Part shown: piece after piece, positions 1 through 64,000 of the stretch | How the letters are laid out: each line of letters opens with the position of its first letter | Numbering within the stretch: position 1 is the first letter of the stretch | Assembly (NCBI RefSeq): GCF_022045235.1 | Contig: NW_027266270.1 | Location: 29,636,001 to 29,700,000, forward strand | Direction of reading: 5' to 3' | Source of the DNA: Haliotis cracherodii | Taxonomy: Eukaryota | DNA: 64,000 bases | Translations under genes and position numbers: made by a program | Notes under the pieces: model-generated | Seen by the model: only the letters and a program-made list of their open reading frames with translations | What the model was told of the DNA's origin: nothing | Database searches by the model: none

Positions 1-687
1 TGACTGGTGCTTTACTAGGTGTTGACACGACAGGGTGGCTAGGATCCGATACTTTCTGAATGGACAAAGTTGAACTGGAAAATGTCCTTGTTTGGGTGGA
101 AGGTAGAAAGCAAGGACTCAGTGGTACACTAGAAAACTCCAACGACTGTGTCGGGGGAAAGGTTGGGCTAAACATGCTTGGTGGCAGAAATGGTGGACTC
201 AATGGCAGGAATGGTGAGCTGGAAGCCATGTAGGAGCCTGGTCTGAAGCTGGGAGTGTAGTACCTGGTGGAGCAGGGAGGGAAGAAACTGTAGGGGCTGG
301 AGAAGCAGGTTGCTTGGAGGTAGGTGGGAGATGCCATCGGGTTGAGGCTGGAGAGAGTTGGCACATGGTGGTAGGTGTCAGCAACTGGCAGTGTGAGGGA
401 TTGCACACCACGTCTTTTGGGCAGAGGAGTTGATGTGTGCCGAGGTGCTCCTGCAATGAAGAAAAGATTGTATTATATACTCAGGATAAACAATAATATG
501 GATATGACATTGAACAAAGAAGGATTTCAATGGAGGGATCTCACTGAACTACCAACAATAGAATAGGGTACAGTGTTTTTGGCAGAGGATGTGATTATTT
601 AACATAAGGCTCCAGGAAGGACTTCAACTTACCAATATCATAAGTTATGAGCACGGAATCATTATCATGAGGTTTCAAGTCAGACAT
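1..687 (-). CDS. TALE homeobox gene, divergent paralog (copy 1), 5' part only: exon 1 633-687, intron 451-632, exon 2 450 to beyond the window start
   Basis: ATG at 687 gives MSDLKPHDNDSVLITYDIG, followed by a GTAAGT donor and a ttcattgcAG acceptor. The frame continues APRHTSTPLPKRRGVQSLTLPVADT..., clearly homologous to the array copies. The homeodomain would lie outside the window. Confidence 0.8.
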
Positions 688-755
688 CTTGAGAACAGTT
701 CACTTGTTAATGGTTCTCAGGTAGAAGGAGACTCAACGAATGAGATGTGCTCACT

Positions 756-3700
756 TACTTACTTACTTACTTACTTTGGAGATTTAACGTGCGCTTTCCG
801 ACTGATGCGTATTTCGCACACGGGCCCGGCCAGGCCATTTAATGTGTTTCCGAAAGGGGCGAGGGTGGTCTGTGCAACCCAAGAGGGGGCTTTAGGGGTT
901 GCTTATATAGAATTTGGGAATTTTGAGATTTGGAATAGATGCTGATGGGGTTGGGGAGGAGAACTAAGGGAGCTGGGTATGGTGGATGATTGTTTGTTTA
1001 TGTGATTTTGATTTGGTAGGTTATTATGGTTTTAGATGCGTTTTATTAGTTCCGTTTTTATTAAGAATACGCCTAAGGCCTTGAAGTTTTCTAGTTTATT
1101 TTGTGGGTTTAGTATTGCTTCTAGAGTGAGAGCCTTGTTTAGATTGAGGGTGGTTTGTAATGCGGTTCGATGTGTTAGGTAGTGTGTGCAGTGGATGAGT
1201 GCGTGTTCTGGGGTTTCTGGTTGTTTGCAGTGTGGGCAGTTACCTGTAGTGTGTTTTTTAAATTTTTTTAGGTGGTTATTTAGGTTGGTGTGTCCTGTTT
1301 GGAGTTTAGTGATTACTCTGTCGATTTTTTTTGATGGATGGAGAATTTTTGGTTTGGTTAGTGGTTTGCTGAGCACTCTTTTGATTTTGCTATTTGAGTT
1401 TAGATATAGGTTATGCCATTTTTTTGTGATTTTTTGTTTGTTTACACTTTTAATTTCTGTTTTTGAGATGGGTAAGTTTAAGCTTATTTCTGGGATTTTA
1501 AGGGATAGTTTAGCTGCTTTATCGGCGTTTTCATTACCGTATATTCCTACGTGGGCGGGTATCCACAAGAAGGTTATTTGTTTGCCTGCTTTTGTTAGGT
1601 CGTTGGAGCTTTTAAGTATTTGATTTATTAATTTAGGTCGGTTTTTGGTATTTTTGTTTTGGAGGGCTTGTAGTCCACTTAGGGAGTCAGTAAGTATTAG
1701 GATTTTTTGGTTGTTTTTGGATTCTTGATTGTGGAGGGCTGAGGCCATGCCCATTAGTTCGGCCGTGAATATTGATTGGTTATTTGGGAGTCGGAAGGAT
1801 TGTGTGGTTTTAGTTGGTTGTGTGGTATGGACTCCGAAACCCGTGTGTTTGGAGGTCGGATCTGAGGATCCGTCCGTGTAAATGTGACACCAATTTGGCC
1901 AATTTTTGTGTATGTATGCTAGTGTGGTAGTTTTAGCTATGTTTGGGTCGGTTTGTTTATTTATTTGGCTAGCTAGTGTTGTGTCTATTTTGGGTATTTT
2001 AAGTTTAGGGGTGAAGATATTTGATTGTTTGCAGTTTTGTTTAAGATTTTTAATTTGGTGTTCATTTAGGTAGTTTGTTATTCTTTGGGATATTGGGGTA
2101 AGTAAGGGGTGTTTACGAGCTAGAGCTTGGTTTTTAGGGCTGATGTTTTGGTTTATTAAGTTTTGGATGAGAGGGTTTGATTGGGACGCGGCCCAGAAAT
2201 TTAAGCTTAGCTGTTCCCTGCGTAGACTTAGTGGCATTTCTCCTGTTAAGGCCTGAAGTGAGGTGTAGGAGGTGCCATGTTGGGTGCGTGTAATGAGTTT
2301 GAGAGCCTGATATTGTATTGAGTCAAGTTTTTTGGATAGAGAGTTGTTTAGGGTGTTGTATATGGCGCAGCCGTAGTCTAGTTTTGATCTAATTAGGGAT
2401 ATGTAGAGAGAGAGGAGAGTATCTTTGGAGGCTCCCCAGTTAGAGCCAGTTAGGCATCTTAGGGTGTTTAGGTCTTTACTGCATTTAGTTGTTAGGTTTT
2501 GGATGTGAGCATCCCAGGTGAGATGTTCATCGAAAATAAGTCCTAAGAATTTGGTTTGTTTTTGAAATTTGATTGTTTGGTTGTTTAGCTGGAGGATTGG
2601 GGAGGCGGGTTTCATGTTTTTATGTTTGAATACTATTCCTGTTGTTTTTTCTGAGTTAAGGGAGAAGCCCCATTTGTCAGCCCATTGTTGTATTTTATTA
2701 AGAGATTTTTGGAGTAGATTTGTGGCCATTTTCATGCTTTTAGTGCGGATCCAGATGGCTCCATCATCCGCGAATTTTGATGTGTTTACTTTAGGGGATA
2801 GACCCTCGAATAGATCGTTTATCATTATATTGAAGAGGGTGGGGCTGAGGATACTGCCCTGTGGAGTGCCATTTTCTAGGGGACATTGGTCCGATAGAGT
2901 TTGGTCTATACACACGGTTATTTTACGATTGTTTAGGAAGTCCTGGATGTAGTTTATTATCTGACCTTTGAGTCCTATTTTTTTAAGTTTTTGTATTAGC
3001 CCATCGTGCCATACCATGTCGAAAGCTTTAGAGAAGTCTAAGAAGATGCCTGTGGTATATTGTTTATTTAGTTGTCCTGTCTTAATATCTTGTTCTAGTC
3101 GGGCGAGGTTATCTAGGGTTGAGCGGCCAGGAGTGAAACCGCTTTGATCTGGGTTTATGGTGTTATTTTGGGTTAAGTAATGTTGTAATCTATTTTTAAC
3201 CATTGATTCCATTACTTTACATAAGTTTGAAGTTAGGGATATTGGTCTATATGAGTTAGCTTGATTAGCTGGTTTATTAGGTTTAGGGATTGGTATGACT
3301 AGGGCCTGTTTCCAGGGTGTAGGAACCTGTCCGTTTAGGTAGATGAGATTGTATAGTTTGAGTAGTGCCTGGAGCAGTTTTAGGGGGAGTTTTTTAATTA
3401 TTTGGTAAGAGGTTAGGTCTAATCCTGGGGCTGTGCCCTTTTTCCTGTTTTGGATTACGTAGAGGAGCTCCTCCATTGTGTAGGGTTGATTTATTTCTAG
3501 ATTGTTATTGTTTGGTTCTTTTGTGGGTTTGTTTTCTGTTTTAAGTTTATCTTGGAATTTTTGGCTGAAGTTGCTGTTACTGCTAACGGCCGAAAAGTGG
3601 TTGGCGAGATTATTTGCTTTTTGGGCGGGGTTGGTTGAGTTGTTAATGTTAGGTTTTTTTTTATGTCGTTTTAAGCCTCTAATGGCGTGGATTTTGCGCC

Positions 3701-4703
3701 AGACCGTTCTGGCATCTGTACGGTTATTTATACCTTCGCAGAATTTTTTCCAGTCTCTACTTTTGGCTATTTGGACTAGTTTTTGAACCTGGTGGTTTAG
3801 TTCGTGGGCTATGTTTAAATATTTGTAGTCGCGTTTTGCTTTATTGAAGGCTGATTTACGTTTTCGTCTAGTCTGTTCTATTTCCTCATTCCACCATGGT
3901 ACCGTCGGTTTGCCTGTCTTAGATACTTTGAAGGGGATGGAGGTTTTGGCTGCGTTTATTATATAGTCTGTTAGGTTTTTACAATAGGTTTCTGGATCAT
4001 TATTTTCTATTTCGTTTAAGTTAGCTTCGTTGCAGATATCTTGGAATTGGTCCCAGTTAGCTTTGTTGTAATGGAATTTTGGTTCTTGGTTTTCTGTTTG
4101 GATTGGTACGTTTGTATTTCCTATGGTTATGTTTATGGGGAAGTGGTCGCTACCTAGCGGGACGTCGTGCACTTCCCATTGAGTGCTTTGGGCTAGATCT
4201 GCGGTGCATATGGTTAGGTCGATAGCCGACATTTTTTGGTTTATCTTATCGTACCTCGTGGGTTGGTTGCTATTAAGGAGTACTAGGTCGTTTGTTTCTA
4301 TCCATTCGGAGATTAATTTGCCATGAGTATCTATTTTATCATCTATGCTCCATGTAGGATGGTGAGCGTTAAAGTCTCCTAGGAATATAGTAGATTTATC
4401 GCTTATTTTGAGTAGTTTGTTTAGATCCTCAGGTTGGACTTTTTGTTCCGCCCAGTGGTAAATATTTATGATGTTTATGTTTCGGTTATTTAATGTGATT
4501 TTAATGCCGTTGGCTTCTAGGTTTGGCGTGTCTATTTTTATTTCTTCGTAATTTATATCTTCCCTGATAAATATGATTAGTCCTCCTGCGGCTCTTCTTG
4601 TTTTCGGTTTAGCTCTGTCAGTTCTAACTGAGTTGTAGTTAGGTAGTGTGAATTTCGATTTTTTTGAGAATTTGGTTTCCTGTATACAAGCAATGTGAGG
4701 GCC
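756..4703 (-). mobile_element. I-group non-LTR retrotransposon (subfamily A1), 5'-truncated, inserted at the copy-1 core promoter
   Basis: (TAAG)n 3' tail at ~756-775. TSD ATGTGCTCACT at 745-755 and 4704-4714. Near-identical to the element at 37141-42944. Confidence 0.95.
1032..4703 (-). CDS. LINE ORF2 (APE endonuclease, RT, RNase H, CCHC), open from the truncation point and lacking the first ~29 codons
   Basis: GDFNAH and SDHFPI (APE); YRPISL, QSGF, PQGSILSP, FADD (RT); YTDGS, TAEL, TDSLS, WIPAHVGIYGNENAD (RNase H); CPHCKQPETPEHALIHC. Confidence 0.93.
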   Translation of the reverse strand, partial: GPHIACIQETKFSKKSKFTLPNYNSVRTDRAKPKTRRAAGGLIIFIREDINYEEIKIDTPNLEANGIKITLNNRNINIINIYHWAEQKVQPEDLNKLLKISDKSTIFLGDFNAHHPTWSIDDKIDTHGKLISEWIETNDLVLLNSNQPTRYDKINQKMSAIDLTICTADLAQSTQWEVHDVPLGSDHFPINITIGNTNVPIQTENQEPKFHYNKANWDQFQDICNEANLNEIENNDPETYCKNLTDYIINAAKTSIPFKVSKTGKPTVPWWNEEIEQTRRKRKSAFNKAKRDYKYLNIAHELNHQVQKLVQIAKSRDWKKFCEGINNRTDARTVWRKIHAIRGLKRHKKKPNINNSTNPAQKANNLANHFSAVSSNSNFSQKFQDKLKTENKPTKEPNNNNLEINQPYTMEELLYVIQNRKKGTAPGLDLTSYQIIKKLPLKLLQALLKLYNLIYLNGQVPTPWKQALVIPIPKPNKPANQANSYRPISLTSNLCKVMESMVKNRLQHYLTQNNTINPDQSGFTPGRSTLDNLARLEQDIKTGQLNKQYTTGIFLDFSKAFDMVWHDGLIQKLKKIGLKGQIINYIQDFLNNRKITVCIDQTLSDQCPLENGTPQGSILSPTLFNIMINDLFEGLSPKVNTSKFADDGAIWIRTKSMKMATNLLQKSLNKIQQWADKWGFSLNSEKTTGIVFKHKNMKPASPILQLNNQTIKFQKQTKFLGLIFDEHLTWDAHIQNLTTKCSKDLNTLRCLTGSNWGASKDTLLSLYISLIRSKLDYGCAIYNTLNNSLSKKLDSIQYQALKLITRTQHGTSYTSLQALTGEMPLSLRREQLSLNFWAASQSNPLIQNLINQNISPKNQALARKHPLLTPISQRITNYLNEHQIKNLKQNCKQSNIFTPKLKIPKIDTTLASQINKQTDPNIAKTTTLAYIHKNWPNWCHIYTDGSSDPTSKHTGFGVHTTQPTKTTQSFRLPNNQSIFTAELMGMASALHNQESKNNQKILILTDSLSGLQALQNKNTKNRPKLINQILKSSNDLTKAGKQITFLWIPAHVGIYGNENADKAAKLSLKIPEISLNLPISKTEIKSVNKQKITKKWHNLYLNSNSKIKRVLSKPLTKPKILHPSKKIDRVITKLQTGHTNLNNHLKKFKKHTTGNCPHCKQPETPEHALIHCTHYLTHRTALQTTLNLNKALTLEAILNPQNKLENFKALGVFLIKTELIKRI

Positions 4704-4727
4704 ATGTGCTCACTACCATCCGTAGAG

Positions 4728-4980
4728 TTTTATACCCTACCCACCACTATGGGTTCATCGCCTTCGATCTATTGGCTGGAAGTACTCTTTGATCCCTGGC
4801 TTCTATTAGATAGTTATTTATTCTTTGATCTATGGTTTCACAAGCCCGTGTTTTTATAGCATTGTATAAACAGTGCCAACTGACTAATCTCCTCTACACC
4901 ATGAAGCCAATAAGCTGATTGGAATTAGGATTGGCCTCTAGATTGGTACTTGCTTTGATTACATTTAAGGATGATTGGGA
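4728..4980 (-). promoter_or_regulatory. Displaced promoter of homeobox copy 1 (TATA, CCAAT boxes, TCF-like sites)
   Basis: TATAAAA at 4734-4728; CCAAT boxes at 4771, 4907, 4918, 4930, 4942, 4974; CTTTGAT at 4787, 4823, 4953. Homologous to the upstream regions of the array copies. Confidence 0.65.
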
Positions 4981-4999
4981 TGTTTGGACAGTCGAGTCC

Positions 5000-6360
5000 T
5001 CGAGTAACAGATGATAGTTGATTAATTGCATTGTTTTAATGAAGCGTAGGTAAAAGCGGATTATCTTCATATTAAACAATGTTGACTGAACTGAACTTTT
5101 CTTTACACTCAGGCCGCTATCAGCGGCATCAGAGGTACACAATTATTTCAACAACATAATACATATACATATAAATATAGAATAGATCAACAATATATTT
5201 GCCGAGCTTGCTTGCATATTTACACAGATTCATCAGAGTAACATTATATGAGCAATTCAATGAGGGGGAGATTTACTTGATAGGTTTGAACAATGACATC
5301 ATGATTTTACAGAATTTGGACAATTTTCTCAATGTTCCTAAAGGAAATTCATTTATGCATATAGGGTTCGATGTAGTAGAATCTGTGTAAAAATGGTTTC
5401 CTTTCGTTTTCTAAAGATGGACAAATAAACAAATAATGGAATTCATCACCAATGTCAGAGAGTTTACAAAGTGGACTTTTTTTCGGTTAAAGCTATTTTT
5501 CTCCATCTCCCAGTTTCAATAAGTAGATTATGGTTACAAGTTCTAAACTTAAGTAAAATTTAGGCAATCATTTTGTATGATATTATTCATTGTGCCTTTT
5601 GAAAACTTATCTCTTGCACTTGTCCAACACTGCAGATGAATGTCATTTAATGTTTCATGGGCTAAATGTTTTAGATAAGTATGATTTTTAAAACTTTATG
5701 AAAATTAGATGTACCTAAGTCCAAGTTTGTCAAAGGTTCGTTAGATGTAGGTAATCTGTTTATGTCTACATTTTCCAAAAAGGTAACACCAAGGTAGTTA
5801 GAGGAATCAACATTTTCCAAAGCTTCATGACCAATTTTGAAATTATGTTTATAATATCTTTGTGATCCACTAAATATTAATATTTTAGTTTTTTGTTAGT
5901 ATTAATCTTAAGCCTCCAATGTATACAATCGCTATAAAATGAGTCACAGACTTGTTATAAATATCTATAGAGACATCAATGGCAGTTGAAATATATTCAT
6001 TAATTATATTATCAAGACCACAGTTTATGATTTCACCTCATGTTTTAGCCGCATAAAGTATTGTGCTTTCTTCAATGTTTACTTCACGCAGTTTTTCTAT
6101 ATCAAAGTTATCAACTGACGAAACTTCATTTAAAGATTTTAAAAAGCTGAATAGAGATTCACTATTTGGTAGATTTTCATCGCCAAACCGCCTTTCCTTC
6201 AGAAATTTCCAAAATGAACAAGGGTCATTTCTTTCACCATCATATAATTTGTTTTAATTTGTAATAAAATAAGTTTATTTAAATGCATAGTTGAAAATTT
6301 ATTTATGCAGTTTTTATGTAACTTTTACATGCATTAACCAGTCGTTTTTTTTGTATGGAA
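5000..6360 (-). mobile_element. Heavily decayed LINE ORF2 remnant
   Basis: Fragmentary post-RT motifs (e.g. LENVDSSNYLGVTF near 5780-5820) with many stops; boundaries approximate. Confidence 0.35.
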
Positions 6361-6399
6361 TGTTTGGTATTTTCCACGGGATATTTTTGTCACTCTGAA

Positions 6400-7560
6400 T
6401 CTTTATGCATAGGTCTAAATTTGAAACAGATGTGTACTGTTTCACTGGTCTCTCCTATTTCTGGTTCAGGTGGGTAAATCAGTGGAAGGGAATTGGTTCT
6501 TTGACCGTTATTGAACGATATCAGATCATCGATATACCTGAAGCGTAAGTTACACTTCCTGGCCAGATTCCAATCCGAGCAGAAATTGCTATTCATATAC
6601 ACAGAGTAACAGGGAAGAGGAATTGGCGACCATGTGGATACCTATATTTGGCTAAATATCATATCTCCAAATTTCACATGGAGCATATCAATGAGGAAGT
6701 TCAGCATTTGACAAATTGTTATCTCAATAAACTTCATTATTGCCAAACCGTTCTGAACGTCTGAAGATAAAGATGCGACTATGATGCATGGCCACCATAT
6801 TTAGTGACAAATGACCCATGGATCAAGGAATGAAGTTTTTCCTTAGTTTTCTTTCGTGTGAGATAGTTGTGTACAAAGTTGAAAATTCAAATGTTCAGAA
6901 CTTGGTTCTTTTCTGAGACTGCAAAGATCGAGCAAAGCTTTTACGTTTTTGAAAATCCATATGATATAAATACTTTCTGTGAGTATATAGAACGTCCTTC
7001 ATTGATTTTATTAAGGATTATGAATACTCTTTGAAACATGTAATTGAGTGGTAAATGTTCTTGAACCAGCAACATGTGTCTCTTTGTACGGATTTGTTAT
7101 GGCGCTAGGGAATCCAGTTCAGAAGAGGAATGGTCATGTTTCAGGTTTCAGAGCCAAGCCTAATGTTGATGATGCTGATGCATGTTTTTGGCAGATTTCC
7201 TCCTGGGCTTATGTGGCTGGGGCTGCTGGGAGCCTTTACTGTGTATCAAAAACCAAAAAAGGTTGTTACTTTTCGTGTTGGTTTCGATAACGTGTGGGAA
7301 ATGCAACGTGTAATTTATATCAAAGCTTTTTTAATCAGAATTTGTACTTAGACTAAAGTGTTCATATGAGCAAGACTGACATGCTACGTTGTTTAGCAAA
7401 TCCAAAACAACGCACTATACCGATTTCAACATTTGCATGACACCAAACATACACAATTGATTTGCCCCAATAACGTGTCAAGGCCAGCTGTGGTATCAAA
7501 TGTCATGAGCTACTAATTTATCAAAAAGTTCACTTCTCATGCCATGAAAAATCGCTTTCA
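6400..7560 (-). mobile_element. Decayed reverse-transcriptase retroelement remnant (Penelope-like type)
   Basis: FRYIDDLISFNN catalytic motif (~6505-6545), with an upstream FSTLYTTISH-like motif (~6860-6890); frameshifted; boundaries approximate. Confidence 0.55.
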
Positions 7561-7687
7561 ATATTAGTCCAACCCATGTACAATTTGCAGGGGAAGAAAT
7601 GAAAACCTCGTGACCATGATACCCTGTTAGAGATTACAGTCGAGTCTGTGAGTCCAATCCGCCCTACGCGAGTACATAGTGAAAGAG

Positions 7688-7973
7688 TTGAGGTGAGGTG
7701 AGGTGAAATGGGGTTTAACGTCGGGTCCAAGATTATTGCACATATATAGCGACGTGCATGCACGTGTATGTGTGTGTATGGCTGCTTGTACTAGACACAG
7801 TATACTGACTCTGAGCCGACCAGTCCTTGTTTTAGCCCCTTAATGCCGATCGTCAGACAGGGTAACAACAAGTACCATCTTTAAACGACTTTTGGTATGA
7901 CGAGGCCGGGGATCGAACCCCGGACCATCCGTTCTCTGGGCGGATGCTCTACCACTAGATCACGGAGACGGGT
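7688..7973 (-). mobile_element. tRNA-derived SINE
   Basis: Reverse-strand A box (TAGTGGTAGAG) and B box (GGTTCGATCCC), with a (CACCT)n tail. Confidence 0.65.
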
Positions 7974-9384
7974 TTCGCCTTATTGAAAATCTAGTAGACA
8001 CATATCATCTTATTGAAACTCTCGTAGACCCATATCACCTTATTGAAACACTCGAGCATGGTTATGGTGCTAACAAACCAAGGGTCGTTATAGAGTAGAA
8101 CCTTGGAATCGACCCCATGATCTTCGGATCTTGGCATGGCTAAGAAATACAACCGCCCGCAGTGTGAATTGCGACGCCTTACACCTATACATCGTGCCCC
8201 CTCCTTCGTTTTATTTGTATGTGATGCAAGCCGGACAAAGCAATTTGACAAGATTTGATCATTTTATTTTCATCGACACAAGAAAGACAAATGGTACGAC
8301 TTTAAACATGTTAAACAAAAAAAATCATCAACGATAGCTCAATAAGGTCTATACAGGTAGGTGATAACACTGTTAAAAACTACAAAAAGCACACATATCG
8401 CTTTGGAGGAGACTTGACATATTATAGCTTGCGAGGAGATGAGGTAATGCATGAAGGCTGAACTAGTTTCGTGATGGGGCGGGGTTTGTTGGCTAGAGAC
8501 TTCTTGGTATCTTTGCACCAATGTAGTCGAGGTTTGCAGGGGTATTACTGAAACAAGAAACGTGGATGTGACAGGACATTCAGAGCGTTGTATCATAATA
8601 GTTTGTGTTATGAAGATGGCCATGGTGCATACATATCTTTGATTGATGTGCGATGTATGATTCATATTTCCAGGGCCCACTTGCACAAAAAGATCTTAGG
8701 GGTAAGTTGATCATAACTCCTATACTTTAACATAGCCTTACGGTAATCGTAGAGCTAAGATCGCTTGGGACCCAGGACTATTGTTGATGACAGAATTTAG
8801 AATCATCACGACTTGTTTTACTGAATAAATTTACAAATGTATTTTCTTGCCAATCAACTTTCCTTAAGACTGAAGACTGTTCTTATATACAATCCATACA
8901 CTCATATGGTCACTCAAACAGCCATGCAATCATACAGGAGGTCTATGTTAAAGTATGGGAGTTACAATACTCTGTGGTGAGACCGCTTTGTTCAAATGGG
9001 TCCTGGCAGCTGACCAGACTGAAATGCGTGCTGTTTCAACCCTAAGGCAATTATATACGCGTAATAATATAGATTCAGGTCAATACTAATTCATCTATGA
9101 AGCATCATGTCATGAAGCTCTGAACACCGTGTTGTTTCAACCGTTTCGCCAATTAGTAATTTTTTGTTTGGAAACGAAGTCGTTACAATGTGGACTATAT
9201 TTTCTCCACAAGGATCATGACCTGGGTCCACGTGCAAAAAACGATCCTACATTTAACGCTAAGACCATCGTAACGACCATATTTTAGCAAAGACTTTACT
9301 GAGAAAAAGTCTTGCGAATTCTAACTAATTTGTCACAGCCGCCGGAAGGTTAGTAAACAACAACAAAAAAATAACTATCCTGGT

Positions 9385-9541
9385 TTGGATAGTCAAGTGG
9401 CAATATGTGCGCTTGTCAGGCTGACGCCTCGGGTTCTATTCCCCGCAGGGATACAATGTGTTGAACGGATTTCTGGCGTCCCAGCTGGGGTATTGCTGGA
9501 ATATTGTTACAATCGGCTTGACTCCTTTTTCACTCACTCAC
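9385..9541 (+). mobile_element. tRNA-derived SINE family 1 (diverged)
   Basis: Similar to 51372-51536: GGTTCTATTCCC B-box variant, TTGCTGGAATATTG motif, (CACT)n tail. Confidence 0.65.
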
Positions 9542-12304
9542 TGATATTATGGTATGGTAGTTATGATCGTCTAAGCGTTTAACCAGTTTATGGAGGGGCA
9601 CAGTTTGGCTTCCGTACTGGTACCAGTCCAAGGTATTCAAGTTCAATGAAATTCCCCTTCTTTCCTAACAGCAAAGGTGCAAGGGAAAGGCGGTCATTAC
9701 ACGTGTTTCGTTGAACCTGCCTACTCTCCCCTCCCTTCAAACTTTCACGAACCTGCATTCCCGGAACACAGGGCGTACTTGACAACGCAATATATATGTA
9801 CAACGCAGTACTGCGAATGTCGTCGACATGAGCAGGGCTGATGGTGTCTACATGACTAAACAGGGATACACAGATGCCGATGACCTCTCCAGGATCTCAG
9901 TACACCCTGATAACACTACGACACATGATACATGCATCTGCGCAACATGTCGGGATAACTTCAATTATCTTCTTCACCTCAACTAAAATATGTACCTATT
10001 AAATTATTATCAATACAAATCTTAACTCTAAGACTTGCTACATATAAGTGCAATAACGAGTAAATAGTACCCAGCTACATGTCTGTATTGATTTAAAATT
10101 GTAACGTGACTGTGCACAGGTGCTCGTTATTTTTCTTTGCCACGGAGATTAATCATTGTGATAATATGTTGTGACTGCGAATTTACCGCCTTTGTTAAAA
10201 TGTCACAGACATTGCATACCTGGTTAGGGTGAAACTTTGGCACACATACATTTGTGTAAATACATTTATCATCCAAAACTGGCCTCCACCGTAGATATTG
10301 CTTCACTGAAACTGAATCATGATGTTTTGTAGACCGCTGTGACGTCACTGGTTACCATAACTAATCTCTGCTATTGAACATGGCTAGCAGTGCTTTTTAC
10401 ACTTAAAACACTACTTGTTACTGGTTACAGAAAGCTGTTGGACGATAAAAAGAATATTATCCTCTTTTATTATCAAATATATCCACATTCCTTGAGAAAA
10501 CTTTAAAACTCCTCAGCAAGCCTCGGAGCTTTAAGCTTTAGTCGACTCGTGGAGATATATAATGAGATCCTTTGGTGACATTTTTTCCAAACTATGTTTA
10601 CAACTATAAAACAGACAAAGTGTAGTCACCTGACATGTGATATAAGTTAAGAATCGACACAACACATAAGGAAATCCACCGTGTCCAGCAAACGAATATT
10701 TCGTTTTCGCTCCAGTATTTTCTGTAAGATTTTATTTTCAATTCCAGAACCACACTTCCTCACTCTTGTAGAGAGCCCGATGCCTGATATTTACAGTGCT
10801 TCTTAATAATTTCATCATCACCTCTTCCTACCGGGTACCCAACTGCTGAAGGGAAGATGGCTCAACGTGTCTTACACTATGTCGATGTATGGGAAAGGAC
10901 GGGCTGCTGATACGCGGCTGACACGTTAAATGAAATGATGACCAACCATCCCGATGTGTGCATTCCCGGTGTGCCCGGGAAGAACCCTTGTCCGTTTGAC
11001 ACTGTCCTGGAAACAGTCATCACATAGGAAAATGATCTGCAAAGTATTCGGTAGGAGTGAGTAAGTGTAACGACGCTTTGAACAGAAATTTAGGAGCAAA
11101 GTGATGCAGGTCGTTGACGTGTTTAATTTTTTTGTTAACCACGAGCATGGGTATCGTGCTCGAAAACCTAGAAACATAGCCAGGGTGAAAACTAAGATTC
11201 GAACCCACGATGATAGATTTTGACACGCCCAGGGGACCTATCAAGAGATACCTTAATGTGTAATAGTTGTGCATGTTTTATGTCGTGCATAATGGAGAAT
11301 GTGTGACAAAATACGTTGAATGTATTATATGTACACCACTGTTGACATGATATACTCAAGGTAACAATTCATTTTGAAAGTATATTGATATATTCTACAT
11401 AGTAAACAATATTTTAGTCAATGAGTAAAATAGGTAAACACAATTGCTACCCAATGCAATTCCCTATTTTCATTTTACCATAAATTCCCGTTTTCTTTTC
11501 ACATGAACAATTGACTTGCCTTTTGTGTTTGTAACAGGTTAAACCAAACCACGCTTTTTGTAAAAGGGGAGTTGGTCAATTATTTTCAAGTGATCTGGCA
11601 CAACCACGCATCAGATTCCATTGGGAGGGGGGGGTGGGGGGTGGGGGGGGACAAAGGAGCAGTGAAAAATATATGAATGGGGCGCTTCCTTACATGTAAT
11701 AGTAATGTTGAATATCACGTTGGTGTTAAATAGGTGATGTGAATCATGAACGTATCATAGGATGTATGGTTTAAGCTGTATTTCAGTTGTATCGTTAGTT
11801 GTACTTTTATTTCAGCTGAAAGTTTGACTTGCCTTTGCCTGTGTTTTTGACAGGTGACACCGGTGGGGCAAGATAAGCAAACACCTTGTTTCGTCACTAT
11901 TTGACACTGATTCATAAACGCACGCTTATGATATAGACGAAAAGATAATGGTTGATACAGTCTCCTTATTCAGTAACTCATGGGATTCAACAAAGTGGAA
12001 ATGTCAAGGACCGATAAAAGTCTGTATCTGTACATTAATATGACACATTTTACTTCTCATCAAAACAATGATAACAACTTCAGCACTCACATCCACAAAT
12101 ATCACAGCAAAATCACAGGATATAGATAATATGGCACGGACAGGGGGATTGATGTTAAACATGTGACCGTGCCCCTTAACATAAATAGAGGAATTATGTC
12201 CAGTAGCACTACTAGGGATGTAGACATTATTATACAGACTTCATATGTAACAGTCACGTTCACTCTTTACACTATCACTTTTAAGTGATATTATCGTCCA
12301 TATT

Positions 12305-13660
12305 TCACAACTGGAATATGCCAGACAGGAACTCCTCACAATGCTTGGAAGCAACTACGGCTTTGGCAGATCGGGGTCTCCTGGTCCTGTGTCTCTTATT
12401 TGCAAACCACTTTCGGAGCTGAGAAAGTGTGATGCCTCCCTTGTTGGCCATGTCCTCAGCTTCTGTATGAGTTGGGTAGGGGTTGTTGAGATGCTCATGG
12501 TACCACGATTCCATCAAGGTGATGGATTCAGGATTGAGGTTTCTGCTGGCAGGACGGGACAGCTTCTTGTTTTGATTTTCTAGATTGTTAAGACTTCTCT
12601 CGATGCTGGTGAAGACCAGGTGGAGCTGGTCAGTATATGTGTTGGTCAGCCAGTTGTGGTAGTCCGTGGGAAAGAAACCATCTTGAAGACACTGTTCATG
12701 CTCCTTCTGAATAGATGACGAATGGAAGGCAAGGAAGCTGGATAGTTCTTTAACCTCTGCTGGGAACCTTGACTGGAGTGACTGAAGTCTATTCTCAAGA
12801 GCTGACTGACGATCGGAGGAAAGGCAGTTGGTAGTCTTCATTGTTGAAACTCTATCAAGTGTTTTTGAGATGATGTCATCAACAGCTTTACCAATGTCCG
12901 GTCTGGGGGAAGACGGCAGCTTGAGGTCAAGTGGTCGCGTCTCTGTGACAGGGTTGATGTCCATACATTTTGAATGTGGGCGAGTGGCAACTGATATTTG
13001 CGTTGGTGTAGACAGGGCAGGGGTGTTTGGAATCGATACTGGATGGATGGGCGGAATTGTTGGACTAGAAATCGTCCCCGTTTTGCTGGAAGGTAATAAG
13101 GATGGACTCAATGGTGCACTGGAAAACCCCAACGACTGGGCTGGAAGAAAGCATGGACTTGGTGGCAGGAATGCTGGACTCGGTGGTAGGGTGTAGCTGG
13201 AAGGCATGTAGGAGCCTGGTCTGAAGCTGGAAGTGTAGTACCTGGTGGAGCAGGGAGGGAAGAAACTGTAGGGGCTGGAGAAGCAGGTTGCCTGGAGGTA
13301 GGTGGGAGATGCCATCGGGTGGAGGCTTGAGAGAGTTGGTACATGGTGGTGGGTGTCAGCAACTGGCAGTGTGAGGGATGGCACACAACGTCTCTTGGGC
13401 AGAGGAGTTGATGTGTGCTGAGGTGCCCCTGCAATAAAGGAAATATTGTATAACATACTCAGGGTAAGCAATGGCATGGATACGGCATAGACATTACCCA
13501 ATGGCACTTTGAATAAGAAGGACTTGAACAATGAGGAGATCTCACTCATTTTATTCCATCTATAGATTAGAACTTGATACTAGAACACTATGTGGAAGGA
13601 CTTACCAATACCAGAATTGACGTGAAAGGAATCATCAACAGGAGTTTTCAAGTCAGCCAT
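12305..13660 (-). CDS. TALE-class homeobox protein, array copy 2 (392 aa): exon 1 13606-13660, exon 2 12305-13428
   Basis: Homeodomain with three-residue loop extension: LMESWYHEHLNNPYPT...QLRKWFANKRHR. A phase-1 GT..AG intron (13429-13605) joins MADLKTPVDDSFHVNSGIG to APQHTSTP in frame. Pro/Ser-rich N-terminal half. Confidence 0.9.
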
Positions 13661-13724
13661 CTTTGATTTTAGGAACGTTCACTTGTTCAAGGTTTTGAGG
13701 TAGCTGGGTATCAACAGACTCAAC

Positions 13725-14230
13725 AAGTGAGATGTGCTCACCTTCCAACTGTGGAGTTTTATGCTCTACTCACCTCTCTGGCGTCATCATCTTCAACCCC
13801 ATTGGCTGTAAGGACTCTTTGATCCATGGCTTCTTTTTGAACATTTAACTTTCTTTGATCTAGGGTTTCACTAACCAATTGCTTACTCTTTCTTTATAAC
13901 ACCAAGCCAATCAGCTAATTGGAATTAAGTTTGGCCTCTTGATTCGTCTTTGCCTTATCAACATTCAAGGATGACGAGATTATCGAGTTTTGATAGACGG
14001 TCCTTGAGTGTGTACATGACGGAAAGCGGTTGATGGGGGTTTCATTGGTTTCATTGATCTCTGGCTTCTTTAACGCTGTGTTCCCTTTATGTTTGATTGG
14101 CTCTGGTGTCTTTCGTGATACTGGTTAGTGTTTTGATAGCGTTAAACAAACATTTTCCTTTGGCGGGATTTCCTGATTGACGTATCTTTCTTTGATTTTC
14201 TCTGACACAAACCAATTAGTTTATTGGATT
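13725..14230 (-). promoter_or_regulatory. Predicted homeobox promoter (Inr-like TCACTT, CATAAAA box, CCAAT cluster, TCF-like sites), repeated in each unit
   Basis: CATAAAA at 13763-13757; CCAAT at 13801, 13875, 13907, 13918, ~14044, ~14096, ~14212, ~14223; CTTTGAT at 13817, 13853, 14190. Confidence 0.65.
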
Positions 14231-14411
14231 GATTGTTTCGACTACAAGTTGGGTTTTTCACATTAACGAATGATAATGATGTTTCGTACTACTATCTTAA
14301 GCAGCTGAACGCAACGTTAAATTACACCCAGACTACACTCTGCGGAGTTGTGGGTAGAATATTTGCATAGCAAGCATAGTACATTATAAACAATATTGTA
14401 GTCAATGCGTA

Positions 14412-15845
14412 GGGCCGCGTCCCAATCAAACCCTCTCATCCAAAACTTAATAAACCAAAATATCAGCCCCAAAAACCAAGCTCTAGCACGTAAACACCCC
14501 TTACTTACCCCAATATCCCAAAGAATAACAAACTACCTAAATGAACACCAAATTAAAAATCTTAAACAAAACTGCAAACAATCAAATATCTTCACCCCTA
14601 AACTTAAAATACCCAAAATAGACACAACACTAGCTAGCCAAATAAATAAACAAACCGACCCAAACATAGCTAAAACCACCACACTAGCATACATACACGA
14701 AAATTGGCCAAATTGGTGTCACATTTACACGGACGGATCTACAGATCCGACCTCCAAACACACAGGTTTCGGAGTCCATACCACACAACCAACTAAAACC
14801 ACACAATCCTTCCGACTCCCAAACAACCAATCAATATTCACGGCAGAACTAATGGGCATGGCCTCAGCCCTCCATAATCAAGAATAAAAAAAACACCAAA
14901 AAAATCTTAATACTTACCGACTCCCTAAGTGGACTGCAAGCTCTCCAAAATAAAAATACCAAAAACCGACCTAAATTAATAAATCAAATACTTAAAAGCT
15001 CCAACGACCTAACTAAGGCAGGCAAACAAATAACCTTCTTGTGGATACCCGCCCACGTAGGAATATACGGTAATGAAATCGCCGATAAAGCAGCTAAACT
15101 ATCCCTCAAAATCCCAGAAATAAGCTTAAACTTACCCATCTCAAAATCAGAAATTAAAAGTGTAAACAAGCAAAAAATCACCAAAAAATGGCATAACCTT
15201 TATCTAAACTCAAATAGCCAAATCAAAAAGTACTCAGCAAACCACTAACCAAACCAAAAATTCTCCATCCATCAAAAAAAATCGACAGAGTAATCACTAA
15301 ACTCCAAACAGGACACGCCAACCTAAATAACTATCTAAAAAAATTTAAAAACATACTACAGGTAACTGCCCACACTGCAAACAACTAGAAACCCAAGAAC
15401 ACGCACTCATCCACTGCACACACTACCTAACACATCGAACCGCATTACAAACCACCCTCAATCTAAACAAGGCTCTCACTCTAGAAGCAATACTAAACCC
15501 ACAAAATAAACTAGAAAACTTCAAGGCCTTAGGCGTATTCTTAATCAAAACGGAACTAATAAAACGCATCTAAAAACACTATTATCTACCAAATCAAAAT
15601 TACATAAACAAACAAACATCCACCATACCCAGCTCCCTTAGTTCTCCTCCCCAACCCCATCGGCATCTATTCCAAATCTCAAAATTCCAAAATTCTATAT
15701 AAGCAACCCCTAAAGCCCCCTCTTGGGTTGCACACACCACTTTCGCCCCTTTCGGAAACACATTAAATGGCCTGGGCGGGCCCGTGTGCGAAATACGCAT
15801 CTGTCGGAAAGCGCACGTTAAATCTCCAAAGTAAGTAAGTAAGTA
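14412..15845 (+). mobile_element. I-group LINE (subfamily A2), 5'-truncated (RNase H region to 3' end), defective
   Basis: TSD AGTCAATGCGTA at 14400-14411 and 15846-15857; (TAAG)n tail; premature stop and frameshifts. The empty site is visible in other units (e.g. ~20180). Confidence 0.95.
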
Positions 15846-18082
15846 AGTCAATGCGTAACGTTAGTAAACACAATTGTTGATCAATGTTATTCCCTATTTT
15901 GATTTATACCATATGTTCCCGTATATTGTTTTCACGTTAACAGTTGACTTGTTTGTTCGTGTGTTTGTGACAGTTGTCACCTGTGGGGCAGGATACGCTC
16001 ATCTTTTCGCCCAAACCTGGTGTCATCACTATTTGATACTGATGCATTAACGCATGCATTTGATATAGTCGGATTGGTGTAATGGACCTTTAGAAAAGAT
16101 TTCTTTGGATTAATATGAATTAATGTGCACATCCTTATATGTGATACTAGTGTTGAGGATGTGATGTTAACGTTGAATATTTGATATTAATGTTGAACGT
16201 ATCCTAGTTATGGTGAATGTATGTTTGGATGAGTATTACAGTTATATCGTGAGGTATACGACATGTCAGCTTGATGCATGTGAATTTGAAACATGTTTAA
16301 AGGTGTTTAAATTCTAAGCATGTTTGGATTAAGGGAATGTTGTGTTTAGGCTATGAAGCGATGGTTCATATCATGTGTTTAGAATCTAAACGAGTTTAGA
16401 CAGAACACACATATGTGCATACCGTTAAGGATCCAAACACGTTCCTAAACATGTTTTGTATGTGTTTACATTCTACACACATTTTTACAGTGTGGTTTAA
16501 GTGGTGAATTATATTAATTTGATAAGTATGCAATCTACCTGGCAGGATTAGTATTCGCTGTTTACTAACCTTCTGGCCGCTGTTACTAATTTAAGTTAGT
16601 CGAATCAACTAGACTTTTTTCTCAGTGTAGGGAATTAGTTAAACATAAGATAATAAGATAAACTGATTCCTTCCTGTTGAAAATGACTGACATACAAACG
16701 AATATGCGCATTTATTAGGCAGGATATGTTTGCGCTCACTTCTTCAAAACACGCTTTTGTAAAAGGGGAGTTGATAACTGATTTTAATGGATATTTTCAA
16801 TGATCCGCCAAAATCACGCATCAGACTCCATTGGGTGGAAAATGCAAAAGAGCAGTGACAAATGTGTAAATGGGTCACTGAAGAATCAGTGATAACGCCT
16901 GGTGTTCGCGAAAAAGCCATGTGAAGGAGCACATGCTTTTTGTGATAGTAATGTTAAATAAGTGATGTCAATTGTGAACGTTTCATAGTTGTGGGGATGT
17001 ATGTTTTAAGCAGTATTTCAATTGTATCGTTAGTTATAAGCCATGTCAGCTTGTTGTATGTGGACGACAAGTCCAAAGTGAAGCAGGCTTTAGATGTTTA
17101 CCGCCTCCGTAAAACCCTCGAGCTCGGACATGGCGTTGCTAAACTGTAACACATAATCAGGGCGAGTCTCGGATTCGAATCCATGTGATATTTATGCTGA
17201 ATGTGTGGTGCATAATGTTGAATGTGTTATAGTAAAGTAAACTGTACAAAATTCACGTTGCACGAGTCATAGTAGTGTAAAATTGCGATATTAATGTTGA
17301 TGTTATAGTTATGTCGGATGTGTTATAGTTATGTTGAGCTTTACTGCATATACGGTGATAATGTGTGATGCATAATGACATCCTACAACTGCCCAACTGT
17401 ATAATGCATACGTATCCTGGATAGACACCTTCCTTTTGATCTGCTTCTAGGAATGTGTACAATACAAGTGTTCCATGTTAGATTTCCGATCTCGCACCTT
17501 TGACATCGGTTGATATAGTCTCCATATAAACCAGTTTGTTTAAATATCGATATATGTATGTGTGTATTTGTGTGTGACTTGTGTATTAGCATCATATTAT
17601 TTGCAACAGCAGGTACAATTATTCCTAATTTATTATTTTATGTTCACTTTACTCTTATTGATTGTTAAATGTCCTTTGTAGGGACAGGTGTTCAAATAGG
17701 TTTAACCAGTTAACCAATCTCGTTCCTTTTTGGTAATAAATATTGTTTAAGTCATAGTCTCCATATTCAGTAATGACATATCTAAGGAACAATACAATTC
17801 TAAAACTGTGTATTAATGTGACATATTTTATTTGTCATCAAAACAATAATAACAACTTCAGCACTCACATCCACAAATATCACAGTTATAGCACAGAATA
17901 AAGATAATATAGCACTATGTTTCAGACATGGGGATTGATGTTATACAAGTGACGGTCCTCTTGAACATATATATTGCTCTTAAAGGTATTTCCAATAGCA
18001 CTACGAGGGTCTCAGACATTATCATACAGACTTCATATTTGATATCAGTTACTATCATTCAAGTGATATTATCGTCCATATT

Positions 18083-19438
18083 TCACAACTGGAATATGCC
18101 AGACAGGAACTCCTCACAATGCTTGGAAGCAACTACGGCTTTGGCAGATCGGGGTCTCCTGGTCCTGTGTCTCTTATTTGCAAACCACTTTCGGAGCTGA
18201 GAAAGTGTGATGCCTCCCTTGTTGGCCATGTCCTCAGCTTCTGTATGAGTTGGGTAGGGGTTGTTGAGATGCTCATGGTACCACGATTCCATCAAGGTGA
18301 TGGATTCAGGATTGAGGTTTCTGCTGGCAGGACGGGACAGCTTCTTGTTTTGATTTTCTAGATTGTTAAGACTTCTCTCGATGCTGGTGAAGACCAGGTG
18401 GAGCTGGTCAGTATATGTGTTGGTCAGCCAGTTGTGGTAGTCCGTGGGAAAGAAACCATCTTGAAGACACTGTTCATGCTCCTTCTGAATAGATGACGAA
18501 TGGAAGGCAAGGAAGCTGGATAGTTCTTTAACCTCTGCTGGGAACCTTGACTGGAGTGACTGAAGTCTATTCTCAAGAGCTGACTGACGATCGGAGGAAA
18601 GGCAGTTGGTAGTCTTCATTGTTGAAACTCTATCAAGTGTTTTTGAGATGATGTCATCAACAGCTTTACCAATGTCCGGTCTGGGGGAAGACGGCAGCTT
18701 GAGGTCAAGTGGTCGCGTCTCTGTGACAGGGTTGATGTCCATACATTTTGAATGTGGGCGAGTGGCAACTGATATTTGCGTTGGTGTAGACAGGGCAGGG
18801 GTGTTTGGAATCGATACTGGATGGATGGGCGGAATTGTTGGACTAGAAATCGTCCCCGTTTTGCTGGAAGGTAATAAGGATGGACTCAATGGTGCACTGG
18901 AAAACCCCAACGACTGGGCTGGAAGAAAGCATGGACTTGGTGGCAGGAATGCTGGACTCGGTGGTAGGGTGCAGCTGGAAGGCATGTAGGAGCCTGGTCT
19001 GAAGCTGGAAGTGTAGTACCTGGTGGAGCAGGGAGGGAAGAAACTGTAGGGGCTGGAGAAGCAGGTTGCCTGGAGGTAGGTGGGAGATGCCATCGGGTGG
19101 AGGCTTGAGAGAGTTGGTACATGGTGGTGGGTGTCAGCAACTGGCAGTGTGAGGGATGGCACACCACGTCTCTTGGGCAGAGGAGTTGATGTGTGCTGAG
19201 GTGCCCCTGCAATAAAGGAAATATTGTATAACATACTCAGGGTAAGCAATGGCATGGATACGGCATAGACATTACCCAATGGCACTTTGAATAAGAAGGA
19301 CTTGAACAATGAGGAGATCTCACTCATTTTATTCCATCTATAGATTAGAACTTGATACTAGAACACTATGTGGAAGGACTTACCAATACCAGAATTGACG
19401 TGAAAGGAATCATCAACAGGAGTTTTCAAGTCAGCCAT
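18083..19438 (-). CDS. TALE homeobox protein, array copy 3: exon 1 19384-19438, exon 2 18083-19206
   Basis: Same structure as copy 2; intact splice sites and ORF. Confidence 0.9.
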
Positions 19439-22416
19439 CTTTGATTTTAGGAACGTTCACTTGTTCAAGGTTCTGAGGTAGCTGGGTATCAACAGACTCA
19501 ACAAGTGAGATGTGCTCACCTTCCAACTGTGGAGTTTTATGCTCTACTCACCTCTCTGGCGTCATCATCTTCAACCCCATTGGCTGTAAGGACTCTTTGA
19601 TCCATGGCTTCTTTTTGAACATTTAACTTTCTATGATCTAGGGTTTCACTAACCAATTGCTTACTCTTTCTTTATAACACCAAGCCAATCAGCTAATTGG
19701 AATTAAGTTTGGCCTCTTGATTCGTCTTTGCCTTATCAACATTCAAGGATGACGAGATTATCGAGTTTTGATAGACGGTCCTTGAGTGTGTACATGACGG
19801 AAAGCGGTTGATGGGGGTTTCATTGGTTTCATTGATCTCTGGCTTCTTTAACGCTGTGTTCCCTTTATGTTTGATTGGCTCTGGTGTCTTTCGTGTTACT
19901 GGTTAGTGTTTTGATAGCGTTAAACAAACATTTTCCTTTGGCGGGATTTCCTGATTGACGTATCTTTCTTTGATTTTCTCTGACACAAACCAATTAGTTT
20001 ATTGGATTGATTGTTTCGACTACAAGTTGGGGTTTTTTCACATTAACGAATGATAATGATGTTTCGTACTACTATCTTAAGCAGCTGAACGCAACGTTAA
20101 ATTACACCCAGACTACAATCTGCGGAGTTGTGGGTAGAATATTTGCATAGCAAGCATAGTACATTATAAACAATATTGTAGTAAATGCGTAACGTTAGTG
20201 AACACAATTGTTGATCAATGTTATTCCCTATTTTGATTTATACCATATGTTCCCGTATATTGTTTTCACGTTAACGGTTGACTTGCTTTTTCGTGTGTTT
20301 GTGACAGTTGTCACCTGTGGGGCAGGATACGCTCATCTTTTCGCCCAAACCTGGTGTCATCACTATTTGATACTGATGCATTAACGCATGCATTTGATAT
20401 AGTCGGATTGGTGTAATGGACCTTTAGAAAAGATTTCTTTGGATTAATATGAATTAATGTGCACATCCTTATATGTGATACTAGTGTTGAGGATGTGATG
20501 TTAACGTTGAATATTTGATATTAATGTTGAACGTATCCTAGTTATGGTGAATGTATGTTTGGATGAGTATTACAGTTATATCGTGAGGTATACGACATGT
20601 CAGCTTGATGCATGTGAATTTGAAACATGTTTAAAGGTGTTTAAATTCTAAGCATGTTTGGATTAAGGGAATGTTGTGTTTAGGCTATGAAGCGATGGTT
20701 CATATCATGTGTTTAGAATCTAAACGAGTTAAGACAGAACACACAAATGTGCATACCGTTAAGGATTCAAACACGTTCCTAAACATGTTTTGTATGTGTT
20801 TACATTCTACACACATTTTTACAGTGTGGTTTAAGTGGTGAATTATATTAATTTGATAAGTATGCAATCTACCTGGCAGGATTAGTATTCGCTGTTTACT
20901 AACCTTCTGGCCGCTGTTACTAATTTAAGTTAGTCGAATCAACTAGACTTTTTTCTCAGTGTAGGGAATTAGTTAAACATAAGATAATAAGATAAACTGA
21001 TTCCTTCCTGTTGAAAATGACTGACATACAAACGAATATGCGCATTTATTAGGCAGGATATGTTTGCGCTCACTTCTTCAAAACACGCTTTTGTAAAAGG
21101 GGAGTTGATAACTGATTTTAATGGATATTTTCAATGATCCGCCAAAATCACGCATCAGACTCCATTGGGTGGAAAATGCAAAAGAGCAGTGACAAATGTG
21201 TAAATGGGTCACTGAAGAATCAGTGATAACGCCTGGTGTTCGCGAAAAAGCCATGTGAAGGAGCACATGCTTTTTGTGATAGTAATGTTAAATAAGTGAT
21301 GTCAATTGTGAACGTTTCATAGTTGTGGGGATGTATGTTTTAAGCAGTATTTCAATTGTATCGTTAGTTATAAGCCATGTCAGCTTGTTGTATGTGGACG
21401 ACAAGTCCAAAGTGAAGCAGGCTTTAGATGTTTACCGCCTCCGTAAAACCCTCGAGCTCGGACATGGCGTTGCTAAACTGTAACACATAATCAGGGCGAG
21501 TCTCGGATTCGAATCCATGTGATATTTATGCTGAATGTGTGGTGCATAATGTTGAATGTGTTATAGTAAAGTAAACTGTACAAAATTCACGTTGCACGAG
21601 TCATAGTAGTGTAAAATTGCGATATTAATGTTGATGTTATAGTTATGTCGGATGTGTTATAGTTATGTTGAGCTTTACTGCATATACGGTGATAATGTGT
21701 GATGCATAATGACATCCTACAACTGCCCAACTGTATAATGCATACGTATCCTGGATAGACACCTTCCTTTTGATCTGCTTCTAGGAATGTGTACAATACA
21801 AGTGTTCCATGTTAGATTTCCGATCTCGCACCTTTGACATCGGTTGATATAGTCTCCATATAAACCAGTTTGTTTAAATATCGATATATGTATGTGTGTA
21901 TTTGTGTGTGACTTGTGTATTAGCATCATATTATTTGCAACAGCAGGTACAATTATTCCTAATTTATTATTTTATGTTCACTTTACTCTTATTGATTGTT
22001 AAATGTCCTTTGTAGGGACAGGTGTTCAAATAGGTTTAACCAGTTAACCAATCTCGTTCCTTTTTGGTAATAAATATTGTTTAAGTCATAGTCTCCATAT
22101 TCAGTAATGACATATCTAAGGAACAATACAATTCTAAAACTGTGTATTAATGTGACATATTTTATTTGTCATCAAAACAATAATAACAACTTCAGCACTC
22201 ACATCCACAAATATCACAGTTATAGCACAGAATAAAGATAATATAGCACTATGTTTCAGACATGGGGATTGATGTTATACAAGTGACGGTCCTCTTGAAC
22301 ATATATATTGCTCTTAAAGGTATTTCCAATAGCACTACGAGGGTCTCAGACATTATCATACAGACTTCATATTTGATATCAGTTACTATCATTCAAGTGA
22401 TATTATCGTCCATATT

Positions 22417-23772
22417 TCACAACTGGAATATGCCAGACAGGAACTCCTCACAATGCTTGGAAGCAACTACGGCTTTGGCAGATCGGGGTCTCCTGGTCCT
22501 GTGTCTCTTATTTGCAAACCACTTTCGGAGCTGAGAAAGTGTGATGCCTCCCTTGTTGGCCATGTCCTCAGCTTCTGTATGAGTTGGGTAGGGGTTGTTG
22601 AGATGCTCATGGTACCACGATTCCATCAAGGTGATGGATTCAGGATTGAGGTTTCTGCTGGCAGGACGGGACAGCTTCTTGTTTTGATTTTCTAGATTGT
22701 TAAGACTTCTCTCGATGCTGGTGAAGACCAGGTGGAGCTGGTCAGTATATGTGTTGGTCAGCCAGTTGTGGTAGTCCGTGGGAAAGAAACCATCTTGAAG
22801 ACACTGTTCATGCTCCTTCTGAATAGATGACGAATGGAAGGCAAGGAAGCTGGATAGTTCTTTAACCTCTGCTGGGAACCTTGACTGGAGTGACTGAAGT
22901 CTATTCTCAAGAGCTGACTGACGATCGGAGGAAAGGCAGTTGGTAGTCTTCATTGTTGAAACTCTATCAAGTGTTTTTGAGATGATGTCATCAACAGCTT
23001 TACCAATGTCCGGTCTGGGGGAAGACGGCAGCTTGAGGTCAAGTGGTCGCGTCTCTGTGACAGGGTTGATGTCCATACATTTTGAATGTGGGCGAGTGGC
23101 AACTGATATTTGCGTTGGTGTAGACAGGGCAGGGGTGTTTGGAATCGATACTGGATGGATGGGCGGAATTGTTGGACTAGAAATCGTCCCCGTTTTGCTG
23201 GAAGGTAATAAGGATGGACTCAATGGTGCACTGGAAAACCCCAACGACTGGGCTGGAAGAAAGCATGGACTTGGTGGCAGGAATGCTGGACTCGGTGGTA
23301 GGGTGCAGCTGGAAGGCATGTAGGAGCCTGGTCTGAAGCTGGAAGTGTAGTACCTGGTGGAGCAGGGAGGGAAGAAACTGTAGGGGCTGGAGAAGCAGGT
23401 TGCCTGGAGGTAGGTGGGAGATGCCATCGGGTGGAGGCTTGAGAGAGTTGGTACATGGTGGTGGGTGTCAGCAACTGGCAGTGTGAGGGATGGCACACCA
23501 CGTCTCTTGGGCAGAGGAGTTGATGTGTGCTGAGGTGCCCCTGCAATAAAGGAAATATTGTATAACATACTCAGGGTAAGCAATGGCATGGATACGGCAT
23601 AGACATTACCCAATGGCACTTTGAATAAGAAGGACTTGAACAATGAGGAGATCTCACTCATTTTATTCCATCTATAGATTAGAACTTGATACTAGAACAC
23701 TATGTGGAAGGACTTACCAATACCAGAATTGACGTGAAAGGAATCATCAACAGGAGTTTTCAAGTCAGCCAT
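22417..23772 (-). CDS. TALE homeobox protein, array copy 4: exon 1 23718-23772, exon 2 22417-23540
   Basis: Protein identical to copy 3. Confidence 0.9.
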
Positions 23773-26731
23773 CTTTGATTTTAGGAACGTTCACTTGTTC
23801 AAGGTTCTGAGGTAGCTGGGTATCAACAGACTCAACAAGTGAGATGTGCTCACCTTCCAACTGTGGAGTTTTATGCTCTACTCACCTCTCTGGCGTCATC
23901 ATCTTCAACCCCATTGGCTGTAAGGACTCTTTGATCCATGGCTTCTTTTTGAACATTTAACTTTCTATGATCTAGGGTTTCACTAACCAATTGCTTACTC
24001 TTTCTTTATAACACCAAGCCAATCAGCTAATTGGAATTAAGTTTGGCCTCTTGATTCGTCTTTGCCTTATCAACATTCAAGGATGACGAGATTATCGAGT
24101 TTTGATAGACGGTCCTTGAGTGTGTACATGACGGAAAGCGGTTGATGGGGGTTTCATTGGTTTCATTGATCTCTGGCTTCTTTAACGCTGTGTTCCCTTT
24201 ATGTTTGATTGGCTCTGGTGTCTTTCGTGTTACTGGTTAGTGTTTTGATAGCGTTAAACAAACATTTTCCTTTGGCGGGATTTCCTGATTGACGTATCTT
24301 TCTTTGATTTTCTCTGACACAAACCAATTAGTTTATTGGATTGATTGTTTCGACTACAAGTTGGGGTTTTTTCACATTAACGAATGATAATGATGTTTCG
24401 TACTACTATCTTAAGCAGCTGAACGCAACGTTAAATTACACCCAGACTACAATCTGCGGAGTTGTGGGTAGAATATTTGCATAGCAAGCATAGTACATTA
24501 TAAACAATATTGTAGTAAATGCGTAACGTTAGTGAACACAATTGTTGATCAATGTTATTCCCTATTTTGATTTATACCATATGTTCCCGTATATTGTTTT
24601 CACGTTAACGGTTGACTTGCTTTTTCGTGTGTTTGTGACAGTTGTCACCTGTGGGGCAGGATACGCTCATCTTTTCGCCCAAACCTGGTGTCATCACTAT
24701 TTGATACTGATGCATTAACGCATGCATTTGATATAGTCGGATTGGTGTAATGGACCTTTAGAAAAGATTTCTTTGGATTAATATGAATTAATGTGCACAT
24801 CCTTATATGTGATACTAGTGTTGAGGATGTGATGTTAACGTTGAATATTTGATATTAATGTTGAACGTATCCTAGTTATGGTGAATGTATGTTTGGATGA
24901 GTATTACAGTTATATCGTGAGGTATACGACATGTCAGCTTGATGCATGTGAATTTGAAACATGTTTAAAGGTGTTTAAATTCTAAGCATGTTTGGATTAA
25001 GGGAATGTTGTGTTTAGGCTATGAAGCGATGGTTCATATCATGTGTTTAGAATCTAAACGAGTTAAGACAGAACACACAAATGTGCATACCGTTAAGGAT
25101 TCAAACACGTTCCTAAACATGTTTTGTATGTGTTTACATTCTACACACATTTTTACAGTGTGGTTTAAGTGGTGAATTTTATTAATTTGATAAGTATGCA
25201 ATCTACCTGGCAGGATTAGTATTCGCTGTTTACTAACTTTCTGGCCGCTGTTACTAATTTAAGTTAGTCGAATCAACTAGACTTTTTTCTCAGTGTAGGG
25301 AATTAGTTAAACATAAGATAATAAGATAAACTGATTCCTTCCTGTTGAAAATGACTGACATACAAACGAATATGCGCATTTATTAGGCAGGATATGTTTG
25401 CGCTCACTTCTTCAAAACACGCTTTTGTAAAAGGGGAGTTGATAACTGATTTTAATGGATATTTTCAATGATCCGCCAAAATCACGCATCAGACTCCATT
25501 GGGTGGAAAATGCAAAAGAGCAGTGACAAATGTGTAAATGGGTCACTGAAGAATCAGTGATAACGCCTGGTGTTCGCGAAGGAGCACATGCTTTTTGTGA
25601 TAGTAATGTTAAATAAGTGATGTCAATTGTGAACGTTTCATAGTTGTGGGGATGTATGTTTTAAGCAGTATTTCAATTGCATCGTTAGTTATAAGCCATG
25701 TCAGCTTGTTGTATGTGGACGACAAGTCCAAAGTGAAGCAGGCTTTAGATGTTTACCGCCTCCGTAAAACCCTCGAGCTCGGACATGGCGTTGCTAAACT
25801 GTAACACATAATCAGGGCGAGTCTCGGATTCGAATCCATGTGATATTTATGCTGAATGTGTGGTGCATAATGTTGAATGTGTTATAGTAAAGTAAACTGT
25901 ACAAAATTCACGTTGCACGAGTCATAGTAGTGTAAAATTGCGATATTAATGTTGATGTTATAGTTATGTCGGATGTGTTATAGTTATGTTGAGCTTTACT
26001 GCATATATGGTGATAATGTGTGATGCATAATGACATCCTACAACTGCCCAACTGTATAATGCATACGTATCCTGGATAGACACCTTCCTTTTGATCTGCT
26101 TCTAGGAATGTGTACAATACAAGTGTTCCATGTTAGATTTCCGATCTCGCACCTTTGACATCGGTTGATATAGTCTCCATATAAACCAGTTTGTTTAAAT
26201 ATCGATATATGTATGTGTGTATTTGTGTGTGACTTGTGTATTAGCATCATATTATTTGCAAGAGCAGGTACAATTATTCCTAATTTATTATTTTATGTTC
26301 ACTTTACTCTTATTGATTGTTAAATGTCCTTTGTAGGGACAGGTGTTCAAATAGGTTTAACCTGTTAACCAATCTCGTTCCTTTTTGGTAATAAATATTG
26401 TTTAAGTCATAGTCTCCATATTCAGTAATGACATATCTAAGGAACAATACAATTCTAAAACTGTGTATTAATGTGACATATTTTATTTGTCATCAAAACA
26501 ATAATAACAACTTCAGCACTCACATCCACAAATATCACAGTTATAGCACAGAATAAAGATAATATAGCACTATGTTTCAGACATGGGGATTGATGTTATA
26601 CAAGTGACGGTCCTCTTGAACATAAATTGAAGAGGTATTTCCAATAGCACTACGAGGGTCTCAGACATTATCATACAGACTTCATATGTGATATCAGTTA
26701 CTATCATTCAAGTGATATTATCGTCCATATT

Positions 26732-28087
26732 TCACAACTGGAATATGCCAGACAGGAACTCCTCACAATGCTTGGAAGCAACTACGGCTTTGGCAGATCG
26801 GGGTCTCCTGGTCCTGTGTCTCTTATTTGCAAACCACTTTCGGAGCTGAGAAAGTGTGATGCCTCCCTTGTTGGCCATGTCCTCAGCTTCTGTATGAGTT
26901 GGGTAGGGGTTGTTGAGATGCTCATGGTACCACGATTCCATCAAGGTGATGGATTCAGGATTGAGGTTTCTGCTGGCAGGACGGGACAGCTTCTTGTTTT
27001 GATTTTCTAGATTGTTAAGACTTCTCTCGATGCTGGTGAAGACCAGGTGGAGCTGGTCAGTATATGTGTTGGTCAGCCAGTTGTGGTAGTCCGTGGGAAA
27101 GAAACCATCTTGAAGACACTGTTCATGCTCCTTCTGAATAGATGACGAATGGAAGGCAAGGAAGCTGGATAGTTCTTTAACCTCTGCTGGGAACCTTGAC
27201 TGGAGTGACTGAAGTCTATTCTCAAGAGCTGACTGACGATCGGAGGAAAGGCAGTTGGTAGTCTTCATTGTTGAAACTCTATCAAGTGTTTTTGAGATGA
27301 TGTCATCAACAGCTTTACCAATGTCCGGTCTGGGGGAAGACGGCAGCTTGAGGTCAAGTGGTCGCGTCTCTGTGACAGGGTTGATGTCCATACATTTTGA
27401 ATGTGGGCGAGTGGCAACTGATATTTGCGTTGGTGTAGACAGGGCAGGGGTGTTTGGAATCGATACTGGATGGATGGGCGGAATTGTTGGACTAGAAATC
27501 GTCCCCGTTTTGCTGGAAGGTAAGAAGGATGGACTCAATGGTGCACTGGAAAACCCCAACGACTGGGCTGGAAGAAAGCATGGACTTGGTGGCAGGAATG
27601 CTGGACTCGGTGGTAGGGTGTAGCTGGAAGGCATGTAGGAGCCTGGTCTGAAGCTGGAAGTGTAGTACCTGGTGGAGCAGGGAGGGAAGAAACTGTAGGG
27701 GCTGGAGAAGCAGGTTGCCTGGAGGTAGGTGGGAGATGCCATCGGGTGGAGGCTTGAGAGAGTTGGTACATGGTGGTGGGTGTCAGCAACTGGCAGTGTG
27801 AGGGATGGCACACAACGTCTCTTGGGCAGAGGAGTTGATGTGTGCTGAGGTGCCCCTGCAATAAAGGAAATATTGTATAACATACTCAGGGTAAGCAATG
27901 GCATGGATACGGCATAGACATTACCCAATGGCACTTTGAATAAGAAGGACTTGAACAATGAGGAGATCTCACTCATTTTATTCCATCTATAGATTAGAAC
28001 TTGATACTAGAACACTATGTGGAAGGACTTACCAATACCAGAATTGACGTGAAAGGAATCATCAACAGGAGTTTTCAAGTCAGCCAT
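26732..28087 (-). CDS. TALE homeobox protein, array copy 5: exon 1 28033-28087, exon 2 26732-27855
   Basis: Same structure; intact splice sites and ORF. Confidence 0.9.
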
Positions 28088-31059
28088 CTTTGATTTTAGG
28101 AACGTTCACTTGTTCAAGGTTCTGAGGTAGCTGGGTATCAACAGACTCAACAAGTGAGATGTGCTCACCTTCCAACTGTGGAGTTTTATGCTCTACTCAC
28201 CTCTCTGGCGTCATCATCTTCAACCCCATTGGCTGTAAGGACTCTTTGATCCATGGCTTCTTTTTGAACATTTAACTTTCTTTGATCTAGGGTTTCACTA
28301 ACCAATTGCTTACTCTTTCTTTATAACACCAAGCCAATAAGCTAATTGGAATTAAGTTTGGCCTCTTGATTCGTCTTTGCCTTATCAACATTCAAGGATG
28401 ACGAGATTATCGAGTTTTGATAGACGGTCCTTGAGTGTGTACATGACGGAAAGCGGTTGATGGGGGTTTCATTGGTTTCATTGATCTCTGGCTTCTTTAA
28501 CGCTGTGTTCCCTTTATGTTTGATTGGCTCTGGTGTCTTTCGTGTTACTGGTTAGTGTTTTGATAGCGTTAAACAAACATTTTCCTTTGGCGGGATTTCC
28601 TGATTGACGTATCTTTCTTTGATTTTCTCTGACACAAACCAATTAGTTTATTGGATTGATTGTTTCGACTACAAGTTGGGGTTTTTTCACATTAACGAAT
28701 GATAATGATGTTTCGTACTACTATCTTAAGCAGCTGAACGCAACGTTAAATTACACCCAGACTACAATCTGCGGAGTTGTGGGTAGAATATTTGCATAGC
28801 AAGCATAGTACATTATAAACAATATTGTAGTAAATGCGTAACGTTAGTGAACACAATTGTTGATCAATGTTATTCCCTATTTTGATTTATACCATATGTT
28901 CCCGTATATTGTTTTCACGTTAACGGTTGACTTGCTTTTTCGTGTGTTTGTGACAGTTGTCACCTGTGGGGCAGGATACGCTCATCTTTTCGCCCAAACC
29001 TGGTGTCATCACTATTTGATACTGATGCATTAACGCATGCATTTGATATAGTCGGATTGGTGTAATGGACCTTTAGAAAAGATTTCTTTGGATTAATATG
29101 AATTAATGTGCACATCCTTATATGTGATACTAGTGTTGAGGATGTGATGTTAACGTTGAATATTTGATATTAATGTTGAACGTATCCTAGTTATGGTGAA
29201 TGTATGTTTGGATGAGTATTACAGTTATATCGTGAGGTATACGACATGTCAGCTTGATGCATGTGAATTTGAAACATGTTTAAAGGTGTTTAAATTCTAA
29301 GCATGTTTGGATTAAGGGAATGTTGTGTTTAGGCTATGAAGCGATGGTTCATATCATGTGTTTAGAATCTAAACGAGTTAAGACAGAACACACAAATGTG
29401 CATACCGTTAAGGATTCAAACACGTTCCTAAACATGTTTTGTATGTGTTTACATTCTACACACATTTTTACAGTGTGGTTTAAGTGGTGAATTATATTAA
29501 TTTGATAAGTATGCAATCTACCTGGCAGGATTAGTATTCGCTGTTTACTAACTTTCTGGCCGCTGTTACTAATTTAAGTTAGTCGAATCAACTAGATTTT
29601 TTTCTCAGTGTAGGGAATTAGTTAAACATAAGATAATAAGATAAACTGATTCCTTCCTGTTGAAAATGACTGACATACAAACGAATATGCGCATTTATTA
29701 GGCAGGATATGTTTGTGCTCACTTCTTCAAAACACGCTTTTGTAAAAGGGGAGTTGATAACTGATTTTAATGGATATTTTCAATGATCTGCCAAAATCAC
29801 GCATCAGACTCCATTGGGTGGAAAATGCAAAATAGCAGTGACAAATGTGTAAATGGGTCACTGAAAAATCAGTGATAACGCCTGGTGTTCGCGAAAAAGC
29901 ATGTGAAGGAGCACATGCTTTTTGTGATAGTAATGTTAAATAAGTGATGTCAATTGTGAACGTATCATAGTTGTGGGGATGTATGTTTTAAGCAGTATTT
30001 CAATTGTATCGTTAGTTATAAACCATGTCAGCTTGTTGTATGGGGACGACAAGTCCAAAGTGAAGCAGGCTTTAGATGTTTACCGCCTCCGTAAAACCCT
30101 CGAGCTCGGACATGGCGTTGCTAAACTGTAACACATAATCAGGGCGAGTCTCGGATTCGAATCCATGTGATATTTATGCTGAATGTGTGGTGCATAATGT
30201 TGAATGTGTTATAGTAAAGTAAAATGTACAAAATTCACGTTGCACGAGTCATAGTAGTGTAAAATTGCGATATTAATGTTGATGTTATAGTTATGTCGGA
30301 TGTGTTATAGTTATGTTGAGCTTTTCTGCATATGTGGTGATAATGTGTGATGCATAATGACATCCTACAACTGCCCAACTGTATAATGCATACGTATCCT
30401 GGATAGACACCTTCCTTTTGATCTGCTTCTAGGAATGTGTAAAATACAAGTGTTCCATTTTAGATTTCCGATCTCGCACCTTTGACATCGGTTGATATAG
30501 TCTCCATTTAAACCAGTTTGTTTAAATATCGATATATGTATGTGTGTATTTGTGTGTGACTTGTGTATTAGCATCATGTTATTTGCAAGAGCAGGTACAA
30601 TTATTCCTAATTTATTATTTTATGTTCACTTTACTCTTATTGATTGTTAAATGTCCTTTGTAGGGACAGGTGTTCAAATAGGTTTAACCAGTTAACCAAT
30701 CTCGTTCCTTTTTGGTAATAAATATTGTTTAAATCATAGTCTCCATATTCAGTATTGACATATCTAAGGAACAATACAATTCTAAAACTGTGTATTAATG
30801 TGACATATTTTATTTGTCATCAAAACAATAATAACAACTTCAGCACTCACATCCACAAATATCACAGTTATAGCACAGAATAAAGATAATATAGCACTAT
30901 GTTTCAGACATGGGGATTGATGTTATACAAGTGACGGTCCTCTTGAACATAAATTGAAGAGGTATTTTACAATAGCACTACGAGGGTCTCAGACATTATC
31001 ATACAGACTTCATATGTGATATCAGTTACTATCATTCAAGTGATATTATCGTCCATATT

Positions 31060-32263
31060 TCACAACTGGAATATGCCAGACAGGAACTCCTCACAATGCT
31101 TGGAAGCAACTACGGCTTTGGCAGATCGGGGTCTCCTGGTCCTGTGTCTCTTATTTGCAAACCACTTTCGGAGCTGAGAAAGTGTGATGCCTCCCTTGTT
31201 GGCCATGTCCTCAGCTTCTGTATGAGTTGGGTAGGGGTTGTTGAGATGCTCATGGTACCACGATTCCATCAAGGTGATGGATTCAGGATTGAGGTTTCTG
31301 CTGGCAGGACGGGACAGCTTCTTGTTTTGATTTTCTAGATTGTTAAGACTTCTCTCGATGCTGGTGAAAACCAGGTGGAGCTGGTCAGTATATGTGTTGG
31401 TCAGCCAGTTGTGGTAGTCCGTGGGAAAGAAACCATCTTGAAGACACTGTTCATGCTCCTTCTGAATAGATGACGAATGGAAGGCAAGGAAGCTGGATAG
31501 TTCTTTAACCTCTGCTGGGAACCTTGACTGGAGTGACTGAAGTCTATTCTCAAGAGCTGACTGACGATCGGAGGAAAGGCAGTTGGTAGTCTTCATTGTT
31601 GAAACTCTATCAAGTGTTTTTGAGATGATGTCATCAACAGCTTTACCAATGTCCGGTCTGGGGGAAGACGGCAGCTTGAGGTCAAGTGGTCGCGTCTCTG
31701 TGACAGGGTTGATGTCCATACATTTTGAATGTGGGCGAGTGGCAACTGATATTTGCGTTGGTGTAGACAGGGCAGGGGTGTTTGGAATCGATACTGGATG
31801 GATGGGCGGAATTGTTGGACTAGAAATCGTCCCCGTTTTGCTGGAAGGTAAGAAGGATGGACTCAATGGTGCACTGGAAAACCCCAACGACTGGGCTGGA
31901 AGAAAGCATGGACTTGGTGGCAGGAATGCTGGACTCGGTGGTAGGGTGCAGCTGGAAGGCATATAGGAGCCTGGTCTGAAGCTGGAAGTGTAGTACCTGG
32001 TGGAGCAGGGAGGGAAGAAACTGTAGGGGCTGGAGAAGCAGGTTGCCTGGAGGTAGGTGGGAGATGCTATCGGGTGGAGGCTTGAGAGAGTTGGTACATG
32101 GTGGTGGGTGTCAGCAACTGGCAGTGTGAGGGATGGCACACCACGTCTCTTGGGCAGAGGAGTTGATGTGTGCTGAGGTGCTCCAGAACACTATGTGGAA
32201 TGACTTACCAATACTAGAATTGACGTGAAAGGAATCATCAACAGGAGTTTTCAAGTCAGCCAT
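31060..32263 (-). pseudogene. TALE homeobox copy 6, probable pseudogene
   Basis: The intron is reduced to 25 nt (32184-32208) and has lost its acceptor, so read-through frameshifts. The promoter is separated from the gene by 10.6 kb of LINEs. Exon 2 is still open. Confidence 0.8.
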
Positions 32264-32344
32264 CTTGGATTTGAAGAACGGTTTGTTCAAGGTTCTGAGG
32301 TAGCTGTGTATCAACAGACTCAACAAGTGAGATGTGCTCACCTT

Positions 32345-33328
32345 ACTTACTTACTTACTTACTTACTTTGGAGATTTAACGTGTGCTTTCCGACAGGTGC
32401 GTATTTCGCACACGGGCCCGCCCAGGCCATTTAATGTGTTTCCGAAAGGGGCGAAAGTGGTGTGTGCAACCCAAGAGTGGGCTTTAGGGTTTGCTTATAT
32501 AGAATTTGGGAAGTTTTTGAGATTTGGAATAGATGCCGATGGAGTTGGGGAGGAGAACTAAGGGAGCTGGGTAGGGTAGATGTTTGTTTGTTTATGTGAT
32601 TTTGATTTGGTAGGTTATTGTGTTTTTAGATGCGTTTTCCGTTTTGATTAAGAATACGCCTAAGGCCTTGAAGTTTTCTAGTTTATTTTGTGGGTTTAGT
32701 ATTGCTTCTAGAGTGAGAGCCTTGTTTAGATTGAGGGTGGTTTGTAATGCGGTTCGATGTGTTAGGTAGTGTGTGCAGTGGATGAGTGCGTGTTCTTGGG
32801 TTTCTAGTTGTTTGCAGTGTGGGCAGTTACCTGTAGTGTGATTTTTTAAATTTTTTTAGGTGGTTATTTAGGTTGGTGTGTCCTGTTTGGAGTTTAGTGA
32901 TTACTCTGTCGATTTTTTTTGATTGATGTAGAATTTTTGGTTTGGTTAGTGGTTTGCTGAGCACTCTTTTGATTTGGCTATTTGAGTTTAGATATAGGCT
33001 ATGCCATTTTTGTGATTTTTTGCTTGTTTACACTTTTAATTTCTGATTTTGAGATGGGTAAGTTTAAGCTTATTTCTAGGATTTTGAGGGATAGTTTAGC
33101 TGCTTTATCGGCGTTTTCATTACCGTATATTCCTACGTGGGCGGGTATCCACAAGAAGGTTATTTGTTTGCCTGCCTTACACTAAATGGTCTGGCCAGGC
33201 CCGTGTGCGAAATTCGCTACAGTCGGAAAGCGCACGTTAAATCTTCTATATCAGTCAGTCAGTCAGGGTATCTTTGGAGGCTCCCCAGTTAGAGCCAATT
33301 AGGCATCTTAGGGTGTTTAGGTCTGTAC
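32345..33328 (-). mobile_element. I-group LINE (subfamily A2), 5'-truncated and internally deleted; first member of the stack
   Basis: (TAAG)n tail abuts TGCTCACCTT (32335-32344), which recurs at 33329-33338. About 825 bp are deleted internally and replaced by a foreign fragment. Confidence 0.9.
33180..33266 (+). mobile_element. 3' terminus of a third related LINE family or LINE-tailed SINE, with a (TCAG)4 tail
   Basis: AAATGGTCTGGCCAGGCCCGTGTGCG...CAGTCGGAAAGCGCACGTTAAATCT matches the A/B 3' motif but with distinct variants and a different tail; opposite orientation. Confidence 0.8.
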
Positions 33329-33338
33329 TGCTCACCTT

Positions 33339-36300
33339 ACTTACTTACTTATATTGGAGATTTAACGTGCGCTTTCCGACTGCAAGCGTATGTCGCACAC
33401 GGGCCCGGCCAGGCCATTTAATGTGTTTCCAAAAAGGGGAAAAGTGAGTTTGTGCAACCCAGGAGGGGGGCTTTAGGGGTTGCTTATATAGTAATTTTGA
33501 AATTTTGAGATTTGGAAAGAATGCCAAGAGTGGGTGGGGGACGAACTAAGGGAGCTGTGTGTGTTGGGTGGTTATTAAATAAGGTAGTTTTGGTTTTAAT
33601 ATTTTATTTGGTGTTTAAATGCGGCTAATTAGTCCCGTTTTTATTAGGTATATGCCTAAGGCTTTGAATTTTTCTAATTTATTTTGTGGATTTAGGATTG
33701 ATTCTAGTGTAAGTCCGGTTTTAAGATTTAGGGTGGTCTGTAGTGTTGTTCGGTGTGTTTGGTAGTGTGTGCAGTGAATGAGTACGTGTTCTGGTGTTTC
33801 TTGTTGTTTGCAATGTGGACAGTTTCCTGTTTTGTGTAGATTAGCTATTTAACGGTGATTATTTAGTTTGGTATGGTCTGTTTGTAGTTTGGTAATTATT
33901 TTGTCGATTTGTTTGGATGGGTGTAGTATTTTGGGTTTATTTAGGGTTTTTTTGAGTACTTTCCTGATTTGGCTATTTGAGTTTTGGTATATATTTTGCG
34001 ATTTTTTGTTGATTTTTTGTTTAGTGACACTTTTGATTTCTGATTTTGAGCTGGGTAAGTTTAAGCTTATTTCTGGGAGTTTAAGGGATAATTTTGCTGC
34101 TTTATCTGCCTTTTCATTGCCAAAGATTCCTACGTGGGCGGGGATCCAAATGAAATTTATTTGTTTACCTAACTTAGTTAAGTTGTTTGAGCTATTGAGT
34201 ATTTGATTTATTAGTTTGGGGCGGTTTTTAGTGTTTTTATTTTTGAGGGCTTGTAGTCCACTGAGGGAGTCGGTTAGGATGAGGATTTTTTGGTGTTTTT
34301 TAGATTGCTGATTGTGTAGTGCTGAGGCAATGCCCATTAGTTCGACCGTGAATATGGATTGGTTGTTTGGGAGTCGGTAAGATTGTGTGTCTTTGGTTGG
34401 TTGTGGGATGTGGACTCCGAAACCTGTGTGTTTTGAGATCGGATCTGAGGATCCGTCTGTGTATATGTGACACCAATTTGGCCAATTTTCATGTATGTAT
34501 GCTAGTGTGGTGGTTTTAGCGATGTTAGGATCGGTCTGTTTATTTAGTGTATCGGCTAGTGTTGTGTCTATTTTTGGTATTTTAAGTTTTGGAGTGAAGA
34601 TATTGGATGATTTATTGTTTTGTTTAAGATTATTTATTTTGTGTTCATTTAGGTAATTGGTTATTCTTTGGGAAATTGGAGTAAGTAGTGGATGTTTCCG
34701 GGCTAGGGCTTGGTTTCTAGGGCTAATATTTTTTTTTATTAAGTTTTGGATGAGAGGGTTTGATTGGGACGCGGCCCAGAAGTTTAGGGTAAGTTGTTCC
34801 CTACGTAGTTTAAGTGGCATTTCTACTGTTAAGGCCTGGAGTGAGGTGGAGGAGGTGCCATGTTGAGTTCGTGTGATTAGTTTGAGGGGCCTGATACTGG
34901 ATTGAGTCTAGTTTTTTAATGAGAGAGTTGTTTAAGGTGTCGTAAATGGCACTGCCATAGTCTAGTTTGGATCTAATTAGTGATATATAGAGTGAGAGGA
35001 GAGTGTTTTTAGAGGCCCCCCAGTTGGAGCCGGTAAGGCATCTTAACGTGTTTAGGTCTTTGCTGCATCTGGTTACAAGGTTTTTAATGTGAGCATCCCA
35101 GGTGAGATGTTCATCGAAGATTAATCCTAAGAATTTGGTTTGTTTTTGGAATTTGATTGGTTTGTTGTTTAGTCGGAGGTTTAGGGAGGCGGGTTGCTTA
35201 TTTTTGTGTTTAAATACTATTCCTGTGGTTTTTTCTGAGTTTAGGGAGAAGCCCCATTTGTCAGCCCATTTTTGTATTTTATTTAGAGATTTTTGTAGTA
35301 AGTTTTGGGCCATTTTAATGCTTTTAGTGCGGATCCAGAGGGCTCCATCATCCGCGAATTTTGATGTGTTTACTTTGGGGGATAGTCCCTCGAATAGATC
35401 GTTAATCATAATATTGAAGAGTGTTGGGCTTAGGATACTGCCCTGGGGAGTGCCATTTTCTAGGGGACATTGGTCCGATAGCGTTTGGTCTATGCCCACG
35501 GTGATTTTGTGGTTTGTTAGGAAACTTTGGATGTAGTTAATTATTTGACCTTTAAGACATATTTTTGAAGTTTTTGTATTAGCCCGTTATGCCAAACCAT
35601 GTCGAATGCTTTGGAGAAGCCTAGAAAGATAACTGTAGTATATTGTTTGTTAAGTTGGCCTGTTTTAATGTCCTGCTCTAGTCGGGCGAGGTTATCTAAG
35701 GTTGAGCGTCCAGGAGTGAAACCGCTTTGGTCTGGATTTATTATGTTGTTTTGTTCTAAGTAGTGTTGTAACCTGTTTTTTGCCATTGATTCCATTACTT
35801 TGCATAAGTTAGAAGTTAGGGAGATTGGTCTGTATGAATTAGCCTGGTCAGCTGGTCTATTGGGTTTGGGGATTGGTATGACCAGGGCTTGTTTCCAAGG
35901 TGATGGGACCTGTCCGTTTAGATATATGAGGTTATAGAGTTTCAGAAGAGTTTGGAGTAGTTTGGGTGGTAATTGTTTAATTATCTGGTATGAAGTAAGC
36001 CTGGGGCTGTGCCCTTTTTCCTATTTTGTAGGACGTGGAGTAGTTCTTCCATTGTGAAATGGAGATTAATTTCTAGGTTATTATCTTTTGGCTCTTTGGT
36101 AAATTTGGTTTCTGATTTTAGTTGTTCCTGGAATTTTTGATTGAAGTTGCTATTCCTACTGACGGCCGAGAAGTGATTTGCTAGGTTATTAGCTTTTTCA
36201 GTGGGGTTTGTTGAATTGTTTATGTTGGGAGTTTTTTTTATGACGTTTAATGCCCCTATTGGCGTGGATTTTGCGCCAAACTGTTCTGGCGTCTGTATGA

Positions 36301-37128
36301 TGGTTAATTTCTTCGCAAAAAATTTTCCAGTCTCTTGTTTTAGCTGTTTTAACTAAGCTTTGTACTTTGTGATTTAGTTCACGTGCTATCTTTGGGTGTT
36401 TGAAGTCACGTTTGGCTTTATTGAATGCGGATTTGCTTTAACGCCTAGTTTGTTCTATCTCCCCGTTCCACCAAGGAACCGAGGGTTTGCCTATGCTGGT
36501 TATTTTGAAAGGAATGGAGTTTTTAGCTGCGTTTATCATGCAGTCAGTGGGGTTTTTGCAGTAGATTTCGGGGTCGTTACTTTCTAGGTCAGCTAGGTTA
36601 GCCTGGTTGCAAATTTCCTGAAATTTGTCCCAGTCGGCTTTGTTGAAGTGGAATTTAGGTTCCTGGTTTGGGGCTGGTGTTGGGATGTTTACGTCTCCTG
36701 TAGTTATATTTATGGGGAAGTGGTCACTACCTAGTGGTACCCCGTGTACTTCCCATTGAATACTTTGGGCTAAATCTGGGGTGCATATGGTTAAGTCGAT
36801 AGCCGACATTTTGTGGTGTATTTTGTCGTATCTAGTAGGTTGGTTGTTATTTATTAGTATTAGGTCATTTTGTTCTATGCATTCTGAGATGAGTTTTCCG
36901 TGTTTATCTATTTTATCTTCTATACCCCAGGTAGGGTGGTGGGCATTAAAGTCTCCTAGGAAGATTGTAGATTTATTGCCTATTTGGTGGAGGGTGTTTA
37001 AATCCTCAGGTTTGACCTGTTTTTCTACCCAGTGGTATATATTTATGATATTAATTTTTTGGTTGCTATTTGTTATTTGGATACTGTTTGCTTCTAGGTT
37101 TGGTGTGTTTATTTTTAGTTCTTTGTTC
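33339..37128 (-). mobile_element. I-group LINE subfamily B (clearly diverged from A), 5'-truncated in the APE domain, multiply frameshifted; second member of the stack
   Basis: ORF2 fragments at 36438-37130, 35541-35795, 34810-35499 and 33849-34820 carry the same APE/RT/RNase H motifs. (AAGT)n tail. Flanked by ACTGCTCACCTT at 33327-33338 and 37129-37140. Confidence 0.93.
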
Positions 37129-37411
37129 ACTGCTCACCTTACTTACTTACTTACTTTGGAGATTTAACGTGCGCTTTCCGACTGATGAGTATTTCGCACA
37201 CGGGCCCGGCCAGGCCATTTAATGTGTTTCCGAAAGGGGCGAGGGTGGTCTGTGCAACCCAAGAGGGGGCTTTAGGGGTTGCTTATATAGAATTTTGGAA
37301 TTTTGAGATTTGGAATAGATGCCGATGGGGTTGGGGAGGAGAACTAAGGGAGCTGGGTATGGTGGATGATTGTTTGTTTATGTGATTTTGATTTGGTAGG
37401 TTATTATGGTT

Positions 37412-40400
37412 TTAGATGCGTTTTATTAGTTCCGTTTTGATTAAGAATACGCCTAAGGCCTTGAAGTTTTCTAGTTTATTTTGTGGGTTTAGTATTGCTT
37501 CTAGAGTGAGAGCCTTGTTTAGATTGAGGGTGGTTTGTAATGCGGTTCGATGTGTTAGGTAGTGTGTGCAGTGGATGAGTGCGTGTTCTGGTGTTTCTGG
37601 TTGTTTGCAGTGTGGGCAGTTACCTGTAGTGTGTTTTTTAAAAAAATTTAGGTGGTTATTTAGGTTGGTGTGTCCTGTTTGGAGTTTAGTGATTACTCTG
37701 TCGATTTTTTTTGATGGATGTAGAATTTTTGGTTTGGTTAGTGGTTTGCTGAGCACTCTTTTGATTTGGCTATTTGAGTTTAGATATAGGCTATGCCATT
37801 TTTGTGATTTTTTGTTTGTTTACACTTTTAATTTCTGATTTTGAGATGGGTAAGTTTAAGCTTATTTCTGGGATTTTGAGGGATAGTTTAGCTGCTTTAT
37901 CGGCGTTTTCATTACCGTATATTCCTACGTGGGCGGGTATCCACAAGAAGGTTATTTGTTTGCCTGCCTTAGTTAGGTCGTTGGAGCTTTTAAGTATTTG
38001 ATTTATTAATTTAGGTCGGTTTTTGGTATTTTTGTTTTGGAGGGCTTGCAGTCTACTTAGGGAGTCAGTAAGTATTAAGATTTTTTTGTGGTTTTTGGAT
38101 TCTTGATTGTGGAGGGCTGAGGCCATGCCCATTAGTTCTGCCGTGAATATTGATTGGTTATTTGGGAGTCGGAAGGATTGTGTGGTTTTAGTTGGTTGTG
38201 TGGTATGGACTCCGAAACCTGTGTGTTTGGAGGTCGGATCTGAGGATCCGTCCGTGTAAATGTGACACCAATTTGGCCAATTTTTGTGTATGTATGCTAG
38301 TGTGGTAGTTTTAGCTATGTTTGGGTCGGTTTGTTTATTTATTTGGCTAGCTAGTGTTGTGTCTATTTTGGGTATTTTAAGTTTAGGGGTGAAGATATTT
38401 GATTGTTTGCAGTTTTGTTTAAGATTTTTAATTTGGTGTTCATTTAGGTAGTTTGTTATTCTTTGGGATATTGGGGTAAGTAAGGGGTGTTTACGAGCTA
38501 GAGCTTGGTTTTTGGGGCTGATGTTTTGGTTTATTAAGTTTTGGATGAGAGGGTTTGATTGGGACGCGGCCCAGAAATTTAAGCTTAGCTGTTCCCTGCG
38601 TAGACTTAGTGGCATTTCTCCTGTTAGGGCCTGAAGTGAGGTGTAGGAGGTGCCATGTTGGGTGCGTGTAATGAGTTTGAGAGCCTGATATTGTATTGAG
38701 TCACGTTTTTTAGATAGAGAGTTGTTTAGGGTGTTGTATATGGCGCAGCCGTAGTCTAGTTTTGATCTAATTAGTGATATGTAGAGAGAGAGGAGAGTAT
38801 CTTTGGAGGCTCCCCAGTTAGAGCCAGGTAGGCATCTTAGGGTGTTTAGGTCTTTACTGCATTTAGTTGTTAGGTTTTGGATGTGAGCATCCCAGGTGAG
38901 ATGTTCATCGAAAATAAGTCCTAAGAATTTGGTTTGTTTTTGAAATTTGATTGTTTGATTGTTTAGCTGGAGGATTGGGGAGGCGGGTTTCATGTTTTTA
39001 TGTTTGAATACTATTCCTGTTTTTTTTTTCTGAGTTAAGGGAGAAGCCCCATTTGTCAGCCCATTGTTGTATTTTATTAGAGATTTTTGGAGTAGATTTT
39101 TGGCCATTTTCATGCTTTTAGTGCGGATCCAGATGGCTCCATCATCCGCGTATTTTGATGTGTTTACTTTAGGGGATAGACCCTCGAATAGATCGTTTAT
39201 CATTATATTGAAGAGGGTGGGGCTGAGGATACTGCCCTGGGGAGTGCCATTTTCTAGGGGACATTGGTCCGATAGAGTTTGGTCTATACCCACGGTTATT
39301 TTACGATTGTTTAGGAAGTCCTGGATGTAGTTTATTATCTGACCTTTGAGTCCTATTTTTTTAAGTTTTTGTATTAGCCCATCGTGCCATACCATGTCAT
39401 AAGCTTCAGAGAAGTCTAAGAAGATGCCAGTGGTATATTGTTTATTTAGTTGTCCTGTCTTAATATCTTGTTCTAGTCGGGCGAGGTTATCTAGGGTTGA
39501 GCGGCCAGGAGTGAAACCGCTTTGATCTGGGTTTATGATGTTATTTTGGATTAAGTAATGTTGTAATCTATTTTTAGCCATTGATTCTATTACTTTACAT
39601 AAGTTTGAAGTTAGGGATATTGGTCTATATGAGTTAGCTTGATTAGCTGGTTTATTAGGTTTAGGGATTGGTATGACTAGGGCCTGTTTCCAGGGAGTAG
39701 GAACCTGTCCGTTTAGGTAGATGAGATTGTATAGTTTGAGTAGTGCCTGGAGTAGTTTTAGGGGGAGTTTTTTAATTATTTGGTAAGAGGTTAGGTCTAA
39801 TCCTGGGGCTGTGCCCTTTTTCCTGTTTTGGATTACGTAGAGGAGCTCCTCCATTGTATAGGGTTGATTTATTTCTAGATTGTTAATGTTTGGTTCTTTT
39901 GTGGGTTTGTTTTCTGTTTTAAGTTTATCTTGGAATTTTTGGCTGAAGTTGCTGTTACTGCTAACGGCCGAAAAGTGGTTGGCGAGATTATTTGCTTTTT
40001 GGGCGGGGTTGGTTGAGTTGTTAATGTTAGGGTTTTTTTATGTCGTTTTAAGCCTCTAATGGCGTGGATTTTGCGCCAGACCGTTCTGGCATCTGTACGG
40101 TTATTTATACCTTCGCAGAATTTTTTCCAGTCTCTACTTTTGGCTATTTGGACTAGTTTTTGAACCTGGTGGTTTAGTTCGTGGGCTATATTTAAATATT
40201 TGTAGTCGCGTTTTGCTTTATTGAAGGCTGATTTACGTTTTCGTCTAGTCTGTTCTATTTCCTCATTCCACCATGGTACCGTCGGTTTGCCTGTCTTAGA
40301 TGTTTTGAAAGGGATGGAGGTTTTGGCTGCGTTTATTATATAGTCTGTTAGGTTTTTACAATAGGTTTCTGGATCATTATTTTCTATTTCGTTTAAGTTA

Positions 40401-41167
40401 GCTGCGTTGCAGATATCTTGGAATTGGTCCCAGTTAGCTTTATTGTAATGGAATTTTGGTTCTTGGTTTTCTGTTTGGATTGGTACGTTTGTATTTCCTA
40501 TGGCTATGTTTATGGGGAAGTGGTCACTACCTAGCGGGACGTCGTGCACTTCCCATTGAGTGCTTTGGGCTAGATCTGCGGTGCATATGGTTAGGTCGAT
40601 AGCTGACATTTTTTGGTTTATCTTATCGTACCTCGTGGGTTGGTTGCTATTAAGGAGTACTAGGTCGTTTGTTTCTATCCATTCGGAGATTAATTTGCCA
40701 TGATTATCTATTTTATCATCTATGCTCCATGTAGGATGTTGAGCGTTAAAGTCTCCTAGGAATATAGTAGATTTATCGCTTATTTTGAGTAGATTGTTTA
40801 GATCCTCAGGTTGGACTTTTTGTTCCGCCCAGTGGTAAATATTTATGATGTTTATGTTTCGGTTATTTAATGTGATTTTAATGCCGTTGGCTTCTAGGTT
40901 TGGCGTGTCTATTTTTATTTCTTCGTAATTTATATCTTCCCTGATAAATATGATTAGTCCTCCTGCAGCTCTTCTTGTTTTCGGTTTAGCTCTGTCAGTT
41001 CTAACTGAGTTGTAGTTAAGTAGTGTGAATTTCGATTTTTTTGAGAATTTGGTTTCCTGTAAACAAGCTATGTGAGGGCCTTTATTTAGTTTAAATTTAG
41101 TTTTTAGTTCATGGCCGTGGGAGGTGAGTCCGTTGGCGTTCCACTGAAAAATATTTAGTCCTTCCAT
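37412..41167 (-). CDS. LINE ORF2 (APE-RT-RNase H-CCHC) with several homopolymer frameshifts
   Basis: Begins MEGLNIFQWNANGL...ACLQET (APE N-terminus); ORF pieces at 39875-41167, 37791-39854 and 37412-37756. Breaks fall in A/T runs and may be real or sequencing errors. Confidence 0.88.
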
Positions 41168-41210
41168 TATTGGTTTCGGGTGATTGGTGATTTAGTTTTT
41201 AGTTTTTATT

Positions 41211-42853
41211 TTATTCGGTGAGTTCTTTTAGATGGAGGTTAAAGAGGAAGAAGGGAAGATCGGTTAATTTTAGATTGAAAGCTACTTTGTGGAAGGATTC
41301 CATACTAGCTTTTGGTGAGTTTTGACTATGCATGTATGCTAGGAGTAAGGTGAGGTTATTTAGGTTTGGGCTGTTGGCTGGTTGGGAAGTTTGGTTTGTT
41401 TTAGTTGGAGTAGTGTCTATTGTTTCCTCAGTAGTGGAGAAATCTTCGTCATTGGTTGGATTAGGTTTAGCTGGTTGAGTTTCCATGGGGGAGGCATGTG
41501 ATGTGGAGGGTTGTGAAGGTGTTGGCGGGATGGGTGTAGCTGATGTTTTCTTAGTGTTTGTGTTTTGTTGTTGTGCTTGCTTGTGGGAGAGTGTTGTTGC
41601 CATATGGGCTGTAGGGTGCTTGGATGAGGGTCGTGTTGTGGTGGTCATTTTGAGGTTTGTTTTGCATGCGGGGGTTGATGTTTTGGCTATGTGAGATGTG
41701 GGAGGGTTTGTGGTTGGTTGAGTGGCTGCTTGTGTGTGTGAGGTGGGTGCGGTTTCTCGGTAGGGGTCCCAGACAGAGCTGTCGGTTATGGGTGTGGTGT
41801 TTGTTTGTGGGATGGTGTTTGGGTGTGGTGTAGGGAGGAGTGGTTTAGATGCAGGTGTAGCAAATTTTCGTGTTTGGATTTTAGCCGTTTCTATGTTTAT
41901 GTGTTTGTTGACCTGCTGGGAAAGTGTGTGTCTGTGTGGGCATTGGTTTGAAAGTGAGGTGTGTTGGGTGGATTTGCAGTGGATGCACCAGGGTGTGCAT
42001 GTGCCTGGGCAGTCTGTTTGTGCGCATTTTTTATACATTTAGTTTTAGGGTATGTGCATTGGGAAGCATTGTGGTTGTATTTGAGGCACTTTGAACATTG
42101 CTTAACCTGCTTTATATAGGGTTTGACTTCTAAGTTGGTGTGGGCTCCGAAGGATATGTGTTTGGGGGCTTCAGGGAATTTAGCGGGTTTTTTAAAGTTG
42201 ATTATGACAATGGAGGTTGGGACCGTTTTTCCGTTTCTAGTTGAGGTTATTCTGCGCGTGCTGGTGATTAGGGGTTGAGGGTTTTGGTCTTGGTTTATGT
42301 TAGCTTCTAGAGAGTATAATTGTAAGTCCTCAGTTGTTTCCCTTGGGTTAACCCTAATTACGCCTCGTGTATATTGTTGCCAATTAGGTGTTTGTTTGAT
42401 TACCGTGACGTGGAATATTTGAGTTATTTTATTTGCTGCGTTGTAAGATTCTCGGTTAGGAAAGATTATCTGGTATCCTTTGTTGGCTTTTTTAATATTG
42501 TTGTAATTTATTTTTTGTCTTTTGAACCAAAGTCCTATTTTATCTGCCGAAAGGTCTAGTGAGAGAGTGGTGCCTGAGCCTGCTGAGAAGAAGTAGAGGG
42601 CGAAGGTGGTGAGGAAGGCGGCCGGGGAGGGTGTTGGCGATGGAGGTGGAGTGGATGTGTCGAGTTTGCGTTTTTTGGTGTTTTGTGGTGGCGAGTTAGC
42701 TGGTTTGGTTGGGGTGGTGTATGTCGTGTTTTCGCCATACTCGGTCGGGACGATGTTTTCGAGTGACCTCCCAGAAGTGTTGTGCGCTTCCGCAGGCGTG
42801 GGTGAGTAAGGAGCTGGAATGTCTGCGAGTGTGGCGTTGCGGGTGTCAGTCAT
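41211..42853 (-). CDS. LINE ORF1 gag-like protein with zinc knuckles (one frameshift in an A-run near 42030)
   Basis: CSKCLKYNHNASQC (CX2CX4HX4C) followed by further Cys/His clusters (CIHCKSTQHTSLSNQC); Thr/Pro-rich tail. Confidence 0.85.
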
Positions 42854-42944
42854 ATTGTTTGGGTGTTGTGTTGGAGAGCGTGTGTTGTGGTAAGTGGTGG
42901 TGGAGTGTTTTGGGGAGGTGAGTTGGTTTGTTGTTTTTACTTGG

Positions 42945-43330
42945 ACTGCTCACCTTCCATTTGTGGAGTTTTATGCTCTACTAACTTCTTTCGCTTCATC
43001 ACCTTAAACCTCATTGGCTGTAAGGACTCTTTGATCCATGGCTTCTATTTGAACATTTAACTTTCTTTGATCTAGGGTTTCACTAACCAATTAACTACTT
43101 TTTCTTAACAACATCAATCCAATCAGCTGATTGGAATTTCAGCGATCTCTGGCTTCTTTAACACTGCGCTCCCTTTATGTTTGATTGGCTCTGGTTTCTT
43201 TCATGTCTCGTGTCATTGGTTAGTGTTTTGACAGCGTTAAACAAACAGTATCCATTGGCGGGATATTCCTGATTAGCTTATCTTTCTTTGATTTTCTCTT
43301 TTACAAACCAATCAGTTTATTGGATTGTTT
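42945..43330 (-). promoter_or_regulatory. Original promoter of homeobox copy 6, now directly upstream of the full-length LINE
   Basis: Homologous to 13741-14230. CATAAAA at 42975-42969, CCAAT at 43013, CTTTGAT at 43029, 43065 and 43286. Confidence 0.75.
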
Positions 43331-43519
43331 GTCTCGATTGTGTTTTCAACATTTAAGAATGAAAAAATTGTTTTGCTGTTGTATTGGTTTAAGGGAAATA
43401 TCACGAAACACTGTCGTAAGCAGCTGAACTTAACTTTTAATTACACCCAGATTACAATCTGCAGTGTTGCGGATACATTATGTACATAGAAGCGTAGTAA
43501 ATGCTATTGTAGTCAAGGG

Positions 43520-43735
43520 GGGCACGCCAGAAACCTATGATTGTGGGTTCGAATCCCGATTCGCCCCGATTATGTTTCTAGGTTTGTCAGCACAATACCC
43601 ATGCTCGTGGGTTTCACCAAAGTGGTAAACGTCTGAGACCTGCATCACTTCGGGCTTTCCTCCCACATTAAGCTGACACGCCGTATAACTGGAATACTGT
43701 TAAAAATGGCGTAAAACCCAACTCACGCACTCACT
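43520..43735 (+). mobile_element. tRNA-derived SINE family 3 (5'-partial)
   Basis: GGTTCGAATCC B box; homologous to 54590-54858; CTGGAATACTGTT...GGCGTAAAAC...CACTCACT end. Confidence 0.6.
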
Positions 43736-44499
43736 ATTGTAGTCAAAGTGTAAAGTAGATGTCTGATACTACAGTTGTATATATGATTAAAATCTACACA
43801 CATGCGTGTCATATGGTGAGATTGCAATCTGCCAGTTTCCGTTGGTAGACACATTGGGATGCGGTGAAATAGGCAATTTGTTAAACACAAATGTTGTCCA
43901 ATGCAGTTCCCTGTTTTGATTGGTACCATTATGTTCCCGTGTTGCTATTTTTCTGGTGAATAGTTTTCTTTCCTTTGCATGTGTTTGTGACAAGTCATTT
44001 TTCGCCCACACCTGGTATCATCACTGTTTGATACTGATTCATAAACGCATTCTTTTGATATAGTTGGAATGGAATGGACCCTACTTTTAGACAAGATTTC
44101 TTCTTTGGATTAATATGGAAATGATTTGTATCACTTATTTTTATATCTCATAAGCTGCTTTATGGAAATGTTTAATAATAAATGTTTTCTGTTTCAAATG
44201 GCTGACATACAAACGAATGGTTTGAAGTAAATAAACGTCATTTTGATTCTATTATAATGTGAGCATGGGGACCAGTCATTAAAATTCTGGAGGGGCAGCT
44301 GCGTGTTTTATTATAGTGACAGGATCCTTTTGTGACTGCCGATTTTTAATGAAGGTTTTCACAACACAATTTTTCATGACATCAGCCACTCTAGCGAACA
44401 TCCGTACGATGACATTACTCGAATACATTACAGGAAATTACTCCACACTTATGATTTCTTTATTAAAAGTTATATGTTTAGAACCACAAACTTACCTAT

Positions 44500-44830
44500 C
44501 GAGCATGCTCTTTCTACCAGCGTCATACGACTCTTGCTCAGAAGTTGTTTCATCAAGGTTACAACATTCAAGGCCTCAGTAAAGCTTTCAAAAAGTTTTA
44601 TGGTAGACATGTGGAGGACATTTCCAAATTTGACACACCAGTGACAAAAATTAGGTCCGATGCAATTCCCTGTTTTGACTTGTACCATATGTTCCCATGG
44701 TGTTTTTTTCCAGATGAACACTTGCCTTGCCTTTGCATGTGTTTGTGACGGGTGCTCGCCTTTTCGCGAACACCTGGTATCATTACTATTTGATAGCTAT
44801 TCATAAACACATGCTCATGATATAGTCGGA
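44500..44830 (+). mobile_element. 3' remnant of an RT retroelement (Penelope-like type)
   Basis: KLFHQGY...LSKAFKKFYGRH C-terminal motif. Its downstream sequence is homologous to segments at ~43900-44070, ~15880-16075 and ~11450-11940. Confidence 0.45.
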
Positions 44831-45360
44831 ATTGTACAGTCGACTCTGCTTTATGCAGAGATTTCCATCGGATATGGAAAGGGTTTTGTCGCTTTATTTA
44901 CCAATTGAAACCCGATTTTCTGATATTCTGATATCCAAAGAGTGGAACGTTTATGTAATTTATGTAGTTCTCCCGCGGATGATAACGAGTTTCATTACCT
45001 ATTTAGCCATTTACTTATGTGAATCTCTTCTCCAGGGGCGGCCTATGAAATTGCCTTCAGATCTCTCCGAATAGCCTAATTTGTATAAATTGTAAAAAAA
45101 AAACGTTTATCCAACATTAGAGTAAAAGATACGAAAAACTTTATCAATATATTTCCTTAGAAATGTTGAAGCTGTTAAGAAAACGTGTATGGGACTTTAG
45201 TTTTGTCATAATTCCTTGTAACTTTTAATTTCTTTATATATTTGCACAATGCCCCTGTCATCTTTATGTTAGTATATATGAATTTGTATTATACTTTTTG
45301 TATCATGTACCACCGTTGGTGGACTGAACTGAACTGAACTGTATTACGCACGATTGCACT

Positions 45361-45401
45361 CAGCCTGGTTCCCTGCGCAGCATACCCAGGGAACCAAGCT
45401 G
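45361..45401. mobile_element. 41-bp micro-MITE
   Basis: 15-bp terminal inverted repeats (CAGCCTGGTTCCCTG / CAGGGAACCAAGCTG, one mismatch) flanked by a 9-bp direct repeat GATTGCACT (45352-45360 and 45402-45410). Confidence 0.75.
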
Positions 45402-45504
45402 GATTGCACTTGGAATGGTACCATCTGAGTTAAAGATAGTTCGCTGTATGCATTACTCATGGACATCCATCCTCGATTACCCAAGGTATGATATCTCCAT
45501 TCTG

Positions 45505-45667
45505 TTCAGTGTGTGAGTGAGTGCGCCGCTTTTAGCAATATTCCAGCAATATCACGGCAGGGGACACCAGAAATGGGCTTCACACACTGTACCCATGTCG
45601 GGAATCGAACCCGGGTCATCGGCGTAACGAACGAATGCTTTAACCACAAGGCTACCCGACCGCCCCT
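45505..45667 (-). mobile_element. tRNA-derived SINE family 1
   Basis: Reverse complement of the 51372-51536 type. Confidence 0.85.
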
Positions 45668-46045
45668 GTTATGTGTGTGTGAGCACGCGCACAAGCGCGG
45701 GTTTGTGTTTTGTTATTTAACACCGCACTCAACTATATGACGGTGGCCATCTATTATTATACCTGGATCCATTTGCATCAAGAGCTTCGTTCCGGAAGTG
45801 ACGTCATCATTTCAATCTCATGTTTCACTGGATAATCGAGGATGCCCCACTTCGTGACGGTTGTTCAGTATTATGGTTGGGATGGGTAGATATGTGCCTT
45901 CCTTTGGTCTTGTTCTTAGCCAAAGTACAACCTAGGAAAGATAAGGAACCTTATCAACTGGTGCAAGCCGATGTTTCCGTTCCCTGTGGCCAAAGTGACA
46001 CGGTTTTCATCTAGTCAGTGTATTTTTTGTAATATCATAACCCTG

Positions 46046-49000
46046 ATGAAGACATTACTTGAGTCTATTACGCTCGTGTGCATTCTGTGTGGCGTGCAAT
46101 ACACAAGGGCTGGTAAGTGACATTAATCTGTATATTTCTGATATATACTACTCAAAATACATTGTCGTTTAAGAACACCCGATTGTATTATATGATATTG
46201 TTATTCCGTCATCTCGGATTAATTAGTCATATGACAAAATTCCTTTGAGTTGTAAATGTCAATTTTAGTAAAATTATTTAAAAAACTTGGTGCAAAGGTG
46301 CAAGATAATGAAAATGTAAAACATATTTACGAATATAAACTGAGGATCAAAAGAAAGTGTACCGATTAGTTTGCTAAAACCGACAATAAACACAAGTTTA
46401 ACCTTTTGACGAGATATAAACACGTCAACATCACAGTTCACAAACAGCACTAGTTGTAAATGTACGATTTTACAAAATGACACCCAGGAAGAAGTGTGAA
46501 TATCCACGGTCATAACTGTCACTAAATAAATGTCAATGATTCAGTATGAGGCGACTAACGGGATCGGGTGGTCAGGCTCGCTGACTTGGTCGATGCATGT
46601 CATACTATCCCAATTGCGGGGATCGATTCTCATGATGTTAATCACTGGATTGTCTGGCCCAGACTCGATTTATTTACAGACCGCATTCATATAGCTGGAA
46701 TATTGCTGAGTGCGGCGGTAAACAACAAACGAACAATGATTCAGTAGCGTGCATGTAGCGTGCGTCTAATGAGGTCATCAATAATTGTCACCCATTCATG
46801 TGTCAATGACAATACAATCCGATCTGTCTGTTCATTTGACGTCGTTTTCTCTGGCCACGTCGGTAGCTCAATGTTGTTGCGTCGACTTTGGCCAGCTGGA
46901 AACTACTCTCAGAAGGGAACAAGTTGTTTGACCCGATGTTGCTAACTCCAAGGTGAAATTGACGTGCCAGACGTAAACGTTGAAGGCGTTGATTCTTCGT
47001 CGTTGTCATCTTTTTATTCCTCTAGACCCTGATACCACGCAACGCACTGTGTGGCGATAAATAGCACGTCCAAGCGCAGTCGCAATCGTACAGTCCATGA
47101 TCATTTGCGACGTGGGCGTAACCTGTCCCCAACTGCGCAATGCCAGTTCCTCTCCCTTGTTGTTCAGCAGGTATCCTTGCCATGTTCTCAGGTGTTTCAC
47201 TGTTGACTAATGACCTTATTTTGCCATGGCACCGTTTAGATACCATTACAAACCAATGCTTCATACCCATGCTTCACGTGCAGTAAATGTTTGCTTCCTA
47301 AGGTCATTTTACACGTTCAACATCGACCGAACGCAGCGACGATTTTAAATTTCTTATATTTCGTCGATCAATAATGGAACCGGTCTAACCCTCCATGAAT
47401 GTAAATTGTGTTTATTTCTGCAGGAAGTTAAAAGGCATGGAATATTTTTGATGACGTTGAATGTTTTGTGCATAATGTTAAATGTTTTGTGCATAATGTT
47501 GAATGAGGTACATAACATCAAATGTTTGGTGGAACAGAGACTGTCAAATCTAGCGACGATGGCTGGCCAGTGAGAGAGTTCCGAGCTGTGTGGGTGGCCA
47601 CAGTGGCGGATATCGACTGGCCCCTGTCCAGCCATCACTCCACCTCCCAGCAGAAGGCGGAGCTGGTCCTCCTCCTGGACAAGCTGCAGCAGCTCAACTT
47701 CAACGCCATCGTGTTCCAGGTATACCCAAACTCCCGCAGCATCGCGTGTTAGAAGTTCATCTTTGTTGTAATTACTTTTAGAGATTGGAGTTCAATTTGA
47801 ATGATTAATGCCAGAACAGTCAAAAACAATTTTAAAGTTCTTTTAAGTATAGATAGTTCAATTCATTTCGGGGGCCCAGATGGCCCAGCGATCTAAGGCG
47901 CCTCCTTGAACCGTACTAGGATCCGCTGAGCATTGGTTTGAATCATGGATTCGCCCTGACTGTGACCCATGCTCTTTTAGTACTCTGTGTTTTGGGGGTT
48001 TCAGTTCTCATACATTAAACTGACACTCTTTGATTTAACTGAAACATACGATTAAAGCCACATTAAACCCAATTCACGCACTTACTCTACTCTACAACAA
48101 TGCAACATGTAGACATAGGCAAATATGTGTCGACCATCACCTTTTTGTGAATTATTTTCATCAACTGCATCGCCTAACGAATAAAGTTTATTGTACAGCA
48201 TATATGACGTTCCGACGACGTTAGGTTGCGCTGAACCCATTCACTGTATATTTGCAGATCCGCTCAGTGGGTGACGCCATGTACAACTCCACACTGGAGC
48301 CATGGAGCGCGTATTTGACAGGCTCCCAAGGAAGGGCTCCTTCTCCCTACTACGACCCCCTGACCTTTGTGTTGGAGGAGGCCCACAGACGTAACATGGA
48401 GGTCCACACCTGGTACAACCCGTACCGAGCACGGGCTGGGAGTACATCCAGGGCCGGACTTGCCCACAACCACATGGCTGTCAAATACTCACAATACGCC
48501 CATGCCTATGGGAAGGATCTATGGATGGACCCAGGTGCCAAGGTAGTTCAGGATCAGTGTTACAATGTCATCATGGATGTCGCAAAGCGTTACGACATTG
48601 ACGGTGTCCACATGGACGACTACTTCTACCCCTACCCCGTTTCAGGTCAAAGCTTCCCCGATGACACCACCTACAACGCCTATCGACACGGAGGCGGCCA
48701 TCTTGGACGGGATGACTGGAGACGGGACAACGTCAACTCACTTATCCAGCGTCTGTATAATGGAATCAAGGCAACCAAGAAGCATGTTAAATTTGGTCTT
48801 AGTCCATTTGGAATATGGAAATCAGGGATTCCTCATGGCATAGTTGGACTGTCGGCTTACTATGCACAGTACGCAGACAGTAGGAAATGGTTTGATGAGG
48901 GTTGGGTTGATTATTTTACTCCTCAGCTGTACTGGCGGATTGATCCGGCGCGACAGAGTTTCACTCACCTGCTGGACTGGTGGCTGCAGCAAAACTCCAA

Positions 49001-49499
49001 ACATCGCCATTTCTATGCAGGGAGCTATGCAGGCAACGTGGTACATCAAAACTGGCCTCTTGATGAAATTAAACGTCAGGTTGAGGAATCAAGGAAGCGA
49101 CGTGACAAGCTAAGCCTTGGTGACGTGTTCTTCAGCGCCAAGTACTTCCGGGACAACAGCAAGGGTTTGTCCACCTTGTTCCAGAAAGACCTCTACACTG
49201 TTCCAGCTCTCGCGCCTGCTATGCCATGGCTTGGCGTCACTCCACCCCCAGCGCCCTCTGGAGTCAAGGTTTCTGGCAGCACCTTGACGTGGAACAAGGA
49301 CAGTTCCGGGGTGACGAGGAGCTGGGCTGTCTACAAGGACGAGGCAGACGCATGGGAGTTGAAGAAGATCCTAAACAAGGATACAACCAGTTGGTCAGTG
49401 CCCAGTGGCCGCTACGCCATTACAGCGGTGGACAGACTGTCCAATCAGAGTGACGGGGTGGTCATGGAGGTGCAAGGGAGAGGCAGTATCATTGGCTGA
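46046..49499 (+). CDS. Secreted glycoside hydrolase-like family 10 protein (GHL10/DUF187, YngK/YddW(DigH)-like), 496 aa: exons 46046-46112, 47538-47719, 48258-49499
   Basis: Exon 1 encodes a signal-peptide-like MKTLLESITLVCILCGVQYTRA followed by a GTAAGT donor (phase 1). Motifs include REFRAVWVATV..IDWP, FNAIVFQ|IR, AH.R.MEVH.W.NPYR, YDIDGVHMDDYFYPYP, SPFGIW and WVDYFTPQLYW. C-terminal FN3-like beta domain. Both introns are GT-AG and frame-consistent. Confidence 0.88.
46547..46735 (+). mobile_element. SINE family 2 (V-domain-like), 5'-partial, in GH intron 1
   Basis: GAGGCGACTAACGGGATCGGGTGGTCAGGCTCGC...AGCTGGAATATTGCTGAGTGCGGC...AAACAACAAAC, repeated several times in this window. Confidence 0.8.
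46760..47200 (-). mobile_element. Decayed Tc1-like transposase remnant in GH intron 1
   Basis: RLQRLRLARQ...LFPSESSFQL...DA...RRGQ resembles the Tc1 VLFSDESRF..DGR..RR.GE motif; frameshifted. Confidence 0.5.
47874..48090 (+). mobile_element. tRNA-derived SINE (family 3-like) in GH intron 2
   Basis: TGGCCCAGCGATCTAAGGCG A-box region and GGTTTGAATC B-box variant. Confidence 0.5.
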
Positions 49500-49618
49500 A
49501 AATGTTGAACCTAGCAAATACATTGTTTGTAAATGTAATCGATAACTGATAATAATCATCATCGGGGTTATAGTCCTAATAACAATGACAATATGCTTGT
49601 GTATAATTTAAGTCAAGT

Positions 49619-49845
49619 AGTTTGTTGTTTAACGCTAATAATCCAGCTAGATGATGGCGGTCTGTACATATTCGAAACTAGCACAGGCAATCCAGTGATT
49701 GACATTATGAGCATCGATCTGGGCAGTTGGGATACGATGACATGCATCAACCAAGTCAGCGAGCCCGACCACCCCCATCCCGTTAGTCGCCTCTTACTAC
49801 TTGAATGGGTTGCTGAAGATCAGTTCTAAACAGGATCTTCACAGG
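49619..49845 (-). mobile_element. SINE family 2
   Basis: Homologous to 60480-60752. Confidence 0.75.
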
Positions 49846-51371
49846 TAATGAAATGGGGACATACATACCTCACTAGTCTGTCATACAGACCCTGAAACAA
49901 GTACATCCAATACAGCCCTGAGTCTAGATTACCACGGTATCAGGAAATGTCTCTGGGCTCATTTTTATTATATTTATCTGTAAAATATGTTCATTTCAGA
50001 GACTAAATGTTAGTCTAAAGTCAAATGTCTACTCCTTGTGTGATTTTTGTGCGAACCCAACCGTTACCTGAAACAAAAGCAATGTGTAGATGCCGCAAGA
50101 CTCCCGCATATGTTGCACGGGAAATATTACCGTAGTGTGATTTAACCTGAGCGCTTATTCGTCAGAGCAAACGCTGGTGTCCCTATACCTGGATGACGAG
50201 TGTGGCTTGATTCGTACATAAAGCTGACATTCCGTGACGTAACTGGAATACTGTTCACAGCGGTGTTAACCCAACTCACTCACCGTGATCAAGTATAGAC
50301 ATGTCATGAGGAGATAAATAACGGTTCGCAACCTGGCGTCCATAGGAATAATTCACATCTGGGTAGTTGTTGCATCAGCGTGCTAGGAAGATAACGGTAT
50401 AGTGAATGAGTGAGTAAGGTTTTATGCCGCTTTAAGCAATGTTCCAGTTGGTTCACAATTGGGGACACGACACGTGTTTCATACATTCACTGGTGTTTAT
50501 TACGAATCGTCATGAATGAGTGGAACGCTGGTCCTCGGGGCAACGAGCAAACGCTTTAATGGCTGTCCTAACCTTCTTTCTGAGCTAGTTTTTGTTCAAG
50601 AAGCACATTTTTAGACAGTTATGGCAACATTTCTATGATTGTTATCGGAAATGTTCATTCGAATGACAAGAAACATATGTTTTCTTTCCTTTACGAGCAG
50701 AGTTTGGACTTATAGCACGATCACTGACAGAAAAGTGAAAATGGAAATTTTACAAATTTAGAGAAAATGTAATTGGGAGCAAGTATAATCGCACTTTATT
50801 AAGCTACATCTCCTGAGAAAGTGGGAGGAAAAGCCAAATAAACGCAGGTTTCCTTCGTTTACTACGTTTGTGAAACCCACGCGCACAGGTATAGTGCTGA
50901 CTGACCGAGGAAAGAACGAGTCTATGACATGCGGATCCTGGAACGGTTAAGGGGTGTAACCAATCTCAGTGATGATAGCCACTTAGACACGTAAAATGGC
51001 CCTAAGTCATAACGCTGTCATTATTTTTCATCGTTTGTTTGTGTTTCTTGTAATTTGCTTTTTTGCTGTTTATATTTATGAGCGGTTTTCTGTTGTTGTT
51101 TCCGAAAAATTATGAACCATTAATATTATATTATTATGTCATGTATTGTTTTTCTCGATTGGGAATAATATACTTATACAAGATATAAATTAACTCAATT
51201 GAGTAGATCGATGCTCATGATATCACTGGTTTGTCCGGTCCAGACTTGATTATTGCTGAGTGCAGCATTAAACAACAAACAAACAACTTAAATTAACCAA
51301 GAAGATTCGGATGTGTTACCCTTTAGAATAAAATTATCCATTGGCACCTCTTAAAGTCTTAAACAAATAAA

Positions 51372-51536
51372 GAGGCGGTCGGGTAGCCTAGTGGTTAAAG
51401 CGTTCGCTCGTCACGCCGAAGACCCGGGTTCGATTCCCGACATGTGTACAATGTGTGAAACCCATTTCTGGTGTCCCCCGTCGTGATATTGCTGGAATAT
51501 TGCTAAAAGCGGCCTAAAACCATACTCACTCACTCA
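51372..51536 (+). mobile_element. tRNA-derived SINE family 1, complete, with TSD
   Basis: A box TAGCCTAGTGG, B box GGTTCGATTCC, (CACT)n tail; 14-bp TSD CTTAAACAAATAAA (51358-51371 and 51537-51550). Confidence 0.9.
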
Positions 51537-51971
51537 CTTAAACAAATAAAACGATAGACACCAACCCGCTTCCACTCCCTTCCCTTCGACATCTAACGCG
51601 AACATATAAATTAATATGCATAAACAATTTCCCGTCATTTTATATACGCTTTATAATTATCAAATGCGCATGGTAATTTCTAAGCTCATGTTTCAAATAA
51701 GGAAGCTGAAAGTAGAAACGTAATATTGGACCCGCGATAAGTGGTATGCGAGCAGCAGCAAGAAAGATGCATGGCGGATATACCTGTATACACCAGGAAA
51801 ACATGGAAACACCACCACTTCTCAATTCATTATATGGACTTGCTATGTATACTTTCTCTTTGACTACATGTAGCATTGACATCCTTTTGATAAATATCTA
51901 AGATACCAGTAATATCTGGTGAAATGTTAGTGTACAGACATAATACGGTTCGCCAAATGGACACTAGTACC

Positions 51972-52141
51972 GAGTGAGTGTGAGTGAGAATGGTTTTACG
52001 CCGTTTTTAGCAATATTCCAGCAATATCACGGCGGGGGACACCAGAAATGGGCCTCACACATTGTACCAATGTCGCGAATCGAACCCGGGTCTTCGGCGT
52101 GACGAGCGAACGCTTTAATCACCTGGCTACCCGACCGCTCC
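51972..52141 (-). mobile_element. tRNA-derived SINE family 1
   Basis: Reverse-complement match to 51372-51536. Confidence 0.85.
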
Positions 52142-52270
52142 TCCCAAGCATTGAGTCTTATCACATGATGGTGAGAAGCAGTGGGAAAACATATTGGAGT
52201 CGTCAAGTAGCTGTTACCACAGGACTGTTACAAAACATGCCATTACATAATTCAGTTCGATTTCTGTAGT

Positions 52271-54472
52271 CTTGTTCGTTTGTTTGTTGTTTAACGCCGC
52301 ACTCAGCAATATTCCAGCTATATGAAAACGGTGTGTAAATAATCGAGTCTGGACCAGACAGTCCAGTGATTGACATCATGAGCATCGATCCACGCAATCA
52401 GGATACGATGACATGCATCAACCAAGTCAGCGAGCTTGACCCCCCGATCCCGTTAGTCGCCTCTTACGACGAGCATAGTCGCCTTTTACGACATGGTATT
52501 AGTCGCCTTTTACGACATGGTATTAGTCGCCTTTTACGACATGGTATTAGTCGCTTTTCACGACATGGTATTAGTCGCCTTTTACGACATGGTATTAGTC
52601 GCTTTTACGACATGGTATTAGTCGCCTTTTACGACATGGTATTAGTCGCATTTTACGACATAGTATTAGTCGCCAATTACGACATGGTATTAGACGCCTT
52701 TTGCGACTTTGTATAAGTCGCCTTTTACGACATGGTATTAGTCGCCTTTTCCGACATGGTATTAGTATAATCAAGGTTTTGTCCCGGGTTTGGGAACTTG
52801 ATTATACCTTAATAAGAAGAAGAGGAACGATTACAGTCAAGCAGTTTAATGTCAGTGGTGTTGTGTTATATAATACAGAATACAAAGACATAATAGCAAT
52901 ACATGGTACATAGAATGATAATAGTATGAATACATGAAACCTATAGAATAATAATAGAACGATCGAATAAGCAACGGTTATAATACTTGAGGGGGAAAGC
53001 TGGAACGGTAGGGGATATAGCTATAGGTAGAGCTAAGCACACTTTCATGTCTAGAGAGAGCATTACATCATGACACCAACATTATGACCTGTGACTGCAT
53101 TTGTAAGTAACGTCACTATAGATACGCTTGGCTTATTACGTCCGAAGTGAGACGCGCTATTTACTAAATGTAGATAGACATATACGCCATAAACGATAAT
53201 AACAATAACCTCAAACCAAGTATAATAAAACATGTAGATGTAGGATATGAACGATTTTGATAATCAGAATAGTATCATTTGCATGGAGTTGACTTATCAC
53301 GATGTTAGATTTGATTCCTAAGTTCATCAATGCTTTGTCATCGTTTGTATCAAAATATGATAAAGTAACAGTTTCTGTAACGGCCGAACATTAGATATAC
53401 AGACTAACTGTCTGTGTCTTTATCGTTCAACATACCGCCCAACATACGTTACTTTCATGACATTTATTTGATACATATTGCTGTCTGATACCGTGTATAT
53501 TCGGATATTGATAATGGAAACTCATATTCAATTAATAGGGAATTACTGCTCATTTACGGACACATGTGGTGCTAAACACATTTCATAAAACATACAAAGT
53601 ATAGTAAACATCTCTTCATAGTACATACAAGTTCTGGTAAACAAATATCTCAAACACGTACGTTATTGTGTTTGATCTTTCATACGTACATAGGTAATAA
53701 TGAACGCTTCATTATTAAAACATACAAGGAACACGTGCACATGCACAGTGCAAATATGTCTCCACAATCTTACATTAGCTTGTTAGAGTTAACCATCTAT
53801 AGAAACACAGACTATCTAGAATATATCACACACATATATATAATATAGGACCAAATGTATCAAATAATAAAATGTTTCTTACCTTAATAAGAAGAAGAGG
53901 AACGATTACAGTCAAGCAGTTTACTGTCAGTGGTGTTGTGTACTGACCAGTGAAGATGCTTGACTTTTATAGTAATCGCCTCGTACATTTTGACTTTGAG
54001 TGATTCCCTAGTCAATGAATTGTGCATTGTCTTCATCTAGTTCTTGACCGACGGACGATACGTCACGAGGTAGTGATGCTGTATTATTACATAATAATAA
54101 CTTCTACGACGGCGCGACTACGGCCTCTGTACGATAGAATTCACTCAGCGCGATGGGTTTGATGGATACGTCCATCTTACATCACTGTAGCCTGCTATGT
54201 AGCTGTCAGTGTTCAGTGTGACACGTGAACGTCTACAAGATTTAATTGCTTGTTGGTATGTTGTAGGTAATGAAACCTTTATGAATATTTTAATTCAATT
54301 TATATTTAGCTAATAATTATATCAGAAAACGTTAATATTTACGTAACATATTGGAACAATATTGAGTGTATTTTACACTGGTATATTAGTCGCATTTTAC
54401 GACATGGTATTAGTCGCATTTTACGGCGATTATGGGTTGCTGAAGACCGATTCTTACTCGGATCTTCATGGG
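52271..54472 (-). mobile_element. SINE family 2 copy split by a minisatellite expansion and a ~1.6-kb insertion
   Basis: 3' part at 52271-~52490 and 5' part at ~54385-54472 (TGGGTTGCTGAAGACC...GGATCTTCATGGGT). Confidence 0.7.
52477..52764. repeat. 24-bp minisatellite (TAGTCGCCTTTTACGACATGGTAT), ~12 copies
   Basis: Directly visible tandem repeats; two more partial units at ~54387-54425. Confidence 0.95.
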
Positions 54473-54589
54473 TAATAGTTCATCAGTAATATATATCATG
54501 TAACATTACAAATTCAATAATTAGAAATTGCATTAAAGAGAACAAACATAAAAAGACCACAAACATTCCATTCCAGAATACCTTGGAGT

Positions 54590-54858
54590 GAATGAGTTGG
54601 GTTTAACGCCAATTTTTAAAGTGTTCGGGTTATATCACGGCGTGTCACCTTAATGTTGGAGGAAGACCCGAAGTGGTGCGGGGTTCAGACGTTTACCACT
54701 TTCATGAAACCCACTAGCATGGGTATGGTGCTGACAAATCTAGAATTATAATGGGGGCAAACCTGGATTGGAACTCACCATCATAGGTTCCTGGTGTGAC
54801 CAAGGGACGCAACTCTGTACAGCGAATTGCGGCGCCTTAGACGACTGGGCCACCCGTG
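54590..54858 (-). mobile_element. tRNA-derived SINE family 3
   Basis: Reverse-strand GGTGGCCCAGTCGTCTAAGGCG A-box region and GAGTTCCAATCC B box; matches 43520-43735. Confidence 0.7.
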
Positions 54859-55328
54859 CCACCAGATGACCCTGGAACATGTCATAGATAAAAAGAGTAT
54901 TCATCTTGGATATTGAATAGATACCATGTTTATACACTTAGAAGACTAACATCCTTTGATAAAGTCAACAATTAAAAAAGAAAGGATGGAGATTTTGTCG
55001 GCCCCCCTGTCAAACGTTTTCAGAAGATACCTTGCTGAGAGCAGCTTTTATTCACGAGTACCTTAAACAGACTGTATTTTATTTTCAACTCAAACGTGTT
55101 TGTCATTAATAAGATAAAAATAATCGCCGACAGATTATTTTCCAAATCGTTTCATGTTTTTAATCAAGGTGCTCAAGTCATTTGATGTACTTCGCGAGGC
55201 AAGACCCGTTCTATAACAATATAGATCTTGATTATCGATCAGATCGTCTTGACAAGGCGCCGTCCTATTGTTAAAAACAAATGCCAGTAATATGACAGGT
55301 GGAACCTGATTGGTCAACAGGAGCGACA

Positions 55329-56250
55329 TACGAGGGGATATCAAAAAGTTTTGAGCCTCACACAGAAAAAGTAAAAGAATTGGATTGTTACTACTTTATT
55401 TTTCAACATAGTCCCCTCCCAACTCCACACACTTGTTCCACCTAGTTTGCCAGTCACTGATGCCCGATCGGTAGAAGTCAACATTCTGGTCCCCTAACCA
55501 ACCCTCCACAGCAGCAGTTAGCTCATCGTCATCTTCAAATCTCCGGCCCGGGAGGTGTTTTTTCAGCCTGGGAAAGAGGTGGAAGTCACTGGGGGCTAGC
55601 ACTGGAGAATAGGATGGGTAAGGGAGGAGTTCGTAGCCACAGTCTTGCACAGCTGTCATTGCAACAAGGCTCGTGTGGACTGGTGTGTTGTCCTGGTGAA
55701 GCAGAATCCCATGACGGATTTTTCCACGGCGTTTCACCTTGATGGATTGGCGCACCTGCTTCAATAACTTGGCGTAATACTCCCCATTCATTGTGGTGCC
55801 ATGGGGCAGGTAGTCGATGTGAATTACTCCTTTGCTGTCCCAGAAGATGGTCATCAAAACCTTCTTGGTGGATCGGGTGGCTTTGAACTTCTTTGTCTTT
55901 GGAGAAGTGGCGTGTTTTCATTCCATTGACTCCTGTTTGCTCTCCGGATCATAATGATAAACCCAGGTTTCACTGGTTACAATCCTAAAATGAAAATCAT
56001 CGAGTTAGCAAGGCTCCACTGATGGTGACCGTTGATAGCTTCATGCCATCTGTAAGCATTCTCGGGACCCATCTGGCACACACTTTGGACATGTGGAGTT
56101 TGCCATGAATCATATTATGTATGGATCCATATGATAGGCCTGTTGTTTCTTCTACCTCATGGAGAGTAATACGGCGGTTTTCCATCAATAGTTCGTGTAC
56201 AGTGTCAATGTTTTCAGGGCTGGTACTGGTTGATGGCCGTCCGGGCCATG
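55329..56250 (-). mobile_element. Mariner DNA transposon, defective and 5'-truncated
   Basis: TA plus CGAGGGGATATCAAAAAGTT terminal repeat. Transposase motifs WVPRML, HQDNTPVH and YSPVLAPSDFHLF spread over frameshifted ORFs (55396-55857, 55997-56278). Confidence 0.9.
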
Positions 56251-58395
56251 GTGAGGTGAGGTTGACGAGAAAAAACATGATTTGATTACCAAACAGGCTA
56301 AAAGACGAATTTATTTAATATAACAAACTGTTACTGTTACAAAAAACGAAAACGAAATGTTCATGACTGGGTGACTTTGAATGGGCGGAGATTAATGTAG
56401 ATGGCAGTGACTGCGAACTATTTTGTACTGTCTGTCGTATGTACCCTCAACTTAAAGGTTAATTACAGGAAATGGTAATAATAACTGAGAACATAAGGCT
56501 GTATAAAATATAAAAGGGCCAGTGAAAATATTGCAGGATGGGTACAAAATAATATCTGCTTGCCCTGCAGGACAAGTTCGGTTAAAGTATTTTTTTCGAT
56601 CCCTGCTATCAAAACAAATCAATCAACCAAGCGGACCGCCCGATCCATTTAGCCAACCCTTACGACAAGCGCGGGTTGCTGGGGACATGCATTCTGACCC
56701 GGAATGTCCACGGGTCGGGTCGGCTTCAGAAACAGATGACATGAGTGGTAATAATATATGTGCGTGGCATAATGGACTACATTTACCGAACTAATGACCC
56801 AATGTAGAATAGAAGTGACAGACGCGAGGGGAGGGTGGTGAGAGAGCGACTGGGCACAAGTGAACGAGGGTTGAACATCAGTGAGGAAGGCAGACATAAA
56901 TAAACACAACGCAAATATACCCAACTGGATCAGTGTCTGTCTGCTTAACATAATTCGTGGCTACTCACCAAACAAGGAAATAGGGCTTAAGTTCTTAGGC
57001 AGGGTCACCCCGCTATAAATAACAGTCACAAGACGAATTACGTTTGTGACATATGTCCTCATTGTCGTGTGCACATATGACGTAGATGGCCGTGTGCAGA
57101 ACCGGCCATTGGATCTGAGGTAACGTTTTCAATACGTTTCCCCCTGAATGAGCGAAGCGTGGCGTGTGCATGAAGTGGAGTGCAAGGCTGTATTTGTACC
57201 GTGTGCAGCAACTACAGCACGAACGAATGGCATAAAACCGCGTTTGCTCTCTCACTTACACAATATGGAGTAATTAAGTGGTAAATAGCTAAGTAGGCAC
57301 CTTGAAGGACTAAATATCTAATAATCTCTTTAAGTGTGGTTTTACTTTATTTTATTGTGTGTGGGTTTTTTTATGTATTATGTCACAATGCTATTGGGGT
57401 AGATTACACACGGTAATACCAAATAAGATGGTCAGTGTATGGTGTACACTCGTGAATAAAAATAATACAACCTGGATCGAAATATAAGGGAGTTTATATC
57501 AGATTCGCTGGAAAAAAAAGTACCCACCCTATGGTCTTTGTCGTCTTGCAAGTTCTCGTATATAGGCAACAAACAAACTACACATAAATCCCAAATATCA
57601 GAAGGCCTTCAATGATTCAGCTTGAGTTACAAAATGTAATTAAAAGCTGGGTTAAGGATTTTGTATTCGTCATGATCACATCTTTGAAAATAGACAGGCA
57701 TGTTGACTGGAACTCCCTAAAAATATATTATGTAAAATACGCTTTTTACCCTCCACCCTTGGTTGTTCTGAATGCAAAAAATCAACAACTGCAAACACAG
57801 ATTTGATTTTATCACTGCAAGCTGACTTTATTTTATTACTATTTTGGAACACTGTTTCAAATGACATTTTTTGTGGCATTTTGTTTGTTATATTGATTTG
57901 ATTATTTAAGACACTATTTACAATGTAGTTTGATACAGACTGCTCCATCCAGTCCATCACGAATGTAGCCTGAGGTTTTATTTTGCATCCAAGCTGCGGA
58001 AACCTTATCCCCTCAATGGTTCATCGCTTATTGCGTCAACTATGCCCCATGTGTCACTTCTGCGGGCCATAGATCTCCCCGTTAGATAAAAGTGCGCCAC
58101 TAGTAAATTAATCAGGATTCCAGATAAAAAAAACGGTTTTATATAACAAGATGGCGGTCGCCACGAAACTGCTATATTTTGTATGTCAATCTGGAATCTA
58201 TATTTAAAGTCCTTTTTTCGATGTAAACATGCGTATTTGGAGATAATTCAGTCAGTAAAGGGGGAGGGGGGAGGGGGGGATATCGATTTGAAAAAAGCGA
58301 TATTATTTGTAGAAGTCGATGACAGAACCTTGTCTACTAATAATAAATGATTAATAAATTATAAACAGAAAGGGGGGAAAAGGAAGAGTCCCTAT

Positions 58396-58670
58396 GTTTG
58401 TTTGTTTGTTTGTTTGTTTATTGATTGACGTTGTACTCAGCAATATTCCAGCGATATGACGGCGGTCAGGAAATAATCGATTCTAGAGCAGACAATCCAG
58501 TGATTGATATCATGAGCATCGATCCACGCAATTGGGATCGATGACATGCATCAACCAAGTCAGCGAGCCTAACCATCCGATTCCTTGGTCGCCTCTTACG
58601 ACAAGCATAGTCGCCTTTTACGGCAAGCATGGGTTGCTGAAGTCTTCTTCAACCCCGGATCTTCACGGGT
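58396..58670 (-). mobile_element. SINE family 2
   Basis: Full-length match including the (AAAC)n tail and GACCCGTGAAGATCC head. Confidence 0.85.
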
Positions 58671-58975
58671 CGAGACCCGAAATGAGGGGATACAACGCAT
58701 CTTATGTTATATCTACGGCCGAAAAACATCATAACCAAGCATATGTACATTTAACAAGTACTGACAATGAAACTACGACTTCTGTTTTAACTGTAAAGAT
58801 GCATTCACAAAACCTAATCGCCAAATAAAAAATGCATACGTTTGTAATTTGTAGCGACCAGAACTGGGATAAACAGTCCACAATTTCGCAAAGTCCCATT
58901 TACTGCGGTAATGCTTTCGATTAGCTCTAAAACACATGGCGATATATATGCGGAATATGATTTAGTTTATATATT

Positions 58976-59006
<31 letters not shown>

Positions 59007-60479
59007 CCGTACTGAATATGATCTCCTGTATATTTCCATGTCCCATTCCAAATAAATAACGCACATTAAATTCTTCACTATAACCTGGAAACATCTTCAG
59101 TTATTATTATCATTTTGTTATTTTGTACTTGACAAATATTCACACTCCTTTCTGTGCGGCAATTCACATTTATGCACAAATGTCACAGTGTCTGTGCGAT
59201 ATTTCTTTTAACAAATTATTTTATAATTAGATCAATAATTGAAATCAAGGATGTGTTTCTACATCACATTGTGGTCACAATAGTGTATAGAATGTAATGG
59301 AATCGGCCATATTACAAAAGTAAAAGCGGTAACTCGAGGGGTTTCTGAAATATTTCGGATTGTGGCCGTTAAATAAAAGAGCCTCCACACATTATGCATT
59401 CCATTTAGATTTTGTTTTGTTTGTAACTGTAAAAAAAAATTCCGTATTCTGTTGTTTGTGGCCCAATTTAACGTGCGGTCTTCTCCAATCCCACGATGTG
59501 AATAGAAATGCAAAACATGTATCCTCATTAATTTATTTAATGTAACTGTGCTGAAGGGAATCCTTGTAATTCACACATGAGTATATGTGAGAAATCATAT
59601 TTATATAATTTCAAAACAATTATTTCACTTGCCTCTGCATTTAGACAAGCTCTTTCCACTTCTTTTAATTAGTTCGATGGGTTAATTGTATATGGTTTGC
59701 CAGAAGATTGAGGCGAAAATTACACAAGATGAAAGTGTTATATAATTCTTCTTTACAAAGTTACGGGGAAGTACACAGGTACATCGGACATAAAATATAT
59801 ATTACTCAGAATGAAACGCGAGGTGTTGTATATCAGACATGTTATGTACATCATTATAAATGAAAGACGCGGGGGAGTATGTATATCGGATATAAACTAT
59901 ACGTCACTCAGAACGATAGATAACGATAGAGGGTTTGTATCGGATGTATTATATTATACATACTTCAGAATGCTGTAGATGCAGACCAATGTAAGCTTTG
60001 AAACATGCTAAGAAGTATCCAAGCTGGATATTGACGATTGTTTCAGAATGGCATTCTACCCACATATACAAGTTAGTGGTAACCTCAAATACCTCCTTAA
60101 CTTAACCCTATCACATATACATGATACAGGTAATGCAAGCTCAGAAGTTTGGTGTGCAAATTTATAATAAATGTATAAATATAAATGTATAACTAACAGA
60201 TATAAGCGGTAAGACGGATATGACTCCTCATGCATGCATGCACCGGTAAACCAGACCTAACAGAAAGGAGTATATAGTTACTCCATAGTGTTTTAGGAAC
60301 CAGGCAGCATCAATTTGAAATAAAGGAAAGATATATTGAAGCAAGTCGAAATAATATATTATTTTATATATCTAGCCTAAAATCACGATGATCCATGGAC
60401 AGTGCATTGTGTATGTCTATGTTGGGCATTGCTTAAAATATACCAACCGCTTCGCTTGTCATGTTAGGCGACAATCGAT

Positions 60480-60752
60480 GGTTTGTTGGTTGTTTAACGC
60501 CGCACTGAGCAATATCCCAGCTATATGACGGCGGTCTGTAAATAATCGAGTCTGGACGAGACAACACGGACAATCCAGTGATAGACATCATGAGCATCGA
60601 TCCATGCATTTGGGATACGATGACATGCATCAACCAAGTCAGTGAGCCAGACCACCCGATCCCGTTAGTTGCCTTTTACGAGAAGCATAGTCGCCTTTTA
60701 GGGCAAGCATGGATTGCTGAAAAGACCTATTCTACCCCGGGTCTTCACGGGC
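60480..60752 (-). mobile_element. SINE family 2
   Basis: Homologous to 58396-58670. Confidence 0.85.
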
Positions 60753-61224
60753 ACCACAATCGATGGACCGGGTGGGCATGCTTGTATAGTGACTTCGTTA
60801 ATTGTGTGTCATGTACCCCGATATAAATACATGTAAATAAACGATTGGTTTAAGTATGAACAACGTCCCACGCCGACATGTACGATGTCTCGCAATCAAC
60901 CAAATAACGAACCTGACTACCCGAGGCTCGTTAGTCGCCTCTCATTATACGATTCTAAGCCGGTCTCCCCATCCGATCATGGGAATATTACCTGCATGGT
61001 CAGCTTTGCTGTTACTGGTTCTTGTAGTAAAATGTTGGTCCAAATGGGCAGAGAGCAAAATAGTGATTGATATTATAAGAAAACATCCAGCACGTCGGAG
61101 GACGTTGAACCTCCGATCCATGAAGTCACCTAGTAAGACAATTAAATTAAGCATGTGTTGCTGGGGACCCCTTCTACACGAAATCAACTGCCTGAGTGGT
61201 CTAGTGGATAGACGTCTGCAGAAG

Positions 61225-61397
61225 GAGTGAGTAAGTGGGTGAATATGTATTTACACTGCTTTTAGCAGCATTCCTGGAGTATCATGGCACGGGACACCAG
61301 AAATAGGGTTTACTCATTGAACACATCATTGGAATCGAACCCGGGCCTTCGACGTGACGAGCGAACGCTTTGACTAATAGGCTAACCAATCGCACCC
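61225..61397 (-). mobile_element. tRNA-derived SINE family 1 (diverged)
   Basis: GGAATCGAACCCGGG B-box complement and GGGACACCAGAAAT core. Confidence 0.75.
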
Positions 61398-61769
61398 CTG
61401 ACAGCGGAAGGTAAAACACACGGAATAAGATAGTACCCGTGCTTGGCGATTGGCATTACGTGGATAAACGTGGATAAACACAGTACATATTCTGTTTTAC
61501 AAAACCCATGTAAGAATCCATGTATTACCTTCACCCTCACTCCTTGTGTAACACACTTACTGGTATAATACTCCCTATAAAAGTACCAATCATGACCTCC
61601 CTCAATATTTGCTAAGTTTGTGGTCCTAATCACTTTCAAAAGCTAAAATTAATTATAAATATTCAACAGTTAATAAATTTTAAAGGTGTTATGCCGCTTC
61701 TGCACGGTTTGATTACAGTAACACAAGGGTAAATATCTAATCAATAATTAATCAAAATCAGCTACAAGT

Positions 61770-63068
61770 ATTCCATTATTTGTACATGTGAAAGGGCTAT
61801 CCCATTTCTGGTCAAAGGGACATGAGTGATAATATAGTAAAAGGTCTCTTATAAATAGCAGTATTGACCCATTACATTAAGATTCTGCTCATAAGTACGA
61901 AATATTATTTATTATCATCAACAACAAGAAATCTTAAGATTCCATTAAATGTAGATTTTAAAGGCATAATCCCACTTCTGGTCAAGGTGATATGAGTCAT
62001 GATATAGTAAAAAATCTCTTAAAATTAGAAATATTGACCCATTACATAAAGATTCTGCTCATAAGTGCGAAATATTATTTACTATCATCAACCAACAAGA
62101 AATCTTAAGATTCCATTAAATGTAGATTTTAAAGGCATTATCCCACTTCTGGTCAAGGTGATATGAGTCATAATATAGTCAAAAATCTCTTAAAATTAGA
62201 AATATTGACCCATTGCATTCAGATTCTGCTCACAAGAATTTACTATCAGTAGTCATGAAGAAATCTTAAGATTCCATTAATTGTAGATTTTAAAAGGATT
62301 ATTCCATTTATGGTCGAGGCAAAATGAGTCTTAATATAGTCAAAAATCTTGTAAAATTAACAGTATTAACCCATTGCATTCACGTTCTGCTCACAAGTGC
62401 GAAATGTTATTTATTATCATCAGCCGAGAACAGATTCCATTAACTGTAGATTTTAAAGGTGTTATTCCATTTATGGTTGAGCGAGTAAGTGACTATGGTT
62501 TTATGCTGCTTTTAGCAATATTCCAGCAATATTACTGGGGGACACCAGAAAAAGGCTTCACTCATTGTACCCATATTGGGAATCAACCCAGGTTTTCGGC
62601 GTCACGAGCCAATGCTTTAACCACTAGGCTACCCGACCGCCCCCACTTATGGTTGAGGTGATATGAGTGATAAATAGAGGTTATCACGCGAGTGTGTTTT
62701 GGGATGGTAAATATCCTGTATTAGGAATAAACATTGTATTTAGCGAGCCTTGGCTTGTTAAATACATAGTAATTGATATTTCTCCAGATTCCCGATGGTT
62801 AATTCTGACTTGATCGCGGAATGACAGGGGCGATGCCATGTTTGTTTATAAACAGTGAAAGTAGTCCCAACTTGTCCTTTGATATTTGCATCTCTATCCG
62901 CATATGACCCCAACGGATATCGTTTTTATCCATTGGCTTTATTCTGCTGAGAAACCTACCCATTATATGATAATACAGTATAAAAAGAAAATCTTAAGAT
63001 TCAATTAACTGTAGATTTTACAGGTGTTCTCCCTTTTTCTGGTCGAGGCCATATAAGTAATAATATAT
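61770..63068. repeat. ~160-171-bp tandem repeat, ~4.5 units, interrupted by a SINE and another insert
   Basis: TTCCATTAA(A/C/T)TGTAGATTTTAAAGG recurs at ~61940, 62111, 62272, 62436 and ~63000. Confidence 0.85.
62482..62646 (-). mobile_element. tRNA-derived SINE family 1 inserted in the tandem repeat
   Basis: TSD TTATGGTTGAG at 62471-62481 and 62647-62657. Confidence 0.85.
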
Positions 63069-63199
63069 ACTGAACAACAAAAGTTCCTGTGACATTAAAT
63101 AAGATTTAAAGCAAAGTTATGTTTTTTACCAAATCTGAAACAATCTCCGTTTGCAACAGATAAAAGACTCCTGTAAATGTTCAAATGGTTTAATTTGTC

Positions 63200-63945
63200 A
63201 TACTAAATGTTTCTGAATCAGCTCCAAGTCTTATGGTCTATGGCGAATGTGGTAGATACCCGTTATATATTTGTTCATATTTACGTTTACTCAGATACTG
63301 TCTCAAAATAACAGAGATGTCGCGGGAACGAATCCCAAGAAAATGCTACGAAATGCTTGTCTATCGTGATAGTGTTGGTTACGTAACCTGGGCATCAAAC
63401 ATTAAGCATTTACTGTTCTCTCACGGATTTGGATATTTTTGGCTAAATCAAAGCGTTGGAGACAAAATGTATTTTCTTAGCTCTTTTAAGCAGGTAGCGT
63501 AGTAAATTACTTAGTAAATCCGATATGTCCAGAAATAATTAGTTGTTTTGAAACTTTCGCATCTAGATCAGGTGTATCTACATTTCATTTTTGTCTGTTT
63601 TTTTCTACTAGAAATGCATATACATTTAAATTGTCAAATTGTCATGACATGATGAGTTTATTACTGATAGATCCTTTTGTATTGAACGTCGTGCTATGGC
63701 TGAAAGCCTTTGCGACGTAAAACTTCATATTTCCATTCCATTCCTTTTGTATTCCTTTTGTATTTTATACTACTACTGCTGCCACTGTGGTTATTACAAC
63801 TGTTATTACAATACCTCTATTACATGTCAAGCATCATATTAGTTATCCAATAATCATATAATGCGCTGTACAGCTGTAAATGATATTGTTTATCTGTATG
63901 TGTATATGGGCCAATAGCCTTTCATAAAATAAAGATTTATTCATT
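63200..63945 (+). mobile_element. 3' fragment of a LINE (CR1/L2-group-like ORF2 C-terminus plus 3' UTR)
   Basis: VYGECGRYPL...WASNIKHLL..GFGYFWLNQ motif; AATAAA near 63928. Confidence 0.55.
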
Positions 63946-64000
63946 GACTTCAGAAAATGCGTGATTTCATAAAAAAAACATGAACATGCCAAAATGTCAA

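What the first reader, a model, noticed from the sequence alone, without database searches (positions are those of the whole stretch)
745..42975. Candidate new system: RNase H-bearing LINEs that repeatedly target the transcription start of a TALE homeobox gene family
Seen in sequence: four of the five TSD-flanked I-group LINE insertions (756-4703, 32345-33328, 33339-37128, 37141-42944) lie at the homologous GTGAGCA position of the homeobox promoter, between the TATA-like box and the Inr-like TCA(C/T)T. All four have the same orientation as the gene. They come from at least three distinguishable lineages (A1, A2 and the much more diverged B) and hit two diverged paralogs. The empty site is preserved in copies 2-5 (e.g. 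13735-13744). Established knowledge: site-specific non-LTR elements typically target rDNA (R1/R2), telomeric repeats (SART/TRAS), snRNA/tRNA genes or microsatellites, and position-specific targeting near Pol III genes is known for Ty3 and Dictyostelium TRE elements. I am not aware of a LINE specific for the Pol II start site of a developmental gene family. Inference: a multicopy early-embryonic homeobox array serves as both a buffered niche and a promoter source.
Basis: partly seen in the sequence, partly recalled or inferred. Interest (0 to 1): 0.95.

Follow-up and report, generated by a model that had tools for sequence, protein, structure and literature searches.

The report
LINEs that land behind TATA boxes
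The four stacked jumping-gene insertions at the abalone homeobox promoters are real, but the element is not aimed at these genes: genome-wide it cuts about 14 bases downstream of any TATA-box-like sequence, an unusual targeting rule that puts each new copy where transcription would start.

Summary
Observation confirmed. Four independent LINE insertions (APE + RT + RNase H) sit at the same nucleotide of two diverged TALE homeobox promoters, in gene orientation, between the TATA-like box and the conserved start region.

The interpretation of a homeobox-specific LINE is not supported. The main lineage has 1628 exact 3' ends on all chromosomes. Thirty sampled copies have 30 different flanks. Only the four window copies abut this promoter.

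What explains the hits is a general rule. In 23 non-redundant reconstructed empty sites, an oriented TATA-like box lies 13-15 bp upstream of the first nick (A/T 87% against 60%, z about 7.6). A genome-wide spacing test peaks sharply (44 of 69 sites in 4 of 30 allowed gaps, P about 4e-22). The reverse-complement box is almost absent (2 against 98). With 7-13 bp duplications, the LINE 5' end lies about 31-32 bp from the first T of the box, the usual TATA-to-start distance.

Insertion leaves the box and spacing intact, so sites are reused. The same head-to-tail stacks occur at unrelated loci. The copy-1 insertion is absent from two other individuals, so it is recent.

Whether the box is read by the LINE itself (about 50%) or through TBP or the pre-initiation complex (about 35%) is open.

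Earlier scan notes cover only this same window.

The parts
755..4703 (-). LINE copy (main lineage A1), 5'-truncated in the APE domain, with an intact 1066-aa RT-RNase H reading frame and an (AAGT)n tail at 755-777. Inserted in the promoter of homeobox paralog 'copy 1'.
   Evidence: Junctions read. 98.25% identical to the long copy. Pfam RVT_1 and RNase_H. Absent (empty allele) in contigs of runs X5, X7 and X10.
745..754 (-). Downstream copy of the 10-bp target-site duplication GTGAGCACAT of the copy-1 insertion. The upstream copy is at 4704-4713.
4728..4734 (-). TATAAAA box of the copy-1 promoter, 14 bp upstream of the first nick (between 4714 and 4713).
   Evidence: geometry
1..744 (-). 5' UTR, exon 1, intron and start of exon 2 of the diverged TALE homeobox paralog (copy 1).
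12305..13549 (-). Homeobox copy 2 (414-aa reading frame with a Homeobox_KN domain). Near-identical copies lie at 18083-19327, 22417-23661 and 26732-27976. All have empty target sites.
   Evidence: 98% identical to a Haliotis cracherodii protein.
13732..13763 (-). Empty target in copy 2: CATAAAA box (13757-13763), a 15-bp spacer, then GTGAGCACAT (13732-13741).
   Evidence: alignment A1
14412..15847 (+). Fifth LINE (A1, 5'-truncated) in the spacer between copies 2 and 3. TSD TCAATGCGTA at 14402-14411 and 15848-15857. TTATAAA box at 14384-14390, 11 bp upstream of the nick.
31060..32334 (-). Homeobox copy 6 downstream of the stack. About 175 bp of its intron, including the 3' splice site, is deleted, so it is probably a damaged gene.
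32345..33328 (-). E3, the oldest member of the stack. A rearranged LINE fragment carrying an inverted 85-bp 3' end of lineage B at 33179-33263.
33339..37128 (-). E2, the second insertion. Distinct lineage (82% identity, tail AATAT(AAGT)n), 5'-truncated in APE.
37141..42944 (-). The youngest and longest copy (ORF1 + APE + RT + RNase H, with frameshifts). It lacks at least about 450 bp of 5' UTR.
42945..42975 (-). Copy-6 promoter core: CATAAAA box (42969-42975), a 15-bp spacer, then the promoter-proximal TSD copy GTGAGCA+GT (42945-42953).

Best explanation
A young, active, dispersed group of LINEs (lineages A1, A2 and B, sharing a 3' UTR; ORF1 + APE + RT + RNase H) chooses its targets by a two-part rule.

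The rule:
- An oriented TATA-box-like heptamer (about TATAWAW) lies on the element's sense strand.
- The first (bottom-strand) nick falls 13-15 bp after the box.
- The second nick falls 7-13 bp further on.
- The 5' end of every new copy therefore lies about 31-32 bp from the first T of the box.

The abalone TALE homeobox promoters carry such a box at the right place. That is why four insertions hit the same nucleotide in gene orientation.

The insertion leaves the box, the spacer and the upstream TSD copy intact. The site stays usable, and later copies stack on the promoter-proximal side.

Shown here: the rule, its orientation, the site reuse and the recency of the insertions.

Inferred: who reads the box. 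I commit to the LINE's own ribonucleoprotein reading the box or its DNA shape directly (about 50%). The main alternative is docking on host TBP or the pre-initiation complex (about 35%). The rule itself I hold at about 0.85-0.9.
For: - Dispersal: 1628 exact 3' ends, and 30 different flanks in 30 copies.
- Box position: 25 reconstructed empty sites show A/T of 83-96% at -20..-15 against about 60% elsewhere. z = 7.3-8.4, and 0 of 200000 resamplings reach the observed value.
- Motif: TATAWAW with at most 1 mismatch starts at -24..-18 in 12 of 23 sites, against 4.3% of control windows. The median start is -21.
- Spacing census: TATAWAW, a gap of 5-34, then the LINE segment gives 189 matches. Among 69 unique sites, 44 fall in 4 adjacent gap values (P = 4e-22). 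Gaps of 35-64 give only 42 matches, mostly longer copies.
- Orientation: 98 forward against 2 reverse-complement boxes.
- Reuse elsewhere: L015 (A1-TSD-B) and L061 (A2-TSD-B-TSD-A1).
- Independent hits at one position of repeat R1: about 200 of 3577 copies, with different truncation points.
- Stack order: the TSDs of the two later window insertions include 2 nt of E3.
- The fifth window LINE obeys the rule.
- For a direct read: many targets are ordinary or repeat DNA. No tRNA or Rfam gene lies nearby.
Against: - The window -20..-15 was chosen after looking at the data. The effect is far larger than any correction for that, and the pattern census is a second, separate sample.
- The census counts only copies truncated at one point, and it required a perfect box.
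- About 15% of sites (L050, L058, L025) have no recognisable box.
- Occupancy is very uneven (about 1e-3 on average, 5-6% at R1, 2 of 7 here). No further conserved position explains this, which a simple sequence reader does not predict.
- ORF2 starts directly with the APE domain and has no obvious extra DNA-binding domain.
- The box matches the TBP consensus, and the geometry matches TATA-to-start spacing. Both favour the host-factor alternative.
Confidence: 0.5

Rival explanations
1. The same rule applies, but the box is read through the host. The LINE ribonucleoprotein docks on TBP (TFIID/TFIIB, or a TBP-containing Pol III factor) bound to a TATA box. It nicks the template strand at about -10 and the coding strand at about +1 of the start site that the box specifies. 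Active TATA promoters in germline or early embryo are then the hottest sites, and each new copy inherits a host promoter.
For: - The motif equals the TBP consensus and is strictly oriented.
- The nick is at about +21 and the 5' junction at about +31/32 from the first T. This is the canonical TATA-to-start distance (established knowledge).
- Occupancy is very uneven without extra sequence signal.
- A bona fide promoter (CCAAT boxes, TATA, conserved start block, ATG about 70 bp on) was hit four times.
- Precedents exist. Ty3 integrase uses TFIIIB, which contains TBP. TRE5-A is a LINE guided by the Pol III complex. DGLT-A uses its RNase H domain to contact TFIIIC (PMC6101501; titles).
Against: - Most sampled targets are not evident promoters.
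- The hottest class, R1, forms inverted-repeat arms rather than an LTR or a gene promoter.
- No expression, TBP or start-site data are available.
- Host tethering is rare among LINEs (prior knowledge).
Confidence: 0.35
2. One reading: a LINE family that specifically recognises the start region (GTGAGCA) of this TALE homeobox family.
For: Four hits at one nucleotide in two paralogs, from three lineages.
Against: - There are 1628 + 412 copies elsewhere, with no GTGAGCA in 30 sampled flanks.
- Only six LINE tail+GTGAGCA junctions exist genome-wide, and two of them are at unrelated loci.
- Positions around the nick carry almost no information.
- Five of the seven promoters are empty.
Confidence: 0.03
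3. There is no sequence rule. The promoter is simply open or fragile chromatin, or the later copies were drawn to the (AAGT)n tail of the first one by microhomology.
For: The tail ends AAG/AAGT next to a target reading AAG|GT or TA|GT. Promoters are accessible.
Against: - Every junction in the stack keeps a full TSD copy rather than lying inside a tail, and new copies went upstream of the older ones.
- There is no AAGT preference at -4..-1 in 23 sites.
- Open chromatin cannot give single-nucleotide precision or the fixed box spacing seen at unrelated sites.
Confidence: 0.04
4. The copies derive from one insertion spread by segmental duplication or gene conversion.
For: The genes form a recently homogenised tandem array.
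Against: - The 5' truncation points, lineages and TSD lengths differ (7, 9, 9 and 10 bp).
- The copy-1 insertion is absent in other individuals.
Confidence: 0.01

Closest known systems
Ty3 (yeast LTR retrotransposon) and TRE5-A / DGLT-A (Dictyostelium) position-specific integration
   Same: Integration occurs at a fixed distance from a core promoter element, in a defined position relative to a transcription start. Ty3 uses TFIIIB, which contains TBP. TRE5-A is a LINE. DGLT-A uses its RNase H domain for tethering (PMC6101501; PMC5911963 listed).
   Different: Those elements target Pol III genes (tRNA). Here no tRNA or small-RNA gene lies near 49 and 20 sampled sites respectively. The landmark is a Pol II-type TATA box, and host-factor dependence is untested.
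Sequence-specific APE-type LINEs (R1, TRAS/SART, Waldo/Mino microsatellite elements, Tx1-group snRNA/tRNA elements)
   Same: APE-type LINE with precise, reproducible nick positions and head-to-tail reuse of one site.
   Different: Those elements have nearly all copies in one repeated target sequence recognised around the nick. Here the copies are dispersed, the sequence at the nick is nearly free, and the only strong signal is a short box 14-21 bp away.
I / Nimb-like LINEs (APE + RT + RNase H, ORF1 with zinc knuckles)
   Same: Domain order and content, CCHC-like motifs in ORF1, simple-repeat tail, 5' truncation, variable TSD. Relatives at 37-47% identity occur in molluscs and fish.
   Different: Clade placement was not tested, because no reference set was at hand. 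I know of no report of a TATA-box-linked target rule for these clades, and three full-text searches found none.
Drosophila gypsy/297-type LTR elements with TATA/ATAT target motifs; Tf1 at Pol II promoters
   Same: Preference for TATA-like sequence or for Pol II promoters (PMC3276498).
   Different: Those integrases cut inside a palindromic 4-bp TATA/ATAT motif, which becomes the TSD. Here the box is outside the TSD, oriented, and at a fixed distance, and integration is by target-primed reverse transcription.

Membership tests
APE-type non-LTR retrotransposon (LINE) with RNase H | Apurinic-endonuclease-like domain, reverse transcriptase and RNase H in ORF2 | tested here: met
   Exo_endo_phos_2 3e-19, RVT_1 6.8e-48, RNase_H 3.1e-18
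APE-type non-LTR retrotransposon (LINE) with RNase H | Variable 5' truncation, variable-length TSDs, simple-repeat 3' tail | tested here: met
   Truncation points and 6-13 bp TSDs. (AAGT)n or (TCAG)n tails.
I / Nimb clade | Phylogenetic placement of RT among reference clades | not tested
   No reference RT set was available. Only architecture and unnamed relatives were seen.
Site-specific LINE (one target sequence) | Most copies lie in the same target sequence | tested here: not met
   30 of 30 sampled copies have different flanks. Only 4 of at least 1628 lie at the homeobox site.
Transcription-complex-guided, position-specific retrotransposon (Ty3 / TRE5-A type) | Fixed distance and orientation relative to a core promoter element | tested here: met
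   Box at -21 (range -22 to -16), sharp gap peak, 98:2 orientation
Transcription-complex-guided, position-specific retrotransposon (Ty3 / TRE5-A type) | Physical dependence on a host transcription factor | not testable with these tools
   Needs binding or nicking assays, or TBP occupancy maps.
Transcription-complex-guided, position-specific retrotransposon (Ty3 / TRE5-A type) | Targets are Pol III genes | tested here: not met
   No tRNA in 49 loci. No Rfam family in 20 loci.
TALE-class homeobox gene (possibly spiralian SPILE group) | TALE homeodomain | tested here: met
   Homeobox_KN 2.2e-12
TALE-class homeobox gene (possibly spiralian SPILE group) | SPILE clade membership and cleavage-stage expression | not tested
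   Close relatives occur only in Haliotis. No RNA run holds the gene. SPILE arrays in abalone and zygotic onset at 4-16 cells are from PMC8524836.

The most novel reading that the evidence does not exclude
These LINEs are guided by the Pol II initiation machinery. Their RNP docks on TBP or the pre-initiation complex at a TATA box and cuts at the two edges of the future transcription bubble (about -10 and +1). Every new copy, even a truncated one, is thus delivered with its first nucleotide at the start site of a host TATA promoter. This would be the first Pol II promoter-guided target-primed reverse transcription. It would also make early-embryo promoter arrays such as this homeobox cluster natural hot spots.
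Probability: 0.35. Interest if true: 0.92.

Novelty: new variant of a known kind. Interest (0 to 1): 0.75.

Why it matters
LINE target choice is usually described in one of three ways: a short motif at the nick (L1), a single repeated target (R1, R2, telomeric elements), or tethering to Pol III genes (TRE5-A). An active LINE group that measures a fixed distance from an oriented TATA-like box is a different solution.

- It places the 5' end of each copy where a TATA box directs initiation. This suggests a way for 5'-truncated or promoter-less copies to be transcribed.
- It predicts recurrent, oriented mutagenesis of TATA-containing promoters. Here that means a lineage-specific homeobox array in an endangered abalone, with one insertion still polymorphic.
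- It offers a natural 'ruler' system for studying how a TPRT machine can be positioned. This is of interest for retroelement-based gene insertion.
- It explains why head-to-tail LINE stacks separated by TSD copies arise.

Tried and rejected
- **Homeobox-specific targeting:** rejected.
- **GTGAGCA as part of the element (5' or 3' transduction):** rejected. Truncated copies also carry it, and genome-wide copies do not.
- **Tail-directed stacking:** rejected.
- **A second conserved downstream motif** (TCACTTG/TTGA is shared by R1 and the promoter): not supported by the position table of 23 sites.
- **R1 as an LTR promoter:** rejected. Homology ends about 90 bp after the nick, but the arms occur as inverted pairs.
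- **More genomic copies:** I did not try to get those letters another way. I used only counts and the rows that the pattern tool prints.
- **Expression and start-site mapping:** no RNA run holds the gene.
- **Literature:** three full-text searches found no LINE with a TATA-linked target rule.


Full report
**What is in the window.** The window is G000:C7:29636001-29700000 of a 1.18-Gb animal genome. The homeobox protein is 98% identical to a Haliotis cracherodii protein, and close relatives exist only in Haliotis, so the host is an abalone. On the minus strand lie four near-identical TALE homeobox genes (414-aa frames, Homeobox_KN). There is also a fifth copy with a deleted intron (copy 6) and the 5' part of a diverged paralog (copy 1). 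A seventh paralog lies 33 kb to the left. Only these seven promoters exist in the genome.

I read every junction.
- In copy 1, a LINE (755-4703) is flanked by a 10-bp duplication, GTGAGCACAT.
- In copy 6, three LINEs lie head to tail, each separated by GTGAGCA.
- BLAST against the long copy shows four different 5' truncation points and identities of 98%, 82% and 96%.
- The domains are APE, RT and RNase H.
- The insertions lie 14-15 bp downstream of a (C/T)ATAAAA box. They lie just upstream of a block, GTGAGCACATCTCAYT.GTTGAGTCT, that is invariant among paralogs otherwise about 74% alike.
- The two later members of the stack have 9-bp duplications that include two bases of the first-inserted fragment. 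The true LINE 5' sequence starts after those bases.
- The insertion order was therefore gene-proximal first, and each new copy used the promoter-proximal site.

**The element is not specific for these genes.**
- The 160-bp 3' UTR has at least 855 candidate matches. The 40 that were scored are all 100% identical and lie on chromosomes C1-C5.
- The 30-nt 3' end occurs 1628 times, and that of a sister lineage 412 times.
- Thirty fetched copies have thirty different 3' flanks.
- The tail followed by GTGAGCA occurs ten times in the genome. Four are the window sites, two are LINEs at unrelated loci, and four are not LINEs.

**What the sites share.**
- I rebuilt 25 empty sites from copies with both junctions (22 genome-wide and 3 from the window).
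- Duplications are 6-13 bp, and the bases at the nick are nearly free.
- Positions -20 to -15 relative to the first nick are 83-96% A/T, against about 60% elsewhere. z is 7.3 even without the window sites, and no resampling of 200000 reaches the observed value.
- A TATAWAW match (at most 1 mismatch) starts at -24..-18 in 12 of 23 non-redundant sites, against 4.3% of control windows. The median start is -21.
- The position window was chosen after seeing the data, so I made a second test on other copies. Many copies are truncated about 63 nt from the 3' end.
- The pattern 'TATAWAW, gap 5-34, that LINE segment' has 189 matches. Among 69 unique sites in the listed rows, 44 fall in four adjacent gap values and 34 fall in two (P about 4e-22 and 6e-22).
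- Gaps of 35-64 give 42 matches, mostly longer copies that again carry a box at the corresponding distance from their own 5' end.
- The asymmetric form TATAAAW occurs 98 times at the peak gaps. Its reverse complement occurs twice, and both of those also contain the forward box.
- The rule is therefore: oriented box, 13-15 bp, first nick, 7-13 bp, second nick. The LINE 5' end lies about 31-32 bp from the first T of the box.
- The homeobox promoters fit exactly: nick after position 21 or 22, and LINE start at position 32.
- The fifth LINE of the window also has a box, 11 bp before its nick.

**Reuse of sites is general.**
- Locus L015 has an A1 copy, a 13-bp duplication, a 63-bp B fragment, and the duplication again.
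- L061 has A2, B and A1 copies separated by the same 12-bp duplication. L028 looks alike.
- An abundant repeat, R1, has 3577 copies of its core. It carries a LINE at one and the same position, 12-13 bp after a TATATATA run, in roughly 200 copies, with different truncation points.
- At that occupancy (5-6%), two hits among seven homeobox promoters would not be extraordinary (P about 0.055).
- Against the roughly 1.9 million perfect boxes extrapolated for the genome, both R1 and the promoter are far hotter than average.
- I found no further conserved position that explains this. R1 is not an LTR. This remains unexplained.

**Activity.** Contigs of two runs of the same species from other studies join window position 744 directly to 4704, with 0-2 mismatches. 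This is the empty allele of copy 1. A related species also shows the empty site (table 8). The copy-1 insertion is therefore polymorphic and recent. No RNA run holds the homeobox gene, so the start site, the embryonic expression and any transcription of the LINEs from the host box are untested. SPILE-type TALE arrays in abalone, and their zygotic onset at the 4-16-cell stage in other molluscs, are reported in PMC8524836. Membership of this gene in that group was not tested.

**Mechanism.**
- Shown: the bipartite, oriented rule; target-primed insertion with short duplications; preservation of the box, and hence stacking.
- Inferred: - For direct reading by the LINE ribonucleoprotein (about 50%): LINE specificity is usually self-encoded, and many targets are ordinary or repeat DNA without tRNA or Rfam genes.
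- For docking on TBP or the initiation complex (about 35%): the motif is the TBP consensus, it is oriented, the cuts fall at about -10 and +1 of the start that the box would specify, hotness is uneven without sequence cause, and a real promoter was hit four times. Ty3, TRE5-A and DGLT-A are precedents at Pol III genes.
- The rest of the probability goes to other causes and to the rejected models.

**Comparison and novelty.**
- By architecture this is an ordinary I/Nimb-like LINE with relatives in molluscs and fish. Its clade was not tested.
- It fails the test for a site-specific LINE.
- It works like a position-specific element, with a Pol II-type TATA box as landmark.
- I know of no LINE with such a rule, and three full-text searches found none.
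- Drosophila LTR elements that cut inside TATA/ATAT motifs are a different case.
- I rate it a new variant of a known kind.

**Limits.** The census therefore rests on 25 curated sites, plus pattern counts and the rows that the tool prints. I tallied the gap values by hand from the first 100 rows, collapsing duplicates and one repeat family.

Noticed in passing
window 31060-32344 (minus): Homeobox copy 6, the one carrying the three-LINE stack, has lost about 175 bp of its intron including the 3' splice site. It is probably a damaged gene.
   Followed up: partly
window 33179-33263: Inside the oldest stack member lies an inverted 85-bp 3' end of lineage B with a (TCAG)n tail. About 820 bp of LINE is missing next to it, so this is a rearranged copy.
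   Followed up: partly
genome-wide; e.g. L054, L056, B fragments in L015 and L061: Many copies are 5'-truncated at one point about 63 nt from the 3' end (start near CCGTGTGCG). This may be a reverse-transcription stop at a 3' UTR structure.
   Followed up: no
genome-wide rows: At least 40 copies of a repeat ('S') end in TATAAATAAATGAATTRCATT...CTTAAY joined to that same 63-nt LINE tail. It may be a SINE-like composite mobilised by this LINE.
   Followed up: no
L009, L013, L026, L030, L051, L057, L061 and 3577 genomic sites: Repeat R1 (core TTGCTTGAYAAMGGTRTWAG) is preceded by ATTGG/CCAAT-like motifs and a TATATATA run. It is often found as inverted pairs or 40/153-bp tandems. It is the commonest landing site of the LINE.
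   Followed up: partly
window 48252-49499 (+): A 415-aa reading frame with a GHL10 glycoside-hydrolase-like domain (1.2e-54), a family typical of bacteria, next to the array.
   Followed up: no
L045 = G000:C7:29601330-29604572: A seventh homeobox paralog (86% promoter identity) in opposite orientation, 33 kb left of the window, with an empty target and a TATATAAAA box.
   Followed up: partly
L064:1-545: A genomic copy extends at least about 450 bp further 5' than the window's longest copy. The extension is an A/C-rich, internally repetitive 5' UTR.
   Followed up: partly
window 13732-13756 and homologous places (alignment A1): The block GTGAGCACATCTCAYT.GTTGAGTCT is invariant in all diverged paralogs. 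It is probably the core promoter or start of the 5' UTR.
   Followed up: no

What the first reader, a model, noticed from the sequence alone, without database searches (positions are those of the whole stretch)
745..4734. Independent hit at the same promoter position in a diverged paralog, with identical 31-nt TATA spacing
The copy-1 promoter differs substantially from copy 6 (TATAAAA...GGTAGTGAGCACAT versus CATAAAA...GGAAGGTGAGCACAT, with a 1-nt indel). The inserted A1 element is nevertheless nearly identical to the full-length one, and has its own TSD (ATGTGCTCACT) and its own 5' truncation, so it is a separate recent event. The 5' junction is 31 nt from the first TATA base here (4734 to 4703) and in copy 6 (42975 to 42944). 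Conserved distance despite different target sequence points to position-dependent targeting, e.g. tethering to TBP/TFIID or an open pre-initiation complex, rather than pure sequence recognition (inference).
Basis: partly seen in the sequence, partly recalled or inferred. Interest (0 to 1): 0.8.

Follow-up and report, generated by a model that had tools for sequence, protein, structure and literature searches.

The report
LINE that lands behind TATA boxes
A young jumping gene (a LINE) in this mollusc genome inserts about 20 to 30 bases downstream of TATA boxes, which explains why it struck the same promoter spot of two related homeobox genes in separate events.

Summary
The two promoter hits are real and independent. 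Copy 1 holds a 5'-truncated LINE (756-4703) with an 11-nt TSD. This insertion is absent, as a precise empty site, from contigs of two other runs of the same species and one of a sister species. The copy-6 site holds at least three stacked insertions, and four identical copies of a 10-nt TSD separate and flank them.

The "identical 31 nt" is only partly right. In copy 6 the target ends 29 nt from the first box base, and two filler bases make it 31. The steadier measure is the first-strand nick, 20 nt (copy 1) and 19 nt (copy 6) after the first box base.

A TATA-like box lies at this distance in 34 of 50 full-length 5' flanks (controls 2-9 of 50) and in 13 of 29 TSD-defined sites. A cross-validated matrix gives the same result.

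The element is a dispersed APE-RT-RNase H LINE with an (AAGT)n tail and at least 1682 copies. It is not site-specific. Whether TBP or the element's own protein reads the box is undecided.

Earlier notes of this scan (s1-826202, s1-844812) reached the same reading on this genome. Four literature searches found no such LINE described.

The parts
4728..4734 (-). TATAAAA box of the copy-1 TALE homeobox promoter. Its first T (4734) lies 20 nt before the TSD start and 31 nt before the first element base.
4704..4714 (-). Upstream copy of the 11-nt TSD (AGTGAGCACAT on the gene strand) of the copy-1 insertion.
   Evidence: The empty allele joins 744 to 4704.
756..4703 (-). Copy-1 LINE, 5'-truncated. 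It covers positions 2623-6570 of a 6574-bp genomic full-length copy at 99.8% identity. It has an (AAGT)n tail and an open 1066-aa frame (1032-4232).
745..755 (-). Downstream copy of the 11-nt TSD of the copy-1 insertion. Its first 3 nt (AGT) could equally be tail.
42969..42975 (-). CATAAAA box of the copy-6 promoter. It lies 19 nt before the TSD start.
42947..42956 (-). First (promoter-side) copy of the 10-nt TSD AAGGTGAGCA of the copy-6 stack.
42945..42946 (-). Two filler bases between the TSD and element C. They match neither the target nor the full-length element.
37141..42944 (-). Element C, the unit nearest the TATA box. It covers full-length positions 780-6568 at 98.06% identity with 26 gaps, and its ORFs are broken.
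37131..37140 (-). Second copy of the 10-nt TSD, between C and B.
33339..37130 (-). Element B, a diverged subfamily (82.7% to the full-length copy). It is 5'-truncated at about full-length position 2780.
33329..33338 (-). Third copy of the 10-nt TSD, between B and the A unit.
32345..33328 (-). Composite A unit. It consists of a 3' part of the LINE (to 33175, 95.4%), an inverted 66-nt 3' fragment of a related (TCAG)n-tailed family (33179-33244) and a 67-nt internal fragment (33265-33331).
32335..32344 (-). Fourth (gene-side) copy of the 10-nt TSD of the copy-6 stack.
13735..13763 (-). Empty homologous site in paralog copy 2, running from CATAAAA to AAGGTGAGCA. The same sequence is found at 19513-19541, 23847-23875 and 28162-28190.
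14385..15857 (+). A third insertion of the family, outside any TALE promoter. Its parts are TATAAAC at 14385-14391, a 12-nt TSD at 14400-14411 and 15846-15857, and the element at 14412-15845 (full-length positions 5132-6569, 96.2%). Here the box is 15 nt, not 20 nt, before the TSD.

Best explanation
The element is an active, dispersed APE-RT-RNase H LINE that chooses its integration sites by distance from a TATA-like box.

Shown:
- The first (bottom-strand) nick falls 19-21 nt downstream of the first T of the box, on the side to which the A-rich half of the box points.
- The nicked DNA usually shares 1-4 nt with the (AAGT)n RNA tail, which suggests that the tail pairs with the nicked strand to prime reverse transcription.
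- The second nick follows 8-14 nt (mode 11) further on, so the 5' junction ends up about 30 nt behind the box.

The two TALE promoters carry a box at this distance from an AAGT-like site. They were therefore hit separately at the homologous position. The copy-6 site was hit at least three times with the same two nick positions, each newcomer probably entering next to the box.

Inferred: the box is most likely read while occupied by host TBP or a TBP-containing promoter complex, or at least in open promoter chromatin, and not as naked sequence alone.

Also inferred: because full-length copies begin with an initiator-like CAGTT, landing 30 nt behind a box rebuilds a TATA-plus-initiator promoter for the new copy.
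For: Family.
- 1682 exact hits of the 3' end, and 40 of 40 scored copies 100% identical over 300 nt.
- Pfam finds APE, RT and RNase H domains.

Distance rule.
- TATAWAW with at most 1 mismatch starts at -36..-24 from the 5' junction in 34 of 50 non-redundant full-length flanks. Eight control windows give 2-9 (P about 1e-19). A perfect box is present in 17 of 50, against 0-3 in controls.
- With one flank per related target group the count is 26 of 42.
- In TSD-defined sites a hit starts at -22..-18 from the TSD start in 13 of 29, against a control mean of 1.6 (P about 1e-9).
- The matrix at -20..-13 reads TATAAAAA and carries almost no G or C at -19..-14.
- The cross-validated matrix gives 19 of 47 best hits in place, where 3.9 are expected.
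- Orientation is asymmetric: ATAAA/ATAAG against TTTAT/CTTAT is 19:5 and 14:2.
- Tail microhomology is present in 28 of 29 sites.

Independence of the two promoter hits.
- The TSDs, truncation points and subfamilies differ.
- The copy-1 site has an empty allele in X2, X3 and X10.

Stacks.
- Four identical TSD copies lie at the copy-6 site.
- 14 of 91 full-length starts are preceded by another element's tail plus a spacer of 4-12 nt, mostly 10-11.
- 4 of 39 copies sit directly upstream of an older copy.

For occupancy rather than sequence alone (inference).
- The genome holds 162,647 sites with a perfect box plus an AAG/AGT-type triplet at the right distance. At most 1682/162,647, about 0.01 insertion per such site, is therefore expected.
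- Occupied sites are nevertheless re-hit at 10-20%.
- 2 of only 7 TALE promoters took at least 4 events.

Promoter rebuilding.
- Full-length copies start at CAGTTGCAG.
- Internal monomers carry TAAAAAAT 28 nt before the next CAGTT.
Against: - No protein-DNA or protein-protein data exist, so the TBP part is not tested.
- Several targets look unlike promoters. L007 lies in what reads as a coding stretch of another element, and its box is only TGATAAG.
- About a third of the sites have no box within 1 mismatch, and a few are off the rule: -15 for the insertion at 14412, -11, -7 and -40.
- L009 and L037 show duplications of about 28 nt.
- Re-use of occupied sites could partly reflect selection: insertions into intact promoters are removed, while later hits on already broken sites survive.
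- No special DNA-binding or factor-binding domain was found in ORF1 or ORF2.
- Transcription of full-length copies from the captured box was not tested.
Confidence: 0.5

Rival explanations
1. Direct readout: an element-encoded protein (ORF2p, or ORF1p in the RNP) itself binds the AT-rich, easily bent TATA-like sequence. It acts as a rigid ruler that places the endonuclease two helical turns downstream. No host factor is needed.
For: - Apart from the nick-site microhomology, the only conserved feature of the targets is the 8-nt box. No BRE-like or initiator-like columns stand out.
- Boxes in apparently non-promoter DNA and weak boxes are used.
- The ruler is tight, -19..-21 in most sites, as expected of one rigid complex.
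Against: - ORF2 starts directly with the endonuclease and shows only APE, RT and RNase H domains. ORF1 has no recognisable DNA-binding fold.
- The information in the box and nick columns is a few bits. That would allow 1e5 or more equally good sites, which fits poorly with 10-20% re-use of occupied sites and at least 4 hits on 7 TALE promoters.
Confidence: 0.35
2. Classical site-specific LINE: the endonuclease recognises the local sequence around GTGAGCA, which both promoters share. The TATA distance is then a by-product.
For: - Both promoter sites share GTGAGCACAT.
- The copy-6 site was cut at identical positions at least three times.
Against: - Among 39 other copies and 91 full-length starts the targets and TSDs are diverse and none repeats this sequence.
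- Only the first 1-3 TSD bases show a bias, and it resembles the tail.
- The third insertion in the window has the TSD AGTCAATGCGTA.
Confidence: 0.03
3. One ancestral insertion was inherited by both paralogs or copied between them by gene conversion. A later deletion then produced the truncated copy.
For: - The two elements are 98% identical while the promoters are 78% identical.
Against: - The TSDs differ in length and end points (11 nt against 10 nt). The truncation points differ (full-length positions 2623 and 780), and each abuts its own TSD.
- The copy-1 insertion is absent as a precise empty site from other individuals and from a sister species.
- Four intervening paralogs are empty.
Confidence: 0.01
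4. There is no targeting. The LINE merely prefers AT-rich DNA, and a box near the junction is chance.
For: - Many LINEs favour AT-rich sites (recalled knowledge).
- The genome is about 60% A+T.
Against: - The enrichment is confined to one window, while flanking windows of the same sequences stay at background.
- The columns next to the box are at background composition.
Confidence: 0.01

Closest known systems
Dictyostelium TRE5-A, a tRNA-gene-targeted non-LTR retrotransposon
   Same: It is an APE-type LINE that integrates at a fixed distance from a promoter element rather than at a fixed sequence. According to passages read in PMC5911963, TRE5 elements insert about 44-54 bp upstream of tRNA genes, and the ORF1 protein interacts with TBP, Brf1 and Bdp1.
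   Different: Its target is the Pol III machinery on tRNA genes, in the opposite transcriptional orientation. Here the landmark is a Pol II-type TATA-like box, the distance is 20 nt, and the element lies in the same orientation as the box. No factor interaction is known here.
Ty3 LTR retrotransposon of yeast
   Same: Integration is position-specific at a transcription start and guided by a TBP-containing factor. A passage in PMC5911963 says TBP and Brf1 are required in vitro. For the Ty3 structure paper I saw only the search listing.
   Different: Ty3 is an integrase-based LTR element aimed at Pol III genes. The present element uses target-primed reverse transcription.
Sequence-specific APE LINEs (R1, TRAS/SART, Tx1-type; recalled, no call)
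   Same: They use one site repeatedly, form head-to-tail stacks and cut at reproducible positions.
   Different: Those elements have one long conserved target sequence. Here the targets are unrelated except for a degenerate 8-nt box 20 nt away.
Drosophila I factor and jockey-type LINEs (recalled, no call)
   Same: They share the APE-RT-RNase H layout, an ORF1 with CCHC-type knuckles, a simple-repeat tail (I factor) and a 5' end that begins with an initiator-like CAGT. The atlas look-alikes of ORF1 are arthropod CCHC proteins.
   Different: Those elements are described as carrying an internal, TATA-less promoter and as lacking a TATA-distance rule. Clade membership of the present element was not tested by phylogeny.
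Mouse L1 with monomeric 5' UTR (recalled, no call)
   Same: The 5' end is built of tandem promoter monomers. Here the monomers are about 236 bp: two in the standard copy and an extra one in 24 of 91 full-length starts.
   Different: The clade is unrelated. L1 target choice is set by a short motif at the nick.

Membership tests
Non-LTR retrotransposon (LINE) with APE-type endonuclease | Endonuclease/exonuclease/phosphatase-fold domain followed by a reverse transcriptase in one ORF | tested here: met
   Pfam Exo_endo_phos_2 (1.7e-19) at residues 113-227 and RVT_1 (3.4e-47) at 509-760 of the 1260-aa ORF2 of L008.
Non-LTR retrotransposon (LINE) with APE-type endonuclease | Variable 5' truncation, common 3' end and target-site duplications of variable length | tested here: met
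   5' ends lie at many positions of the full-length copy and all share one 3' end. TSDs are 8-14 nt. A precise empty allele exists.
RNase H-bearing LINE group (I, Nimb, Ingi, Tad, LOA type) | RNase H domain downstream of the RT | tested here: met
   Pfam RNase_H (8.8e-19) at residues 977-1103.
RNase H-bearing LINE group (I, Nimb, Ingi, Tad, LOA type) | Placement of the RT within a named clade by phylogeny | not tested
No reference LINE set was at hand.
RNase H-bearing LINE group (I, Nimb, Ingi, Tad, LOA type) | ORF1 with CCHC zinc knuckles | tested here: inconclusive
   Three Cys/His clusters are seen by eye in the 541-aa ORF1. There is no Pfam hit. The atlas look-alikes are CCHC-type proteins at score 0.93.
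Site-specific LINEs (one conserved target sequence) | All or nearly all copies sit in the same target sequence | tested here: not met
   Flanks and TSDs of 39 copies and 91 full-length starts are diverse.
Factor-tethered, position-specific retroelements (TRE5-A, Ty3) | Integration at a fixed distance from a promoter element | tested here: met
   The box lies 19-21 nt before the first nick and about 31 nt before the 5' junction.
Factor-tethered, position-specific retroelements (TRE5-A, Ty3) | Physical interaction of an element protein with the host factor, and loss of targeting when the factor cannot bind | not testable with these tools
   This needs binding and retrotransposition assays.
TALE-class homeobox gene (the host genes) | Homeodomain of the KN/TALE type | tested here: met
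   Pfam Homeobox_KN (2.2e-12) at residues 349-388 of the 414-aa ORF at 12308-13549. Membership in the spiralian SPILE group was not tested.

The most novel reading that the evidence does not exclude
The LINE particle docks on TBP or the pre-initiation complex at TATA promoters that are active in germline or early embryonic cells.
- It cuts the template strand about 20 nt behind the box, where promoter DNA is said to start melting (recalled).
- It cuts the other strand at about the transcription start. The TSD would then be roughly the promoter-bubble region.
- Each full-length copy arrives with its initiator-like first bases exactly 30 nt behind a working TATA box.

The element would thus carry no promoter for its first monomer. 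It would steal one at every jump and, in doing so, uncouple host genes such as these TALE homeobox paralogs from their core promoters.
Probability: 0.35. Interest if true: 0.9.

Novelty: new variant of a known kind. Interest (0 to 1): 0.8.

Why it matters
LINEs are thought to choose targets either by a few bases at the nick or by one long specific sequence. A family that measures its landing place from a Pol II-type TATA box would add a third mode.

The nearest known parallels are the tRNA-gene-targeted elements of Dictyostelium and yeast. In the four literature searches made here, no such mode for protein-coding-type promoters appeared.

It also offers a simple answer to the LINE promoter problem: land where a promoter already is.

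It makes the family a precise promoter-breaking or promoter-hijacking mutagen. Here it sits between the TATA box and the start of recently amplified developmental homeobox genes, and one such insertion is still polymorphic in the species.

The rule is sharp enough (about ±1 nt) to be tested directly in vitro with and without TBP.

Tried and rejected
Readings considered and rejected.
1. Shared ancestry or gene conversion of one insertion. Rejected because the TSDs and truncation points differ and an empty allele exists.
2. A strictly site-specific LINE aimed at GTGAGCA. Rejected by the genome-wide flanks.
3. Insertion into the tail of a resident copy as the cause of stacks. Rejected for the copy-6 stack and for 14 tandem cases, because a full TSD-length spacer separates the units. 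It may hold for L016, where a full-length copy and a 114-nt 3' fragment share one TSD.
4. General AT-richness. Rejected by within-flank controls.
5. Pairing of the element's 3' UTR RNA with the upstream target. The 3' end does carry TTAAAT about 10 nt before the tail, but columns -13 to -3 of the targets show no likeness to it.
6. An orientation test with the reverse-complement heptamer was uninformative, because TATATA-type boxes match both ways (30 against 34 of 50). The asymmetric-word count replaced it.
7. Looking for a special domain. Pfam, PDB sequences and the protein atlas gave nothing beyond APE, RT, RNase H and CCHC-like look-alikes. No structure prediction was run.

Rows dropped before counts.
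- Of 39 fetched copies, 11 were left out of the TSD-defined set. L001, L011, L016, L018 and L032 had no 5' flank in the locus or no TSD. L006 and L013 had a 6-nt TSD. L009 and L030 had none. L029 and L037 gave spurious matches.
- L005 (upstream is another element) and L025 (same target as L024) were also removed. Three window sites were added, giving n = 29.
- Of 91 full-length starts, 14 tandem cases, 24 internal monomers, L083 and L124 (element-derived upstream DNA) and one near-duplicate were removed, giving n = 50.

Not done.
- No larger unbiased sample of truncated copies was fetched (see below).
- No reads were laid on the copy-6 stack.
- No RNA evidence was obtained.
- Supplementary files of papers were not consulted and might hold target-site tables of mollusc LINEs.

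Full report
**What is in the window.**
The minus strand carries a tandem array of TALE-class homeobox paralogs. The 414-aa ORF at 12308-13549 gives Pfam Homeobox_KN at 2.2e-12. A 201-nt promoter probe finds only eight pieces in the 1.18-Gb genome, which amount to seven paralog promoters. Four of them, within the window, are empty. One more empty promoter lies 33 kb away on the other strand. Two are interrupted: copy 1 and copy 6.

The interrupting DNA is a non-LTR retrotransposon in the same orientation as the genes. It has an (AAGT)n tail.

**The observation.**
- In copy 1 the gene-strand target reads TATAAAACTCTACGGATGGT|AGTGAGCACAT|CTC.
- The 11-nt TSD lies at 745-755 and 4704-4714, and the element at 756-4703.
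- This element covers positions 2623-6570 of a 6574-bp full-length genomic copy (L008) at 99.8% identity without gaps.
- In copy 6 the target reads CATAAAACTCCACAAATGG|AAGGTGAGCA|CAT.
- There the 10-nt TSD occurs four times, at 32335, 33329, 37131 and 42947, and delimits three units.
  - C (37141-42944) covers full-length positions 780-6568 at 98.06% with 26 gaps.
  - B (33339-37130) is a subfamily only 82.7% identical.
  - The A unit is composite: a 3' part at 95.4%, plus an inverted fragment of a (TCAG)n-tailed relative and a 67-nt internal fragment.
- The spacing of 31 nt is exact in copy 1. In copy 6 the target ends 29 nt from the first box base, and two filler bases (42945-42946) bring the element's first homologous base to 31.
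- The bottom-strand nicks are homologous, at 20 nt and 19 nt from the first box base. The top-strand nicks differ by 3 nt.

**Independence and age.**
Contigs of four public runs were laid on 600-4900.
- In X2 (record 16) and X3 (record 23), which have the same organism label but come from other studies, one contig joins 744 directly to 4704 with no differences. This is the precise empty site with one TSD copy.
- In X10 (organism B, record 9) the flanks are also contiguous without the element.
- In X1, possibly the assembly's own sample, a contig (record 8) spans the filled 5' junction.

The copy-1 insertion is therefore recent and polymorphic, and cannot be a copy of the copy-6 insertions. Contigs show presence, not absence, so zygosity in X1 is unknown.

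**The family.**
- The last 300 nt give 1064 first-look candidates, and 40 of 40 scored are 100% identical.
- An exact 28-mer of the 3' end with tail occurs 1682 times.
- An exact 28-mer of the full-length 5' end occurs 91 times.
- ORF2 is 1260 aa. It opens right after the ORF1 stop without an ATG and has APE, RT and RNase H domains.
- ORF1 is 541 aa. It has no Pfam or PDB-sequence match, and its atlas look-alikes are arthropod CCHC-type proteins.
- The full-length copy begins with CAGTTGCAG and carries two monomers of about 236 bp.
- In 24 of 91 cases the 5' 28-mer is preceded by a further monomer. Each monomer ends with TAAAAAAT 28 nt before the A of the next CAGTT.

*Set A.* Thirty-nine copies with 6.9 kb each were fetched and their junctions found by BLAST and TSD search.
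- Twenty-nine sites, including three from the window, have a defined TSD.
- Aligned on the TSD start, columns -20 to -13 read TATAAAAA with almost no G or C at -19..-14. The neighbouring columns are at background.
- A heptamer TATAWAW with at most one mismatch starts at -22..-18 in 13 of 29 sites. Ten control windows give 0-6, with a mean of 1.6 (P about 1e-9).
- Among sites with such a hit, the first T is mostly at -19 to -21. The spread is tighter relative to the TSD start than relative to the 5' junction.

*Set B.* The 175-nt 5' flanks of all 91 full-length starts were fetched.
- Tandem cases (14), internal monomers (24), two element-derived flanks and one near-duplicate were removed, leaving 50.
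- The heptamer starts at -36..-24 in 34 of these 50. Control windows give 2-9 of 50 (P about 1e-19). A perfect box occurs in 17 of 50, against 0-3.
- Keeping one flank per related target group gives 26 of 42 (P about 4e-14).

*Cross-validation and other features.*
- A matrix built from set A places its single best hit, out of 143 positions, within -37..-26 in 19 of 47 independent set-B flanks, where 3.9 are expected (P about 2.5e-9). The median implies a TSD of about 11 nt.
- The box is oriented: ATAAA/ATAAG against TTTAT/CTTAT is 19:5 and 14:2.
- In 28 of 29 sites the first 1-4 TSD bases could equally be tail. This fits priming by pairing of the (AAGU)n tail with the nicked strand.

*Exceptions.* About a third of sites lack a box within one mismatch. 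The third window insertion has its box at -15. L009 and L037 show duplications of about 28 nt.

**Stacks.**
- In 14 of 91 full-length starts the upstream DNA is the tail of another element followed by 4-12 nt, mostly 10-11. That is one TSD length. The upstream partners include the (TCAG)n-tailed family and a tail variant.
- Four of the 39 copies (L005, L013, L017, L022) sit directly upstream of an older copy in the same way.
- This is what a box-measured rule predicts. Only the TSD copy next to the box keeps the right distance, so each newcomer enters between the box and the resident and recreates the same TSD.
- In copy 6 the unit nearest the box (C, 98%) is closer to the youngest copies than the distal A unit (95%). 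This fits the prediction but is a single case.

**How the box is read (inference).**
Sequence alone seems too weak a signal.
- The genome holds 162,647 sites with a perfect box and an AAG/AAT/AGG/AGT triplet at the right distance. Even if all 1682 copies had gone to such sites, each would have received about 0.01.
- Yet occupied sites are re-hit at 10-20%.
- Two of seven TALE promoters took at least four events.
- A 1130-copy repeat with a TATATATG box took 5 of the 130 fetched copies.

Such heterogeneity suggests a further determinant: occupancy by TBP or a promoter complex, or open chromatin in the cells where heritable jumps occur. Purifying selection may contribute as well. It would remove hits on intact promoters and spare hits on transposon promoters and on sites that are already broken.

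Some recalled knowledge fits this reading. In animal promoters the box starts about 30-31 nt before the start site. Melting is said to begin about 20 nt behind the box. The two nicks would then bracket the region from about -11 to +1.

By the abstract of PMC8524836, SPILE-type TALE genes act in early blastomeres of molluscs. Whether the window's genes belong to that group or are active then was not tested.

Against tethering: some boxes lie in unlikely promoters, and no interaction domain was found.

I put TBP- or occupancy-dependent reading at about 0.5, direct reading at about 0.35, and the distance rule itself at about 0.9.

**Promoter rebuilding (inference).**
Full-length copies start with an initiator-like CAGTT, and their 5' junction lies about 31 nt behind the host box. 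This is the same geometry as between monomers. A full-length insertion thus recreates a box-plus-initiator arrangement for its first monomer. Transcription from it was not tested.

**Comparison with what is known.**
The nearest parallels are Dictyostelium TRE5-A and yeast Ty3.
- TRE5-A inserts about 44-54 bp upstream of tRNA genes, and its ORF1p binds TBP, Brf1 and Bdp1.
- Ty3 needs TBP and Brf1 in vitro.

These statements come from passages of PMC5911963. I saw PMC6101501 and the Ty3 structure preprint only as listing and abstract start. Both elements use Pol III promoters.

Four full-text searches listed no paper describing a LINE aimed at TATA boxes. I read only titles and abstract starts of those listings, no supplements, and most subscription journals are outside the library.

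**Earlier notes of this scan.**
Notes s1-826202 (same window) and s1-844812 (another piece of this genome) state the same TATA-guided landing. I saw them after forming my reading and tested the claim on my own data.

**Verdict.**
The agent that reads the box is open.

Noticed in passing
L008 (element 5' end, first about 370 nt); L040-L130: The full-length element has tandem 5' monomers of about 236 bp. 24 of 91 exact 5'-end matches are internal, meaning they are preceded by a further monomer. Each monomer ends with a TATA-like TAAAAAAT 28 nt before the next CAGTT.
   Followed up: partly
window 33179-33331: Inside the copy-6 stack lie an inverted 66-nt 3' fragment of a related LINE family with a (TCAG)n tail and a 67-nt internal fragment of the main family. 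This looks like an aborted or twin-primed event.
   Followed up: partly
L016 (G000:C12:16734858-16741957): A full-length copy is followed directly by a 114-nt 3' fragment with its own tail. One TSD (CGTAGCATTC) flanks the pair and none lies between them. This points to template switching or an insertion within a tail.
   Followed up: partly
L009, L037: Two copies show duplications of about 28 nt of the target. In L037 the duplication includes the TATA-like box. In L009 there is also an inverted piece of tail. Both are atypical integration events.
   Followed up: no
L030, L033, L035: Three copies are inserted in the antisense strand of the 5' monomer region of a diverged relative. They lie 20 nt behind a TATA-like TATATAATTA / TGATAGTTA that this antisense strand offers.
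   Followed up: partly
L008 4359-4382 (minus strand): ORF2 has no ATG. Its frame opens a few codons after the ORF1 stop and starts directly with the endonuclease, so translation must use reinitiation or a non-AUG start.
   Followed up: no
window 756-790 and all 3' ends: The element's own 3' end carries TTAAAT about 10 nt before the tail. With a short tail this would itself lie about 20 nt before the tail end and could guide a further insertion into the tail.
   Followed up: no
G000:C7:29602830-29603027: A seventh TALE paralog promoter (87% to copy 2) lies 33 kb outside the window on the opposite strand. Its site is uninterrupted.
   Followed up: no
window 31000-32265 and 12305-13549: The coding exon 2 of copy 6 is 99.4% identical to copy 2 without gaps, although its TATA box is now 10.6 kb away. 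The 414-aa ORF of copies 2-5 seems to read through what is an intron in copies 1 and 6, so the real gene probably has two exons.
   Followed up: partly
genome-wide; flanks of L013, L039, L053, L072, L097: A repeat of about 1130 copies carrying TTACATGTACATATATATGCTCTCTGCC is a recurrent target of the LINE. Its nature (LTR, SINE or other promoter) was not determined.
   Followed up: partly
window about 43490-43720: By eye, a tRNA-like stretch (possible tRNA-derived SINE) lies upstream of the copy-6 promoter. It was not checked with the tRNA tool.
   Followed up: no

What the first reader, a model, noticed from the sequence alone, without database searches (positions are those of the whole stretch)
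12305..32263. Recently amplified tandem array of a lineage-specific TALE homeobox gene
There are five near-identical copies (1-3 aa differences among copies 2-5) in ~4.33-kb units, plus a diverged paralog at the window start. The homeodomain (HLNNPYP, WFANKR) is TALE class but does not read like canonical Pbx, Meis, Irx, Tgif, Pknox or Mkx. It fits the fast-evolving spiralian TALE/SPILE expansions. Short, single-intron, tandemly amplified homeobox genes are typical of the earliest zygotic regulators (compare sea-urchin pmar1/micro1 and mammalian DUX arrays).
Basis: partly seen in the sequence, partly recalled or inferred. Interest (0 to 1): 0.7.

Follow-up and report, generated by a model that had tools for sequence, protein, structure and literature searches.

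The report
Embryo gene array with TATA-seeking LINE
This is a row of four intact and one broken copy of an abalone gene from a known family of early-embryo regulators, likely kept multi-copy to boost output in the first cell divisions, and a jumping gene has landed again and again about 20 bases behind these genes' TATA boxes, likely by homing on the transcription-start machinery.

Summary
The array is real but of a known kind. It holds five tandem copies (unit about 4.3 kb) of a 392-aa PADRE + TALE-homeodomain gene, an abalone SPILE A/C gene. The matching locus in another abalone is already catalogued, and near-identical tandem SPILE arrays are published for limpet and chiton (PMC8524836). 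Correction: copy 5 is broken (splice acceptor deleted, 10.6 kb of LINE between TATA box and ATG). Copies cluster by species, so the array is homogenised and re-amplified within each abalone. (1) A second SPILE gene forms a 61-copy array on contig C45. (2) A young APE-RT-RNase H LINE inserts in sense about 20 nt behind TATA boxes. It sits there in copy 5 (three stacked), in the paralog, and in 13 of 61 C45 units. In a pre-registered validation set, 17 of 22 target families had the motif (background 7.9%, SINE control 4 of 20). My literature searches found no such Pol II TATA-anchored LINE; this scan has noted it before in other genomes (unreviewed notes). Tethering to TBP or the pre-initiation complex is inferred, not shown.

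The parts
12305..13660 (-). SPILE A/C copy 1, intact (exon 1 13606-13660, exon 2 12305-13428; 392 aa; PADRE about aa 228-309, TALE homeodomain about aa 312-374)
   Evidence: spliced contig from a related species
13757..13763 (-). TATA-like box (CATAAAA) of copy 1; TATATAAAA at the same position in paralog L032
   Evidence: contig 5' end at 13718
14412..15847 (+). 5'-truncated LINE with 12-bp TSD, upstream of copy 1, behind a TATAAAC on the + strand; unique to this unit
18083..19438 (-). SPILE A/C copy 2, intact
22417..23772 (-). SPILE A/C copy 3, intact; CDS identical to copy 2, unit differs by 6 SNPs and a 13-bp deletion
26732..28087 (-). SPILE A/C copy 4, intact (= P0003)
31060..32263 (-). 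SPILE A/C copy 5, broken: intron cut to 25 nt without acceptor; promoter displaced by LINE stack
32342..33327 (-). Innermost LINE at copy-5 start site (5'-truncated, internally rearranged, with an inverted 3'-end fragment at 33179-33267)
33329..37128 (-). Second LINE (subfamily B, 82% identical to A) at the same target
37131..42946 (-). Third LINE (subfamily A, ORF1 + APE-RT-RNase H ORF2, each frameshifted; 5' UTR truncated) at the same target
42969..42975 (-). Displaced TATA-like box (CATAAAA) of copy 5; TSD starts 20 nt after its first base
1..687 (-). 5' half of diverged paralog (394 aa, P0006; continues to G000:C7:29635324)
748..4703 (-). Young 5'-truncated LINE (open 1225-aa ORF2 frame) at the paralog's start site, 11-bp TSD
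4728..4734 (-). TATAAAA of the paralog, 20 nt before the TSD

Best explanation
The array is four intact and one broken tandem copy of an abalone SPILE A/C transcription-factor gene (PADRE helices plus TALE homeodomain), likely homogenised by unequal crossing-over and gene conversion and likely serving as a dose booster at the 4-16-cell stage, whose TATA promoters are hit at a fixed position by a LINE that likely docks on the TBP-bound start site. SHOWN: gene structure and family; within-species homogeneity; unique marks on each unit; purifying selection between paralogs; sense LINE insertions with 8-14-bp TSDs whose 3' junction lies 17-23 nt after a TATA start, which puts the LINE's 5' end about 27-34 nt after it. 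INFERRED: origin from two older tandem paralogs by unequal crossover within the coding region (copy 1 has a 20%-diverged 3' flank, copy 5 a 16%-diverged promoter); early zygotic expression and blastomere-fate function (by family); benefit of dosage; tethering by TBP or the pre-initiation complex; borrowing of the host promoter by inserted LINEs; silencing of the hit copies.
For: Family. Synteny: the first two genes lie 7,132 bp apart here versus 7,077 bp for catalogued H. discus hannai A/C genes. Concerted evolution: 1-4 aa within this species, 27-30 aa to the two H. rufescens copies; H. rubra 5 and H. asinina 8 models, clustering by species. Mosaic SNP sharing between units. dN/dS between paralogs: 0.14-0.22 in PADRE, 0.31-0.41 in homeodomain + C-terminus, 0.43-0.51 in the N-terminus. 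LINE rule: window and motif written down before the test. Validation 17 of 22 target families (21 of 27 events) with TATAWAW at <=1 mismatch; background 7.85%; antisense mirror 3 of 22; exact motif 10 of 22 versus 0.66%. tRNA-SINE control 4 of 20 and 0 of 20, Fisher p = 5e-4. C45 array: 13 of 61 units carry a sense insertion at the start site, one of them tail-only; they come from several LINE lineages. A sequence-only model predicts 0.04-0.9 hits there for 2,000-50,000 LINE copies; P(>=5) = 5e-10 to 2e-3.
Against: No embryonic expression data for this gene. The one spliced contig comes from a related species, from a run only guessed to be RNA, stage unknown. Copy number was not confirmed by reads. 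H. rufescens has only two models, so high copy number is not required in every abalone. All three variable coding sites among copies 1-4 are non-synonymous, and 5 of 59 C45 models are truncated, which fits tolerant turnover. 16 of 42 target families lack the motif. About half of the tails called were dropped for lacking a clean TSD. Most TATA-positive targets could not be shown to be real promoters: Pfam found only transposon domains downstream, plus sub-threshold sugar-transporter and other weak hits at one locus. In C45 the promoter TATA is the unit's only exact TATAWAW, so that array alone cannot separate sequence from function. No protein interaction was tested.
Confidence: 0.7

Rival explanations
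1. Copy number is neutral churn: one or two copies suffice and the array expands and decays by unequal crossover with no dosage benefit.
For: Copy number varies 2-8 across abalones; copy 5 is dead; within-array changes are non-synonymous; LINE hits are tolerated in 13 of 61 C45 units.
Against: Independent near-identical A/C arrays recur in limpet, chiton, vent snail and several abalones; 54 of 59 C45 models are intact.
Confidence: 0.3
2. The LINE finds its site without host factors: its endonuclease or ORF2 reads a bendable TATA-like tract about two helical turns upstream of the nick, helped by open chromatin.
For: Degenerate matches (GATAAAC, TTAAAAA, TATTTAT) sit at the same offset. One hit lies antisense about 650 bp upstream of copy 1, with no known gene behind it.
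Against: Repeated hits on the same promoters far exceed a sequence-only expectation. In the C7 unit three exact TATAWAW sites are unhit while a CATAAAA promoter took three insertions (small numbers). The geometry puts the LINE's 5' end where transcription should start.
Confidence: 0.35
3. The array is an assembly expansion of one or two genes.
For: Copies 2 and 3 have identical CDS; no read-depth check was possible.
Against: Each unit has private SNPs, indels or LINEs; separate assemblies of other abalones hold their own species-specific arrays.
Confidence: 0.06
4. The gene is a diverged duplicate of canonical Pbx with PADRE as a remnant PBC domain.
For: Best PDB homeodomain hits are Pbx/Exd (E 9e-13, versus 2e-8 for Pknox/Meis).
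Against: True Pbx with PBC lies on C5. The PADRE profile scores host PBC at 3.6 bits; 5 of 300 shuffles reach that and the reversed sequence scores higher. No PBC hit in Pfam.
Confidence: 0.04

Closest known systems
SPILE A/C clade (PADRE + TALE homeodomain; NfSPILE-A/-C, CgTALE9-13, H. discus hannai HDSC00981 genes; PMC8524836, PMC5322547, PMC6118893)
   Same: PADRE upstream of a single TALE homeodomain; lineage-specific near-identical tandem copies (Lottia 8, chiton 7); same locus layout as the catalogued abalone genes.
   Different: This subtype lacks the two introns that flank and split PADRE in the C45/L031 type. The sister gene's array has 61 units, which the paper saw only as 3.25-kb-spaced fragments and partly set aside as probable alleles.
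TRE5-A / NLTR-A of dictyostelids and Ty3 of yeast (PMC5911963, passages)
   Same: Position- and orientation-specific integration at a transcription start region; TRE5-A ORF1 binds TBP/Brf1/Bdp1 and Ty3 needs TBP + Brf1.
   Different: Those target Pol III genes (TRE5 antisense, 40-54 bp upstream). This LINE has RNase H, inserts in sense behind TATA boxes of protein-coding genes and repeats, and only about 60% of sites follow the rule.
Drosophila I-element (PMC10018349, passages)
   Same: Related APE-RT-RNase H architecture (recalled); de novo insertions enriched at promoters.
   Different: Only 1.74-fold enrichment, about 150 bp upstream of the TSS, no strand bias; here the offset is nucleotide-scale and sense-only.
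DUX4/D4Z4, sea-urchin pmar1/micro1 and ETCHbox tandem arrays (recalled; PMC8208926 search listing only)
   Same: Tandemly amplified, homogenised homeobox genes tied to the earliest zygotic programme.
   Different: Those are PRD-class; these are TALE-class, intron-containing genes. An analogy, not membership.

Membership tests
TALE class | 63-aa homeodomain with three-residue loop extension and PYP | tested here: met
   Homeobox_KN 47.5 bits; ungapped alignment to Pbx1; model matches Meis2/Exd at rmsd 0.8-1.1
SPILE A/C clade | [quoted passage not shown] | tested here: met
   52.8 bits, E 2e-18; by-eye match to published alignment; three helices, pLDDT about 95
SPILE A/C clade | Homeodomain groups with SPILE genes, outside canonical TALE families | tested here: met
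   Quick tree, 90 rows x 63 columns: abalone clade 98 within a 75-row SPILE-type group at SH-aLRT 84; careful search unfinished, A/C subclade not resolved
SPILE A/C clade | Correspondence to catalogued abalone A/C genes | tested here: met
SPILE A/C clade | Zygotic, blastomere-restricted expression from the 4-16-cell stage | not testable with these tools
   Published for limpet and mussel; no staged abalone RNA laid
SPILE-C / TALE-XV orthology | Supported clade with NfSPILE-C | tested here: inconclusive
   Adjacent in the figure text of Figs S9/S11, no support value readable for the joint node; NfSPILE-C not among retrieved proteins
Pbx | PBC domain | tested here: not met
Meis/Pknox | Meis_PKNOX_N domain | tested here: not met
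   Absent here, present in the genome's Meis-like ORF L049
I-group (Nimb-like) LINE | ORF1 with zinc knuckle; ORF2 APE-RT-RNase H; short-repeat 3' tail; TSD | tested here: met
   relatives in molluscs and fish; the clade's features are partly recalled
I-group (Nimb-like) LINE | RT phylogeny with named clade members | not tested
   No named reference RTs were available from the tools
Pol III-targeting retroelements (TRE5, Ty3) | Fixed distance and orientation to a promoter element | tested here: met
Pol III-targeting retroelements (TRE5, Ty3) | Target is a tRNA/5S gene | tested here: not met
   Targets are SPILE promoters and repeats; Rfam found no RNA gene at the insertion sites of 10 loci scanned, only two sub-threshold hits elsewhere
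Pol III-targeting retroelements (TRE5, Ty3) | Binding of an element protein to TBP/TFIIIB | not testable with these tools
   No experiment possible; no complex prediction run

The most novel reading that the evidence does not exclude
An animal LINE family tethers to the RNA polymerase II pre-initiation complex and drops its 5' end on the start site of TATA promoters that are active before the germ line is set aside. It would thereby borrow the promoters of the first zygotic genes. The SPILE arrays (5 and 61 copies) would be both its launch pad and, through redundancy, a buffer against it, so its insertions would map the zygotic-activation promoters of a mollusc.
Probability: 0.35. Interest if true: 0.85.

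Novelty: new variant of a known kind. Interest (0 to 1): 0.6.

Why it matters
The array alone adds one more case to a published pattern (about 0.35 on its own). The 61-copy sister array is far larger than the 7-8-copy SPILE arrays reported in PMC8524836, and makes dosage at spiralian genome activation testable. Nucleotide-scale, oriented targeting of Pol II TATA promoters by a LINE was not found in five literature searches, where the position-specific cases all concern Pol III genes. If host-tethered, it is a new targeting route, a recurrent source of regulatory knock-outs in early developmental genes, and a footprint of promoter occupancy in germ-line-competent cells.

Tried and rejected
Read-depth copy number: raw run X18 gave near-zero depth on unique DNA and on the gene (only repeats mapped), so it is uninformative. 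No RNA holder was listed for the unit (no evidence either way). X12 contigs cover intron and upstream DNA, so they were not used as expression evidence. Sequence-specific targeting of SPILE genes by the LINE: rejected, because 3' flanks of 30 young copies are mostly unrelated. PADRE as diverged PBC or Meis domain: not supported. Fold searches of PADRE gave only generic helical bundles, Z <= 9.2. C45 insertions as one insertion plus deletions: rejected as the sole cause, since they fall in several LINE lineages and one is identical over 532 nt to window 748-4703; some do share ancestry (five q5298 copies, two q1051 copies) and were counted once. Rfam found no hammerhead in the recurrent target repeats; the fold shows only one stem. 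Sequence look-up in earlier findings returned nothing. Dropped rows: discovery 37 loci gave 43 tails, 29 with TSD >= 7, and 24 events after removing nested, <8-bp and duplicate sites. Validation 73 of 80 hits (2 window copies and 5 unfetched left out) gave 77 tails (42 TSD, 26 none, 9 open-ended; 9 loci without a tail) and 27 events. SINE control: 20 of 30 loci resolved. The supplement zip of PMC6118893 was not opened and Morino et al. 2017 was not read; both may settle clade naming.
Full report
Observation. Self-comparison shows a ~4.3-kb unit repeated across 12.0-32.3 kb at 96-99% identity. Copies 1-4 each give a two-exon, 392-aa ORF on the minus strand. They differ at three sites, all non-synonymous and N-terminal of PADRE. 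The copy-4 protein equals P0003, labelled Haliotis cracherodii by NCBI, so the host is an abalone. Copy 5 keeps 25 nt of intron without an acceptor and stops at 50 aa if unspliced. Its TATA-like box sits 10.6 kb away behind three LINEs. A contig from a related species (run X13, RNA by guess) joins 13426 to 13605, skipping the predicted intron, and ends 5' at 13718, just inside the predicted start region.

Is it real? Units carry private marks: copies 2 and 3 differ by 6 SNPs and a 13-bp deletion, copy 4 by about 30 SNPs, and only the first spacer holds a LINE. SNP sharing is mosaic, as expected from conversion. Copy 1's 3' flank is 20% diverged and copy 5's promoter 16% diverged from the internal units. 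This suggests that the repeated unit is a chimera of two older neighbours made by unequal crossover (inference). Other abalones have their own arrays: 2 models in H. rufescens, 5 in H. rubra, 8 in H. asinina. They cluster by species: 1-4 aa within this species, 27-30 aa to H. rufescens. Read depth could not be measured.

Family. The homeodomain is TALE, nearest Pbx among solved structures. Upstream lies an ~85-aa three-helix domain that scores 52.8 bits against a profile of other spiralian proteins and matches the published PADRE alignment by eye. The genome's canonical TALE genes lie elsewhere, and a quick homeodomain tree places the array among SPILE-type sequences, with weak support. PMC8524836 lists eight A/C genes in H. 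discus hannai (read: text parts 1-2 of 6, passages, supplement 1 parts 2 and 5, supplement 2 part 12 and search hits). Two of them are 7,077 bp apart on one strand with a third reversed further on; here the spacing is 7,132 bp with the same layout. That paper reports near-identical tandem A/C genes in Lottia (8) and chiton (7), and zygotic onset at 4-16 cells. PMC5322547 (passages) defines PADRE and finds most novel oyster TALEs expressed from egg to blastula. PMC6118893 (part 2 of 8, passages) extends PADRE to further clades. PMC12550047 (passages) finds over ten unclassified TALEs up-regulated at annelid genome activation. Purifying selection between paralogs is strongest in PADRE. The array is therefore a new member of a known kind.

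A much larger sister array. A second PADRE-TALE gene (4 exons, 357 aa) is repeated 61 times over ~230 kb of G000:C45 (units mostly 3.3 kb). 54 of 59 modelled copies are intact, with 30 distinct CDS and a mean of 4.9 nt differences. The 3.25-kb-spaced fragments that PMC8524836 partly set aside as probable alleles fit such an array.

The LINE. The insertions encode APE-RT-RNase H, end in (TAAG)n and belong to an abundant young family (1,297-1,794 first-look candidates, lower bounds). Flanks are mostly unrelated in sequence. Yet in copy 5, the paralog and the C45 gene, whose promoter is unrelated, the 3' junction lies about 20-22 nt after the start of a TATA-like box, always in sense. After a discovery set (12 of 23 target families), I fixed the test in the notebook and ran it on new loci. 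Result: 17 of 22 families had TATAWAW within one mismatch starting at -23..-17, against 7.85% background, 3 of 22 on the mirrored strand and 3 of 22 at -45..-39. The exact motif appeared in 10 of 22 against 0.66%. TSDs are 8-14 bp, so the element's 5' end falls about 27-34 nt after the TATA start, where Pol II initiation is expected (established knowledge). A tRNA-SINE control gave 4 of 20 and 0 of 20. In C45, 13 of 61 units carry an insertion at the start site, from at least five and probably 7-9 events. One event is only a tail between 10-bp TSDs; the blast search found no LINE insertion elsewhere in the unit, though one full-length copy's 5' end lies in the spacer with the promoter missing. 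With ~1.7 million exact TATAWAW sites in the genome, sequence alone cannot explain this reuse.

Mechanism. Most likely, the gene is a short, TATA-driven, early zygotic regulator whose copy number floats upward under concerted evolution. The LINE's insertion complex is likely positioned by TBP or the pre-initiation complex, nicks just upstream of the start site, and leaves a sense copy under the host TATA box while cutting the gene off from it. Heritable hits imply these promoters are accessible in cells that still feed the germ line, which fits 4-16-cell expression (inference). The main rival is direct DNA-shape reading plus open chromatin.

Comparison and novelty. Known position-specific elements target Pol III genes through TFIIIB (PMC5911963, passages). 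The fly I-element shows only loose promoter enrichment (PMC10018349, passages). PMC4758252 and PMC9341512 (passages) describe no such preference. Five searches of the open library found no Pol II TATA-anchored LINE; subscription journals and Repbase notes are not covered. This scan's unreviewed notes report similar behaviour in mussel, fish and histone-gene loci, and two single cases in this genome. I saw them after my test and do not count them as support.

Verdict. The array is ordinary for its family; the 61-copy sister array and the TATA-anchored LINE lift interest to 0.6.

Noticed in passing
G000:C45:7,642,000-7,870,500 (L036-L046, L088-L090, L171-L185): 61-unit tandem array of a second PADRE-TALE gene; 54 of 59 models intact; 13 units with a LINE at the start site.
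   Followed up: yes
G000:C7:29,596,000-29,604,600 (L031, L032): Two further SPILE A/C genes upstream of the window: one of the C45 type and one paralog of the array gene with an undisrupted TATATAAAA promoter.
   Followed up: partly
window 12305-13660 versus L031 and L040: The array gene type lacks introns 2 and 3 found around PADRE in the C45/L031 type and keeps only a phase-1 first intron; possible intron loss through a cDNA.
   Followed up: no
L002, L093, L109, L129, L150 and others; L019, L027, L103, L122, L133: Two repeat families with a TATA box followed by a hammerhead-like motif and AATAAA take repeated LINE insertions at one position; probably Penelope-like terminal repeats (recalled).
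   Followed up: partly
L049:3492-4991 (G000:C44): Intronless 500-aa Meis-like ORF on a 397-kb contig, besides the intron-containing Meis on C45; possible intact retrocopy.
   Followed up: no
window 48225-49496: 424-aa open frame with a glycosyl hydrolase-like 10 domain (E 6e-57) and no intron within it.
   Followed up: no
window 55399-55917; 52453-52766; 61770-62477: Mariner-type transposase fragment; 24-bp minisatellite (13 copies); 171-bp tandem repeat (4.3 copies).
   Followed up: no
window 19439-20191: Eight CCAAT/ATTGG boxes within 570 bp upstream of the ATG of the array gene; none in the C45 promoter.
   Followed up: no
P0043 cluster: Patella vulgata has a run of near-identical SPILE-like loci (LOC126824384-392) on one contig, another tandem array.
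   Followed up: no

What the first reader, a model, noticed from the sequence alone, without database searches (positions are those of the whole stretch)
32335..42956. Head-to-tail stack of three LINEs whose TSDs record the insertion order, always at the promoter-proximal site
On the sense (minus) strand the order is promoter-AAGGTGAGCAGT-[full-length A1]-AAGGTGAGCAGT-[B]-AAGGTGAGCA-GT[A2]-AAGGTGAGCA-CAT-gene. The native target continues ...GAGCA-CAT. The extra GT matches the RT-region sequence at the truncated 5' end of A2 (GCAGTA.., joined by GCA microhomology). That GT was then copied into the 12-bp TSDs of B and of full-length A1. The order is therefore A2, then B, then A1. Each new element chose the target copy next to the TATA box and ignored the regenerated downstream copies. 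Decay agrees: A2 is the most damaged, B is heavily frameshifted and A1 is nearly intact. This implies upstream promoter sequence or bound factors are needed for targeting, and that each newcomer displaces the previous one from the promoter.
Basis: partly seen in the sequence, partly recalled or inferred. Interest (0 to 1): 0.88.

Follow-up and report, generated by a model that had tools for sequence, protein, structure and literature searches.

The report
LINE stack at a TATA-box start site
Three broken copies of a jumping gene (a LINE) landed one after another at the same spot, just after the TATA box of a homeobox gene. This LINE family tends to insert about 20-30 bases downstream of TATA boxes, which I found described for no LINE.

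Summary
The stack is real. Three sense-oriented LINE copies (A1, B, A2) on the minus strand are separated by copies of the 10-bp target AAGGTGAGCA. Four neighbouring units of a TALE-homeobox tandem array carry that target empty.

- A1 is not full length. It lacks the first 778 bp.
- B is a separate young subfamily, not a decayed copy.
- B's junction has two extra filler bases (GA).
- A2 is composite.

The GT after the target belongs to A2's own sequence. It is foreign to B and A1, so both copied it as part of a 12-bp duplication. Private divergence ranks A2 (~2.7%) > B (~2%) > A1 (~0.9%). The order A2, then B, then A1, each at the promoter-proximal copy, is well supported but not proven.

The family is dispersed, with thousands of copies and no fixed target. 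Its sites do carry a forward-oriented TATA-like motif 19-24 bp upstream of the first nick. That is about 26-32 bp upstream of the element's 5' end. Evidence:
- 37 sites in two independent sets, p about 1e-6 to 1e-8.
- Genome-wide, 32 of 101 full-length 5' ends have it, against 5 of 101 in a shifted control window.

This explains why the copy next to the TATA box is reused. The scan reported the same TATA-homing earlier on other DNA of this genome (s1-820424).

The reads test for intermediate alleles was uninformative.

The parts
42968..42975 (-). TATA-like box (CATAAAAC) of the first array unit. It lies 19 nt upstream of the first base of the target duplication.
   Evidence: The promoter is 85-90% identical to the promoters of the empty units.
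42945..42956 (-). Promoter-proximal target copy S1, AAGGTGAGCA plus the inherited GT
37141..42944 (-). A1: family-A LINE copy of 5,804 bp. It lacks the first 778 bp of the full-length element. It has ORF1 with a CCHC knuckle, APE, RT and RNase H, with frame breaks, and a (GTAA)n tail.
37129..37140 (-). Target copy S2, AAGGTGAGCAGT (12-bp duplication made by A1)
37127..37128 (-). Two filler bases (GA) at the 5' junction of B. They are native neither to B nor to the target.
33339..37126 (-). B: 5'-truncated copy of a sister subfamily, 82% identical to A1. Its 3' end holds TATAAG before the (GTAA)n tail.
33329..33338 (-). Target copy S3, AAGGTGAGCA. The next two bases (GT) are A2's own sequence.
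32345..33328 (-). A2: oldest member. It is truncated in the RT region at a GCA microhomology and has an internal deletion. An 89-bp stretch at 33179-33267 holds an antisense 3'-end fragment of a (TCAG)n-tailed family.
32335..32344 (-). Target copy S4, AAGGTGAGCA, followed by the native CAT and the 5' UTR and first exon of the TALE homeobox gene
756..4703 (-). C0: independent family-A insertion at the homologous site of a diverged paralog. The duplication is AGTGAGCACAT (745-755 and 4704-4714) and the TATAAAAC box is at 4727-4734.
14412..15847 (+). INV: older family-A fragment inside the array, in the opposite orientation. It has a 12-bp duplication, a TATAAAC 15 nt upstream of it, and empty-site controls in the sister units.
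13735..13744 (-). Native empty target (also at 19513-19522, 23847-23856 and 28162-28171) in the other array units

Best explanation
Three separate target-primed reverse-transcription events put 5'-truncated copies of two sister LINE subfamilies into one nick site. The LINEs have APE, RT and RNase H domains and a (GTAA)n tail. The site lies at the predicted transcription start of the first unit of a TALE-homeobox tandem array.

These LINEs are not sequence-specific. They do prefer to nick the bottom strand about 19-24 bp downstream of a forward TATA-like motif. The top strand is nicked about 10 bp further on, so the element's 5' end lands about 26-32 bp after the TATA.

Sequence of events:
1. 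A2 came first. It joined at a GCA microhomology, so its own GT now follows the upstream target copy.
2. B came next at the same TATA-measured position. Its top-strand nick fell 12 nt into the site, so the duplication copied that GT.
3. A1 did the same.

Each event needs the gene's TATA box at the right distance. Only the promoter-proximal target copy qualifies, so older copies are pushed downstream.

Shown: the junction anatomy, the foreignness of GT to B and A1, the divergence ranking, and the TATA association.
Inferred: the order of B against A1. Whether the TATA sequence or a TATA-bound factor is recognised is left open.
For: Junctions:
- Junction sequences and coordinates.
- Empty sites in four sister units.
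- GT is native to A2 only.

Dating:
- A2's nearest relative among 2,600 candidates is about 3.4% away.
- B differs by about 2.1-2.4% from all of its 39 best relatives.
- In the same 1.86 kb, A1 has 0.87% private substitutions and A2 has 2.7%.

The family is dispersed with diverse flanks.

TATA association:
- TATAA starts at -24..-18 from the nick in 8 of 14 sites, against 1.9% expected.
- Position-weight-matrix (PWM) score test for a TATA box: p=3.9e-6 (15 sites) and p=3.6e-8 (22 independent 5' junctions). Shifted control windows gave nothing.
- Forward orientation scores above reverse, p=0.002 and p=0.014.
- Genome-wide, 32 of 101 full-length 5' ends have TATAW at gap 20-32, against 5 of 101 at gap 50-62.

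Independent hits that fit the rule:
- Same site in a paralog, duplication ending 31 nt after TATAAAAC.
- INV in this window.
- A second stack elsewhere (L074), whose later duplication copies the earlier junction's letters ACTC and which sits 20 nt after TATAAAAA.
Against: - The site sets are small (37 sites) and the windows were chosen after looking at the first set.
- Strict TATAA is found at only 12 of 101 full-length ends, so a large share of insertions lack a clear motif. Two of the 15 nick-aligned sites score well below background.
- B's private divergence is estimated indirectly from bit scores.
- A2's divergence could partly reflect an older source lineage rather than time in place.
- B's tail holds TATAAG 18 nt before the next target copy, so an insertion of A2 behind B is geometrically possible.
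- No read-level confirmation of the assembly and no intermediate alleles.
Confidence: 0.75

Rival explanations
1. A different insertion order. Either B came first and A2 then entered the target copy behind B, guided by the TATAAG in B's own 3' end. Or B entered the middle copy after A1 was already in place.
For: B's 3' end reads TATAAG 18 nt before the next target copy. Elsewhere, elements do stack behind tails that carry a TATA-like motif (L064, L025, and three loci). The TSD letters alone fit B entering the middle copy.
Against: - B-first needs B's filler (GTGA) to begin by chance with the same GT as A2's native 5' end, about 1 in 16.
- A2 is the most diverged and carries a nested insertion.
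- B is about twice as diverged as A1.
- The middle copy sits behind an A-type tail that has no TATA-like motif.
Confidence: 0.13
2. The hotspot comes from the endonuclease liking the local sequence around AAGGTGAGCA, with the upstream flank needed only as part of the nick site. The TATA box is incidental.
For: Two paralogs with similar sequence were hit at the same base. Short microhomology exists between the (GTAA)n tail and AAG/AGT at the nick.
Against: Sequences at and after the nick are diverse in about 30 other copies. The shared feature is the oriented TATA-like motif about 20 bp away, which also appears in unrelated sites.
Confidence: 0.06
3. The stack is not three insertions. It is instead an assembly artefact, or a product of unequal crossing-over or duplication within the tandem array.
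For: The region is a tandem array and the elements are high-copy repeats. One true tandem duplicate of a LINE fragment plus its duplication exists elsewhere (L067). No spanning read was obtained.
Against: The three members differ in subfamily, truncation point and junction letters. No gene sequence lies between them. The other units are empty. The junctions have a coherent TSD structure.
Confidence: 0.04

Closest known systems
Dictyostelium TRE5-A, an APE-type LINE that integrates about 50 bp upstream of tRNA genes
   Same: It is a non-LTR element with position-specific, orientation-specific integration measured from a promoter complex rather than from a fixed target sequence. Its ORF1 protein binds TFIIIB subunits, including TBP (PMC5911963).
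   Different: TRE5-A targets Pol III genes and needs TFIIIC/TFIIIB. Here the landmark is a Pol II-type TATA motif, the distance is about 20 bp to the nick, and the element lies in sense orientation downstream of the motif. No protein contact has been tested.
Yeast Ty3, an LTR element that integrates at Pol III start sites through TBP and Brf1
   Same: Integration falls at the transcription start, positioned by a TBP-containing factor (PMC5911963).
   Different: Ty3 uses an integrase rather than target-primed reverse transcription, and it uses Pol III promoters.
Site-specific LINEs (R1/R2 in 28S rDNA, Tx1, NeSL and SLACS in spliced-leader genes)
   Same: Repeated insertion at one base position, and occasional head-to-tail copies (from my own knowledge).
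   Different: Those families sit almost only in one target sequence. This family is dispersed over thousands of different flanks.
Drosophila telomeric HeT-A 'promoting in tandem'
   Same: Head-to-tail LINE arrays in which sequence at the 3' end of one member serves the next member downstream (from my own knowledge). Here B-type and (TCAG)n-type 3' ends hold a TATA-like motif, and new copies are found about 30 bp behind them.
   Different: HeT-A adds to chromosome ends without target duplications. Here every member is flanked by a duplication and the sites are internal.
I/Nimb-like RNase H-bearing APE LINEs
   Same: The domain order is APE, RT, RNase H. ORF1 has a CCHC knuckle. Copies show 5' truncation and variable TSDs.
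   Different: The clade was not placed by phylogeny here. The (GTAA)n tail and the TATA-linked targeting are not features I know from that group.

Membership tests
APE-type LINE of the RNase H-bearing (I/Nimb-like) group | Apurinic-type endonuclease domain N-terminal to the RT | tested here: met
   Exo_endo_phos_2, E=3e-19, in 39875-41167
APE-type LINE of the RNase H-bearing (I/Nimb-like) group | Reverse transcriptase followed by an RNase H domain | tested here: met
   RVT_1, E=7e-48, and RNase_H, E=3e-18, in one 1066-aa ORF
APE-type LINE of the RNase H-bearing (I/Nimb-like) group | ORF1 with CCHC zinc knuckles | tested here: inconclusive
   There is one clear CX2CX4HX4C motif. Further Cys/His motifs follow after a frame break. 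No Pfam hit.
APE-type LINE of the RNase H-bearing (I/Nimb-like) group | RT phylogeny places it inside the clade | not tested
Sequence-specific (single-target) LINE | Nearly all copies lie in one target sequence | tested here: not met
   The tail-plus-target junction is found only at this locus. There are 1,579-3,656 candidate copies with diverse flanks.
Promoter-factor-guided, position-specific retrotransposon (TRE5-A / Ty3 type) | Insertion at a fixed distance and orientation from a promoter element | tested here: met
   A forward TATA-like motif lies 19-24 bp before the nick and 26-32 bp before the 5' end. Controls were null.
Promoter-factor-guided, position-specific retrotransposon (TRE5-A / Ty3 type) | Physical contact between an element protein and the transcription factor, and dependence on factor occupancy | not testable with these tools
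   No binding or occupancy data. Direct reading of the DNA motif is equally possible.
Telomere-type head-to-tail LINE array (HeT-A/TART) | End addition without target-site duplications | tested here: not met
   Each member is flanked by the duplicated target.

The most novel reading that the evidence does not exclude
The LINE reads TATA boxes that are occupied by the transcription machinery. It nicks the template strand where promoter DNA opens, about 20 bp after the TATA, and so places its own first base at the host-specified start site. Every new copy, even a truncated one, would then borrow a ready-made core promoter. Tails that carry a TATA-like motif would seed self-extending head-to-tail arrays. 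Early-embryo or germline promoters, such as this TALE array, would be hit repeatedly because they are active when the element moves.
Probability: 0.3. Interest if true: 0.9.

Novelty: new variant of a known kind. Interest (0 to 1): 0.74.

Why it matters
LINEs are usually seen in two ways. Either they are near-random inserters with a short nick-site preference, or they are strict specialists for one multicopy target. A dispersed LINE that measures its insertion point from Pol II TATA boxes would be a third mode.

It would also offer a simple answer to the old question of how 5'-truncation-prone LINEs secure a promoter.

The stack is a natural experiment on that rule. The same 10-bp target is present four times, and by the inferred order both later insertions used the copy that keeps the TATA box at the right distance.

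It also shows how such elements can repeatedly disrupt or rewire the start sites of developmental genes.

Tried and rejected
- Reads test. I laid one raw-read run and three contig runs on 37045-43044 to look for a promoter-to-B joint (an allele without A1) and for junction support. Thousands of family copies swamped the output. No informative joint or spanning piece was listed, so this says nothing either way.
- More genome copies. I used bit scores instead and did not try another route.
- Rfam on the first 779 bp of a full-length copy gave no family, including self-cleaving ribozymes.
- Pfam on ORF1 gave nothing usable.
- Simple nick-site consensus. I looked for one in 14 sites with both junctions and found none.
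- Strict site specificity is rejected.
- Tandem duplication as the origin of this stack is rejected, because the members differ. It does explain L067.
- Three literature searches found no LINE described as targeting Pol II TATA boxes. The library is incomplete, so this is absence of evidence only.
Divergence was counted against majority columns without printing any sequence.

Full report
**What is there**

The window holds a minus-strand tandem array of a TALE-class homeobox gene. The large exon matches Homeobox_KN and the period is about 4.3 kb. Four units carry an empty site that reads TATA-like box, 11 nt, AAGGTGAGCA, CAT, then the 5' UTR.

In the first unit of the array, the promoter and the gene are separated by 10.6 kb of three sense-oriented LINE copies. 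Each copy ends in a (GTAA)n tail followed by AAGGTGAGCA. The coordinates were checked base by base and are listed under parts. The promoter above the stack is 85-90% identical to the promoters of the empty units. The large exon below the stack is still open. The junction 'tail plus target' occurs three times in the 1.18-Gb genome, all in this stack.

**What the elements are**

The copies encode an apurinic-type endonuclease, a reverse transcriptase and an RNase H. ORF1 carries a CCHC knuckle.

- **A1.** A1 is not full length. About 28 other copies continue upstream of its first base. Full-length copies begin 778 bp further 5' with CAGTTGCAG, so the full element is about 6.6 kb.
- **B.** B is only 82% identical to A1 but 98% identical to many other copies. 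It therefore belongs to a separate young subfamily.
- **A2.** A2 is composite. It has 61 bp from the RT region, an 89-bp stretch (33179-33267) holding an antisense 3'-end fragment of a third family with a (TCAG)n tail, and the last 830 bp.
- **Coding state.** None of the three is coding-competent. Measured against the longest ORF2 in the window, A1 and B each show two frame breaks, and A2 shows more.

**The GT argument**

At the position where A2 starts, A1 reads GCA followed by GTA. So A2 joined the target at a GCA microhomology, and the GT after the target is A2's own sequence.

Other family-A copies read CA, not GT, before A1's first base. Other B copies read GCT before B's first native base. 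In the stack, that base is preceded by GT plus two filler bases, GA.

GT is therefore foreign to both B and A1. The simplest account is that each made a 12-bp duplication of a site that already carried A2's GT. I ran it, and they do not.

**Dating**

- A2's best match among 2,600 candidates is about 3.4% away.
- In the last 1.86 kb, counted against the majority of 14 family copies, substitutions private to each copy are A1 0.87%, C0 0.38%, A2 2.7% and INV 2.9%.
- B differs by about 2.1-2.4% from every one of its 39 best relatives over the homologous 1.86 kb. Those relatives score almost alike, so most of that difference is B's own.

The ranking A2 > B > A1 agrees with the junction logic. The letters alone cannot order B against A1, because B could have entered the middle copy. 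That step rests on the dating and on the rule described below.

**Why this site**

The family is dispersed, with 1,579 to 3,656 candidate copies. The sequences at and after the nick are diverse. Strict site specificity is therefore ruled out.

Even so, this window holds an independent insertion (C0) at the homologous base of a diverged paralog. A stack elsewhere (L074) repeats the logic. There, the later, upstream element's duplication includes four junction letters left by the earlier one.

I aligned the sites where both junctions are known at the first nick, 14 at first and 15 once INV was added. A forward TATA-like motif appears 19-24 bp upstream.

- TATAA starts at -24..-18 in 8 of 14 sites, against 1.9% expected.
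- A TATA-box position-weight-matrix (PWM) score test gives p=3.9e-6 (15 sites). For 22 independent 5' junctions of long copies, with the window moved by the TSD length, it gives p=3.6e-8. Shifted control windows are null.
- The motif is orientation-biased.
- Genome-wide, 101 exact full-length 5' ends exist. Of these, 32 have TATAW 25-37 nt upstream, against 5 at 55-67 nt. Four of those five also carry a TATAW at the proper distance, and the fifth (L014) has CATAAAAG there.
- The older inverted copy in this window (INV) also sits 15 nt after TATAAAC.

In the focal site, the box CATAAAAC starts 19 nt before the duplication. The duplications end 29 nt after it for A2 and 31 nt for B and A1. In the paralog the duplication also ends 31 nt after its box, TATAAAAC.

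**What this explains**

- The copy next to the gene's TATA box keeps the landmark at the right distance, so it is the copy that is reused.
- The top-strand nick, about 31 nt from the box, reaches two bases into the previous element. This is how GT was copied.
- The element's 5' end falls where a TATA box would place a transcription start. Whether transcription really starts there is inference, because no start-site data were available.
- B-type and (TCAG)n-type 3' ends themselves hold a TATA-like motif. New copies are found about 30 bp behind them (L064, L025, and three loci). The rule therefore follows the motif and not the gene.
- Re-hits are more common than uniform use of all TATAA motifs would predict. 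This hints at further determinants such as motif strength or occupancy. That point is argument, not measurement.

**Limits**

- The site sets are small.
- A large share of insertions lack a clear motif.
- B's age is indirect.
- No read-level confirmation or intermediate allele was obtained.
- I could not fetch more genome sequence.

**Earlier scan notes and literature**

After my own tests, I found that an earlier follow-up in this scan reports the same TATA-homing, about 31 bases downstream, on another piece of this genome (s1-820424). The two results agree, but they are not independent of the genome. Another note calls the genome black abalone. I did not check that.

I found no paper describing a LINE that targets Pol II TATA boxes. 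The nearest known systems are TRE5-A and Ty3 at Pol III genes (PMC5911963).

Noticed in passing
window 14385-15857 (+): An older family-A fragment (INV) lies in the opposite orientation inside the array. It has a 12-bp duplication, a TATAAAC 15 nt upstream, and exact empty-site controls in the sister units (for example at 20180-20191).
   Followed up: yes
L074 (G000:C3:18891440-18894802), about 1000-1960: A second stack. A family-A copy sits upstream of a 63-bp fragment of a (TCAG)n-tailed family. The later duplication includes four junction letters of the earlier insertion, and TATAAAAA lies 20 nt before the nick.
   Followed up: yes
L067 (G000:C13:825265-828627): Two copies of the same 381-bp 3' fragment, truncated at the same base, lie in tandem with the same duplication between them. 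This looks like a tandem duplicate rather than two insertions.
   Followed up: partly
G000:C38:1221484-1252395: Full-length 5' ends and B-type bodies recur with a 6,495-bp period (five copies). This is a head-to-tail array of whole elements.
   Followed up: no
G000:C13:9168314, C23:49086164, C23:50110123; L025: Full-length or near-full-length elements sit about 10-16 nt behind the (TCAG)n tail of a sister family. That family's 3' end itself contains TATAT, so these are stacks formed behind a tail that carries its own TATA-like motif.
   Followed up: partly
G000:C3:9017341, C4:4570668, C12:16734861, C34:55196418; L080: Different copies of one other repeat family were each hit at nearly the same place, about 27 nt after a TATATA. 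A second repeat family shows the same (C13:18318095, C23:75644669, C78:8024172, L019).
   Followed up: partly
G000:C2:59195404-59196962: Three copies of the element's 5' region lie at a 557-bp period, possibly a tandemly repeated 5' module.
   Followed up: no
L064 (G000:C23:32787348-32790711), 500-1920: A B-type 3' end is followed by a family-A copy. The two copies of the 13-bp duplication differ at 3 positions, which is odd for a young insertion. The upstream copy's letters match the flank of another locus (L061).
   Followed up: partly
window 37045-43044, runs X1, X5, X7: Family A is abundant in runs carrying three different organism labels, so the family is shared by related species or labels.
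   Followed up: no
L014:722-1500: The first 779 bp of the full-length element match no Rfam family. Another note of the scan proposes a ribozyme at the 5' end of a LINE in this genome, but it may concern a different family.
   Followed up: partly

What the first reader, a model, noticed from the sequence alone, without database searches (positions are those of the whole stretch)
42854..43330. Promoter capture: the full-length LINE begins where the host promoter should initiate
The element's first base (42944) is 31 nt downstream of CATAAAA, the canonical TATA-to-TSS distance. The intact CCAAT and CTTTGAT-rich homeobox promoter lies immediately upstream. The 5' UTR is only ~90 nt before the ORF1 ATG. 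Host transcription would give a near-exact unit-length element RNA. Established knowledge: spiralian-specific TALE genes are characteristically expressed in oocytes and cleavage stages. Inference: the element gains expression in cells that can enter the germline, perhaps without needing a strong internal promoter.
Basis: inference. Interest (0 to 1): 0.85.

Follow-up and report, generated by a model that had tools for sequence, protein, structure and literature searches.

The report
Truncated LINE at a TATA-guided landing site
The abalone LINE next to this homeobox promoter is a 5'-truncated, broken copy, and it sits 31 bases below the TATA box because this whole LINE family tends to integrate at that distance from TATA boxes.

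Summary
Genome: Haliotis cracherodii. Everything is on the minus strand.

**Observation.** The geometry is right. CATAAAA lies at 42975-42969, the LINE begins at 42944 (31 nt on), ORF1 starts 91 nt later, and the conserved CCAAT/GATCAAAG promoter lies upstream.

**"Full-length" is wrong.** At least 30 genomic copies extend 778 nt further, to a common 5' end (CAGTTGCAG). This copy also has frameshifts in ORF1 and ORF2. No other copy carries its junction.

**TSS.** A spliced RNA contig fixes the gene model: exon 1 with ATG at 13660, a GT-AG intron, 392 aa. It reaches within 15 nt of the predicted TSS, with no cover upstream.

**Main result.** The spacing is a family rule.
- In 72 other 5' junctions, TATAWA starts 26-40 nt upstream in 27, against 1-6 in control windows.
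- Full-length and truncated copies both show it.
- It is orientation-specific (TATAAA 13, TTTATA 1).
- The TSD starts about +21/22 from the TATA.
- The same site was hit four times in this array, and at least three times in an unrelated tandem array on another contig.

**Not tested.** Whether the TATA drives the element. Sibling notes s1-826187 and s1-826235 cover the stack and the paralogue hit.

The parts
42957..43138 (-). Conserved proximal promoter of the terminal (5th) SPILE-type TALE homeobox array copy, now orphaned from its gene body
   Evidence: It is 89-90% identical to 13745-13926 and the other intact copies. TATA-like, CCAAT, 2x GATCAAAG and the CCAAT/ATTGG palindrome are all conserved.
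42969..42975 (-). TATA-like box CATAAAA (TATAAAA in diverged paralogue copy 0)
   Evidence: Invariant in alignment A1.
42947..42956 (-). Promoter-side copy of the target-site duplication AAGGTGAGCA
   Evidence: The same 10-mer lies at 37131-37140, 33329-33338 and 32335-32344. It occurs once at each intact copy, for example 13735-13744.
42945..42946 (-). GT, either filler or part of a 9-bp TSD (GTGAGCAGT) re-used by the 2nd and 3rd insertions
   Evidence: GT follows the TSD at all three 5' junctions of the stack but not at the empty site.
42854..42944 (-). Retained last 91 nt of the LINE 5'UTR; the family's first 778 nt are missing
   Evidence: Alignment to full-length copies starts at element position 779.
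37141..42944 (-). LINE copy C (5.8 kb): ORF1 (CCHC gag-like), ORF2 (APE-RT-RNase H), (AAGT)n tail; 98.3% identical to intact copies; ORF1 and ORF2 frameshifted
   Evidence: Pfam. ORFs of 350/275 and 438/748 codons, against 597 and 1260 in intact copies. Indel list.
33339..37128 (-). LINE copy B, a subfamily 82% identical to C, 5'-truncated in ORF2, flanked by the same TSD
32345..33328 (-). Oldest insert A': an 830-nt LINE 3' fragment plus a 149-nt piece holding an inverted 3' end of a related LINE
32185..32344 (-). Downstream TSD copy followed by exon 1 of array copy 5 (the gene body continues to 30766; most of the intron is deleted)
13735..13744 (-). Empty target site in intact copy 1, 19-28 nt downstream of the first base of CATAAAA (13763-13757)
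13606..13733 (-). Exon 1 of the intact gene (predicted TSS near 13732-13735; ATG 13660-13658); GT-AG intron 13605-13429; exon 2 13428-12305
   Evidence: Spliced contig in run X1. Phase arithmetic. NCBI 392-aa model P0001 has the predicted N-terminus.
755..4703 (-). Independent, 5'-truncated LINE at the same promoter position in diverged paralogue copy 0; TSD GTGAGCACAT at 4704-4713 and 745-754; TATAAAA starts at 4734, 31 nt from the junction
   Evidence: Flanks are about 70% identical to the array, while the LINE is 98% identical to C and 99.7% to the contig C67 copy.
14412..15847 (+). Third target site in the window: LINE 3' fragment on the + strand, TSD TCAATGCGTA, with TATAAA starting at 14385, 27 nt upstream in the element's orientation
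   Evidence: The empty site is seen at 20180-20191.

Best explanation
42854-43330 is the 5' junction between the orphaned promoter of a SPILE A/C-clade TALE homeobox gene (black abalone) and a young LINE copy. The LINE has a gag-like CCHC ORF1, an APE-RT-RNase H ORF2 and an (AAGT)n tail. This copy is 5'-truncated by 778 nt and has lost both reading frames.

It lies 31 nt below the TATA-like box because the family chooses its targets that way.
- The first-strand nick falls about 21-22 nt downstream of the first T of a TATA(A/T)A motif.
- The TATA has the same orientation as the element.
- Short AG/AAG(T) microhomology to the tail occurs at the nick.
- The TSD is 7-10 bp.
Together these put the 5' junction 26-37 nt below the TATA, which is where RNA polymerase II would start.

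Shown here: the truncation, the broken ORFs, the empty sites, the repeated hits and the family-wide TATA enrichment with its orientation.

Inferred, not shown:
- The TATA is read as a TBP-bound or bent promoter element in accessible chromatin. This would explain why promoters of two embryonic-type tandem arrays are hit again and again.
- Full-length copies, whose own 5' end is an initiator-like CAGTT, gain a TATA+Inr core promoter by landing there.

For this particular copy, host-driven transcription is geometrically possible. It is unproven, and it has left no detectable offspring.
For: Truncation and breakage:
- 34 junctions share one 5' terminus 778 nt upstream of this copy's start.
- ORF and indel comparison with intact copies.

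Family rule:
- TATAWA starts 26-40 nt upstream of 27 of 72 other 5' junctions, against 2, 6 and 1 of 72 in equal-sized control windows (Fisher p = 4.7e-5).
- After collapsing related flanks: 20 of 64, against 2, 2 and 1. Shuffled flanks average 1.7 (maximum 7 in 2000). Rotated flanks average 5.6 (maximum 13 in 2000).
- It is present in full-length (17/37) and truncated (11/35) copies.
- In the window -42..-22, TATAAA occurs 13 times and TTTATA once.
- The TSD's left edge is at about +21/22 in array copy 5, copy 0, the C67 array, L037, L040 and L056.

Re-use of sites:
- Four insertions at one site in two TALE paralogues.
- At least three insertions at one site, 30 nt below TATAAAT, in an unrelated 2536-bp tandem array on contig C67.
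- Repeated hits in other repeat families.

Empty sites show that the TATA pre-exists in the target.

TSS support: a spliced contig reaches 13718, and that run gives no cover from 13758 to 14380.
Against: - About 60% of junctions lack a canonical TATAWA at the expected place. Many of these have only AT-rich variants there, so the rule is a preference and not an absolute.
- The sample is 72 junctions (64 independent flanks) out of at least 1200 copies. No second LINE family from this genome was run as a control.
- One in-window site has the TSD edge at +16-18 rather than +21-22.
- Nothing here shows TBP involvement or that any copy is transcribed from the target's TATA.
- The run used for the TSS is contigs of a run only guessed to be RNA. 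The splice supports RNA but cannot show a true 5' end.
Confidence: 0.8

Rival explanations
1. One reading: a full-length LINE happened to land exactly at the host TSS and thereby captured a germline or cleavage-stage promoter, giving a unit-length RNA without needing its own promoter.
For: The spacing is correct and the promoter motifs are intact. The TSS position is supported by a spliced contig. The gene is a SPILE A/C-clade TALE.
Against: The copy lacks 778 nt of 5'UTR and has broken ORFs. Its junction is unique in the genome, and 87 of 90 exact matches to its first 23 nt are internal to longer copies. The same spacing recurs at unrelated loci, so no lucky event is needed. The promoter had already been separated from its gene by two older inserts.
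Confidence: 0.07
2. Direct DNA reading. An element-encoded protein (ORF2p or the CCHC ORF1p) itself recognises TATA(A/T)A and nicks two helical turns away. Host TBP or promoter activity plays no part, and any expression benefit is incidental.
For: The spacing is tight and the orientation is strict. Many TATA-bearing targets look like ordinary intergenic or repeat DNA rather than promoters. Dead truncated copies obey the rule too.
Against: TATAWA is very common in a 1.18-Gb genome, yet the same few promoter sites were hit three to four times each. No DNA-binding domain beyond CCHC knuckles and APE was detected. Known APE-type LINEs read DNA close to the nick.
Confidence: 0.35
3. Purely local hot spot. 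The target GTGAGCA resembles the tail unit GTAAGTA, so tail-primer annealing alone explains the repeated hits, and the nearby TATA is a coincidence.
For: There is a 5/7 match between GTGAGCA and the tail unit. AG/AAG microhomology occurs at most 3' junctions.
Against: The C67 array site has an unrelated TSD (GGAGTCCTTC) at the same distance from its TATA. The 3' flanks of 30 other copies are diverse. The family-wide TATA peak cannot come from tail homology.
Confidence: 0.06
4. Retention bias. Insertions are random, but copies below a TATA are preferentially kept or amplified.
For: Some flanks are repeated, which could reflect segmental copying.
Against: The enrichment survives collapsing related flanks. 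It holds for short dead 3' fragments. Repeated hits differ in truncation point and subfamily, so they are separate events.
Confidence: 0.04

Closest known systems
Dictyostelium TRE5-A (APE-type LINE) and yeast Ty3: position-specific integration next to Pol III genes
   Same: Integration at a fixed distance from a promoter complex rather than at a fixed sequence. TRE5 inserts about 44-54 bp upstream of tRNA genes, and its ORF1 protein binds the TFIIIB subunits, including TBP. Ty3 inserts at Pol III start sites and needs TBP and Brf1. The TRE5-A promoter module works better with a tRNA gene upstream (PMC5911963).
   Different: Here the landmark is a Pol II-type TATA box, and the element lands downstream of it in the sense orientation at the expected Pol II start. 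No host-factor interaction has been shown. The preference is partial (about 30-40% canonical TATA).
Target-sequence-specific LINEs (R1/R2 in rDNA, SLACS/CZAR/NeSL in spliced-leader genes, Keno/Utopia in U2 genes)
   Same: Repeated insertion at one nucleotide position of tandemly repeated genes, head-to-tail stacks, and possible use of the target's transcription. [quoted passage not shown]
   Different: This family is dispersed. The 3' flanks of 30 copies are unrelated, and the tail+GGTGAGCA junction exists only in this window. The shared feature is a short motif at a distance, not a long target sequence. That SLACS/CZAR use the spliced-leader promoter is recalled from memory and was not checked here.
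Insect I/jockey-type LINEs with an initiator-type internal promoter
   Same: CCHC gag-like ORF1; APE-RT(-RNase H) ORF2; 5' terminus resembling an initiator (CAGTT here; 31 of 34 full-length copies).
   Different: Clade membership by RT phylogeny was not tested. The insect elements are described (from memory) as TATA-less and self-sufficient, not as seeking a TATA in the target.
Host-promoter-driven 5'-truncated LINE copies (chimeric transcripts)
   Different: No transcript evidence here. The placement is systematic rather than accidental.

Membership tests
APE-type LINE (non-LTR retrotransposon) | APE endonuclease and reverse transcriptase in ORF2 | tested here: met
   Pfam Exo_endo_phos_2 3e-19, RVT_1 9e-40, RNase_H 5e-19.
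APE-type LINE (non-LTR retrotransposon) | Target-site duplications, simple-repeat 3' tail, variable 5' truncation | tested here: met
   TSDs of 7-11 bp, (AAGT)n tails, and truncation points spread over the element.
I/Nimb-like clade | RNase H after RT and CCHC gag-like ORF1 | tested here: met
   RNase_H domain. One canonical CCHC knuckle at ORF1 residue 253. Atlas look-alikes are CCHC proteins (lead only).
I/Nimb-like clade | Placement in the clade by RT phylogeny | not tested
Full-length, competent element | Carries the family's 5' terminus | tested here: not met
   The copy starts at element position 779. Thirty-four junctions share the terminus, 31 of them with C before AGTTGCAG.
Full-length, competent element | Open ORF1 and ORF2 | tested here: not met
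   ORF1 is split 350/275 and ORF2 438/748, against 597 and 1260 codons in intact copies.
Target-sequence-specific LINE (R1/R2/Tx1-type) | Nearly all copies flanked by one target sequence | tested here: not met
   The 3' flanks of 30 copies are diverse. The junction 20-mer is found only three times, all in this window.
Position-specific integration relative to a promoter element (Ty3/TRE5-A-like) | Fixed distance and orientation to a promoter element at many unrelated loci | tested here: met
   27/72 against 1-6/72 in controls. 20/64 after collapsing related flanks. TATAAA 13 against TTTATA 1.
Position-specific integration relative to a promoter element (Ty3/TRE5-A-like) | Dependence on a bound transcription factor | not testable with these tools
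   Needs biochemistry or occupancy data.
Promoter capture (host-promoter-driven element RNA) | Transcripts starting at or reading across the junction | not testable with these tools
Promoter capture (host-promoter-driven element RNA) | Offspring copies sharing this copy's 5' end | tested here: not met
   The junction is unique. One other copy ends within 1 nt, but it is no closer in sequence (97.97%) than unrelated copies.
SPILE A/C-clade TALE homeobox gene | TALE homeodomain and orthology to classified SPILE genes | tested here: met
   Homeobox_KN 2e-12. The homeodomain matches 61/63 residues of H. discus hannai HDSC00981CG00050 and CG00080, which the supplement of PMC8524836 lists as SPILE A/C-clade. 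No tree was built here.

The most novel reading that the evidence does not exclude
This abalone LINE family uses TATA boxes, probably TBP-bound ones in open embryonic or germline chromatin, as landing beacons. It nicks about two helical turns downstream, in the TATA's orientation. Every new copy is therefore delivered to a Pol II start site. A full-length copy, with its initiator-like CAGTT terminus, acquires a complete TATA+Inr core promoter. This would be a Pol II counterpart of Ty3/TRE5-A targeting. It would make 'promoter capture' a built-in strategy, with tandem arrays of cleavage-stage genes as tolerated, repeatedly hit targets.
Probability: 0.35. Interest if true: 0.9.

Novelty: new variant of a known kind. 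Interest (0 to 1): 0.72.

Why it matters
LINEs of the APE type are usually described as having loose, AT-rich nick preferences or else strict sequence targets. A dispersed family that measures a fixed distance from a TATA box would be a third mode.

Consequences if it holds:
- It links integration directly to Pol II core-promoter architecture.
- It predicts a mutational bias against TATA-containing (often developmental or inducible) promoters.
- It explains the LINE stacks that decapitate copies of tandem gene arrays.
- It offers a way for 5'-truncated copies to be expressed.

All of this can be tested with existing abalone genomes and embryo RNA. For the finding as written, the lesson is narrower. 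The striking 31-nt spacing is real. It reflects target choice by the element, not a lucky capture, and the copy concerned is truncated and broken.

Tried and rejected
- **Strict sequence-specific targeting of GGTGAGCA.** Rejected. The tail+GGTGAGCA 20-mer occurs three times in 1.18 Gb, all in this window. Other 3' flanks are unrelated.
- **Parent-offspring link between this copy and the C67 copy that begins within 1 nt of the same position.** Rejected. They are 97.97% identical, no closer than random family members (98.3%). With about 30 truncation points in 779 nt, near-coincidences are expected; 676/677, 760/763 and 396/396 also occur.
- **The 414-aa ORF with ATG at 13549 as the gene's start.** Rejected. 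That ATG lies inside a GT-AG intron that is removed in a spliced contig. The real start is at 13660.
- **Pfam on ORF1 and on the C67 array's 138-codon ORF.** No hits.
- **Sequencing runs.** All listed holders are Logan contigs of uncertain type. Contigs cannot show true 5' ends. Two runs (X3, X15) cover the promoter as well and behave like DNA.
- **Literature searches for a TATA-directed LINE.** Nothing found in the held library. That is not proof of absence.
- **Spliced model.** The joined protein was not sent to any search. Exon 2 was searched by reference, and the exon-1 phase was worked out arithmetically.

Full report
**Setting**

The window is Haliotis cracherodii contig C7, 29,636,001-29,700,000. 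On the minus strand it holds a tandem array of a TALE homeobox gene: four intact copies, a fifth damaged copy, and a diverged paralogue at the window's start. It also holds five insertions of one LINE family at three distinct target sites.

**The observation**

- CATAAAA lies at 42975-42969.
- Homology to the LINE family begins at 42944, 31 nt downstream.
- ATG of ORF1 is at 42853, 91 nt further on.
- Upstream, 42947-43138 is 89-90% identical to the proximal promoters of the intact copies.
- That stretch keeps the TATA-like box, a CCAAT at -71, two GATCAAAG at -89 and -125, and a CCAAT/ATTGG palindrome. All are also kept in the paralogue, whose flanks are otherwise only about 70% identical.

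The coordinates and the motif content are therefore right.

**"Full-length" is wrong**

- A search of the genome with the element's first 200 nt found at least 209 candidates, 40 scored at 98-100% identity. In almost all of them, element sequence continues upstream of CCAAG.
- Thirty-four junctions start at one shared 5' terminus 778 nt further up, and 31 of them have C directly before AGTTGCAG.
- An intact copy is 6576 nt long: 5'UTR 869 nt, ORF1 541 aa, ORF2 1252 aa.
- The window's copy is 98.3% identical to it. It has a +2 indel near 42035 and a -1 indel near 40039 that break ORF1 and ORF2, plus further indels.
- ORF2 has APE, RT and RNase H domains. ORF1 has a CCHC knuckle.

**The host gene and its start site**

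The 414-codon ORF is not the real coding sequence. A contig from run X1 skips 13427-13604. Read on the gene strand, this is a canonical intron: donor G|GTAAGT, acceptor TTGCAG|G.

- An ATG at 13660 in exon 1 is in phase with exon 2.
- The 392-aa NCBI model P0001, returned by a search with exon 2 alone, has exactly the predicted N-terminus.
- I did not search the joined model.

The spliced contig reaches 13718. That run has no cover from 13758 to 14380, while two DNA-like runs cover it throughout. This fits a TSS near 13732-13735, about 30 nt below the TATA-like box. It argues against a start at the upstream TATAAAG. Contigs cannot prove a 5' end.

The homeodomain matches 61/63 residues of two H. 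discus hannai genes. The supplement of PMC8524836 classes those genes as SPILE A/C-clade. That paper reports A/C-clade genes as zygotic from the 4-16-cell stage, and D/E-clade genes as maternal.

**The site is re-used**

Between promoter and exon 1 of copy 5 lie three LINEs, head to tail. Each is bounded by AAGGTGAGCA, which is present once in each intact copy.

- One of the three belongs to a subfamily only 82% identical to the others, so these are separate events.
- The diverged paralogue carries a fourth, differently truncated insertion at the same place. Its TSD is GTGAGCACAT, and the spacing from its TATAAAA is again 31 nt.
- Sibling notes s1-826187 and s1-826235 already record these facts.
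- The family is not sequence-specific. The tail+GGTGAGCA junction occurs only in this window, and the 3' flanks of 30 other copies are unrelated.

**The family rule**

A check for offspring of this copy led to the rule.

- Of 90 exact matches to its first 23 nt, 87 are preceded by the element's own TCA.
- One other copy, on contig C67, begins within 1 nt of the same point.
- That copy sits 30 nt below a TATAAAT in an unrelated tandem array (2536-bp unit, a two-exon acidic ORF with no Pfam hit).
- The same array site was hit again by a copy truncated at position 240, and by a LINE-LINE stack with GGAGTCCTTC between the two members.

I then collected the 5' junctions of 72 other copies whose flanks are not LINE-derived.

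- TATAWA starts 26-40 nt upstream in 27 of them, against 2, 6 and 1 in equal-sized control windows (Fisher p = 4.7e-5).
- After collapsing related flanks the count is 20 of 64, against 2, 2 and 1.
- Shuffled flanks give a mean of 1.7 (maximum 7 in 2000). Rotated flanks give 5.6 (maximum 13 in 2000).
- Full-length (17/37) and truncated (11/35) copies both show it, so it is a property of integration rather than of survival.
- The motif is oriented with the element: TATAAA 13, TTTATA 1.
- No other position between TATA and junction is conserved.
- Where both junctions are known, the left edge of the TSD lies at +21/22 from the first T. Short AG/AAG(T) overlaps with the tail occur there.
- The third site in this window (14412, + strand) has TATAAA 27 nt upstream, with its TSD edge a few nt closer.

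**Interpretation**

The element is where Pol II should start because the family lands there by preference. Whether it reads the TATA directly or through TBP is open.

- I lean towards a TBP-bound or otherwise open promoter. A six-base motif alone cannot explain three or four hits on the same few promoters.
- The precedents, TRE5-A and Ty3, also work through TBP-containing complexes (PMC5911963).
- Full-length copies begin with an initiator-like CAGTT. Where present, their TATA lies 28-36 nt upstream of that C (one outlier at 41). The idea that the target supplies the TATA half of a TATA+Inr promoter is therefore attractive but untested.

For the copy in question, three things limit any claim of productive capture.
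- The promoter had already been cut off from its gene by two older inserts.
- The copy's ORFs are broken.
- It has no detectable offspring.

**Limits**

- The sample is about 6% of the family.
- No control family was run.
- The expression data are contigs.
- No reads could be laid on the junction.

Noticed in passing
window 12305-13763 (and the other array copies): The mechanical 414-codon ORF (ATG 13549) is not the gene. The real model has two exons: ATG 13660, GT-AG intron 13605-13429, 392 aa. It matches NCBI's model.
   Followed up: yes
window 32185-32210 versus 13430-13581: Array copy 5 has lost 152 nt inside the intron, including the 3' splice site. About 24 nt of intron remain, which throws exon 2 out of frame. 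It is a pseudogene independently of the LINE stack.
   Followed up: partly
L066/L067/L068/L069 (contig C67, 31.64-31.72 Mb): A tandem array (2536-bp unit) of an unknown two-exon acidic gene. Its promoter also has several GATCAAAG/CTTTGATC motifs upstream of a TATAAAT, like the TALE promoter. This suggests co-regulation. It was hit at least three times by the same LINE at one site.
   Followed up: partly
L016 and L030 (contig C2, about 59.195 Mb): A 557-bp segment spanning the end of the LINE 5'UTR and the start of ORF1 is tandemly triplicated in one copy.
   Followed up: no
window 33180-33328: Between LINE B's TSD and the A' fragment lies an inverted 3' end of a related LINE whose tail is (CAGT)n rather than (AAGT)n. 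A similar tail type flanks L028.
   Followed up: no
L014/L092/L099/L084 and L082/L094/L108; also L005/L008 and L024/L055: Independent LINE copies with different truncation points sit at the same TATATA-proximal position of other repeated sequences. These could be promoters of other mobile elements.
   Followed up: no
5' termini of full-length copies (L002, L003, L011, L071-L108): 31 of 34 full-length copies have C directly before AGTTGCAG, so the true terminus is an initiator-like CAGTT.
   Followed up: partly
window 755-4703 versus L066/L067: The truncated LINE in paralogue copy 0 is 99.7% identical to the C67 copy that has open ORFs. It is a very recent insertion, and younger than copy C (98% to either).
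   Followed up: no
window 43520-43732, 54586-54801, 11099-11220, 50818-50912: A short dispersed repeat (about 200 nt, 75-83% identity between copies) lies just upstream of the orphaned promoter and elsewhere in the window.
   Followed up: no
run X1, contig over 13195-13718: The spliced transcript contig carries T at 13427, the variant that array copy 5 has. It comes from a paralogue or allele other than intact copy 1.
   Followed up: no
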